Of a stretch of 33,597 nt of DNA, positions 1 through 33,597 are shown piece after piece. The notes beneath the pieces are model-generated. The model worked only from the letters and a program-made list of their open reading frames with translations, did no database searches and was not told the origin of the DNA. Origin of the DNA: a virus (lineage: Duplodnaviria > Heunggongvirae > Uroviricota > Caudoviricetes); IMG/VR virus record IMGVR_UViG_3300036453_000040. One strand, 5' to 3'. Every line of letters begins with the position of its first letter. Within the stretch, counting starts at the first letter, position 1. Made by a program: the position numbers and the translations under genes.

Positions 1-148
1 CTGAATCTTCATCACCCATGCATTCAACTATCCATTCTTTTACGGCAGAACGGGCTTCAAATACATCAAGTGTTCCCTCGACTAACCATGCTTCTGAGTC
101 TTCACCCAAGTCATGAACAATTAGTGTATCTATCATCATGTCAGTCAT
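1..148 (-). CDS. Hypothetical acidic protein, truncated at the window edge (MTDMMIDTLIVHDLGEDSEAWLVEG...)
   Basis: Manual translation; ATG at 148 preceded by an AGGAG-type RBS (ctcct at 156-160 on +); open to the window edge. Confidence 0.7.
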   Translation of the reverse strand, partial: MTDMMIDTLIVHDLGEDSEAWLVEGTLDVFEARSAVKEWIVECMGDEDS

Positions 149-257
149 TACTTTTCTCCTGTTTATCTTACTTCATATATAGGCAAAAACGGGAAACTAA
201 AACACAAGAAACCCTGATAAAAGCGTGGTATCCTTAATGAGAAAACGGGAAACAAAA

Positions 258-1250
258 CTAGCTCATTTCTTCTAGCTGAATTACTGTAACAGGTGTTGCT
301 TCTACTTGCCCGCGCGCATACAAAATGTTTTCTTTAATAGCGAGAACGCGATATTTACTTCCACGAGGAAGAAGAGCTTCCTGTTCAGTTCTTGAGGCAG
401 ACAAAGGAGCTACGGGAGCTGCGCTACGCGTTTTTATTTCCATGATAACGTTAAACTTACTAAACTTTTTTGCAGTTTCAGGCATATATGAAGTAGGCAT
501 ATAATATTGAGTTTCAAACGTTTCACCAACCTTGAAACGAGAAAGATATGCGGCTTGTTTGTCTTCAGTGGGCACACGGTAATTGTCTTGCATGCTAACG
601 GGAAGCATGCCCTCATGAATACCGCGATAAACTAGGACAGGTTCTTTAGACTTATACTTGGCAAGAGCAGAGTCAATTATTTCCATTCTCTCGTCCAAGT
701 TCTCAGCCGTCCATATTCCGTGGTGCGCTTTATAGGTGTTAATACCAGCGATATGCTTATTTGTTTGCATAGCACCAGTATCAGTCATCCACCTTAGTTG
801 AGCTATCTCATCAGAGTTAAGCGTATTTAACCATGGTGCTGATATGTTGTTGATATCTGTCATTGTTTGCTTGCCGTTCTTATTAGAACGAACTAAATCA
901 TCAGGAGGGAAAGAATTGTCAAAAGCTTCTGGAACTTGAACAAACGAGTGGTCAATTTTTTTGAGATCTAGCGCCTTTAACGCTTGCAGTTGCGTCGTAC
1001 GTACAGTTTTTGCTCGTTGATATCTTGCTTCCAATTGTGCGTTACTCCATGAGGTCTGCAACAGATCTTTGAGGACTTTTAAACCAGCTGGAGTAGCATC
1101 AAAAACGTCTTGCGCTTCTTCAACTTTTCGGTATGATTCAAGTGATTCCTCAGTTGAAGCATTTTTCAACTCTTCCTTGTATGTAAAAGCTGTCGCTAAC
1201 AAAGATGCCGCATGAGAACTGCAACGAGGGCCAGGTGAAGGATAACACAT
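258..1250 (-). CDS. ADP-ribosyltransferase (VIP2/ExoS/T4 Alt-like R-S-E clade) with an N-terminal C-x7-C-x2-H tag
   Basis: C-terminal motifs VLVYRG, YMPTS (STS-like) and TEQEALLPRGSKYRV (E-x-E); N-terminus MCYPSPGPRCSSH. Confidence 0.85.
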   Translation of the reverse strand: MCYPSPGPRCSSHAASLLATAFTYKEELKNASTEESLESYRKVEEAQDVFDATPAGLKVLKDLLQTSWSNAQLEARYQRAKTVRTTQLQALKALDLKKIDHSFVQVPEAFDNSFPPDDLVRSNKNGKQTMTDINNISAPWLNTLNSDEIAQLRWMTDTGAMQTNKHIAGINTYKAHHGIWTAENLDERMEIIDSALAKYKSKEPVLVYRGIHEGMLPVSMQDNYRVPTEDKQAAYLSRFKVGETFETQYYMPTSYMPETAKKFSKFNVIMEIKTRSAAPVAPLSASRTEQEALLPRGSKYRVLAIKENILYARGQVEATPVTVIQLEEMS

Positions 1251-1265
1251 ATATTATATATAACA
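1251..1265 (-). promoter_or_regulatory. Candidate element-specific promoter motif yGTTAnnTAT (tGTTAtaTATAatat-ATG)
   Basis: GTTA at -14..-11 from the ATG, the same position as upstream of 7885, 15262 and 21552. Confidence 0.55.
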
Positions 1266-1296
1266 ACTCAAGCGCTGTCTAAATAATGCTTTAAAC

Positions 1297-2091
1297 CTAT
1301 GCTTGGTCTGCAAGTTGATTTAATGTTTCAGTTTGTTCTGGGCAGTATGTAGCAACACCCGCTCCAATAATATAACTGCGTTCATATACAAGTTCATCAG
1401 AAATATCCGAGTTGCCACCCGACACGAGTTCTATCAAACTTGAAGTCATTGGTTCTTCACTAGACAGCAAAGCGCAACTTTCAAAAGCTAAAGCTTTCGC
1501 TTCTTCAAACGTGAGAACTGAAGTATCTATCAGTCCCAATGACAGACGGAAATTAGCATCTTGTTCAACTGCACTCGAAATAACGGGTTCATCAGCTACA
1601 GGCCCAGAGATAGTTGGATCGTTAGGAGTATCAGACCCCGTATTTGAAGCATTACCAGATACCCCCGTCATAACAGCCATCAATACAAAAAGCCCTACCA
1701 CTAGCAATAATAGAGCACCCGCTACAGATGAGACAATAACAATTGTCTTCTTCTTTGTGCTCCATCCCCTATTTTTTAGAGACGCAGGATTATAACCTTC
1801 TTGTTGCTCATAGCCATTACCTTGATGTGGCATGCCGTAGTTGAGTTGCTGGCCCTGCTGAGGGTAACCGTTAGGCTGTTGCGGAGTGACATGATTAGGA
1901 TTCTGTCCTCGTTGAGGCCGAGGTGGGAGGCTTGCAACTTGGTAAGGCAAAAACTTCTGTGGTGCCTGCTGAGGTGAGGGTGTACCGTTGTTAGGGTTCT
2001 GAGGTGGGTGAGGGTAGCCAGCGGGTGAGTTACTGTCATCAGCCTGATCATAAGGATTCTGATTCGGGTTACCGAATAACGGATTTGACAT
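1297..2091 (-). CDS. Membrane-anchored protein: Pro/Gln/Asn-rich N-terminus, one TM helix, C-terminal DUF732-like domain
   Basis: Low-complexity PQ/NP region; hydrophobic IVIVSSVAGALLLLVVGLFVLMAVM; C-terminal ESCALL...IIGAGVATYCP resembles actinobacterial DUF732. Confidence 0.6.
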   Translation of the reverse strand: MSNPLFGNPNQNPYDQADDSNSPAGYPHPPQNPNNGTPSPQQAPQKFLPYQVASLPPRPQRGQNPNHVTPQQPNGYPQQGQQLNYGMPHQGNGYEQQEGYNPASLKNRGWSTKKKTIVIVSSVAGALLLLVVGLFVLMAVMTGVSGNASNTGSDTPNDPTISGPVADEPVISSAVEQDANFRLSLGLIDTSVLTFEEAKALAFESCALLSSEEPMTSSLIELVSGGNSDISDELVYERSYIIGAGVATYCPEQTETLNQLADQA

Positions 2092-2220
2092 TTAACAGTA
2101 TCGCCTTTCTGGCTTTCCTTATAGGTATCGGAGAAAACTTAAAAGGCATTATGCACAGATCGCGTAAACCTGTGAACTATGGTAACAAGGTAACTCACAA
2201 GCAAAAAGGATTACTACCAT

Positions 2221-2871
2221 ATGATGATGGATGATTTCATTGAAAAGGAATACCTACAGCAAGATGTTGAAGCAGCAGCGTACTCTTTCATAGAGGCAGG
2301 TTTTGTCACAAAACTCGAACTAGCAGAAATGATTCTAGTAAACGTCCTTGATGGAGCTGTAACAGATATCCGCCATGATATGAAAGCAGCTAAAGCCCCG
2401 TTCGTAGAAGAATCCGTTATCGCAAAACGCGCCGAGGAGCTTATTAGGTTATTCTCTGATGAGCTTTACGACAAAACTGTCATTAAGCAAGAATCATGGG
2501 GTGGAACAACTCACCAGAAATTAGCTGTTGCATTTAAAGAGCTAGAGACACAGGGTATTCGCGCTGAAATGAATTTTGAGTGTTGTAACTCATGTGGAGG
2601 ATATGCCATGAAGAACGACGGAAAGTCGGAAGGTTACAAGGGGTACGTGTTCTTCCACGAGCAAGATATGGAAAGTTTACTTTTCGAACGCGTAATGTAT
2701 CTGTCTTACAGCATGTTTAACCAGAAATATGACAATGAGGAAGAGGTAGCTTTAGCTAAGCAAATCATAAAAGTTCTTAAAAAACATAGCTTCGAGATCG
2801 AATGGGATGGCACAGCTGATCATCGTATCAGAATTATTAACCTTGGATGGACCAAACGCCTCATTGACTAA
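2221..2871 (+). CDS. DUF6891-like protein
   Basis: AFKELETQGI..NFECCNSCG..GYVFFHEQD..IEWDGTADHRI pattern recalled as DUF6891. Confidence 0.65.
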   Translation: MMMDDFIEKEYLQQDVEAAAYSFIEAGFVTKLELAEMILVNVLDGAVTDIRHDMKAAKAPFVEESVIAKRAEELIRLFSDELYDKTVIKQESWGGTTHQKLAVAFKELETQGIRAEMNFECCNSCGGYAMKNDGKSEGYKGYVFFHEQDMESLLFERVMYLSYSMFNQKYDNEEEVALAKQIIKVLKKHSFEIEWDGTADHRIRIINLGWTKRLID

Positions 2872-2919
2872 AGCTTCTAGTTCTCTAAGGGAAAACGTTT
2901 TTCCTGCTATACTCCAGAG

Positions 2920-4131
2920 ATGCGAAGAAAAAGCTTTACTAAAAAACCACAAAACCGTAATATTAAGTCAGAACCGCAAGCTAAGACGTTAAAAGAAAAG
3001 CTGGGACTAGCCCACTCAAAAGAAGTTTCTAAGCCCGCAGATGCTACCTTGAGCGCGGCTGAAGACAACATGAGCAACCAATGGGGTGATGGTTTCGGCA
3101 GGCTAGCAACGCGCGCCGCTCAAGGTTTACTTGTACTTACAGCAGTTGCGCTTATCGTTTACGCCATGGTGACACTCAGCATCGTAGTCATCCCGCTCCT
3201 TATCGCAACGATCATCGCTTGCGCAGTTCAACCGTTCGTTAACTTCTTAGAACGCAAAAAGATACCCCGTTTATTCGCAACTATTATTGCTTTGCTTACT
3301 GGAGCAGTAGGTTTTTCAGCTATAGCTACACTGGTAATATTGGGCGTGAAAAACGAGTGGGCAACGCTTACCAAAGAAGTTAACAACGGCATTAATCAGG
3401 TGACAACATTCCTAGCTTCAGGTAGCTCGCCTATTAACAAAGAGCAAATGCATGAGATCACTGCCGCTGCGACGGAGTTCTTCACTAGCGCTCAGTTTGG
3501 CTCTGGAGCGCTAGCTGGAATAGGTGGGGCATTCTCTGCGCTCGCTGGGTTTGCTCTCACAATTGTTATCCTATTTTTCTTCGTCAAGGATGGCCCTGTA
3601 ATCTGGCGTTTTCTTATCGCAGCGTTTAAGCCCTCCATCCGTACGAAGATGAAACGTGTAGGAGAAAGTTCCGTTAAAGTATTAGGCGGGTATATTACAG
3701 GAACAACTGTGGTAGCTCTAGTAGATGCAATTCTAATTGGAGCCGCCCTCTGGATTCTACAGGTACCTCTAGCTTTGCCGCTGGCTCTCGTTGTTTTTGT
3801 AGGAGCTTTTATCCCCATTGTTGGAGCAACACTAGCTGGAGTTATAGCGGCCTTAGTAGCACTAGTAACAAATGACCTCAATACTGCAATTATAGTTGTA
3901 GCTGTAGTAATTGGAGTTAACCAACTTGAAGGAAACTTTCTTGCCCCCGTTGTGCTAGGGAACGCTTTAAAGCTTCACGCATTAGTTATCTTGCTTGCTC
4001 TTAGTATTGGAGCTATCCTTGGAGGAATCGTAGGGACCCTGCTATCCGTCCCAATTGCGGCTGTCTTATGGGCTGCCGTCAAAGCATGGAGAGGCGACTC
4101 TCATCAAAAACTAAAAACCAAGTTAAATTAA
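2920..4131 (+). CDS. AI-2E family (PerM-like) transporter
   Basis: Many TM segments; FFFVKDG, FIPIVGA, NQLEGNFLAPVVLG, GIVGTLLSVPIAA family motifs; TGcTATACT 6 nt before the ATG (leaderless). Confidence 0.9.
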   Translation: MRRKSFTKKPQNRNIKSEPQAKTLKEKLGLAHSKEVSKPADATLSAAEDNMSNQWGDGFGRLATRAAQGLLVLTAVALIVYAMVTLSIVVIPLLIATIIACAVQPFVNFLERKKIPRLFATIIALLTGAVGFSAIATLVILGVKNEWATLTKEVNNGINQVTTFLASGSSPINKEQMHEITAAATEFFTSAQFGSGALAGIGGAFSALAGFALTIVILFFFVKDGPVIWRFLIAAFKPSIRTKMKRVGESSVKVLGGYITGTTVVALVDAILIGAALWILQVPLALPLALVVFVGAFIPIVGATLAGVIAALVALVTNDLNTAIIVVAVVIGVNQLEGNFLAPVVLGNALKLHALVILLALSIGAILGGIVGTLLSVPIAAVLWAAVKAWRGDSHQKLKTKLN

Positions 4132-4141
4132 CTTAGTTAAC

Positions 4142-4191
4142 TAAATAGTTATAGCCGTCAAATATACTATTTTGACGGCTATAACTATTTA
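4142..4191. terminator. Bidirectional terminator-like hairpin, 21-bp stem
   Basis: taaatagttatagccgtcaaa / tttgacggctataactattta between convergent genes. Confidence 0.8.
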
Positions 4192-4623
4192 TGCAAGGTT
4201 TTCAACCTCGATCAAAACACGATCTATCTGGCCATTACGTAAACAATGATAAGCAGTAGTACCACCAAAGCTTTTACGTTTAGTTGCTAACCATAACGCT
4301 ACCTCATCTGGTGACCGAACAAGCTTGACTTTCAGCATGTCTACGACTTCTTTTAGATGAGGTAATAATTTACCACTAATACCAAACTGCCACGCGGGGA
4401 ATAGGAAACTATCTCCATGTTCATCATAAACTGATACAAGATACCCATCAATGCGTAGTTTTTCAATCTCTTCAACTTTAAGATCTAGCCAATGTGCAAT
4501 ACCAGCTATCTCATATAACGGACCAATCTTACGATCCCATGCTTTTTCTTCTTGGCGCTCTTTTATAGACGTAAATAAAACGTTTTGGTTGAGCAGAGAA
4601 GTTTTAAACATAGATAAAGCCAT
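4189..4623 (-). CDS. Rv2175c-like DNA-binding protein with a MbcA/ParS/Xre-type C-terminal domain
   Basis: FLFPAWQF...VVDML...DEVALWL...FGGTTAYHCLRNGQIDRVL pattern; short HTH-like N-terminal part. Confidence 0.6.
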   Translation of the reverse strand: MALSMFKTSLLNQNVLFTSIKERQEEKAWDRKIGPLYEIAGIAHWLDLKVEEIEKLRIDGYLVSVYDEHGDSFLFPAWQFGISGKLLPHLKEVVDMLKVKLVRSPDEVALWLATKRKSFGGTTAYHCLRNGQIDRVLIEVENLA

Positions 4624-4730
4624 TCAGTAGAAGTTTATAGGAATTTGCATACTAATAAGCGAGAATGAACTTAGGAACATGCTTTTATAAGCGTTTTATT
4701 GTGTTAATTTGCTATTAGCTAGAAAATAAG

Positions 4731-4767
4731 AAAATACGACCCATGTAGAAAACATGGGTCGTATTTT
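4731..4767. other. 16-bp perfect inverted repeat in a divergent intergenic region (terminator or operator)
   Basis: aaaatacgacccatgt-agaaa-acatgggtcgtatttt. Confidence 0.7.
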
Positions 4768-4921
4768 ATCTTACAGGAAAAGGATTACTAAATGGTTAAC
4801 AGTAAAACACACAATTTAATTCCTTCTACGAAGTTTTTTGTGAGAGGGCCGTGACTCTTGTGGTCGGGGAGACTTCATATACCCACTAAAGTCAAACTCG
4901 TAGCTCCAAACCAACAACTGC

Positions 4922-4950
4922 TTGACTTTTAAAGAACAAGCTGCTAGCAT
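4922..4950 (+). promoter_or_regulatory. Sigma70/SigA-type promoter
   Basis: TTGACT-N17-TAGCAT with an upstream TG. Confidence 0.55.
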
Positions 4951-4981
4951 ACAATCAGAGAACAATTATGAGGAGAGAAAC

Positions 4982-5314
4982 ATGATTACGAAACGCTGGG
5001 CAGGAATCCTTCGACAGGTTATTGCCGACGCACGCGAAGATGCTAACACTGCGGGCACCCGCAACGGTGGCTACAATGTTTTTCGCTGCTGGCGTCCAAA
5101 CATGAGTTGTACTGAGATGGCCGTAAAGATGGATGCTTACGATAAGTCCTATGAAACTGGACTATATGTGCGAGCTTTGACCATGAATGACTCCGAGAGG
5201 AAGGCTCTCTCGAAGCTTATGAATTACTGGCGCACGGATGACGCAGGACGAGAGCGCCTTGACATTCTTGCCCGTGTTGAAGCACTGGAGAACGCTGTTG
5301 GAGTTAAGAACTAA
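4982..5314 (+). CDS. Hypothetical protein (start revised from 4922)
   Basis: GAGGAG RBS before ATG 4982; the TTG at 4922 coincides with the -35 box. Confidence 0.7.
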   Translation: MITKRWAGILRQVIADAREDANTAGTRNGGYNVFRCWRPNMSCTEMAVKMDAYDKSYETGLYVRALTMNDSERKALSKLMNYWRTDDAGRERLDILARVEALENAVGVKN

Positions 5315-5327
5315 CCAACAAATGACA

Positions 5328-5377
5328 ATATAAGTAATGGCCCCAACTACAGCTGTAGTTGGGGCCATTACTTATAT
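5328..5377. terminator. Perfect 50-bp palindrome with GCCCCAACT core at a convergent junction
   Basis: atataagtaatggccccaactacag|ctgtagttggggccattacttatat. Confidence 0.85.
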
Positions 5378-5378
5378 G

Positions 5379-6002
5379 CTAGGGGCGCTTGCGAGATACT
5401 AGAATCTGGTCAATGATTCCATATTCTAGCGCTTCCTGAGCCGTAAGAAACTTGTCACGGTCAAGGTCACTGGAAACAGTTTCAATTGGCTTACCAGTGT
5501 GAAAAGCTAGCGTGCTTTCAAGCCACTTGCGCATACGAAGAATCTCTTCCGCTTGAATCTCAATGTCAGACGCTTGACCGCGTTCGCCCTGAGAAGAAGG
5601 CTGATGAATTAGGATTCGTGCGTTAGGCAGGGCAGACCGCTTACCCTTTTGTCCACCTGCAAGCAAGAGAGCAGCAGATGAGGCAGCTTGACCAAGGCAA
5701 ACTGTATTAATATGAGGAGAAACATACTGCATGGTATCGTAAATTGCAGCAAGCGCAGTCATGCTTCCACCTGGAGAGTTGATATACATGGTAATATCCG
5801 CTTCGCGGTCCATGGACTCAAGTACTAGAAGCTGTGACATTACATCATCAGCGGAAGTATCATCAATCTGAACTCCAAGGAAGATAACCCGCTCCTGAAA
5901 AAGGCGAGTATAAGGGTCCTGAGTTTTCACACCATAGGCAGTGCGCTCCTCAAACGAGGGTAGGACATACCGTGAGCTAGGCATCGTGTCTTGAATGTTC
6001 AT
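5379..6002 (-). CDS. clpP2: ATP-dependent Clp protease proteolytic subunit, actinobacterial ClpP2 type
   Basis: [28 protein letters not shown] (Ser), LIHQP (His), RDKF (Asp). Confidence 0.93.
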   Translation of the reverse strand: MNIQDTMPSSRYVLPSFEERTAYGVKTQDPYTRLFQERVIFLGVQIDDTSADDVMSQLLVLESMDREADITMYINSPGGSMTALAAIYDTMQYVSPHINTVCLGQAASSAALLLAGGQKGKRSALPNARILIHQPSSQGERGQASDIEIQAEEILRMRKWLESTLAFHTGKPIETVSSDLDRDKFLTAQEALEYGIIDQILVSRKRP

Positions 6003-6634
6003 TATTTTGCCGCCTTTTCAGTTCTAGAGATTACAACGTCATTAACGTTAGCTTGAATGTGATCGAAGAAACCAAAAGCTAGAGCTTCCTCAGCGTTGTA
6101 CCAACCGTCACGGTTACCAGCAGCATGAATCTCTTCTACCGTGTGCCCCGTGTTCTCTGCTGTGATAGCAGCTAGGCGATGCTTCATGTCGATGATGAGC
6201 TTAGCCTGCGTCTGAATGTCATCAGAAGTACCGCCAAAGCCACCTGAAGGCTGATGAAGAAGAACCCGAAGGTTAGGCGTAGCGAACCGCTTGCCTTTTG
6301 TTCCAGAGGAAAGGAGGAACTGACCCATTGAGGCGGCCATACCAATTCCAATAGTAACAACATCATTGGGAATAAGGTTCATCGTATCGTAGATCGCCAT
6401 ACCTGAGGTGATCGAACCACCTGGAGAGTTGATATAAATATAAATATCTTTTTCAGGGTCTTTAGCAGAGAGAAGAAGCAACTTTGCGCAAATCTCATTT
6501 GCCATGCCGTCATTTACGTCTGTACCAAGCCAGATGATACGACTCGGAAAAAGTTGATCAAAAACTGTTCCAGCGGGAGCAGCGGGTGATGGTGAATTAG
6601 CCAAGTAATTTACTTCCTTCATATGTAATTTCAA
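6002..6634 (-). CDS. clpP1: ATP-dependent Clp protease proteolytic subunit, actinobacterial ClpP1 type
   Basis: [36 protein letters not shown]; TAATG stop/start overlap with clpP2; exact start uncertain. Confidence 0.92.
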
Positions 6635-6732
6635 CCTCGCAAGAGGAGATACTTGAATCCTATCATGGATTAGAAATAAAACCTAATTTTGCACCAGCTA
6701 TCATCAACATCGGAAGAAGAAAAGTAGTATAT

Positions 6733-7206
6733 TTATGTTACTTTTCTTGGACGCACCCTAATTAAACGATCTTCAGCAGGACGATAATAACCTCTTATCA
6801 TAGATTCAGTAACGAAACCATATTTATTGCCTAAGTTAATTGATGCCGTGTTCTCAGGTGATACAGTCATAGCTGACGCTTTGCCTACTTCATCTAAATA
6901 CTTGCAGTATGCGCTTAATAACTGGGACCCAATACCTTGACGGACGTATTCTTTATCAACGAATATTTTATGAGCAAAATGAAGCTCAGGGTCCCTAGTA
7001 TCAAATGCGCAAAGAGCACCGACAACTGCGCCGTCAGGTGTTACCGAAGCACACACAAAAGAATGCTCCACCCATACTCTCCATGAGTGTTCTCCGTCAG
7101 GGACAAACTGTGCATCCGCTGAATTTGCCCAAACTCTGCGATCAAGCTCGGCAACCTGAAGAAACTTATCAATAGGTTGAAGAACAGTAGTTAAGTTAAA
7201 GCTCAT
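6733..7206 (-). CDS. GNAT family N-acetyltransferase
   Basis: KIFVDKEYVRQGIGSQLL (motif A) and ENTASINLGNKYGF (motif B). Confidence 0.88.
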   Translation of the reverse strand: MSFNLTTVLQPIDKFLQVAELDRRVWANSADAQFVPDGEHSWRVWVEHSFVCASVTPDGAVVGALCAFDTRDPELHFAHKIFVDKEYVRQGIGSQLLSAYCKYLDEVGKASAMTVSPENTASINLGNKYGFVTESMIRGYYRPAEDRLIRVRPRKVT

Positions 7207-7313
7207 AATTAGGTTTGTCTTTCTGCTAGGTTAAGATATCGGGTATGAACGAGTTCGGAAGTTAGTTGCATCTCAACCTAGAGTATTTCTTTGTTACATG
7301 CTATTATAGAGAT

Positions 7314-7799
7314 ATGTCACAATCAGAAAACAAGAAAGATACGCCTACCAGCAGGAACTCACGCTCAAAAAGTGCTGTTGCTCTCATGAGCGACTTTGGT
7401 GGAATTCTCATAAGAAATGTCGCTGTAGGAGATCATAAATTAACTGCTGTTTCTAGCACAGCAGGAATACTCCAAGCACGTTTTAAGATCGCCCCAGACA
7501 ATACACTTGAAATGGAGCCTGATTTTGAGCAACTGATCATAAACATGGCTACAAATATAGCGGTCAATGAGTCAACCTATGGTGTAATTTTGCGATCCAC
7601 TCTGAGTAAGCCTAAATCCTTACTTCATCATGAAGAAGTTCGCTCGTGGAGGATCAGCAGCCTACATGGTATCGAAGCTATTAGCTCTCAAGAAACCATA
7701 GAAGCGCAATGCACAGATTACAGTACGGGTAAACTAATCAGCCCAGAATCTAACGTTACATATTGTGACGCATGGGAAAACGAGCTAGAAACTGAATAA
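7314..7799 (+). CDS. Hypothetical protein (start revised from 7266; likely leaderless)
   Basis: TGcTATTAT 6 nt before ATG 7314. Confidence 0.7.
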   Translation: MSQSENKKDTPTSRNSRSKSAVALMSDFGGILIRNVAVGDHKLTAVSSTAGILQARFKIAPDNTLEMEPDFEQLIINMATNIAVNESTYGVILRSTLSKPKSLLHHEEVRSWRISSLHGIEAISSQETIEAQCTDYSTGKLISPESNVTYCDAWENELETE

Positions 7800-7869
7800 C
7801 AGCTAAACTCAACATACAACAGAACTTGTCGAATTAAAAAGAAACGAATTCAAGTCGAGCATAAAACGC

Positions 7870-7884
7870 TGTTAGGTATATAGC
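7870..7884 (+). promoter_or_regulatory. Candidate promoter motif tGTTAggTATAtagc-ATG
   Basis: 13 of 15 nt identical to the upstream of 21552 (cGTTAgtTATAtagc). Confidence 0.6.
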
Positions 7885-8733
7885 ATGAAGATAGCGCCAA
7901 GCAAGTGCAGCAAAAAACGAAATGAGTACTGCCGCATTCACAACCCTGAGCCAAAAGGGTTCACTCCCGAGAACCGTCGCCGTTTCATCATGCAGGGAAT
8001 CGTAGCATATCGCGCTCAGCAAGCAACCAACTCTAAGCCTGCCTGCGTCCCCGAAGCTGAATCTTATGCGAAGCAGGACGCGGAACAAGCTAGCCTTGAA
8101 AACGATAAGCTAACACAAGAGCACGCTTATCGAGTAGCAGACCTAGACAAGCACATGAACTTAAAAGTTAACAATAAAACAGGAGAGCGAACTATCTCCG
8201 TATACAGAGCAGGAGTACCTCAAGCTCCCTCAGCGCGTACGATAGAAAAAGAATCATATCTTACCGCTGACTCACATGCACCTGAGGGACGACAGGGGCG
8301 CATGTCAGCCGTTTTCGCGTCACCCACCATGCATGGAGTGACCGCATGGGTTAGAGGCACTAGCAGCGTTGTCAGCGATTGGGGAGTAAGAGAGATTCGT
8401 GTTAACCCTGATGAAGTTTACGTTTATTCTGTAAGAGCATGGGAGAAAGCCTCACGGGAAGAAGCAGATCAAGATTCCTCAAAAAAGTATTGGGCTACAG
8501 GTATAACGCTTACAGAATGGAACGAAAAACTGAGATCAGATCCTCAGCTAGACCCACAAGAATGGGAACTACTCATAGGTGAGTCACAGTTTAAAGCTAA
8601 ACCGAAGCCAGTAGCTGCTGAAAAAGTAGCAAGGAGTTCATACTCATCTGATAACGGAGAACCTAATCTAAACTTACTTCTCCTCCTTACCAGAGACCTA
8701 AAGAAGCGCAAGCAAGCAGATAAAGCTTCTTAA
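7885..8733 (+). CDS. C-x7-C-x2-H-tagged protein with a possible divergent ART-fold domain
   Basis: N-terminus KCSKKRNEYCRIHNP; ISVYRAG...VFASPT...REIRV; the fold call is weak. Confidence 0.55.
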   Translation: MKIAPSKCSKKRNEYCRIHNPEPKGFTPENRRRFIMQGIVAYRAQQATNSKPACVPEAESYAKQDAEQASLENDKLTQEHAYRVADLDKHMNLKVNNKTGERTISVYRAGVPQAPSARTIEKESYLTADSHAPEGRQGRMSAVFASPTMHGVTAWVRGTSSVVSDWGVREIRVNPDEVYVYSVRAWEKASREEADQDSSKKYWATGITLTEWNEKLRSDPQLDPQEWELLIGESQFKAKPKPVAAEKVARSSYSSDNGEPNLNLLLLLTRDLKKRKQADKAS

Positions 8734-8796
8734 AATAGCAACTAACTATATAATTGACCGTTATTTTAATTCTGCTCCGATAATTAAACCAAATAC

Positions 8797-8825
8797 TTGA
8801 CACTATTGTTAAGTTATGTTAGAAT
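8797..8825 (+). promoter_or_regulatory. Near-consensus sigma70/SigA promoter
   Basis: TTGACA-N17-TAGAAT with an extended TG. Confidence 0.8.
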
Positions 8826-8960
8826 GGACACATGATGATTAAAGAAACTGCAACCCAGTATACGTAGGTACCTCTCGACCTTTGGGATTCCTCTTAAGTG
8901 AGCCGCTGATAACTCGCCGCTAAACACCACTTAAACCAAACTAACAAAGGAACCCAAATC

Positions 8961-9710
8961 ATGAACACCACCATTAAAGCTTCAAATACGAACGTCAACA
9001 TGACTTCGCAGAAGCTCATCGACTACTTAGTCAAGTTAAGCGCAGAAGAAAACCTCTCTAATGAAGAGATGTACCGTCGCCTTATAGAAAACACCCTAGA
9101 ACACGCGAAGAACAGTACCACTAAGCATCCCTCAATCGAGGTTATCGCTTCCAACTATGCAGCGACTGATGCTGTGCTTCTTCGTAGACTTTACGAAACT
9201 CGCGAGGTAGCTTCAAACACACTCGCTAAGATGACTCGCGGGATTCCCAACGAACTCATCTGGGCTTGCGGCTATCGTCGTACTCTTACCATAATTGGCC
9301 TCTACCGCAAGGTGATTAGCCGTTACGACAAGGAGAACGAGAACATCACGTCCAAAGTTGAAAACGGTACCACGAAGCTCCTCGAAACTGACATGGTAAG
9401 ATTTTCCATTGCTGGCTGGAGTAGCGATAAGTCACAGATTGCAGAGCTTCCACTAAGCTTACTTAAAGGTGACCCCATGGCCGTATCACAAATGGTACGC
9501 AAAGCATGTAAAGAGTATGCAGAGAAGAACGAGGAGGAAGATCAACGTGCTGACACTGATCGCAAGAAAATACTAGAAGCTCAAATTGCAACTGCAACAA
9601 CGGAGCTTTTAGACCTAGAAGCAAGTAAGCAATTGCAGCTTGACAAGGTTGCAAAGGAAACAGAAGTTAAAGCACGCAACGCCGCATATCACGCAAGCAT
9701 AACCGTCTAA
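8961..9710 (+). CDS. Hypothetical protein with a C-terminal coiled coil
   Basis: 249-aa ORF; AAAGGA RBS; charged helical C-terminus. Confidence 0.75.
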   Translation: MNTTIKASNTNVNMTSQKLIDYLVKLSAEENLSNEEMYRRLIENTLEHAKNSTTKHPSIEVIASNYAATDAVLLRRLYETREVASNTLAKMTRGIPNELIWACGYRRTLTIIGLYRKVISRYDKENENITSKVENGTTKLLETDMVRFSIAGWSSDKSQIAELPLSLLKGDPMAVSQMVRKACKEYAEKNEEEDQRADTDRKKILEAQIATATTELLDLEASKQLQLDKVAKETEVKARNAAYHASITV

Positions 9711-9712
9711 CA

Positions 9713-9763
9713 AAAACTAGGAATGGCCCCCAACTAAATAAAGTTGGGGCCATTCCTAGTTTT
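9713..9763. terminator. GCCCCAACT-core palindrome at a convergent junction
   Basis: aaaactaggaatggcccccaact-aaataa-agttggggccattcctagtttt (one bulged C). Confidence 0.8.
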
Positions 9764-9793
9764 AACTTCATACCACTATATTATCATTCCCCA

Positions 9794-10039
9794 CTATGCG
9801 GTAGTAGAGGAACTCCACTTACTCACATGAATCAAGGTTACGGGCAGTTCAATCTGCTCTGTTTTCCACCACGTAGCAGCGGAACCCCATTCCATTTCTC
9901 TTTTCAGCCCTTCAACGGCGGGGCCAGAATAATCAGACTGATATACCCATCCTTCAACGTCAACAACTGCTGACCCGATTGGAAGAGCTTCCAGAGCAGC
10001 ATAGCTTACGAGCTTATCGCCAACTGATACTTCAGCCAT
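9794..10039 (-). CDS. Small hypothetical protein of a type common in actinophages
   Basis: ALEALPIGSAVVDVEGWVY pattern; GAGG RBS. Confidence 0.7.
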   Translation of the reverse strand: MAEVSVGDKLVSYAALEALPIGSAVVDVEGWVYQSDYSGPAVEGLKREMEWGSAATWWKTEQIELPVTLIHVSKWSSSTTA

Positions 10040-10194
10040 GTTATCCTCTTTCTTTTAGTTATTAATAAGTTTAACATGGTTACAAGCCAAAAGCAAGAAC
10101 CACTGAATTTTTTTGTTACCTTTTGCTTGGTATTTTGGTTTTTTAAAGATGATGCAATTCTCTTTAAAACGGCTTAAACATGGTATAATTAACT

Positions 10195-10533
10195 ATGACA
10201 ATATCTAAAGTTACTGAAGAAGAAGAGTTCGATGCGGTCTTGTATGGAGATTCTGAGGAGGGAACTCTAATTGAAGACAAAATCACTGGAGATGGCCGCT
10301 GGGTTGATTACCACTATGCGGTCTGGAGCGAAAAACATGATGACGAAACCTATTACTTTGGTTACTCGTATGATGTTCCCTCAACTGAAGTTCAAGAAGG
10401 TTCCGAGAGCGAATTCAACGCAAGCGAAATTCACGAAGTTTTCCCGAGATCTGTTGTAGTAACTAAGTACTATAACAAAACTGAAGTTGCAAAGATTGAC
10501 GCTGATCGCGCAGCGCTACCTACAAAAAAGTAA
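10195..10533 (+). CDS. Acidic phage-type hypothetical protein (likely leaderless)
   Basis: GRW...YYFGYSYDVPSTEVQEG; TGgTATAAT 5 nt before the ATG. Confidence 0.75.
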   Translation: MTISKVTEEEEFDAVLYGDSEEGTLIEDKITGDGRWVDYHYAVWSEKHDDETYYFGYSYDVPSTEVQEGSESEFNASEIHEVFPRSVVVTKYYNKTEVAKIDADRAALPTKK

Positions 10534-10549
10534 AACAAAACGCTAATGT

Positions 10550-10605
10550 AGAAAGGTGCGGAGATCAAAAAAGAGTTTAGCTTCTTTTGATCTCCGCACC
10601 TTTCT
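10550..10605 (+). terminator. Intrinsic terminator-like hairpin, 21-bp stem
   Basis: agaaaggtgcggagatcaaaa / ttttgatctccgcacctttct, just after the stop at 10533. Confidence 0.8.
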
Positions 10606-10674
10606 GCTTAGAATTAATTTCAGTTATCAGACCCAAAACTCACAAAGGTCAAAAGCTCCGATATCCTATATACC

Positions 10675-11724
10675 ATGTCAAATACTCCTCCCTCACCGTT
10701 GCCGCCGAAGCTACTAGCAACAAATTCAGACGCTCCAACGACAACCCCAGCAAACATCGAAAACATTACACCCGTAACTCCTAAACTTTTCCAGCAAAAG
10801 GAACCATTCAAATTAGGCAAGGTTGTAGTAGGTATTATGATCGTCCTCTTAGGAGTAACAGGATACCTCGGTTATGATAAAGTTATCAATAGCCAAAATG
10901 AAGTAACACTAGCTGAACAAGCAACGCAAATAGAAGAGCTAAAAGCAGCGGCTTCAACTGCTACAACAACACAAGCGGAACTTGAAGCTCAAATACTGCT
11001 TAAAGATGGCTTACTTCAAGCTCGTGAGGGTTTCATAAAAGTTCTCGCTGATTATAACGTTGAAGCAAGTACAGCAAACGGAAACATTGATATCACTGCT
11101 AACCAAGATATTGTAAATGCCGCACGAGAAAAAGTCTTTGCCGAGCGGGAAAATAGTGGGAATATAGACACTGAAGCTCAAACAGTTAAAAGTGAAATCA
11201 CCAAAATACAGCGGGCCATGATTGCGCGTAAAGAACAACTTGTGGTTGATGCCAAGAACGCAGCAGAAACCGAGCGAATAGCAAAACTCAAGTTAAACGA
11301 AACAGGTACACTTGCAGAACAAGCCTTAGATGAAGTCTCTGGCGGCGCGGCTGCAATACTTATCGCTGATGATGCTTGTCCTTCTAACACAACAGCAGGC
11401 GAAGAAGTAACAGCTTGTGTTTCTTCTGATGACCCGCTAACCGTACGCACCATGGCTCGTTATGCAAACGATACCAGTTACACCTACGAATCATGGCGTA
11501 TGGTTATGACTCACGAATATGGGCATGTCATACAATTCAGTAACTATGAAAAGTTCGTTAACTCACAAGGGTATATTAACGCTTTTAACAAAGACATTGA
11601 ATGGTACGCGGATTGCATGGCAAAGTCTGCTATTGGAGACAGTTATACTTCTGGGTACGCTTACTCTTGTAATGCTGAACAGCTAAATATTGGCGCTGAA
11701 GCATTCAAGAAGAATTTTCTATAA
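10675..11724 (+). CDS. Membrane-anchored coiled-coil protein with a C-terminal zincin-like metallopeptidase domain
   Basis: TM VVVGIMIVLLGVTGYLGY; long coiled coil; THEYGH (HExxH) followed by EWYADC. Confidence 0.7.
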   Translation: MSNTPPSPLPPKLLATNSDAPTTTPANIENITPVTPKLFQQKEPFKLGKVVVGIMIVLLGVTGYLGYDKVINSQNEVTLAEQATQIEELKAAASTATTTQAELEAQILLKDGLLQAREGFIKVLADYNVEASTANGNIDITANQDIVNAAREKVFAERENSGNIDTEAQTVKSEITKIQRAMIARKEQLVVDAKNAAETERIAKLKLNETGTLAEQALDEVSGGAAAILIADDACPSNTTAGEEVTACVSSDDPLTVRTMARYANDTSYTYESWRMVMTHEYGHVIQFSNYEKFVNSQGYINAFNKDIEWYADCMAKSAIGDSYTSGYAYSCNAEQLNIGAEAFKKNFL

Positions 11725-11733
11725 CTTTCAATC

Positions 11734-12642
11734 CTATTTGGCTTGTTTTTTAACGCTTAACGGCAACATTTTCCGTCCGAAACTTTCCCACTGCTCATGA
11801 ACACGTCCACCTTGAAAGTTTTCTTGAGCTAAAACTTTTCCAGTTGCATCGTCATGCCCCAAAGTAATAGGATACGTTACAGAAACCTTACCTGATGCAT
11901 ACAAGTTAACAGATTCCACTTCTACATAATGTACATCCCACCATGTAACTTGAACACCTCTAAAATCATACGTTGGCATACCTAAAGTAGTTTTGATCTG
12001 TTCGTATTTACCTGCCATAGGGTCCCCCACGTGAGGCTGGCCATACGGCTCACGTAAGTTAACACGAGCTATACCTAAATTAGCAGCCTGCCGCAAAGTT
12101 TCATACACGTCAGCAGAGTCATCATGTGTACGCCCTGCTGTATTTTCAGGACCAAGCACAACGTTCAACTTCAACGACTTCATGTGAGTAGATTGAGTTA
12201 TAATTTTAGCAATATCGGGAGCTTTACCGCGTCCCATCATCTTCTTATAAACGTCAGGAGTGAACGAACAAACTGTAATTGAAGCCTTGTTGTACAATTC
12301 CCATAAGTCAGGCCGAGCTAAAGCAAGCACGCCATTAGTCCGCAAACCGAATAGCAGCTCAGGAAAATGCGCATCTAGAACTTCTCGAAGTTCTAAAGTA
12401 TGAGTGAAAAGTAGCGGGTCCGTGTTAGTTCCCGTAATATTAACTTCTGAAACGCCTTTATCTTTGCAAGTTGCGACGAACTCGGTGAAGTTAGTTAAAG
12501 GCCACGTATCTAGATTGTTATAGGGATCTAACGCCATCATATGTTGACCAATACAAAACGGACAAGCTCTGTTACATGGGCCAGACAAGTGAATATTCGC
12601 AAACCAATGCTCGAACTTACCTTCAGAATTTAAGCAACCCAT
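11734..12642 (-). CDS. Radical SAM enzyme, subfamily unassigned
   Basis: CNRACPFC (CxxxCxxC), NITGTNTDPLL, GLRTNG. Confidence 0.88.
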   Translation of the reverse strand: MGCLNSEGKFEHWFANIHLSGPCNRACPFCIGQHMMALDPYNNLDTWPLTNFTEFVATCKDKGVSEVNITGTNTDPLLFTHTLELREVLDAHFPELLFGLRTNGVLALARPDLWELYNKASITVCSFTPDVYKKMMGRGKAPDIAKIITQSTHMKSLKLNVVLGPENTAGRTHDDSADVYETLRQAANLGIARVNLREPYGQPHVGDPMAGKYEQIKTTLGMPTYDFRGVQVTWWDVHYVEVESVNLYASGKVSVTYPITLGHDDATGKVLAQENFQGGRVHEQWESFGRKMLPLSVKKQAK

Positions 12643-12643
12643 T

Positions 12644-12749
12644 GGATCTCTTTCCCCATGTTCAGTTATTTATTCCTAACAGTAGTCATATCGGTGTAGC
12701 CGCAAACATGGTTACTTGCACCGATATGACAAGTGTGCCTGTGAGATCC
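12644..12749. promoter_or_regulatory. Nested inverted repeats in the divergent region upstream of the radical SAM gene
   Basis: gtcatatcggtg (12685-12696) / caccgatatgac (12719-12730), enclosed by ggatctc (12644-12650) / gagatcc (12743-12749). Confidence 0.45.
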
Positions 12750-12785
12750 CCTCCATGCTTCACATACGAGACGACCTAGCTATAT

Positions 12786-13406
12786 ATGCCTCTTGATATC
12801 ATCGTTCTCGTTGTAGGCCTTGCTTCCTCAGCATGCGTGCTTATCTCATCCTTCTCTTTACATAAGAAGCGGATGCTTATTTTCATTCTGCTATCATGGT
12901 TTCTTGGAGCAATTCAATATGCTCTAATTGGCATACCAGCCGTACTAGTAATATGCATTATAGGAACTATACGATCAGCAATGGTACTCGGCTCCTATAA
13001 GTACCCATGGTTAAACCACTGGATACTTATACCCGTTTTCATTGTAATTCATACGATCTCGTTTTTTGTACTTAGCACATGGGCTACATTAACATGGTTA
13101 AGTTTTCTGCCGTTGATTGCCTCTTACGGGAGTATCCTAGCGGTCTTCTTTAAGAACCTCATATATACAAAGTTAATCTTCGTACTTGTTGAAGGCATGT
13201 GGGTAGCTTATGAGATAAGCGCGGGACTATATGGTCAAGCAGTAGGTGAAGGAATTGACTTACTTATCAACCTGTGGGCTTTCATTACTTTAATACAAGC
13301 AGCACGCAAAGGCATACCACTAGACGAGGTTAAAGAAGTCCCCCAAAGAATCAGGGAAGCATTCTCCCGAGCTATGCAACGTAGGTCGCAAGACGCTGTG
13401 ACGTAA
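12786..13406 (+). CDS. YgjV-like (Imp-YgjV) inner membrane protein
   Basis: Several TM helices; KKRMLI..AIQYALIG..GTIRS..FLPLIAS..MWVAYEI pattern. Confidence 0.7.
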   Translation: MPLDIIVLVVGLASSACVLISSFSLHKKRMLIFILLSWFLGAIQYALIGIPAVLVICIIGTIRSAMVLGSYKYPWLNHWILIPVFIVIHTISFFVLSTWATLTWLSFLPLIASYGSILAVFFKNLIYTKLIFVLVEGMWVAYEISAGLYGQAVGEGIDLLINLWAFITLIQAARKGIPLDEVKEVPQRIREAFSRAMQRRSQDAVT

Positions 13407-13440
13407 GTGCTCCTATGCAGGCTAGGCCTCATACCATGAC

Positions 13441-13782
13441 TTAGCTTACGGCGCGAGTCTTTACCACTACAACAGCTGGGCGCTTATCAGCAAGCGCTTC
13501 TAACAGGCCTTTTAGCGATGACGAGTTACTTTGGACAAAGGAAGACAGCTCCTCTGTTTCGCCCTCATCCTCATCCTCATCTTCGCTTTCATCTTCGAGG
13601 CGGTAAGTCTCCTGCTTGAACCCAAGAAGCTCGAAGATATCGAAATTGCTTAGATCAACATATTCCGCCCAACCAAGGCACTCATCACCAAGGAAAAAGT
13701 ACGGGTATTCTAAGCTATCCGAATAAACTTCGGTAATTACGGTGTCTCCGACAAGATTCTTAATTTCAGCAAGTGTTTTCAT
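13441..13782 (-). CDS. Acidic hypothetical protein (start revised from 13806; likely leaderless)
   Basis: TTGCTT...TATAAT, then 6 nt to ATG 13782; EDESEDEDEDEGE tract. Confidence 0.7.
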   Translation of the reverse strand: MKTLAEIKNLVGDTVITEVYSDSLEYPYFFLGDECLGWAEYVDLSNFDIFELLGFKQETYRLEDESEDEDEDEGETEELSSFVQSNSSSLKGLLEALADKRPAVVVVKTRAVS

Positions 13783-13839
13783 ATAGTTATTATATCTTAA
13801 AAACACCTGAAAAGCAACCTGAAAGCGAGATAGTTTCTA

Positions 13840-13920
13840 AGGCCCTGTAAGCGATTCTAACGACTCAGAGTGGCTACAGGCAGAGCTGCTCGTAACGTGT
13901 TAGAAAAGCTTACAGGGCCT
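13840..13920. other. Long-loop inverted repeat (13 bp + 2x2 internal loop + 7 bp, 37-nt loop)
   Basis: aggccctgtaagc-ga-ttctaac ... gttagaa-aa-gcttacagggcct. Confidence 0.6.
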
Positions 13921-13933
13921 ATCGTGGGGCTTG

Positions 13934-15262
13934 TCAGTAGGACTTACGAAGAAGGTTAATCTCGTAAGTCAAACCGCGTAATGATTCTCTTAGTTTATCT
14001 AGTCCACCTTTTTGATTACGATAAACATCAGCGTTCAACAATCTCTCCTTGACCCTCTTGTGAGAGGTATTATCATAGTAGGAGTTCTTCTCAAGGTAGC
14101 GCTCCTGCTTAACCAGTGAATCATAGTTCTGGTCACTAGAATCTAGTTTTGCCCTAGTAGTATCAAAAGTCTTACGATACTCAGCCATGGTTTTTCTTGC
14201 TTGTTCTTTCATTTCATCAGATGAACGTCCAAGAACCGTACGTCGCGAATGGGAGATCATGCGAGTAGCAATTTTAACCTCCCGCAGCATAGCCGTTGTC
14301 TCTTGATCTGAATACGCTGGAGTAACGGAACCCTTATACTTTAAGCTTTCTACTACGTTGTCTGGCAGGTCACTACGAGCTGCAAGCAAGGTCTTAGCTT
14401 TAAGATACTGTGCAGACGTAAGAGAGTTGTTCTTAGCGAGAATCGTAGCTATCGTTTTAGTATCAGAGTTAGGATTGTCGAGGACCTTATCCACGGCGAC
14501 TGAATCGTGCGCTCCAATAGAAGCTAAGGTACGTGGGTTAGTTGCGTACTCTGCAAAGAGCAGTCTACTTGGTGCCCCAGCGGAGCTAGACGTATCGTAT
14601 AGCAAGCCAGATTCTTGTTTATAGCTAGCAGCAACAAACGGCCATGAGGTTCGAGACCCGTCAGTATAGTCTTTTCGAATTTTGGCTATTAGGGCATGAG
14701 GACCTATAGCTCGTTTTGCCACATCTACAGCATCAGGAGACAATTTCTCTCTTTCAAGTAACGCTTCAACTCTAGCATGAGTAGCTTTGTTATCCCTTGA
14801 CCGAGGGTCTCCCATCATATCGCTGAGCTTATATGAGAACTTAGAGGAACTCAAGTTATTATTTTTACGAATGAAGTTAAGTTTGTCCTCTTCTGTCAAG
14901 TTCTCATAAGCTTGTTGAAAAGCCGTTGATGAAAAGTTAGGGTTACTTAAAAACATATCTAAGGTCTCAGGTGTAGCATTCTTACTCCAACCAGAGAGGA
15001 TATCTCTTTCTTCAGAAGAATCTGCAATATCTGTAAGCTTACTGCCAACAAGTTCACGTAGTTTATCGAGGTCATTACCTTTCACGGCGTTAAACCCGTC
15101 AAGTATACGAGAGTCGCGTTCTTTATCTGCTTGTTCCACTATCGCTCGAAATGTGGAGTACCTCTCAAAGTTACCATCTGATAACGCCGTAGAAATGAGG
15201 GTACTCATCTCTCCACGGGAACAGAACTTGCCAGAATAAGGGTCATGATAAGGATTAGCCAT
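13934..15262 (-). CDS. MANPYHD-tagged alpha-helical protein with a C-terminal coiled coil
   Basis: N-terminus MANPYHDPYSGKFCSRGEM shared with 19266..20540; NPN-type helical repeat motifs; cGTTAggTATc motif upstream. Confidence 0.7.
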   Translation of the reverse strand: MANPYHDPYSGKFCSRGEMSTLISTALSDGNFERYSTFRAIVEQADKERDSRILDGFNAVKGNDLDKLRELVGSKLTDIADSSEERDILSGWSKNATPETLDMFLSNPNFSSTAFQQAYENLTEEDKLNFIRKNNNLSSSKFSYKLSDMMGDPRSRDNKATHARVEALLEREKLSPDAVDVAKRAIGPHALIAKIRKDYTDGSRTSWPFVAASYKQESGLLYDTSSSAGAPSRLLFAEYATNPRTLASIGAHDSVAVDKVLDNPNSDTKTIATILAKNNSLTSAQYLKAKTLLAARSDLPDNVVESLKYKGSVTPAYSDQETTAMLREVKIATRMISHSRRTVLGRSSDEMKEQARKTMAEYRKTFDTTRAKLDSSDQNYDSLVKQERYLEKNSYYDNTSHKRVKERLLNADVYRNQKGGLDKLRESLRGLTYEINLLRKSY

Positions 15263-15277
15263 AAAAGATACCTAACG
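15263..15277 (-). promoter_or_regulatory. Candidate promoter motif cGTTAggTATctttt-ATG
   Basis: GTTA at -14..-11 from the ATG. Confidence 0.55.
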
Positions 15278-15373
15278 ATACGAAAAATATAAGTTCGTCA
15301 GCATTTAAGCTATAAAAATGAGTTTAATGCTAAACTACCAAAGTCAATAACCCGTAACATGTTAGGTAACAAT

Positions 15374-16093
15374 ATGAGAATAGTCGTAGCAGCTTGTTCT
15401 GCCATTTATACAGGCAGGGGTGACACGCAACTTGTTAAAGCAGTACGTGCAATCATGTTCAAGGATGACGGTTCGATCTCTATACATAATGACCAAAGTA
15501 ACAAACCACTCAACTATATGGGTAAGGGAAACGTCTTCTCTGAAGTTGTTATTGGGAGCGAGATGATATGGACATTTGATACGCGGAAAGAAAGTCTCCA
15601 AATTCACATGTATGAGATTGTATCAGACACGGATTTTGACTTAACCTTAGATGACTTAGGTTTAGTGCGAGATGGCACAGAAGATCAACTGCAAGCATGG
15701 TTAGCAGAGAACCCAGAAGCTCTCGGAGAGGGTTTTACACTTGTTAGTAGAGAATACCAAACAGGAGACGGGCCAGTGGACCTGCTTGTACTAGATAAAC
15801 TAGGTAACCCCATCGCTGTAGAAGTTAAAAGAACTGCAATGATATCAGCAGTTGATCAAGCAAGCAGGTACCTAGGTGGACTTAAAGACACTGAAGGCTT
15901 TGAGAACGTTCGCTCTATGATAGCGGCCCTTGATATCCGACCTAACACTCTTAAGCTTGCTGAGAAACGTGGGGTAGAATGCGTTACATTACCCAGCACA
16001 TGGCGGAATGCGTCATTTCTTAAAGAAACTACCATTGAACTCAAAGCAATTGAAATAACTGAAGCTGAAAATACGTCAGAAGACAAGTTATAG
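15374..16093 (+). CDS. nucS: Mismatch-specific endonuclease NucS/EndoMS
   Basis: MRIVVAACSAIYTGR, FKDDGSISIH, KPLNYM, GTEDQLQAWL, REYQTGDGPVDLL, AVEVKR, AVDQASRY; start revised from 15359. Confidence 0.92.
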   Translation: MRIVVAACSAIYTGRGDTQLVKAVRAIMFKDDGSISIHNDQSNKPLNYMGKGNVFSEVVIGSEMIWTFDTRKESLQIHMYEIVSDTDFDLTLDDLGLVRDGTEDQLQAWLAENPEALGEGFTLVSREYQTGDGPVDLLVLDKLGNPIAVEVKRTAMISAVDQASRYLGGLKDTEGFENVRSMIAALDIRPNTLKLAEKRGVECVTLPSTWRNASFLKETTIELKAIEITEAENTSEDKL

Positions 16094-16138
16094 TTAGAGG
16101 AGAGGTGCAGTTATTAACTGCACCTCTCCTCTAACTAT
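16090..16138. terminator. Bidirectional terminator-like hairpin, perfect 23-bp stem
   Basis: atagttagaggagaggtgcagtt-att-aactgcacctctcctctaactat between convergent genes. Confidence 0.85.
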
Positions 16139-16154
16139 TTATCTATGTCCCCAG

Positions 16155-17240
16155 CTAGTGACCACGTACAAGGTGAGCATATCGCGCGGGATCAATCATT
16201 GGGTTCCTAAGGATTAACTCATCGATAGTATCGTAGCTTGGGAAGTAAGCTTGAAACTCTGATTCTACGTCACCAAACTCCGACGAAGCGTACCCACGGC
16301 CAACATTGGCACCGATTCTTGTTGCAGCGTCAGAATTAAGTATTGAGTTAGATTGCTGAGGAGACATGTTACCCATGGCAACACGAAAAGGCAGGTTATC
16401 TTTAAACTCTCCACGAATATTACCGTGACTGAGATTCTGGCCAGCAATGATAAGGTGAATTCCAGCCGCACGGCCAAGTCTTGCAAGCTTTCCTACGTCA
16501 TTAGCAATACGTGCTCGTAAATTATTTTCCTCAATAAAACTTTTCCCACGTGAATACCCCTGATCGGGGGTCGTCATAGATCCAACCTCATCAATAAAAA
16601 TCATTATGGAACGAACATATTCTCCTGTTTCAAGGTTAACGACAATATCTTTAGACGTAGTTCCTCCCACACGTTCCATCTCGTCATAACGCTCCATCAT
16701 CACCGAGATAGCATACGTAAGAGAAGCTGCTACTTCTTGAAGGGTTGAACCTACGCTGGATGTTGTTTTCGGATAATTTGCGAAATACTTTAGTTCCGCT
16801 TTACAATCTAAACCAATCACCTCCCACTCGTCATTATGAGCAACGCAATGAGCAAAGACAGCTCTTTGGATGATACTTTTACCTGCCCCAGCATGGCCTC
16901 CGACTAGAGCATGTGCGTCACCCAATACATCCCAAAAAACTACCTCATTATTTTCTTTAATGCCAAGTGGGATCTCATTCCATGAGGGCGCAGCATCAAA
17001 TTCGTATTTGGCAAAGTTAGGTAGCGTGTTACTAGCAGTAGGTTTAATCAAGCCCTTCTCTGTTAAGAGTTGCCTTAATGAGTCCTCAGAAGGTGTACCA
17101 TTTTTTAACGTAAGGTGAAAACCTTCGCTTTGCAGGTCCTTGTCCTTCGATGTAATATGAATCGTGTCATCTTTGGGTCGGTATGTTACGCGTACCCCTT
17201 CAAGTTCTAAAAACTTGGACTTCTTATCTAATTTAGACAT
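16155..17240 (-). CDS. FtsK/SpoIIIE-family ATPase, soluble single-domain form
   Basis: Walker A GHAGAGKS, Walker B IFIDE, ARLGRAAGIHLIIAGQ, NLPFRVAMG; no TM segment. Confidence 0.85.
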   Translation of the reverse strand: MSKLDKKSKFLELEGVRVTYRPKDDTIHITSKDKDLQSEGFHLTLKNGTPSEDSLRQLLTEKGLIKPTASNTLPNFAKYEFDAAPSWNEIPLGIKENNEVVFWDVLGDAHALVGGHAGAGKSIIQRAVFAHCVAHNDEWEVIGLDCKAELKYFANYPKTTSSVGSTLQEVAASLTYAISVMMERYDEMERVGGTTSKDIVVNLETGEYVRSIMIFIDEVGSMTTPDQGYSRGKSFIEENNLRARIANDVGKLARLGRAAGIHLIIAGQNLSHGNIRGEFKDNLPFRVAMGNMSPQQSNSILNSDAATRIGANVGRGYASSEFGDVESEFQAYFPSYDTIDELILRNPMIDPARYAHLVRGH

Positions 17241-17330
17241 GTTTATACCTTTTCTTTAATCTTTAGGCTGGTTCACGCCAGTACGGTGCTAGAAAAGTTC
17301 CTAGCTAATTTCACTATCGGAGGACTCAAC

Positions 17331-17360
17331 TTGACAAAAGCAACTAAACTGCCATATAAT
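17331..17360 (+). promoter_or_regulatory. Consensus sigma70/SigA promoter
   Basis: TTGACA-N18-TATAAT. Confidence 0.7.
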
Positions 17361-17410
17361 ATATATTATACAGCATTCGTTCTTTCACCCTTATAATGTT
17401 AGGAAAACCG

Positions 17411-18124
17411 ATGAGTTCCACCTGCAAAGCAGAGATTCGCTCCGATTGCCGTTTCCACGGGCGCAAAGCATATGCTCGCACCCTCCTCCAAATTTCTGAC
17501 ACGCTTAAGGTAGCTAAAAAAGCTGACACTTTCGAGCAGAAAGAGTTCTGGAACTCGCGACTCTGCAAGTTTGAGGTCTCACGGGATGCTACCGCTATTG
17601 GATTCAAGAAACTCACTAAAGAGCTTAGAAAGGTTCTGAAGTCGGGCACAGTAGAAGATCAGAATGTTATTGTAGCTCGTATTAGTGAAGCCGCAGAGCT
17701 TCGCCTACTTGACGGCTACCGCAGTGAATGGGCTGACTGCTATAGTGACCTGTTCGCCTTTGGTTCTAGGATTATCGAACTCAGCCGCACGAACGAAACG
17801 GTTCGAGTTCCCGCCGCACTCCTCGGAACGCAGACCGTTGGCATCATTGCTGACAGGTTGCAGCGAGAAGGTTTTACGGTAACTAACTTTACAGTTGTGG
17901 ACTTCACTAGCAACCGTGGCCTCAGCGACGAGCGCCTTGCAGAAATTCAAGCTGGTACTCTCGACTACTTCAATACATTTGGTGGAGAAGATATCTGGGA
18001 TTACATTAACGAAAAGAACTGCGCATTGCGTGGTCTCATGTTCAAGGATGAGAACGGCAAAGAAACGGTAGTCCTCGGAGACATTAGTATCGATACCGAG
18101 AACAACGATAAGAACGGTTATTAA
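17411..18124 (+). CDS. C-x7-C-x2-H-tagged hypothetical protein (start revised from 17396)
   Basis: AGGA RBS before ATG 17411; N-terminus MSSTCKAEIRSDCRFHG. Confidence 0.7.
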   Translation: MSSTCKAEIRSDCRFHGRKAYARTLLQISDTLKVAKKADTFEQKEFWNSRLCKFEVSRDATAIGFKKLTKELRKVLKSGTVEDQNVIVARISEAAELRLLDGYRSEWADCYSDLFAFGSRIIELSRTNETVRVPAALLGTQTVGIIADRLQREGFTVTNFTVVDFTSNRGLSDERLAEIQAGTLDYFNTFGGEDIWDYINEKNCALRGLMFKDENGKETVVLGDISIDTENNDKNGY

Positions 18125-18137
18125 TAGCCGAAATACC

Positions 18138-18184
18138 GTATGAGAATGGCCCCAACTAGAAAGTAGTTGGGGCCATTCTCATAC
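18138..18184. terminator. GCCCCAACT-core palindrome at a convergent junction, 21-bp stem
   Basis: gtatgagaatggccccaacta-gaaag-tagttggggccattctcatac. Confidence 0.85.
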
Positions 18185-18234
18185 CCATGCAATCTGTAAA
18201 CGTGTGAGCAAAGGCGTACTATGAGAACTATAGA

Positions 18235-19110
18235 TTATTCTTTTGCGAGCGTTCCACTCTCGTTCTCGTATTCTTTAATGCTCTCATCTAGCTTAAGCTC
18301 TAAAGCGCTCTTCTGATACTCAACGTTCTCACGTTCGCTACCGTCCACGTCGAAGAACTTATGTACTTTAGCTGCAAGCTGAACGATAGCCTGCTCGTAG
18401 GTAGGTGCATACACGTCAAGGCGCAGGTCATGATAGCGAGAAGTGCGCTCGGGTTCAACCGCTCCACCTGTCTCAAGCATGATAACAGGCTTACCATCAT
18501 TATCAGTAGTTACTCCAAGCCAGATTGAACCGTTACTCTCGGTGTTCCAATCATTACGGTCTACCGAGTAACGAGTCCAGAATGCAGGATGCCCGTTTAG
18601 CCAATGAAAGCATGTCATAAAGTCTGTAGCGTTAGCCTCGTACCTAAGAGTGGACTTGAGAAAATAAAGGTAATTTGATTTAGCCATATATTCTGTATCA
18701 GAGTCAGTGCGCGACATAAGAAGACGATGATGGGTGCGACCGTTAGATCCAGTAACTGGCACCGTAACCATCATATCGTTATCTTTCTCGCCCGTGGCTG
18801 CTTCCATGTCTCCAGCGAATACTATGTCACCTTGAAGTTCGTTCCTCACATAATCGTACGCAGTTTCGAGACCATTGAAAACGTCGCCTACAACATTGCC
18901 TTCGTCATCAGTGACGGTTACCTGAACCTTGCCCTCCACCACGGTTACGGTAAGAGTGTAGCAAGGGGTAGGTTCATCGAAAGTGTAAAAGGAGGGGAGG
19001 GGAGCTAGAGCGTTGATCGTAGCTTTAGCAGCTTCATGATCGTAAGCTTCATCCTGTGTAGCTTCCATGAAAGGGAATTGTGCAAGAACTTCTGGAATAT
19101 TAGTAGCCAT
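18235..19110 (-). CDS. Hypothetical phage-type protein (likely leaderless)
   Basis: 291-aa ORF; HDLRLDVYAPTYEQAIVQLA C-terminal motif; TGaTAAAAT 6 nt before the ATG. Confidence 0.75.
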   Translation of the reverse strand: MATNIPEVLAQFPFMEATQDEAYDHEAAKATINALAPLPSFYTFDEPTPCYTLTVTVVEGKVQVTVTDDEGNVVGDVFNGLETAYDYVRNELQGDIVFAGDMEAATGEKDNDMMVTVPVTGSNGRTHHRLLMSRTDSDTEYMAKSNYLYFLKSTLRYEANATDFMTCFHWLNGHPAFWTRYSVDRNDWNTESNGSIWLGVTTDNDGKPVIMLETGGAVEPERTSRYHDLRLDVYAPTYEQAIVQLAAKVHKFFDVDGSERENVEYQKSALELKLDESIKEYENESGTLAKE

Positions 19111-19130
19111 TTACTTATTTTATCACAAAA

Positions 19131-19168
19131 AAGCGGGTAAGACAAGAAAAATCTTATCTTACCCGCTT
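19131..19168. terminator. Hairpin (12 bp + 4 bp) between co-oriented minus-strand genes
   Basis: aagcgggtaaga ... tcttacccgctt, with an A-run on the left (U-tract on the minus strand). Confidence 0.65.
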
Positions 19169-19265
19169 CGAATTATTACGCTTAGAGCGTTGCGCAAATA
19201 GAAGCGAAAAGCACTCCGCCTCTAAAGTAGAATTGGTCATTTTCCTTATGATAAGGAGTCATGAC

Positions 19266-20540
19266 TTAAATATAACGATTATTGAGAATCATTGCATCTA
19301 AGCCAGCAATATACGCTTTACCTCTCAGTACCGCAATAGCTTCACTTCTTTTTTGCTCTAACGTCCCCCACGTTTCATTTTGCTCGTTGATTTCTGGAGC
19401 GTTACGCCTTCTAAGAAGTTTCTGCCTATGGATTAAGCCTTTATAGTTCTCCTCATAACCGTTAACGCGAGCTTCAACTGTCGCAATATCAGCCTGCTCA
19501 GCATAAGTTAACTCACGTGACCTGATTTCTTCCTTGAGTGAGGTAACGCGGGCTAGTTCCTTCTTGTCTGATGCCAAAACTTCTGTTTTAATAGTTGATA
19601 TGTTTGCGTTTTCGGCATGCTGAGAGGCCCTCCTGAAGATGCTTCCAGCTACGCCCTGTTCGTTGTGAGCAAGACTCCTGTTTACAATCTCCCAGCCAGT
19701 AATATTTTCTCGAACATAACGCTTAGCAATTTTCAAACCAGTTACGGCAGTGATATTTTTATTTTCAGCAAGTGATCGCAAGGGGTCCTTATTAAAATGT
19801 TCTTCTGACGCGCTCGGCGCTTTTGCAAGTACAGTGTTATGTGATTCTTGCAATTTAGAGTACCTTGCCATCACTCTGAAATATGCATAGCGAGCATCTG
19901 AATCAGTTACATCAAGCGACTCCGTTTTAACTCGCATTTCTTTTTCTAACTCGGGGACTGAGAAAAAAGTTTGAGGATTATGTGTAGCTAAGTAAGCAAG
20001 ACCATGAGGAGTTTGCTTCGAGATATTATACTTATCTTCAAAAGTGAGCTTTTCAGTCCTCATAATGAGATCAACTAGCTTGTCATCATTTTCACCTGCT
20101 ACTAGCTTCTGTAGGTCAACTCCAAGCATTGGTGATGATTCATATATACCCTTTTCAGCTATGCCATACTTAACTTCCATTGAAGCACGATCTAGGATAT
20201 CATCTCGAATATTTGCAGGAGTGTTAGGGTTATTCACGAGACCCAATACAGAATAAACTTCTTTGCCTGCGCTTGTACTCAAGTTGGGAGATATTGACTT
20301 ATAAATCTCGCTTATATCCTCCGTGCTCAAGTTAGACGAGAATATGTTCAAGCCGCTGCGAGCAATACGGTGAATGAACTCTTCGGAAACTACGACCTTT
20401 TTTGCTTCTATAGCTTCCAACTCAGTTCGAAGCTTGAAATAGCCTTCTAAATCACTTTTTGCTGCTAGCCCTTGTATAGCTGCTTGCATTTCGCCTTTGC
20501 TGCAAAATTTCCCATGTTCGTCATGATATGGATTAGCCAC
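19266..20540 (-). CDS. MANPYHD-tagged alpha-helical (LRV-like repeat) protein
   Basis: GTG start with AGGGGA RBS; MANPYHDEHGKFCSKGEM; NNPNTPANI and LAENKNIT repeat-like motifs. Confidence 0.7.
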   Translation of the reverse strand: MANPYHDEHGKFCSKGEMQAAIQGLAAKSDLEGYFKLRTELEAIEAKKVVVSEEFIHRIARSGLNIFSSNLSTEDISEIYKSISPNLSTSAGKEVYSVLGLVNNPNTPANIRDDILDRASMEVKYGIAEKGIYESSPMLGVDLQKLVAGENDDKLVDLIMRTEKLTFEDKYNISKQTPHGLAYLATHNPQTFFSVPELEKEMRVKTESLDVTDSDARYAYFRVMARYSKLQESHNTVLAKAPSASEEHFNKDPLRSLAENKNITAVTGLKIAKRYVRENITGWEIVNRSLAHNEQGVAGSIFRRASQHAENANISTIKTEVLASDKKELARVTSLKEEIRSRELTYAEQADIATVEARVNGYEENYKGLIHRQKLLRRRNAPEINEQNETWGTLEQKRSEAIAVLRGKAYIAGLDAMILNNRYI

Positions 20541-20694
20541 GGTTCCCCTAAATTAAGTGTTACTGTTATTCTAACAGAATAATCAACAGGCAAGTAATAT
20601 CATTCAGCGAATGTCGTTCATTTTCTCGTATAGTATAAGCCCGATAGTTTTAGAAACGAGAACTAGCTGCAATAATTAGCTTGAAAGGCATATC

Positions 20695-20856
20695 ATGCAA
20701 AAAACTAACGAAGAAATTGTCAAGAGTATTTTAGAAGCACAAGGTGTGACAAGCGAGCCAAAACCAGCAGCACTGAAAATATTAGCAGATGCCCTTGAAG
20801 CTAAGTGCGTAGGGAACATTTGCTTCCCAGATGCTAATGCTACCTACGACGCGTAA
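20695..20856 (+). CDS. 53-aa small protein missed by the ORF track (MQKTNEEIVKSILEAQG...KCVGNICFPDANATYDA)
   Basis: GAAAGG RBS; fills the gap between a divergent and a convergent neighbour. Confidence 0.65.
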   Translation: MQKTNEEIVKSILEAQGVTSEPKPAALKILADALEAKCVGNICFPDANATYDA

Positions 20857-20874
20857 TTAAATTACGCTTATACA

Positions 20875-21552
20875 TCATTCTGGGAAACTAACACCAAACT
20901 CATTGAGGTCATTGCCCTCAGTCCATAGGTACCTAGCAGGAATCTTCGCTTCTAACACGGGCCAATCATCCGCTGCGTCATCTTGCATACCATGTTGCAA
21001 GGCATAGCTTTTACTCATAGTAACCCAGTCACCGTTGTTAATCTGGTTAACTCCATGTGGAGCGCTTCTATAAATAGTAACTAAAGCGTCAGGGTTACCC
21101 TGTATACGCTTCATTATGTTCACAGAATTACGGTCAAGATCCCCCGTATACCAGTCTGGGTGTTCCATCACGTCAGAAGGGAAAATTTTAGCTAACTCAT
21201 GTGCGCCTTTAGCTGATTCGTCATCATCTAACCCATCAGGAGCACGATGAGACATGTAATACTCGCTGTTAGCAGGGCGAGAGCCAAACCCTTGTTTCCA
21301 TTCTGGAACTGTGACGGTTTTAACGGGCTTTGTAGCCTTCGTTAAAGTAGTAGACCCACCTTGTCCAAACATTGCTAATAATGCCTTAGCGTCAGGCTTA
21401 GCGGTCTTCTCGCTAGCTTTAGCTGACAGGTAAGCACTCACGTTGCCGCTAAGAGCAGCTTGTGTTACCGCAGAACTATGGCCAATAGAACAATTAGTCG
21501 TCCAACATCCACTACCATCAGAATGAGTATAAGGAGCTTGACGTTTCGACAT
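20875..21552 (-). CDS. Cys/His-tagged protein with an ART-like domain of the kind seen in phage polyvalent/MuF-linked proteins
   Basis: N-terminus APYTHSDGSGCWTTNCSIGH; C-terminal SHRAP, VTIYRS, GDWVTMSKSYALQHG, NEFG. Confidence 0.6.
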   Translation of the reverse strand: MSKRQAPYTHSDGSGCWTTNCSIGHSSAVTQAALSGNVSAYLSAKASEKTAKPDAKALLAMFGQGGSTTLTKATKPVKTVTVPEWKQGFGSRPANSEYYMSHRAPDGLDDDESAKGAHELAKIFPSDVMEHPDWYTGDLDRNSVNIMKRIQGNPDALVTIYRSAPHGVNQINNGDWVTMSKSYALQHGMQDDAADDWPVLEAKIPARYLWTEGNDLNEFGVSFPE

Positions 21553-21567
21553 GCTATATAACTAACG
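21553..21567 (-). promoter_or_regulatory. Candidate promoter motif cGTTAgtTATAtagc-ATG
   Basis: Near-identical to 7870..7884. Confidence 0.6.
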
Positions 21568-21762
21568 AGGCCAGAGAATACGTATTGCGGGGAAATTAGA
21601 ACAATTACTTTTATTTACGCATAATGCTGGATATTTTAAATTAACAGACATGGCCATGGTTAAGATAAGCGAAAGCATTTTGCGATTGCTCTTGTTTAAG
21701 AACTACGTACCCCTAGTATAAAAGTAAAATTCTACTATCCTCCTGCAAAACTTCCACTGCGC

Positions 21763-22245
21763 CTATAATTGGAATTCTAAGCTATCCATTATAAGAATGT
21801 AAAAATTCGTTGCGTTGTTACAGGCATCCTTGAAACAAGCAATCTTCACGACATTAGCTTGTGGGTCGATTGCTACAGAGTTATTCATGTTAGGGGCATC
21901 AGGTATTACTCCTCCACAAACAAGACTACTGGCATGAGTAAAATTATGTAGCAAAAATTCATTTATAAAAATAAAATCTTGGCCCATTACTTTTGCTAAG
22001 CTAGAATAAGCGTTTTCCGTTTTAGATTTATAAAAATTTAATTTAACAGACTTTCCGTTTACTCCCCAACCGAGGGAGTCTTCGCTGGCTGTTTGTAAAT
22101 AGAATCCATCTATAGCAAACGAGTAACCATCTTCTTCGTTAAGACTCGCAAAAACCATAGAAATACTTGTAGTCGCGAGAAGAACCTGCACGCTTGATTC
22201 TTCAGGTATTAGTAGTATTGTTTTGATGTAAGTTTCTTTGTACAT
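21763..22245 (-). CDS. Putative immunity protein for the RHS nuclease tip
   Basis: Starts 24 nt after the RHS stop on the same strand, AT-rich, 160 aa; assignment by position only. Confidence 0.55.
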   Translation of the reverse strand: MYKETYIKTILLIPEESSVQVLLATTSISMVFASLNEEDGYSFAIDGFYLQTASEDSLGWGVNGKSVKLNFYKSKTENAYSSLAKVMGQDFIFINEFLLHNFTHASSLVCGGVIPDAPNMNNSVAIDPQANVVKIACFKDACNNATNFYILIMDSLEFQL

Positions 22246-22269
22246 ATTTCTATTCTACCATAGATTGAT

Positions 22270-25200
22270 TTACTTGTAGATAAACCAATCTCCAACCTTA
22301 ATTTGATTATCAGTATAGAATTGCAATAACGCTCTACCATGGCGACGATTGTCACTTGGGTTTATATAACGTACTGAAGCTCCGACCCCGCCTGCGCTTA
22401 TTGAAGCAGGCGGAGACTCATCGCGATCAAACCCTTTTTTTGTAGGTATGCCTTTTAGGGACTCACTTCGGTTGATTGAGGCATCTGCTGAACTTAGACG
22501 CTGTACAAGAATCTTTTTTCCTTGTAATGCATCCCCGTTATGTAAAGCGGCCTCGCCAAAGCGCGCCTGCTGAGAATTAAATTGCGCATAAATATTCGCA
22601 TTGATTTTTGTCTTTGTTTTTCCATGTATATAAACTGTTTCGCGCTTGGATAACATGGCATTCAAAATAGTGGGAAACTTAGCCTTTCCAGCAACTTTCG
22701 CTGTTTTAAACAGTCCCGCACTTGCCTTTACTATCAACCCCGCAATTTTCACCCCAGCGGCTCCTGGTACAACTAGTCCAGCAACACTTCCCGCAACATT
22801 ACCAACCTGATAAACGCTAGAACAGATATCAATTACGCCAGGCGCTACCGCTCCTAGATAAGCTTCATATAGCCCACCGCTCATACCATTCATAAACCCA
22901 GCAGCGCCGTTCAGAAACGCTAGAGTCTCGGAACTCAACCCGAGCGGGTCAGTATAAGAGAGCGGGTTACCAACTGTGTAACCGTAGGGCAGGTTAGTTT
23001 TGGCTAGCGCTGGGTCAACCGTTATGAACTGTGCTGTTACAGGGTCATACCAGCGGGCGCGCATGTAATAATAGCCAGTGTCCTCATCAAGGTACTGCCC
23101 TGCATAGCCAAAACGGGTTGTAACATGGCCTAATTCGCCAGCGGTTTGTACCCCATAATCATCGTACGTATACTGGGCTACTTCAAGACCAACAGAGTCA
23201 GTAACCAATGATACTGACCCAATAGAGTCCCCATGTAAATATTCAACGTTGCTTGTGGTTTTATCAACCTGAGCAAGAGGCGTGGAACCTAAACCATATA
23301 TGTAATTATACTTGTCATCCTCAAGCAGTTGAGCTATGCTAGTATTCGTATTCCACACGTATGAGTCAGAACTACCTGTGGAACCATTTACCTTAGTTTT
23401 TCCACTAAGTAGCCCGTTACCGTCATAAGAATAAGTCAAATCAGTTGCTATACCAGCTTCAACTGTATTCTCAGGTGGAGGGTTTGCCGCTAGTTGCGCC
23501 TCGACTAACTGGTTAGCAAGGTTATAGCCGTAGGTGTTATCAGATGTTGTTGTAGAAGCTAAATCCAGTGAGGCGCTTACCCTATTACCACGAGTATCGT
23601 ACGCATAATTCGTTGTACTGGAGTCAACAGTATCCGCCAAGCTAGTTATTTGGCTTAAGGCGTTATACGTAAGCTGAGTGCCGTTATCTCTAGTTAAAAT
23701 GTTGTTTGAGTTATCAAAACTATAAGCCGCGACTGCGTTTTTATTGCCTAAACGAGATAGTGAATCATATTCGTAACCGTCATTAACAGTTATCGCTTCA
23801 CGAGTTACCGCTTTGTTTGTTACCAAGTTTAAGCTATTATAGGTGTATGCATACGTAAGCAATGCAGAGCTAGCACTGCTATAATTGATCTTTCCTATAG
23901 CGCCATTTGTCGCATATGAGTTTACCCCTGTAACCCCATTACCATAATCAGTTGAAGCAATACGAGAATCTTTATCGTAGCTATATTTAATAGGGTTAGC
24001 TAAGCTAGAACTTTTAACGCTCTGTAGGCGGTTTAAAGCATCGTAACCGTAAGAAGCAACTTCTCCTGACGGATAGGTTATACTCGTCTCCAGTAGAGCG
24101 TTATAGGCGTAAGAAGTGGTATCAGAACCTTTAGTCTCTGTCAGTAAGCGAGAAAGTTTGTCATAAGTGTATGTGGTTACCCCCGTCCCATCAACCATAG
24201 AAGTTTTGCGTCCAAGAGCATCATACTTGTATTCGATTGCAGGTGTAAGCAAGTCGGAATACGAAATATTGGTAAGCTGTCCGCGATTGTCATAGGCATA
24301 TCCCGTGGTACTTGAATCTGCGGCAATTTTAGAACTAACTTGGCCTGCTAAGTTATAAGTGTAACCTGTTGCCACTCCAGCGATGTTACTTGCTATTAGC
24401 TGATTAATATTATTATAATCATATGTCGCAGTTTTGCTTGCAGAATCTGTATGAGACGTAGTTCTTCCATCTGGATCGAATACCCAAGATTCGGTAGTGC
24501 CATCAGGTTTTGTTACAGAAGTTAGCTGGCCGTTCTTGTTATAGACATAAGACGTAACATTACCAACCGCATCAGTAACAGTTGCTAAGTTTGCGGCTGG
24601 GGTAACACCGTATGTGTAGCTAGTTTTGTTATCAGCGGCATCATATGATTCTTTTAGCTTTCCATCAGCTCCGTAAATATTACGAGTTATGAGACCCTCA
24701 GGCGAAGTCACCTTAAGTACATTGCCGCGCCAGTCATATTCATATGCCGTTTCATTACCCAAAGCATCACGGCTCAGCACCATATGGCCATAAATATCAT
24801 ACTTATATTCAATTATTGAGCCTAGGGAGTCAGTAACAGAAATAACTTGATTTAGGTTATCGTAAATATATGTTGTTGCGCTACCTTCCGCGTTAATAGA
24901 TTTAAGAAGGTTGCCATTTAAATCGTATTTTAGCTCTGATATGTTGCCTAAAGTATCCTTGACTGCAATAGGGCGAGAGTTGTTATCATAGGTCGTTGTA
25001 GTAACATTATTGTTTTCATCTGTAACCGTGGTCACATTACCGCGAGTATCATATGCGGACGACGTGATATTGCCATCTACGTCTTTCGCTTGTGTCACAT
25101 TACCTGAAGCGTCATAACTAAAGGCCATTAAACTATTAGCATCATCTATTGCTGATGCTATATTATTCTCCGCATCATATACATAAGATGTTTTGTATCC

Positions 25201-28200
25201 AAGAGGAGATAAGGTGCTAGCTATGGTTCCGTTTGAGTTAGGTTCAATAACAGTGGTGTGTCCTTCAGCATCCTTGACGGAAGTTAATGCCCCTGTCGCA
25301 TTATAAAACATATACGTTGCATTACCGTAGGCATCTGAGGACTTAGACGGCGCTCCGTGCTCATTATAGCCAGAGTAAAATAGTTGTCGCCCATTCTCAT
25401 CTATGGAAATTTTTAGGTTACCCGCAAAATCATAATATAGCGAACGAGAAGAACCATCAGGTTGATATACCGCTGTTATGTTTCCTGTAGAGTTATAAAC
25501 ATAAGTCCATGCTAGGGGGTTAAGACTACCATATCCTTTTATCTCTTTTACTAGCTGGCCAAAGTTCGCGTATGATTGTTGAACTTGACTACCATCAGCA
25601 TAGGTGATTAATGTAGTTGAGGAACCATCCGTTGAGTTTGGGTTGATAACGTACTCAAAAGCAATTTCATTACCTTCTGGATCTGTTTGCTTTATAAGTT
25701 TATTTCCATAATATACGTTAAAAGTTGTTTCTCCTGTCGCACCAACCATGGTAAGCACTTTATGAGCAGAATCATACGTATACTGTTTAAGTACCCCTTG
25801 GTTGTCTTCAACAGAGATTAGGTTATCATTATTATCGTAGACATATCCAACGTAGTAACCAGAAGAGTCAGTGACCCTGCTAATATTTCCACTTGAGTAC
25901 GTAAGTTCGATGAACTTGCCATTATCGCCTGTGATCTTACTTATACGATTTGAAGAATCATAAGATATTAGAAGACGATTATTATAAGCATCCGTTTGGG
26001 AAAGAACGTTTCCATTTATGGAAGAGAATGTAAATTTAGCTCCACCACTGCGTTCCATTACAAACGAATCCGTCAGCGACGAATATGTTAACGATGCTAA
26101 AACTCTAGAAGGAGCAACGTACTCTCCTGAGGGTGTCTTTACGAATGTTACAGTTGACCCGTTTTCTTGAGTAATCTGAATCGATTGCTGGTCTTGTAAA
26201 TTAGTTGTGCTTAGGTCTTCAGCATTACGCAACTTCATATTATAATTGTTTGTCCAACCATAACCCATATTGTTATCGTTTTTATTTGCAGTAAGAACAC
26301 CATAAGCTCGCACGAACTGAAGAGGTAACCCTACGTTAGTTAACGTTACATCGACGTTCTGCTCCCAGAATTCTCCTGTGACAGTATTTATTGGGTCTCC
26401 AGCGCATGCTTGTGTACAATTTGCGGACGGGTTTGAACCACCATATAATTCTGAGGTTGGGACTCCATCAGTGCCCACAGCCCCACCATGCGTTACAAGC
26501 AAAGTATTTGACATGGCTTGAATATCCGTGACGCCAATGATAGAATTATTTTCGTCCTTTTTTGGAGTTCCAACATATGCAACAACATAGTTACTCGTAT
26601 TCTGAGGAAGATATATTTCGGAAGAAGTATGATAATAGGGGATCGTCCACCATGTATTGTCTGTGGCATTATGCATTACATAATTATAGCCTGCCCAAGT
26701 TATGTCTTGGTTCGGCTCAAACCCAAGGGTTGCAATGTAATATGAACTATAGGCATCCTTACGGGTGGTATAACCAACGGAAAGAGTCCAATCTTTACGT
26801 GTAGCTGTTACGGGTGAGCTTATCGCTTGAATTTCTGTAAGCTGGGAAACATTGCTGAGGGTTGTATCTCTCCGCGCGATATACGCAACATATGTTCGAG
26901 ATTTTTCTTGAGCTTTCCAATCAACATCTACTACCAAGTTGCCATAGTTTGTACTTCTTACAATAGATCCCGTGTCAGTCCTTATTAGATAAGTTTCGTA
27001 ATCGCTATAGTAAGTTTCTTGGTCAGGTATAACAGTAACGATTGGTTTCATGTCGTGATTAGAATTATAATAAGTTGGCTCAAACACTGGATTCACAATG
27101 GATATATCCATAGCCCATGCTTTTCTAGTGAAGGTTATTGTATTGCTTACTGCTTCAATATTATTTAAGGCAGTTATCGTTGAAGCAGTGTTATCTGTTG
27201 GCGCTACATAAGCGGTAACGTTGAGCGGGTCACCTGATCTAAAGTAGACTTCCGCTAAACCAGTTAGGGAACTTGCTCCCCATGGAGACCTATAAAAGAT
27301 ACCTCCAGTAGAATCATTTACCATGTAGATACTGTAATTAGAAAAATAATAGTCTTGGTTAACCGCAAAAGTTGCGTACGGCTTTTTCTCATATTCTACA
27401 TCTTGGTTGGCTGCCTCAAACACTGGGTTTATTGCGGCAAGGGAAATAGTCCATGCTTCACGTTCAGCCGTTACGACTCCGCTTTCTGCCTGAATATTAA
27501 TAAGTTCTTCAACTTTAGTAGGAGCCGTATCAGTCCATTCAGAAACGTATGCTTGGTAGCTTCTTGTTTTATCTCCACCTCTCCACGTTATCTCACCTCC
27601 TGCGCGAAAACTACCATGTTGCAGAAAACTCAGCGTGTTATTTGTAATATCAAATACATATATTCCGTATATTGTAGAGCTAGGGTCTTGGTTTGCATCC
27701 GCCGTGATATAAGTTTTTTCGTCTGACCCGAACAGCGGATTATCAATCTGGAGGTCAATACCCCAGCCAGTATTCATGCTTACAGACTGTTGATCAGCTA
27801 ATGGTTCAGCTAGAGGTGCTTCTTGGTTAGAATCCACGACATATGACTTCGGCATCTTGCTAGATGGGACTTTAGGCGACTTTACAGCTAGCTTCTTATC
27901 ACTTTTCGAGGATGGTAAAGCTTCAGTGGTCTCACTATTCTTAGAAGTTGAAACCGAAACCGCCCGAATTGCGGCAGATTGAGCATGGATCTTATTATGT
28001 GCGGTTGTGTCGATTACGAATGTACAGTCAACTAATACCGTGCATGTTTTTAATATTTCGAAGGTTTCAGAATCAACGATAGATACGGGGTATTCGCTAG
28101 GAACGCTTTTTACATTGCCAACAACAATAACTTCAGCTTGAGGCGCGATACCTGTTGGTTTAATTACTAGAGATAAATTTTCAAGCTTTTCTGCTTTTTC

Positions 28201-28359
28201 AGCGAGCGGGTAATTGGAATTATCTGCAACTTTTCCTGCGGTTGGGTCTTGTCCATTAGCTGCTACTGCTGATTGCGGTGAAAGAGTAAGCGACGTAACC
28301 ATGATCACAGAAGCTAAAACAAAACTCATTATTGACTTATAGTTCATATTAAAACCCAC
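22270..28359 (-). CDS. Secreted RHS/YD-repeat polymorphic toxin with a NucA/NucB-like DNase tip
   Basis: Sec signal (MNYKSIMSFVLASVIMVTSLTLSPQSAVA); GDPINTVTGEF (DUF6531-like); YD repeats; RFGYAGQYLD..YYMRARWYDP core; PLSYTDPLG cleavage motif; tip NRSESLKGIP..DRDESPPA..SVRYINPSDNR. Confidence 0.9.
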   Translation of the reverse strand: MGFNMNYKSIMSFVLASVIMVTSLTLSPQSAVAANGQDPTAGKVADNSNYPLAEKAEKLENLSLVIKPTGIAPQAEVIVVGNVKSVPSEYPVSIVDSETFEILKTCTVLVDCTFVIDTTAHNKIHAQSAAIRAVSVSTSKNSETTEALPSSKSDKKLAVKSPKVPSSKMPKSYVVDSNQEAPLAEPLADQQSVSMNTGWGIDLQIDNPLFGSDEKTYITADANQDPSSTIYGIYVFDITNNTLSFLQHGSFRAGGEITWRGGDKTRSYQAYVSEWTDTAPTKVEELINIQAESGVVTAEREAWTISLAAINPVFEAANQDVEYEKKPYATFAVNQDYYFSNYSIYMVNDSTGGIFYRSPWGASSLTGLAEVYFRSGDPLNVTAYVAPTDNTASTITALNNIEAVSNTITFTRKAWAMDISIVNPVFEPTYYNSNHDMKPIVTVIPDQETYYSDYETYLIRTDTGSIVRSTNYGNLVVDVDWKAQEKSRTYVAYIARRDTTLSNVSQLTEIQAISSPVTATRKDWTLSVGYTTRKDAYSSYYIATLGFEPNQDITWAGYNYVMHNATDNTWWTIPYYHTSSEIYLPQNTSNYVVAYVGTPKKDENNSIIGVTDIQAMSNTLLVTHGGAVGTDGVPTSELYGGSNPSANCTQACAGDPINTVTGEFWEQNVDVTLTNVGLPLQFVRAYGVLTANKNDNNMGYGWTNNYNMKLRNAEDLSTTNLQDQQSIQITQENGSTVTFVKTPSGEYVAPSRVLASLTYSSLTDSFVMERSGGAKFTFSSINGNVLSQTDAYNNRLLISYDSSNRISKITGDNGKFIELTYSSGNISRVTDSSGYYVGYVYDNNDNLISVEDNQGVLKQYTYDSAHKVLTMVGATGETTFNVYYGNKLIKQTDPEGNEIAFEYVINPNSTDGSSTTLITYADGSQVQQSYANFGQLVKEIKGYGSLNPLAWTYVYNSTGNITAVYQPDGSSRSLYYDFAGNLKISIDENGRQLFYSGYNEHGAPSKSSDAYGNATYMFYNATGALTSVKDAEGHTTVIEPNSNGTIASTLSPLGYKTSYVYDAENNIASAIDDANSLMAFSYDASGNVTQAKDVDGNITSSAYDTRGNVTTVTDENNNVTTTTYDNNSRPIAVKDTLGNISELKYDLNGNLLKSINAEGSATTYIYDNLNQVISVTDSLGSIIEYKYDIYGHMVLSRDALGNETAYEYDWRGNVLKVTSPEGLITRNIYGADGKLKESYDAADNKTSYTYGVTPAANLATVTDAVGNVTSYVYNKNGQLTSVTKPDGTTESWVFDPDGRTTSHTDSASKTATYDYNNINQLIASNIAGVATGYTYNLAGQVSSKIAADSSTTGYAYDNRGQLTNISYSDLLTPAIEYKYDALGRKTSMVDGTGVTTYTYDKLSRLLTETKGSDTTSYAYNALLETSITYPSGEVASYGYDALNRLQSVKSSSLANPIKYSYDKDSRIASTDYGNGVTGVNSYATNGAIGKINYSSASSALLTYAYTYNSLNLVTNKAVTREAITVNDGYEYDSLSRLGNKNAVAAYSFDNSNNILTRDNGTQLTYNALSQITSLADTVDSSTTNYAYDTRGNRVSASLDLASTTTSDNTYGYNLANQLVEAQLAANPPPENTVEAGIATDLTYSYDGNGLLSGKTKVNGSTGSSDSYVWNTNTSIAQLLEDDKYNYIYGLGSTPLAQVDKTTSNVEYLHGDSIGSVSLVTDSVGLEVAQYTYDDYGVQTAGELGHVTTRFGYAGQYLDEDTGYYYMRARWYDPVTAQFITVDPALAKTNLPYGYTVGNPLSYTDPLGLSSETLAFLNGAAGFMNGMSGGLYEAYLGAVAPGVIDICSSVYQVGNVAGSVAGLVVPGAAGVKIAGLIVKASAGLFKTAKVAGKAKFPTILNAMLSKRETVYIHGKTKTKINANIYAQFNSQQARFGEAALHNGDALQGKKILVQRLSSADASINRSESLKGIPTKKGFDRDESPPASISAGGVGASVRYINPSDNRRHGRALLQFYTDNQIKVGDWFIYK
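26490..27765 (-). repeat. Four tandem ~105-aa beta-rich repeats in the RHS N-terminal region (boundaries approximate)
   Basis: Units start WGIDLQIDNPLF / WTISLAAINPVF / WAMDISIVNPVF / WTLSVGY and end IQAESG / IEAVSN / IQAISS / IQAMSN. Confidence 0.75.
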
Positions 28360-28693
28360 CCGTTTAAATTGTCCTACAACTTACATCGGGTGATTCACAG
28401 AATAAAGTTCCTTTTATCTTAAATAAAATTTAGCTAAATACATGGCTGGGAACTATTTTCCCTCAAGTACCATTCATAATGTCCTACCCTGACAGTTGTG
28501 AGCGGCTCAAAGCCGTCATTACGGTAATGAGCAAACCCGCTGTTGATACAAATAAGCAGGTTGATTTCACCTTGTATGAATTACATAATTAGAGGCGAAG
28601 TAGACTCTGCACATAAGATTGATATGACACTAGTTTTTATCTTGGATTAAGAGTATCAAAGTACTAACAAAGTCGCAGTAATTTTTAGCGGCT

Positions 28694-28743
28694 AACACAA
28701 AAACTCCTAAGCGACTAATTACGCGCTTAGGAGTTTTTGTGTT
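28694..28743 (-). terminator. Terminator-like hairpin, 20-bp stem
   Basis: aacacaaaaactcctaagcg / cgcttaggagtttttgtgtt, immediately after the J-protein stop. Confidence 0.8.
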
Positions 28744-29739
28744 CTAAATTGGAAATTGTTCCGTACGAGTTTTCCAGATCAACTTCGAAGCCATTAGCTT
28801 GCTTATAAACACAGCTACCGAAATTATGGCGAAAATGCTTATAAAACTGCCAAATGAACTCGCGCCATTAAATGAAAATAAAATCTGAACAAAACTTAAA
28901 ATACTTCCTAACCCAAACCATAAACCCATAAATGAGTTACGAAATTTTATATCTGCCTTTTTCCATGTTTTCACAGTAGCATAGCCAGCATTCGAGAACT
29001 GAAAAATCGCATATGCAGGACCAAGCTTATCCCACTTCGCTTGTTCTTTCTCTTGAGCGCGTCTCATACGGGCATAATACTCGTTAGCTGATTCAGAATT
29101 AGGATGCCCAGAATGACTATTCGCTTTCTTCCTGCTGTTTGCCTTCCTTTTTTCTTCATTTTCAGCATAAGCAGCGTAGCGTTCTTCTCTATTCCTAGTA
29201 TCTTGCTCTTGTTGCTCTTTAGCGTATTGAGTGGCTCGCCCTTCCCTATCTCTCGTTGAAGTGTTCGCACGCTGACGACGAGCTTGAGCATGAGCTTCAT
29301 CTGTCTTGACCTGTTCACGGGCAGCTTTGCTTGCTTCTTCGTTTACGCGGATTTTCTCCTCGGAAGCCTTAAAGACTTCTTCCTTAAAAAAGTCTCCCTG
29401 AAACCCGTACTTGAAGAAATCCTGAAGAAATTCTTCCGTATAGATTGGTTCACTCTGTTTTGGGGAACTAGTATACGTCTTTGTAGTGGGCTGATATGTA
29501 GCTCCTCTACTACCAGTAGAGTTAGACGCGTTAGCTTTTCTCCGCTGAAGTAGCGAGTCATAGCTTGCCCGCTTATTAGGGTAACCGAGTGTCTCCCATG
29601 CTTCTTGCACTTTGCGGAACACGTCAACGTCTCCACCAAGGTCAGGGTGACTGGAGCGAACAAGTTTACGGTAAGCAGTTTTAAGCTCTTCAGGGGAGGC
29701 TAGGTTACTCACCTTCAACACATCATACAAAGTGCTCAT
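28744..29739 (-). CDS. J-domain (DnaJ type III) protein with C-terminal TM helices
   Basis: LYDVLKV...LKTAYRKL...HPDLGGD; charged linker; two hydrophobic C-terminal helices. Confidence 0.88.
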   Translation of the reverse strand: MSTLYDVLKVSNLASPEELKTAYRKLVRSSHPDLGGDVDVFRKVQEAWETLGYPNKRASYDSLLQRRKANASNSTGSRGATYQPTTKTYTSSPKQSEPIYTEEFLQDFFKYGFQGDFFKEEVFKASEEKIRVNEEASKAAREQVKTDEAHAQARRQRANTSTRDREGRATQYAKEQQEQDTRNREERYAAYAENEEKRKANSRKKANSHSGHPNSESANEYYARMRRAQEKEQAKWDKLGPAYAIFQFSNAGYATVKTWKKADIKFRNSFMGLWFGLGSILSFVQILFSFNGASSFGSFISIFAIISVAVFISKLMASKLIWKTRTEQFPI

Positions 29740-29776
29740 GCTAGTCCGTCCCTAATCATTTTTCTCTCGTACCCTG

Positions 29777-29805
29777 ATTATATCATGAAAAAACACCATT
29801 CGCAA
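29777..29805 (-). promoter_or_regulatory. Sigma70/SigA-type promoter
   Basis: TTGCGA-N17-TATAAT with TG on the minus strand. Confidence 0.7.
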
Positions 29806-29870
29806 GCAAGTTAAAATGCGTTGCAACAGCGTTTATATTCTTTATACTTTTTGTAGTTTTTGTAGTTCGC

Positions 29871-30623
29871 TTAAGTTTTGGTCTTCATGTACTCCATTTT
29901 TCTCATTTCCCACACGACTTTACGGCCGAATATAAGACAAGAAATGATTATTGCATCAATGAACAATGCAAAAAATGAAGCAACGATGAAAGCTAGAGTG
30001 AACAAAGAGGACGGTTCCATGTTTATGAAGTTAATAACAAATACAGCAATGTTAATTGGAATAAGGGTAAGGAGAACTGTCTTCAATATGAGGGAATCAG
30101 TTCTTTTCCACTGTTGTACAAGAAAGAATTCAGCAGTGGACGTTCTGAATGCATTATACTTAGCTCCAAGTTTTGACCATTTAGCAGCTATATATTCTTC
30201 CTTGAATGTTGTGTCTTCTTTTGCGAAAGTACCGTTCATTTTCGCCATGTCTTCATGAATCTTGTTTATGAGTCGCGTTTGTTCATCGCGCATTTCTTGC
30301 CATGCTTTTTTATCTTCGAATAGTCCAGCGGGACGATCACGAGCTTCTGTAGCCATGCGAGCTTCTGCATACATGCGTGCTTTTCTTGCAAACTGCGTGT
30401 CATCGTTAGGCGAGGTAGTTGCGCGAGGCGCGTGAGTTTGGTCATAGGCCGCGCGCTTTGTAGGAGTCTCGATAGTCTCCCATGCTTCTTGAACCTTACG
30501 AAACTTTTTTATGTCTCCACCAAGGTCAGGATGATTCTCTCGTACCTTCCGACGATATGCCGTTTTGATCTCTGCATGGCTAGCAGTTGCTGCAACACCT
30601 AGCACCTTATAACAGTTGCTCAC
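29871..30623 (-). CDS. J-domain protein with C-terminal TM helices, paralog of 28744..29739 (start revised to GTG 30623)
   Basis: CYKVLGV...IKTAYRR...HPDLGGD; GAGGAGG RBS before the GTG; shared KW.KLG..Y..F...WK..D segment. Confidence 0.85.
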   Translation of the reverse strand: MSNCYKVLGVAATASHAEIKTAYRRKVRENHPDLGGDIKKFRKVQEAWETIETPTKRAAYDQTHAPRATTSPNDDTQFARKARMYAEARMATEARDRPAGLFEDKKAWQEMRDEQTRLINKIHEDMAKMNGTFAKEDTTFKEEYIAAKWSKLGAKYNAFRTSTAEFFLVQQWKRTDSLILKTVLLTLIPINIAVFVINFINMEPSSLFTLAFIVASFFALFIDAIIISCLIFGRKVVWEMRKMEYMKTKT

Positions 30624-30797
30624 AATCCTCCTCATAAGTTCGTTGTTCAATTTCACTCAAGCGCAATCTTATCACAATTAAACATATATTCGCAAATCAA
30701 AAACAAGAAAGTTTAATGTGAAAATATTAGTCATGCGCTAGCTATTGTCAGTAGCATGTGTTAGAGTTAAGTTATTCACGAAGAGAGGCTGTTCATT

Positions 30798-30947
30798 ATG
30801 ATGCTCGTCAACTCCCGTACCGCTAAAAGCTGCTGCAAGGACTGCGACAGCAACTATGGTCACAGCGATAACTCCAAAGCCAAGAACCAGTTGAAGCGCG
30901 CTGTTCGTCGCCGCGAGAAGCGCAACTGGAAAGCAGACCAGAACTAA
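30798..30947 (+). CDS. 49-aa basic Cys-containing peptide missed by the ORF track (MMLVNSRTAKSCCKDCDSNYGH...KRAVRRREKRNWKADQN)
   Basis: GAGAGG RBS; open frame to TAA at 30945-30947; followed by a hairpin. Confidence 0.7.
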   Translation: MMLVNSRTAKSCCKDCDSNYGHSDNSKAKNQLKRAVRRREKRNWKADQN

Positions 30948-30964
30948 ACATTAAGCACCACCTA

Positions 30965-31004
30965 TAATTGTAGCTCCAACCTAATGAGGTTGGAGCTACA
31001 ATTA
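30965..31004. terminator. 18-bp-stem hairpin with a variant core (GCTCCAAC/GTTGGAGC)
   Basis: taattgtagctccaacct-aatg-aggttggagctacaatta. Confidence 0.75.
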
Positions 31005-31041
31005 GTTTAAGCTCATCTCAGCATTGCACTCTTAACGAAAC

Positions 31042-31057
31042 CGTTATTTATAAGAGT
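31042..31057 (+). promoter_or_regulatory. Candidate promoter motif cGTTAttTATAagagt-ATG
   Basis: GTTA at -15..-12 from the ATG. Confidence 0.5.
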
Positions 31058-32107
31058 ATGAGTACAAAAACCTCCCGCCCATGTCGTGCGAATAATCCTA
31101 AAATATGCCCCCATCACGGGACACCAGTTGAGCTAAATCAAGCAACCGTCTTACAAAGTAAAATTCAAGCTGTTTTAGCTACCCCAGATGAAGTTAACCC
31201 TAGGTTGTTAGCTTCAAGTCAACTCATTGATAATGCTGCTACCTCATCGCTTAAATGGGAAGGTGAACAACCCACATGGTGGGCTGAATACAAGCGAGAT
31301 TCCGAGAATCACGAACTTGTACCTACAACAGCTGAGTTAATCGACATAATTGACTCACCAGAAGGTAAGCTTGCCGTAGTATGGCAGAATGAATCTCAAC
31401 GCGAAATGGATTCAGGTATTTCTTTAGGTAGTGGTTATGGCACTCGTATTTGCTATTTCAAATCAGTCGAAACTGGAAAAACTCTCGGGTTCGTTAACAT
31501 GGCGTATATGGATAAGGACTCTGTAGAGCGCACTTTTGGCAATGACGAAATGACTCCTTATCGCTGGAACAGTCGATACGGTGGGACTAGATACCCGTTT
31601 GAAAGAGAAAATCAAACATATGGAGATCGTGACTTAAAAGATGAGGCCCTCAAGGAACAACGCCGTAAAGTATGGGTTGTAGCTGCGCGTGACGCCCGCC
31701 GCACAATTCGCGATGCTGATGGGGACTACGTAAGTTACTATAATATTAACGAAAGTCATATTCCCGATGATGCTACAGTCGAGAAAGACTTAAAAGAATT
31801 TGCTGCCCCTATTAAAAAAGAAATGCGCAATGCAAAGAACTATTATAGTACTCCCTACGTTGACTACTCAGAGGTGGAGAAACCACTTAAAGGGCAGGGA
31901 TACGGTACAGCTCTTTATGTTTACACGGCGAGAATGTTAGCAAAAGAAGGTAAAGTACTTAGAGGTTCAGGTTTACAATCTGATGACGCGCAAAAAATAT
32001 GGGGACGCTTCAAAGAAAAATTCCCGAATAACGTTTCTTCTATTAATCAAAACTATAAAGGCCAAAAATCACAAGCACCGATTTTCGATTTTAGAGAAAA
32101 AGGATAG
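31058..32107 (+). CDS. C-x7-C-x2-H-tagged protein with a C-terminal GNAT-like domain
   Basis: N-terminus RPCRANNPKICPHHG; C-terminal VDYSEVEKPLKGQGYGTALY...SGLQSDDAQKIWGRF. Confidence 0.7.
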   Translation: MSTKTSRPCRANNPKICPHHGTPVELNQATVLQSKIQAVLATPDEVNPRLLASSQLIDNAATSSLKWEGEQPTWWAEYKRDSENHELVPTTAELIDIIDSPEGKLAVVWQNESQREMDSGISLGSGYGTRICYFKSVETGKTLGFVNMAYMDKDSVERTFGNDEMTPYRWNSRYGGTRYPFERENQTYGDRDLKDEALKEQRRKVWVVAARDARRTIRDADGDYVSYYNINESHIPDDATVEKDLKEFAAPIKKEMRNAKNYYSTPYVDYSEVEKPLKGQGYGTALYVYTARMLAKEGKVLRGSGLQSDDAQKIWGRFKEKFPNNVSSINQNYKGQKSQAPIFDFREKG

Positions 32108-32111
32108 TTTA

Positions 32112-32164
32112 AGGTATAGGTATAGCCCCCAACTAGTTAAAAGTTGGGGGCTATACCTATACCT
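32112..32164. terminator. GCCCCCAACT-core palindrome at a convergent junction, 23-bp stem
   Basis: aggtataggtatagcccccaact-agttaaa-agttgggggctatacctatacct. Confidence 0.85.
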
Positions 32165-32166
32165 GC

Positions 32167-32814
32167 TTATAGTCCGTATGTACGAAGAACCCAGCTGAAA
32201 GGCAGCTCTGCGAGATCAGGCTGACAACGCTGTAACCATAGCTGAATTTCATCCTCACGCTTTCGAGCAATTTCTGCATAGACTTCCCTTGTTGAGTCAC
32301 GCGTACTATATCCAGCTTCAGCAAGTATTAACATAAAGCTGTCAATATTAATAACATGAAGAGAGATAGGAATGAAAATATCAGACATGTCAAAGCCATC
32401 TGTGGTCTCGATGAAATTATTAAAGAGTTCCTCAAAAAGAACCGCATGCTTAGATACAGCAGAGTTATTCAATAGAGAAAAACTCACATTCTTCCCAATT
32501 ACAGTATCCTCACTTTTTAACTTATCGTTTAGCAGGGATATAATAGCAGGTGACAGATTACGATTATGAGCAAGATGCTCTAAACTAAAATCATTTTCTA
32601 AACAAAAGTAGTGGATACCAACATTCTCAGTATTCAGGATTTCGGCTCTTTCAGCAAGCCCCACATAGTTGTTCTGGAAACGAGGAAAAAGCCTCTCAAG
32701 CTCTACGAGTTCTTTTCTTCTTTTTCGACCAAGCTTAAGATCTAGAGGTAGTTTAGTATTTATCCCTTTGAACCTGTTTCCAACCGTCGCGCTCGGCAAA
32801 GCGTACATCGACAT
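32167..32814 (-). CDS. Hypothetical helical protein, paralog of 32887..33597
   Basis: Shared HYFCLE, HLA.N.NLS, NID.FM.IL.EAG and LP.SW.LR motifs; AGGAAAGG RBS. Confidence 0.8.
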   Translation of the reverse strand: MSMYALPSATVGNRFKGINTKLPLDLKLGRKRRKELVELERLFPRFQNNYVGLAERAEILNTENVGIHYFCLENDFSLEHLAHNRNLSPAIISLLNDKLKSEDTVIGKNVSFSLLNNSAVSKHAVLFEELFNNFIETTDGFDMSDIFIPISLHVINIDSFMLILAEAGYSTRDSTREVYAEIARKREDEIQLWLQRCQPDLAELPFSWVLRTYGL

Positions 32815-32886
32815 GGTAACCTTTCCTAAATGTGTTTTCTCTGCCTACTATACCATGAAGCTTCAATAAGCTCAAAAACACCACTT

Positions 32887-33597
32887 TCAAAGTGACGGGA
32901 TGCCATGCGCTCGAAGAAACCAACTTAACGGCAGATCCTTAAATTCAGGAGAAGTCCGTGATACCCATTCAAGAATCTCCGCTTCACGACTTAGCGCAGC
33001 TCTAGCGAAGCGTATTTTCGCAGTATCATACTTACTACAGCCCGCTTCAACTAAAATACTCATGAAAATGTCAATGTTAACTTCTGATAGCGCTTTTCTT
33101 GTAAGAAGTTTGAAGATATCAAAATTAGGGTCCATTTTTCGTAGTGCTTCAAAAGTTAGCGTAAACAGAGTGGGATTACGAATCACGGACCTGTTATCTA
33201 AGAGAGTGAAATATACGTTGCTAGCACGTAACAAATCAGTAATTAACATAGCTTTCTCAAAAAGAAGCATGTAGACATCTTTGGATAAGTTCTGGTTATA
33301 AGCGAGATGTAGCACACCAAGGTCATGCTCTAAGCAGAAATAATGAAGCCCAGCATTATCTGTCGAGTGGATCTCGAACTGCTCAAATAGAAAACCAAGT
33401 TGATCTTGGTTCCCAGCCGAAAGATCCGCAAAAAAGCCCTCAAATGCAAGAAGCTCTCTACGTTGTCTTTGAGTTAGCGTAATACCCAAAGGTGACTTGG
33501 TACTTATGGTTTTAGGTTTAAGGTTCTGCACTTGGCTTTTTGGCGCATAAGCTGTGAACAATTTGACTGCTTCCTCCCTTTCAAACCAAGTATACAC
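32887..33597 (-). CDS. Hypothetical helical protein, paralog of 32167..32814; may be 5'-truncated by the window edge
   Basis: Same shared motifs; the ORF reaches the last base of the window. Confidence 0.75.
   Translation of the reverse strand: MYTWFEREEAVKLFTAYAPKSQVQNLKPKTISTKSPLGITLTQRQRRELLAFEGFFADLSAGNQDQLGFLFEQFEIHSTDNAGLHYFCLEHDLGVLHLAYNQNLSKDVYMLLFEKAMLITDLLRASNVYFTLLDNRSVIRNPTLFTLTFEALRKMDPNFDIFKLLTRKALSEVNIDIFMSILVEAGCSKYDTAKIRFARAALSREAEILEWVSRTSPEFKDLPLSWFLRAHGIPSL

Follow-up and report, generated by a model that had tools for sequence, protein, structure and literature searches.

In a stretch of a giant uncultured mobile element (the window, that is, the whole 33,597 nucleotides of DNA analysed here), seven otherwise unrelated proteins begin with variants of one Cys/His module. 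This handle is joined to the enzyme via a variable linker, is exchanged between orthologs and is as conserved as the catalytic body that follows it; in the element and in its low-GC relatives, the genes that carry it form a set with a promoter-like motif of their own in front. The reading that we favour, with slightly less than even confidence, is that the tag is a portable N-terminal handle on effector enzymes that are delivered together with the DNA of invasive elements. The four peptides with the exact motif are short representatives of a broad family of small, probably metal-binding Cys/His modules, and this family is undescribed in the family libraries and the literature that we searched.

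Tagged proteins of the window

A six-frame translation of the whole window contains five copies of the exact motif C-x7-C-x2-H. Four of these copies occupy the first 2-20 residues of long ORFs, starting at residues 2-9, that is, at the extreme N-terminus of unrelated proteins, as do targeting sequences of the T4 type; the fifth (18048-18083, minus strand) lies within a junk frame of 13 codons. All four peptides named in the initial annotation could be located, and the scan of N-termini against internal positions that it proposed bears out a strictly N-terminal motif: among the 275 ORFs of at least 90 aa in the window and related loci, there are 14 exact occurrences within the first 30 residues and none in the other 56,380 residues, with the provision that about half of the 14 are orthologs of the gene at 31058, the bait used to fetch the loci, the remainder being different genes, located in the window, L002 and L015. 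The notion of an exact N-terminal tag thus stands for four copies but describes an incomplete set, given that three more proteins of the window carry related motifs, so that seven of its 31 ORFs (about one in five) are tagged. The tags are basic, with a net charge per residue of +0.13 versus 0 for the rest.

The protein of 330 aa encoded at 258..1250 (-) carries a tag of class A. Its core, CYPSPGPRCSSH (1212..1247, minus strand; C-x7-C-x2-H, residues 2-13), belongs to an N-terminal domain of approximately 100 aa that starts with M-C-Y-P-S-P-G-P-R-C-S-S-H and is followed by an R-S-ExE ADP-ribosyltransferase (ART) body of the C3/Alt-like kind. The original prediction of an E-x-E ART is upheld by the match of residues 139-309 to the Pfam family ADPrib_exo_Tox (1.2e-19; 70.9 bits versus a cutoff of 23.4) and by the invariance of R209, E289 and E291 in 40 homologs. 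The same body also matches polyvalent proteins.

The other three exact copies are short tags. The 282-aa protein at 7885..8733 (+), with the core CSKKRNEYCRIH at 7906..7941 (+) (residues 8-19), consists of the tag, a basic segment, a long helix and an alpha/beta body of approximately 150 aa. Of its 28 homologs, 22 are tagged and show no variation in the tag, and six, of 165-172 aa, are body-only. The AF2 model (pLDDT 90), when compared using VIA-align, yields Z scores of 8.4 to 2aua and of 3-4.7 to DarT and other ARTs; the ART fold suggested earlier accordingly keeps a signal at the superfamily level, albeit a weak one, and is a possibility for this body. The 237-aa protein at 17411..18124 (+), with the core CKAEIRSDCRFH at 17423..17458 (+) (residues 5-16 counted from the ATG at 17411), has a body of no recognised family, with no match in Pfam, PHROG, NCBIfam or PDB, and a single homolog among 5.8 billion clusters, which shows 92% identity and has kept the tag. 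Finally, the 349-aa protein at 31058..32107 (+), with the core CRANNPKICPHH at 31082..31117 (+) (residues 9-20), combines a well-conserved body with a putative GNAT-like C-terminal motif. The GNAT identity proposed for it is compatible with the G-x-G contained in this motif and with the name given to one ortholog by JGI but finds no match in profile searches of Pfam, NCBIfam and PDB.

The three additional proteins are of two kinds. A hybrid tag, H-x5-C-x4-C-x3-H (21478-21525), forms the N-terminus of the 225-aa protein at 20875..21552 (-), the body of which is of the 'ParB C-terminal domain' type (phrog_2579, 4.5e-35). It is this body that matches 180 phage records, almost all of them from actinophages, and the tag region (residues 1-91) matches none; the hybrid type also heads an ART (P0127). 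Two paralogs carry class-2 tags, namely, a protein of 442 aa at 13934..15262 (-), with the N-terminus M-A-N-P-Y-H-D-x3-G-K-F-C (15221-15256), and one of 424 aa at 19266..20540 (-), with M-A-N-P-Y-H-D-x2-G-K-F-C (20502-20534). The true polymorphic toxin of the window, an Rhs protein (22270-28359), is untagged.

Modularity and conservation of the tag family

C-x7-C-x2-H forms the core of a tag family that is larger and heterogeneous. The short tags have the consensus K-C-R-A-K-D-P-x-x-C-R-Y-H-G. The ART tag belongs to the separate class-A domain of approximately 100 residues, with the consensus M-C-Y-x-K-P-G-P-R-C, which is common to 98 cluster representatives, including some with non-ART bodies, and in which the His is conserved in 74% only. 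The four tags are therefore not identical modules, and the assumption of one uniform tag shared by all four has to be abandoned. The ART tag resembles the other three in little more than the fixed residues, the alignment being limited to 13 columns (E 0.34), and profile-profile comparison of the families of 31058 or 7885 with the ART family yields nothing significant. When the 31058 and 7885 families are compared with each other by hhalign, the tag alone aligns (25 columns, E 4.9e-5) and the bodies do not, in agreement with the earlier view that the bodies are mutually unrelated rather than parts of full-length paralogs.

Orthologs of the 31058 protein carry the short tag, a His-Cys-Cys-His form of approximately 45 residues (L015-L021, P0174, P0187 and P0190) or an N-terminal motif without Cys, and ART bodies come with at least four tag types. 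Since orthologs exchange short, long His-Cys-Cys-His and Met-Cys forms or go untagged, the tag is indeed portable, with enzymes swapped behind it, and the general layout is that of a constant N-terminal module and a variable C-terminal enzyme. The tag is kept across orthologs at 38-70% identity. Conservation, scored as the average frequency of the most common residue in each column, across families amounts to 0.60-0.89 in the tag, 0.26-0.37 in the linker or mid region and 0.43-0.64 in the body; for the 31058 family (36-sequence alignment A1), the respective values are 0.60, 0.26 and 0.58. The family alignments reveal no conserved cleavage motif after the tag, where the linker is variable. With E values of up to 0.1 allowed, none of the tag classes is covered by a curated Pfam or NCBIfam model, in a search where HMMER filters may lose very short domains. 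The short forms have three candidate ligands, not four, and the AF2 confidence for the tag itself is moderate (pLDDT 57-77), so metal binding remains a candidate function.

A promoter-like motif upstream of the tagged genes

In the window and the loci L002, L005-L007 and L015, the sequence GTTAnnTA(T) is found directly upstream, 3-5 nt before the ATG, in 13 of 17 tagged ORFs versus 4 of 110 untagged ones (Fisher p = 2.6e-11). Within the window, GTTAnnTATA lies 4 nt upstream of the ART start codon (1255..1264, minus strand), of the ATG at 7885 (7871..7880, plus strand) and of the ATG at 21552 (21557..21566, minus strand), and 5 nt upstream of the ATG at 31058 (31043..31052, plus strand). A further promoter-like copy, GTTAGGTATC (15267..15276, minus strand), precedes the ATG at 15262 by 4 nt, and a partial one, GTTAGGAAAA (17398..17407, plus strand), precedes the ATG at 17411 by 3 nt and overlaps the alternative ATG at 17396. 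The motif defines a candidate regulon.

The possibility that the four tags resemble one another by chance, or that the four proteins are paralogs over their full length, can now be considered negligible. True, the motif is short, with three fixed residues, and the ART tag is unlike the other three elsewhere; nevertheless, the N-terminal location of four of the five exact copies, the 14 to 0 distribution, the retention of the tag among divergent orthologs, the lack of relationship between the bodies in hhalign and the association with the promoter-like motif, taken together, refute both for practical purposes.

Phage and plasmid contexts of the tag

The short-tag DNA pattern has seven exact matches in IMG/VR, all inside long ORFs. 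Two of the seven are fusions of a portal protein, the tag and a PBECR nuclease, with the tag located exactly at the portal/nuclease boundary; in L043, the terminase large subunit is encoded directly upstream of the fusion. In a third match, the portal is followed by the tag and the sequence is ended by the contig edge, and one match lies directly upstream of a tape-measure gene. The class-2 motif is the N-P-x-H-D-x2-G-R-F motif that is repeated along polyvalent proteins of 1,352-7,334 aa, where it recurs at module boundaries. A related contig of 697 kb carries rIIA, rIIB and HNH genes. Given that, in ordinary phages, the tag sits between the portal and the toxin domain, it most likely marks enzymes that travel with invading DNA.

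The class-A domain is encoded on 21 Rhodococcus megaplasmids and one Kineococcus plasmid; in pR8L1, the one plasmid region read, its gene adjoins FtsK/SpoIIIE and ParA genes. The domain is also found on low-GC islands of four Micrococcales genomes, and the sole island annotated, that of Demequina, is conjugative, with TrbL/VirB6 and integrases. Class-A tags were not found in 50,697 phage records or in IMG/VR, so the capsid cannot be the single route for all classes. Thus, of the original proposal, the sorting signal gains indirect support from the short tag between portal and nuclease, whereas a T4-like capsid route as the general mechanism does not hold.

Could the tag act within the producing cell instead? 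A basic Cys/His knuckle might bind host DNA, RNA, RNA polymerase or the ribosome after ordinary synthesis and so concentrate the enzymes on one target, with no packaging or transfer. This alternative, which we regard as serious but somewhat unlikely, agrees with the net basic charge of the tags, with the Arg/Lys-rich helices that follow those of the Met-Cys class and with the fact that ARTs and the ParB-type domain usually act on nucleic-acid-associated targets; furthermore, tagging of about one-fifth of the ORFs is easier to understand for an intracellular address than for capsid cargo, and the dedicated promoter might just as well be an early one. What it leaves unexplained is the tag between portal and nuclease in the head-gene modules of ordinary phages and the class-2 motif at the module boundaries of polyvalent proteins.

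A role in processing, stability or regulation appears quite improbable. Here, the knuckle would be a protease or chaperone site, for example, for the two ClpP of the element, or a metal or redox switch by which toxic enzymes are kept inactive or rapidly turned over in the producer. The same window indeed encodes two ClpP proteins (5379-6634) and two with a DnaJ domain, many of the bodies are ARTs or nucleases and as such potentially toxic, and in the portal fusions the tag lies at the very boundary at which cleavage would release the nuclease. However, no conserved cleavage motif follows the tag, no protease is linked to it in the plasmid and ICE regions read, and there exist body-only homologs with no evident replacement regulator.

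Comparison with known systems

In phage T4, capsid-targeting sequences are present on the internal proteins IPI-III and on Alt, and the prohead protease cleaves the signal off at a defined position. In P1 DarB, the N-terminal 30 residues are enough for capsid targeting (PMC9024508). Like the tag, these signals are short N-terminal addresses on unrelated proteins, an ADP-ribosyltransferase included, and they can be transferred between cargos, which act on the next host. Unlike the tag, none of them is a Cys/His module, nor do they resemble it in sequence; no counterpart of the T4 cleavage site is seen after the tag, and one tag class resides on conjugative plasmids and an ICE.

A close parallel in content comes from the portal- and MuF-fused effectors and the polyvalent proteins of phages and conjugative elements (Iyer et al., 2017; PMC5512222); for polyvalent proteins, delivery along with the DNA has been predicted (PMC5512222). 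They have the same repertoire of ARTs, ParB-type domains and PBECR nucleases and the same dual distribution among phages and conjugative elements; the short tag is physically part of portal-PBECR fusions, and the class-2 motif is internal to polyvalent proteins. The difference is that a polyvalent protein unites several effector domains in one giant polypeptide, whereas the window encodes single-body proteins of 225-442 aa, each with its own gene, tag and promoter-like motif. Term searches of that paper (PMC5512222) found no mention of a cysteine, zinc ribbon or such motif.

Polymorphic toxin systems combine a constant N-terminal trafficking domain, a variable C-terminal toxin and an adjacent immunity gene (PMC3482391). 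The tagged proteins resemble them in having a constant N-terminal module and swappable enzymatic C-termini but show no signal peptide and, by Pfam, no known secretion or trafficking domain, and no consistent, co-oriented candidate immunity gene lies downstream of them, the neighbours being different and often on the opposite strand.

Small zinc knuckles and ribbons are a general class of modules in nucleic-acid-binding proteins, the classical knuckle being C-x2-C-x4-H-x4-C. The tag is similar in that it has two Cys and a His within approximately 12 residues and basic flanks, and it differs from the classical knuckle in its C-x7-C-x2-H spacing, its three candidate ligands and its lack of a match in Pfam or NCBIfam.

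A delivery scenario and its implications

Under the scenario that we favour, in which the tag is a handle on delivered effectors, it would dock the enzymes onto one common partner, and the docked enzymes would be loaded and delivered together with the DNA of the element, through the virion in the phage-like relatives and by conjugative transfer in actinobacterial plasmids and integrative elements. Once delivered, the ADP-ribosyltransferases and the proteins of the ParB and acetyltransferase-like types would work on the cell that they have just entered. Against this reading count the number of tagged ORFs (7 of 31), which is large for packaged cargo, the lack of a cleavage motif after the tag and the fact that no capsid, portal or transfer gene was found in the window. 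The basic charge of the tag fits a nucleic-acid-binding or target-binding role equally well.

A bolder version, which we consider unlikely, is that a single modular code for addressing proteins is common to giant phage-like elements, actinobacterial megaplasmids and ICEs, consisting of interchangeable Cys/His knuckles related to N-P-x-H-D-x2-G-R-F, whereby one docking partner would load a separately transcribed 'injectome', comprising up to about one-fifth of the genes in the window, into the capsid or the conjugation channel. If real, such a code would mean that viruses and plasmids have a protein-sorting system in common.

The tag ties together portal- and MuF-fused toxins, polyvalent proteins and the stand-alone effectors of huge elements, which so far have been treated separately, and its relatives on Rhodococcus plasmids and in Micrococcales genomes bring the question within reach of experiments. 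Should the handle be an address label, the proteins sent into a new host by giant phages and by actinobacterial conjugative elements could be listed from sequence, and the handle itself would provide a compact tag for loading chosen proteins into such particles or transfer routes in laboratory strains.

An N-terminal Cys/His tag on unrelated proteins

The initial annotation had assigned an N-terminal C-x7-C-x2-H peptide to four proteins, and all four peptides are present as quoted, with the strand of ORF 258-1250 corrected to minus. In the six-frame translation of the 33.6-kb window, this pattern has five exact copies, four of which begin at residues 2, 8, 5 and 9 of ORFs of 330, 282, 237 and 349 aa (258-1250, 7885-8733, 17411-18124 and 31058-32107, respectively), and the fifth sits in a 13-codon frame. 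A scan of N-termini across the window and about 20 related loci bore out the expected enrichment: in a pool of 275 ORFs with a length of 90 aa or more, 14 exact copies fall within the first 30 residues (roughly half of these copies belong to orthologs of the gene used for fetching the loci, and the others to different genes in the window and in the related loci L002 and L015) versus 0 times in the other 56,380 residues. With a relaxed Cys-Cys-His pattern, the same pool has 24 matches at N-termini and 4 at internal positions. Chance resemblance as the origin of the tag is excluded by these N-terminal versus internal counts, together with the placement of the five copies.

The bodies that follow the tag had been taken to be unrelated, and indeed profile-profile comparison finds no similarity between any two of them. 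The protein encoded by 258-1250 is, as proposed, an E-x-E ADP-ribosyltransferase (ART; Pfam ADPrib_exo_Tox, 1.2e-19), with R209, E289 and E291 invariant in 40 homologs, and its sequence makes catalytic competence plausible; tblastn of the phage collection with this protein gave no match. For 7885-8733, a possible ART fold had been suggested. Its body has a predicted fold (pLDDT 90) that compares with 2aua at Z 8.4 and with DarT, diphtheria toxin, Arr, RES and Tpt1 proteins at Z 3-4.7; this superfamily signal is weak but consistent, short of proof, and the model points to a putative member of the ART superfamily. By a motif and one source annotation, 31058-32107 encodes a candidate GNAT, and the family is absent from IMG/VR and from the GTDB species genomes.

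Three further proteins of the window carry related N-terminal motifs. In 20875-21552, H-x5-C-x4-C-x3-H precedes a ParB C-terminal-type domain, which is found in 180 phage records, nearly all from actinophages, without the tag of this type. In the cultured 152-kb actinophage CherryTomatoes of Gordonia, this body is the C-terminus of an untagged 500-aa protein, gp109 (L050:442-1944), encoded three genes upstream of the tail terminator. The products of 13934-15262 and 19266-20540 share the N-terminus M-A-N-P-Y-H-D-x-x-G-K-F-C (class 2). The class-2 motif is repeated several times along polyvalent proteins of 1,352-7,334 aa that were recovered via the ART search, and the Cys knuckle was not found in these proteins.

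Variants and conservation of the tag

Judged from these sequences, the tag is best described as a family of modules and not as a single peptide. An exhaustive HMMER search with the ART protein yields 285 cluster representatives, and among the 150 matches listed, 98 start with M-C-Y-x-x-P-G-P-R-C (class A), with Cys2 and Cys10 invariant in the 98 and the His present in 74%. The match often spans residues 1-100 only and is followed by a non-ART body without a Pfam family; hence class A is a domain of about 100 residues. Its AF2 model consists of a loop (residues 1-10) and four helices (pLDDT 93), for which a fold search of the PDB returns generic helical matches only and comparison with the AFDB clusters gives no informative fold match, the best rows being N-termini of unnamed proteins. 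Additional N-termini on ARTs in the same list include a His-Cys-Cys-His form of about 45 residues, a Met-Cys...Arg-Arg-Cys form and the form seen in 20875-21552.

In the 31058 family (36 aligned sequences), the consensus tag K-C-R-A-K-D-P-x-x-C-R-Y-H-G is followed by a 30-40-residue linker, variable in both length and sequence, and then by a well-conserved body; distant orthologs (26-33% identity) have the long His-Cys-Cys-His form in place of the short tag, and two orthologs have a non-Cys N-terminal motif. The 7885 family retains C-x7-C-x2-H in 22 of 22 tagged members, some of which display K-C-S-K-A-D-P-S-T-C-x-L-H-G, the version common to the 31058 family, and also includes six body-only homologs of 165-172 aa. 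When the profiles of these two families are compared, the tags alone align (E 4.9e-5). The closest homologs of 7885-8733 have a second conserved Cys (K-K-P-x-C) about 35 residues past the tag (residues about 50-55), ahead of a long predicted helix (residues 55-90). For the 17411 protein, a set of 5.8 billion clusters contains one homolog, in which the tag is kept; IMG/VR gave no match, and the ESM Atlas only sub-threshold portal-like leads.

The conservation score, in which the share of the commonest residue is averaged over the columns, is 0.60-0.89 for tags, 0.26-0.37 for linkers and mid regions, and 0.43-0.64 for bodies. A nucleotide-level signal behind this conservation was considered and rejected: the protein sequence of the tag persists across GC contents of 42% to over 60%, and also in relatives with Shine-Dalgarno leaders. 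Zinc binding by the tags is plausible; the short forms offer three possible metal ligands, and in class A the His can be lost. The free N-terminal amine of the Met-Cys forms could, speculatively, serve as a ligand. In three IMG/VR loci (L047:4857-4894, L048:9783-9820 and L049:448-485), an extra upstream Cys gives C-x6-C-x7-C-x2-H, which would complete the four-ligand site missing from the short tags of the window.

A promoter-like motif linked to the tag

Upstream of the tagged genes, a GTTAnnTAT(A/C) motif ends 3-5 nt before the ATG, with copies in the window at 1255-1264, 7871-7880, 15267-15276, 21557-21566 and 31043-31052 and a partial copy at 17398-17407. Among the untagged neighbours, many show either a leader or an extended -10-like element, TGnTAnAAT, some 6 nt ahead of the ATG. 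The association of tag and motif recurs in the relatives L002, L005-L007 and L015 (roughly 45-60% protein identity), such that in the window and relatives combined the motif precedes 13 of the 17 tagged ORFs and 4 of the 110 untagged ones (Fisher p = 2.6e-11); among these four, one is a class-2 gene and two are coincidences within coding sequences. The higher-GC relatives have Shine-Dalgarno leaders and lack the GTTAnnTAT motif. Given this specificity of the upstream motif, the tagged genes look like one separately transcribed, largely leaderless set.

At the starts of several untagged genes (2920, 10195, 18235-19110 and 21763-22245), TGnTAnAAT or TATACT lies about 6 nt from the ATG, and a Shine-Dalgarno sequence is lacking. 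Host-type promoters that differ from the GTTAnnTAT class may drive much of the window, with leaderless mRNA as the product. Between the 29871-30656 gene and the tagged gene 31058 lies a long perfect inverted repeat (30960-31010), probably a terminator.

The tag in phages and conjugative elements

The back-translated short-tag pattern has seven exact matches in IMG/VR (L043-L049), all seven inside long ORFs. In L043 and L046, a Mu-type portal domain is followed by the tag and a PBECR nuclease, with the terminase large subunit directly upstream in L043; in L044, a Phage_portal_3 domain (E 1.6e-113) precedes the tag in an ORF truncated by the contig end; in L045, the tagged ORF is immediately upstream of the tape-measure gene; and the remaining three matches fall within large unassigned proteins.

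The class-A pattern was not matched in IMG/VR, nor by tblastn in any of 50,697 phage records. Its carriers include 21 megaplasmids of Rhodococcus, 214 kb to 1.12 Mb in size, one plasmid of Kineococcus, and islands of low GC in the genomes of Citricoccus, Agrococcus, Demequina and Microbacterium. In pR8L1 of Rhodococcus, the single plasmid region examined, class A lies near FtsK/SpoIIIE and ParA genes. In the Demequina, Agrococcus and Microbacterium islands, it occurs together with Met-Cys-type tags, and the Demequina island encodes TrbL/VirB6, two integrases and a DNA methylase, which identifies it as an integrative and conjugative element. Only 1-3 of 401 sampled Actinomycetota genomes match the class-A profile; thus, class A is sporadic and rare in this phylum. 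For the long His-Cys-Cys-His tag, tblastn of the phage and plasmid collections gave no match, which with so short a query does not imply absence, and the Atlas search gave no usable match.

The window and its relatives

Among the products of the window (GC about 42%) are two ClpP proteins, NucS, an AI-2E transporter and an FtsK/SpoIIIE-like ATPase, along with a GNAT and a radical-SAM protein; two membrane proteins have a DnaJ domain, and an Rhs protein of 2,029 aa carries a NucA/NucB tip. Genes for virions or for conjugation were not found in the 33.6 kb. The record of the 31058 protein places it on a contig of 110.7 kb, and its relatives reside on metagenome contigs of 0.47-1.0 Mb, in which most genes are ORFans; a related 697-kb contig encodes rIIA, rIIB and an HNH endonuclease, a phage-like gene content.

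The clpP genes form a tandem pair (5379-6634, minus strand; 207 and 210 aa), and the NucS endonuclease (15359-16093, plus strand) contains both NucS_N and NucS_C of Pfam. Two ClpP proteins combined with NucS are typical of Actinobacteria, which points to a host from this group, or to capture of these genes from such a host. The untagged Rhs protein (within 21763-28359, minus strand), with an upstream region that differs from that of the tagged genes, combines an N-terminal hydrophobic leader, DUF6531, ten RHS repeats and the NucA/NucB DNase tip, and the 160-aa ORF that follows (21763-22245) could be an immunity gene. The paralogs 28744-29739 and 29871-30656 (both minus) have a DnaJ (J) domain at the N-terminus, membrane segments at the C-terminus and a charged stretch between them; another paralogous pair, 32167-32814 and 32887-33597 (both minus), has a D-L-P-x-S-W-x-L-R-type tail. 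An FtsK/SpoIIIE-family ATPase is encoded within a few kb of tagged genes in three independent settings, the window (16155-17240, minus), a 469-kb relative (L004:1-863) and Rhodococcus pR8L1 (L042:7837-9939), with mutual identity of only 21-24%, and is a possible partner of the tag.

What the tag might do

Taken together, these observations reveal a portable, selected family of N-terminal Cys/His modules on unrelated effector-type enzymes, co-regulated in this element and present both in head-module fusions of phages and in conjugative elements. What could such a module be for? A simple capsid-cargo signal is at odds with several findings: about one in five ORFs of the window is tagged, no cleavage motif follows the tag, class A resides on plasmids, and the window has no structural gene. 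The main rival is a module that localises the enzymes to their targets in the host, which fits the basic charge of the tags and which we regard as rather unlikely; a role in processing or regulation appears more improbable still.

We tentatively favor, at somewhat less than an even chance, a docking handle by which the enzymes accompany the DNA into the cell. In experiments, N-terminal signals of T4 cargo and of P1 DarB route proteins with DNA (PMC9024508), and a similar journey with the invading DNA has been predicted for polyvalent proteins and for toxins fused to portal or MuF domains (PMC5512222). An N-terminal address on delivered effectors is an established idea. The tag itself is absent from the family libraries, no Pfam or NCBIfam model covering any of its classes, and term searches of comparative-genomics papers that deal with polyvalent proteins, with jumbo phages and with viral NAD/ADPr systems found no description of it; as far as could be determined, novelty extends to the module and its variants, to its breadth and to the promoter-like motif linked with it. 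Under the docking scenario, the Cys/His handle would dock and the tagged enzymes would travel with the DNA as it invades.

Follow-up and report, generated by a model that had tools for sequence, protein, structure and literature searches.

A 10-base motif at a fixed distance upstream of tagged genes

The window, by which we mean the whole stretch of 33,597 nucleotides analysed here, comes from an uncultivated huge phage. It carries a 10-base motif, yGTTA(g/t)(a/t)TATa, which is also seen in distant relatives of this phage and which stands before genes with an N-terminal Cys/His tag, the start codon lying exactly 14 bases downstream. Tagged gene 1 (258..1250, minus strand) encodes an ADP-ribosyltransferase with the N-terminus MCYPSPGPRCSSH, and its upstream site (1248..1265, minus strand) reads tGTTATATAT followed by the spacer aatat and the ATG. 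Tagged gene 2 (7885..8733, plus strand; tag KCSKKRNEYCRIH) is preceded by tGTTAGGTAT + atagc + ATG (7870..7887, plus strand), and gene 3 (13934..15262, minus strand), which has the variant N-terminus MANPYHDPYSGKFCSRGE, is preceded by cGTTAGGTAT + ctttt + ATG (15260..15277, minus strand). Tagged gene 4 (20875..21552, minus strand) has the tag GCWTTNCSIGH together with a domain resembling the ParB C-terminal domain, and its site (21550..21567, minus strand) reads cGTTAGTTAT + atagc + ATG. Tagged gene 5 (31058..32107, plus strand; tag RPCRANNPKICPHHG), a GNAT-superfamily acetyltransferase according to one source, follows cGTTATTTAT + aagagt + ATG (31042..31060, plus strand).

All five upstream sequences quoted in the original prediction are present in the window with the letters as claimed, and GTTA lies at -14 relative to the ATGs at 1250 (minus strand), 7885 (plus strand), 15262 (minus strand) and 21552 (minus strand) and at -15 relative to the ATG at 31058 (plus strand). 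The spacers of 5-6 nt at these sites contain no Shine-Dalgarno sequence, which bears out the claim that the genes lack a ribosome-binding site. A sigma-70-type match of two hexamers is found at site 1 only (TAGACA-17-TATAAT); its end is 2 nt from the ATG, a poor location for the corresponding start.

Two weaker variants of the motif had also been proposed. The possible variant before nucS (15360..15376, plus strand; tGTTAGGTAA + caat + ATG), which is divergent from site 3, does exist, but its GTTA has to be placed at -13 of the ATG at 15374. This ATG is likely the true start of nucS; the Pfam NucS_N domain begins at residue 6 of the longer nucS ORF. The supposed variant before the gene at 17411 does not hold up: the letters there are more plausibly a Shine-Dalgarno region (AGGAAA), which follows a perfect TTGACA-N18-TATAAT promoter (17331..17360, plus strand) that serves this tagged gene.

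The motif is conserved and positionally enriched

The pattern GTTANNTAT is not enriched in raw number in the window, where it occurs 9 times as compared to 6.6 +/- 2.7 times in shuffled sequences. Rather, the signal is positional, in that 5 of the 9 copies lie at -14/-15 of the ATG of a long ORF. Using a wider set of 171 kb, which comprises the window phage and related low-GC huge-phage contigs, we found 22 of about 54-55 copies at -14/-15 of an ATG that opens at least 70 codons. Permuted control patterns of the same composition (102 in all) gave a mean of 0.25 copies at this position, and the control maximum of 9 came from the motif itself in a one-base-shifted register. The distance to the start codon is constant in about 85% of motif copies. 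(Note that four viral loci, L001-L004, which were found through the ParB-C-like domain, belong to unrelated phages and were excluded from the set.)

Contigs of 34-49% GC, in which the orthologous proteins are 40-55% identical, also contain the motif. Tagged gene 2 has orthologues in three of the related loci (L006, L012 and L021), all of which retain the motif as well as the tag. At the orthologue in L111 the motif is either displaced or degenerate. Among relatives with a GC content of 58-61%, the orthologues are preceded by a related form, cCGTTAGAGAt/g, and a leader with GGAGG. Neither the spacer, nor the first 5-20 codons, nor the upstream DNA is conserved among the motif sites, which argues that the sites are not recent copies of one another and that selection acts on the motif itself. 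Searches of cultured phages and plasmids by megablast and tblastn gave no match, and no relative was found either in genome_contigs with the 7885 protein or in viral_contigs with the family alignment. Scans of viral and metagenome contigs for exact patterns were likewise negative, and for the window's own genes the only encoding contigs returned were Logan contigs of 4-9 kb.

The motif is linked to the N-terminal tag

Cross-tabulation of the motif against the N-terminal Cys...Cys..His tag gave counts of 23/8/6/148 (n = 185 ORFs; Fisher p = 2e-17). Moreover, each of the 26 position-weight-matrix matches that score 14 bits or more has an ORF downstream of it, and in 24 cases this ORF has the Cys motif. 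Motif and tag occur jointly on proteins that are otherwise unrelated. The predicted link between motif and tag is strong, but it is not absolute: the tagged genes at 17411 in the window and at 9843 (minus strand) in L111 have sigma-70-like promoters, and in L011 an untagged gene for a T4-type polynucleotide kinase-phosphatase is preceded by the motif variant GTTAGTAAT. T4 expresses its polynucleotide kinase-phosphatase gene early, a point to set against the late timing that had been proposed for the motif. Note that the related loci were all retrieved with a single tagged-gene family, that of gene 5, as the query and that the structural gene regions lie outside the sample, so the exclusivity of the motif to tagged genes may be overstated.

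Leaders, hairpins and the start base point to a transcription start

Motif copies in the leaderless position comprise 22 sites before an ATG (20 with a spacer of 5 nt and 2 with a spacer of 6 nt) and one before a GTG (L021 3924), and none of these 23 spacers contains a GGAGG-like word. Four other copies (L006 6821, L021 13478, L012 4486 and L021 18396) lie 12-43 nt further upstream and are followed by a Shine-Dalgarno leader, and the genes downstream of them are still tagged. The existence of leader-bearing copies before tagged genes argues that the motif is a promoter rather than a translation signal.

About 8 of 24 sites have a strong, terminator-like hairpin (-20 to -44 kcal/mol) no more than 66 nt upstream, and most of these hairpins end 0-10 nt ahead of the motif; the five genes in the window are all monocistronic or divergent. 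Together, these findings suggest that the motif stands at the start of a transcription unit. RNA polymerase prefers a pyrimidine at -1 and a purine at +1 of its start sites. The base at -1 is a pyrimidine at 20 of 20 motif sites, as compared to 60% of control genes, and the base at +1 is A, a combination that fits this preference and that we take as a start-site signature. Together with the placement of the box 5-6 nt upstream, it lends indirect support to a transcript that would begin at the A of the start codon.

Outside of the positions that were fixed by the search pattern (G-14, T-13, T-12, A-11, T-8, A-7 and T-6), the motif shows a preference for Y at -15 (11 sites with T, 8 with C, 1 with G), K at -10 and W at -9. 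It is short, lacks dyad symmetry and has one orientation throughout. Across the aligned sites we detected no information above background from -64 to -17 that would indicate a -35 element.

The motif resembles, and differs from, the sigma-70-like promoters of the same phage

The phage also has promoters of its own that are sigma-70-like, with an extended -10 element of the form TGnTAnAAT. One example (10181..10197, plus strand) reads TGGTATAAT + 5 nt + ATG and precedes an untagged leaderless gene; further members lie at 22260-22243 and 19125-19108 (minus strand). In the 171-kb set only untagged genes are found downstream of this class, and the tagged/untagged split between the two classes is clean. 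The small untagged genes had been predicted to have classic TTG-N17-TAnnnT promoters; what they have is mostly an extended -10 element without a good -35, and many of them are leaderless.

The two classes have YG.TA in common, and only one base separates TGTTAGATAT from TGTTAGAAT, the sequence found at 8817 and 20576. The G at -14 of the motif corresponds to the TG or G at -15/-14 of extended -10 promoters, though it was set by the search pattern. A -10 hexamer of the form TAnnnT with T at -7 is absent: A-11 is found everywhere, but the base at -7 is A and the T stands at -6, which yields TA-N4-T. Nor is there a TTGACA-like -35 at 16-18 bp, the only two-hexamer match being that at site 1. The description of the motif as non-sigma-70 is too strong, because the upstream half (Y-15, G-14, T-12 and A-11) equals that of an extended -10 element, so that a reader of the sigma-70 family remains likely.

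Comparison with promoters of other phages and bacteria

The analogy with the T4 late box, which had been called loose, appears to be closer than that. T4 late promoters consist of TATAAATA, which is recognised by gp55 together with gp33 and the gp45 clamp (PMC2988020, PMC7892883). Like these, the motif is a phage-specific, AT-rich box of 8-10 bp in the -10 position that has no -35 (PMC2988020, PMC7892883). Its core, TA(g/t)(a/t)TATA, is identical to TATAAATA in 5-7 of 8 bases, and TATATATA variants are one base away from the T4 box. Unlike the T4 box, the motif has an extra upstream yGT, always has T, not A, at box position 5, and lies at -12..-5 of the presumed start instead of -13..-6; in addition, its transcripts appear from the sequence to be leaderless, and no homologue of gp55, gp33 or gp45 is found among the ORFs of the window.

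[quoted passage not shown] They have Y-15, G-14, T-12 and A-11 in common with the motif, and their leaderless members are equally far from the ATG. The motif differs from them in having A-7 and T-6, plus T-13 and T-8, at every sampled site and in serving a different set of genes, namely the tagged ones. In actinobacterial leaderless promoters a -10 element likewise lies 5-7 nt before an ATG or GTG and a Shine-Dalgarno sequence is missing; the motif, however, specifies more positions than the housekeeping -10 hexamer, and in its strict form it is almost absent from five actinobacterial genomes.

The start-associated sequences of Cluster K mycobacteriophages and Cluster EF Microbacterium phages resemble the motif in being short, asymmetric and in a single orientation, in lying a few bases before the starts (mostly ATG) of some non-structural genes, and in being conserved cluster-wide and rare in the host (PMC3203893, PMC7302621). 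Those sequences, however, are 13 bp long, have a Shine-Dalgarno core and are thought to be translational (PMC3203893, PMC7302621), whereas the motif is AT-rich, lacks such a core and is unrelated to the GGGA(T/A)AGGA(G/C)CCC type (PMC3203893). SPO1 late promoters have the form CGTTAGA-N17-19-GATATT and are read by gp33/gp34 (PMC3601020). Both cGTTAGA and GATAT occur within cGTTAGATAT, but in SPO1 these words are a separate -35 and -10, 17-19 bp apart, whereas in the motif they overlap in one 10-bp box; the resemblance is probably coincidental. Finally, the late promoters read by the phage-encoded multisubunit RNA polymerases of AR9 (AACA-N6-TA/G) and phiKZ (TATG) are also short, -35-less and phage-specific, and their start site likewise has a T-purine step (PMC5312081). 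They differ from the motif in sequence, no phage RNA polymerase genes are seen in the DNA sampled here, and AR9 transcripts are not leaderless, since their 5' UTRs measure 26-491 nt (PMC5312081).

The host is probably an actinobacterium

With Micrococcales and other Actinomycetota the ClpP gene shares 69-73% identity, and on the strength of such sequence likeness the host probably belongs to the Actinomycetota, a phylum in which leaderless translation is common, according to the title of PMC3898074. The strict motif pattern occurs twice in 6.4 Mb of DNA from five small actinobacterial genomes. A sigma-70-like control pattern is likewise nearly absent from the same genomes, so the rarity of the motif there does not establish a need for a phage factor and leaves the choice between readers undecided. 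Scans with Pfam, PHROGs and NCBIfam revealed neither a sigma factor nor a gp55-like gene, a phage RNA polymerase or anything else related to transcription among the ORFs of the window, the sampled DNA being only about 3% of any related genome.

A phage-specific -10 promoter class is the favoured explanation

From the observed position, conservation and link to the tag of the motif, we infer a start site, a type of reading factor and a shared timing, and we consider the explanation as a whole probable. The motif would be the core of a promoter class that is specific to a clade of huge uncultivated phages, the host of which is probably actinobacterial. It would fill the -10 region, with no -35 needed, and RNA polymerase would start about 14 nt downstream of the motif G. 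In most copies this start would be the A of the ATG, resulting in an mRNA without leader or ribosome-binding site, and a minority of copies would give rise to a short leader that carries a Shine-Dalgarno sequence. The motif looks like an extended -10 element that is one base longer than usual (TA-N4-T as against TA-N3-T), and its likeness to both this element and the T4 late box suggests that the reader is most likely a sigma-70-family module. This module may be encoded by the phage and resemble gp55, or it may be a modified form of the host sigma A; the unmodified host holoenzyme is the less likely reader. Since the presumed targets are almost only monocistronic genes of proteins with the Cys...Cys..His tag, the tagged proteins would be made together as one class. 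The proposal of an element-specific promoter for leaderless mRNAs is indirectly supported by position, tag link and conservation, whereas its non-sigma-70 part is put too strongly.

We also entertained the idea that the motif is an ordinary promoter for host sigma A, the holoenzyme reading G-14/T-12/A-11 as an extended -10 and tolerating the one-base stretch, with no phage factor involved and with the link to the tag reflecting shared promoter strength or ancestry. Actinobacterial sigma-A promoters often lack a -35 and have a loose -10 consensus, which speaks for this idea, as do the identity of the upstream half of the motif with that of the phage's own extended -10 promoters, the one-base step between TGTTAGAAT and TGTTAGATAT, and the window ORFs, among which no phage sigma factor is found. 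Nevertheless, we think it unlikely, if still a serious contender, given that every sampled site has A at -7, where region 2 of sigma-70-family proteins requires T, and given that the T-8, A-7, T-6 triplet is present at every site, though fixed by the search pattern. Moreover, the motif persists in distant relatives and specifies more positions than the housekeeping -10 hexamer does, and in the 171-kb set the two promoter classes are cleanly divided between tagged and untagged genes.

Improbable, in our view, is that the motif serves a phage repressor or activator as an operator that overlaps an otherwise weak promoter, or that it is part of a passively inherited module of promoter and tag that was spread by recombination. 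That motif and tag move together across otherwise unrelated proteins, and that the motif is short and in a single orientation, would fit; but the spacer, the first codons and the upstream DNA are unconserved, dyad symmetry is lacking, and the sites have no other promoter-like element in common. We give still less weight to a signal at the level of the RNA, which seems very improbable, be it a cleavage site at which a longer transcript is trimmed to a leaderless mRNA or a repressor site of the T4 RegA type. The constant distance to the start codon would be explained in this way, and the binding consensus of T4 RegA contains an GUUAUGUAA-like sequence. Such a signal, however, does not sit well with the leader-bearing copies at variable distances from the ATG or with a composition like that of a -10 region followed by Y-1/A+1, and the strong hairpins that end 0-10 nt upstream leave no obvious upstream transcript to carry the motif.

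Among known elements, an archaeal TATA box was ruled out since the genes are of bacterial or phage type. An ECF-type CGT -10 element was rejected as the -35 element is missing, a sigma-B/F-type GGGTAT element as the G run is unconserved, and a T7-like promoter on account of the A at the start and of a conserved stretch that is too short.

If the phage-clade promoter class is correct, motif matches of at least 14 bits would provide a simple rule for fixing start codons in huge uncultivated phages and would pick out one co-regulated class among genes that mostly lack annotation. That a promoter class is bound to an N-terminal tag suggests shared timing and probably a common fate of the tagged enzymes, which include the ADP-ribosyltransferase and the GNAT-like family (so named by one source), and the motif provides an independent handle by which the tag hypothesis can be tested. 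A -10 box that is stretched by one base, and so is intermediate between an extended -10 element and the late box of T4, could illustrate how minimal sigma factors come to differ in specificity. More tentatively, and with considerable doubt, one might envisage a new phage-encoded specificity factor (a gp55-like minimal sigma or an RNA polymerase) in phages of Actinobacteria of 0.5-0.8 Mb; it would switch on a leaderless regulon composed almost entirely of zinc-knuckle-tagged enzymes, the tag being a shared address, for example to the capsid for injection, and promoter and label having coevolved.

Position of the motif relative to start codons

The original prediction placed the motif yGTTAnnTAT(A) at a fixed distance before five window genes (ATGs at 1250, 7885, 15262, 21552 and 31058) encoding Cys/His-tagged proteins, and each of the five quoted upstream sites is present in the window exactly as described. 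Nine copies of GTTANNTAT occur in the whole window versus 6.6 expected, so there is no overall enrichment; five of the nine lie 14 or 15 nt upstream of the ATG of a long ORF. To see whether chance could explain this spacing, we used 171 kb of sequence with 34-49% GC, comprising the window and loci L006, L008, L010-L016, L020 and L021 on related contigs. Note that because the relatives were gathered only via the family of the 31058 protein, the loci cluster around one gene family. In this set 22 of 54-55 motif copies were found 14 or 15 nt before an ATG that begins an ORF of 70 codons or more. The mean for 102 composition-matched permutations of the pattern was 0.25 copies; the control maximum of 9 belonged to the motif itself shifted one base out of register. 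Position-weight-matrix matches of at least 14 bits lay upstream of an ORF in 26 of 26 cases.

The spacer among the ATG-start copies is 5 nt in 20 and 6 nt in two, and one additional copy with a 5-nt spacer has a GTG start. The anatomy of the motif was derived from the 20 sites with the 5-nt spacer. The search pattern itself fixed G-14, T-13, T-12, A-11, T-8, A-7 and T-6; at the unconstrained positions, -10 prefers G or T and -9 prefers A or T, mostly A. T is favoured at -16, A is favoured at -5, and position -15 is almost always a pyrimidine (11 T and 8 C, with a single G). There was no signal over background from -64 to -17 in these sites, so there is no -35 element. A pyrimidine occupies -1 in all 20 sites versus 60% of 57 control genes, with the A of the ATG at +1.

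Association of the motif with tagged genes

We scored 185 ORFs, each 90 aa or longer, for a motif near the start and for the tag, taken as C-x4-8-C-x1-5-H within the first 60 residues. Both were present in 23 ORFs, the motif only in 8, the tag only in 6 and neither in 148 (Fisher p = 2e-17). The proposed tie between the motif and Cys/His-tagged genes is therefore upheld, though true exceptions exist. Most of the apparent exceptions are variants of the tag (GKFCSRGE, C-x4-C, CRAHVKPC) or of the motif (GTTATAGAT, GTTAGGAAC, GTTAGATAC). The true ones are tagged gene 17411, whose promoter is a perfect sigma-70 one, TTGACA-N18-TATAAT at window 17331-17360 (the sole 12-of-12 match in the window); a tagged gene in L111, another related locus, preceded by TGGTAGAAT-N6-ATG; the second gene of a tandem pair in L008; and an untagged T4-type polynucleotide kinase-phosphatase (AAA_33 + HAD_PNKP; L011:1376-2428, minus strand) behind the variant GTTAGTAAT-N5-ATG.

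Of note, four tandem paralogues of ~555 aa on the minus strand of L111 (14683-21110) share another Cys-rich start, with the common N-terminus MCQPKSEGGKRCDCDNS..RR.RRKAS, and their starts are led by Shine-Dalgarno sequences. In the window, nucS and the 15262 gene diverge, with the GTTAGGTA box on both strands of a 96-111 bp spacer whose length depends on the nucS start, likely ATG 15374 rather than 15359.

The motif is most likely a promoter

A sequence at a fixed distance from start codons could be a translation or RNA signal rather than a promoter. Four copies, however, lie farther upstream, and a 12-43 nt leader containing AGGTGAG, AAGGAAAAAG or GAGGAAA separates them from the start codon; the genes downstream are tagged. 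In relatives with 58-61% GC (L022:3584-3640, L023:9797, L024:9932 and L027:9934), orthologues with a different N-terminal tag (MAKFHIN..GNPG.C.AKPGNCP.G..DH) stand behind cCGTTAGAGAt/g and a ~13-nt leader starting at GGAGG. At about 8 of 24 sites the 66 nt upstream hold a strong hairpin, of -20 to -44 kcal/mol, and the fact that these hairpins mostly end 0-10 nt before the motif makes read-through from upstream unlikely. All five window genes are monocistronic or divergent, and the pyrimidine at -1 and A at +1 match the start-site preference of bacterial RNA polymerase. The copies with leaders, the hairpins, the gene layout and the -1/+1 bases together suggest that the motif is most likely a promoter.

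A predicted sigma-70-family reader

The same phages carry a second class of element, the sigma-70-like TGnTAnAAT, which lies 5-6 nt before the ATG of predicted leaderless genes. This class precedes only untagged genes within the 171-kb set; one tagged exception is in L111, outside the set. Common to both classes are Y-15, G-14, T-12 and A-11, and one cross-class pair (TGTTAGAAT versus TGTTAGATAT) is a single base apart. The motif violates the TAnnnT rule, since its -7 base is A and the T sits at -6; T-13, T-8 and A-7 occur at all sampled sites, where the search pattern had set them. Of the 8 bases in the motif's core, TA(k)(w)TATA (-12 to -5), 5-7 are identical to those of TATAAATA, the late box of T4 (-13 to -6). 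The minimal sigma factor gp55 recognizes that box, which needs no -35 element (PMC2988020, PMC7892883). From the bases shared with the TGnTAnAAT class, the broken TAnnnT rule and the likeness of the core to this gp55-read box, we infer a reader of the sigma-70 family with a specificity unlike that of host sigma A. In the sampled DNA, which makes up only ~3% of any one related genome, we saw no gene for such a reader. Five small actinobacterial genomes, 6.4 Mb together, contain two copies of the strict pattern; a sigma-70-like control pattern is equally rare in them, so this rarity does not discriminate between a host and a phage reader.

By mechanism, the nearest known systems are T4 late promoters together with extended -10 promoters, among them the middle/late class of Thermus phage P23-45 (PMC3950348). 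In its genomic behaviour the motif most resembles the start-associated sequences known from actinophages of Clusters K and EF, although these hold the ribosome-binding site (PMC3203893, PMC7302621). The late elements of SPO1, CGTTAGA and GATATT, have words in common with the motif but a different layout (PMC3601020), whereas the AR9 and phiKZ late motifs are unlike it in sequence (PMC5312081). We found no earlier description of the motif in the literature searched.

The promoter was originally proposed to be probably late. If host-like promoters act early and deviant ones later, the motif class would be expressed in the middle or late phase. The window ADP-ribosyltransferase recalls T4 Alt, a late, packaged protein. 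The polynucleotide kinase-phosphatase gene is expressed early in T4, and the presence of a T4-type homologue in the gene set disfavours late expression. Two tagged proteins (L006 2441 and L021 15362) have weak RNA ligase 1 matches, under Pfam's cut-off.

Genome and host

The window encodes adjacent clpP1 and clpP2, nucS, an FtsK-like ATPase, two DnaJ-domain proteins, the ADP-ribosyltransferase, a 2029-aa RHS nuclease toxin and many genes without an assigned family. Homologues of the 31058 protein occur on contigs of up to about 1.0 Mb; the largest from which relatives were taken are 791, 725 and 695 kb. L008:1-21110, 21 kb of the 695-kb contig, holds 47 tRNA genes, and searches of cultured phages and plasmids with the window gave zero matches. 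The large contigs, the tRNA array and the absence of cultured matches are consistent with a very large uncultivated phage. Window ClpP is 69-73% identical to proteins of Micrococcales and other Actinomycetota, which argues for an actinobacterial host; ClpP, NucS and the plentiful predicted leaderless genes all point to such a host.

Tagged genes with the motif are interspersed in the L008 tRNA array. Genes with the prepilin-type N-terminal methylation motif (N_methyl) are present in huge-phage relatives (L006:17590-18631, L111:7056-8189). Perfect palindromes with stems of 16-20 bp, probably two-way terminators, lie at gene ends in the window (16091-16137, 5329-5376, 19130-19169 and 4731-4767).
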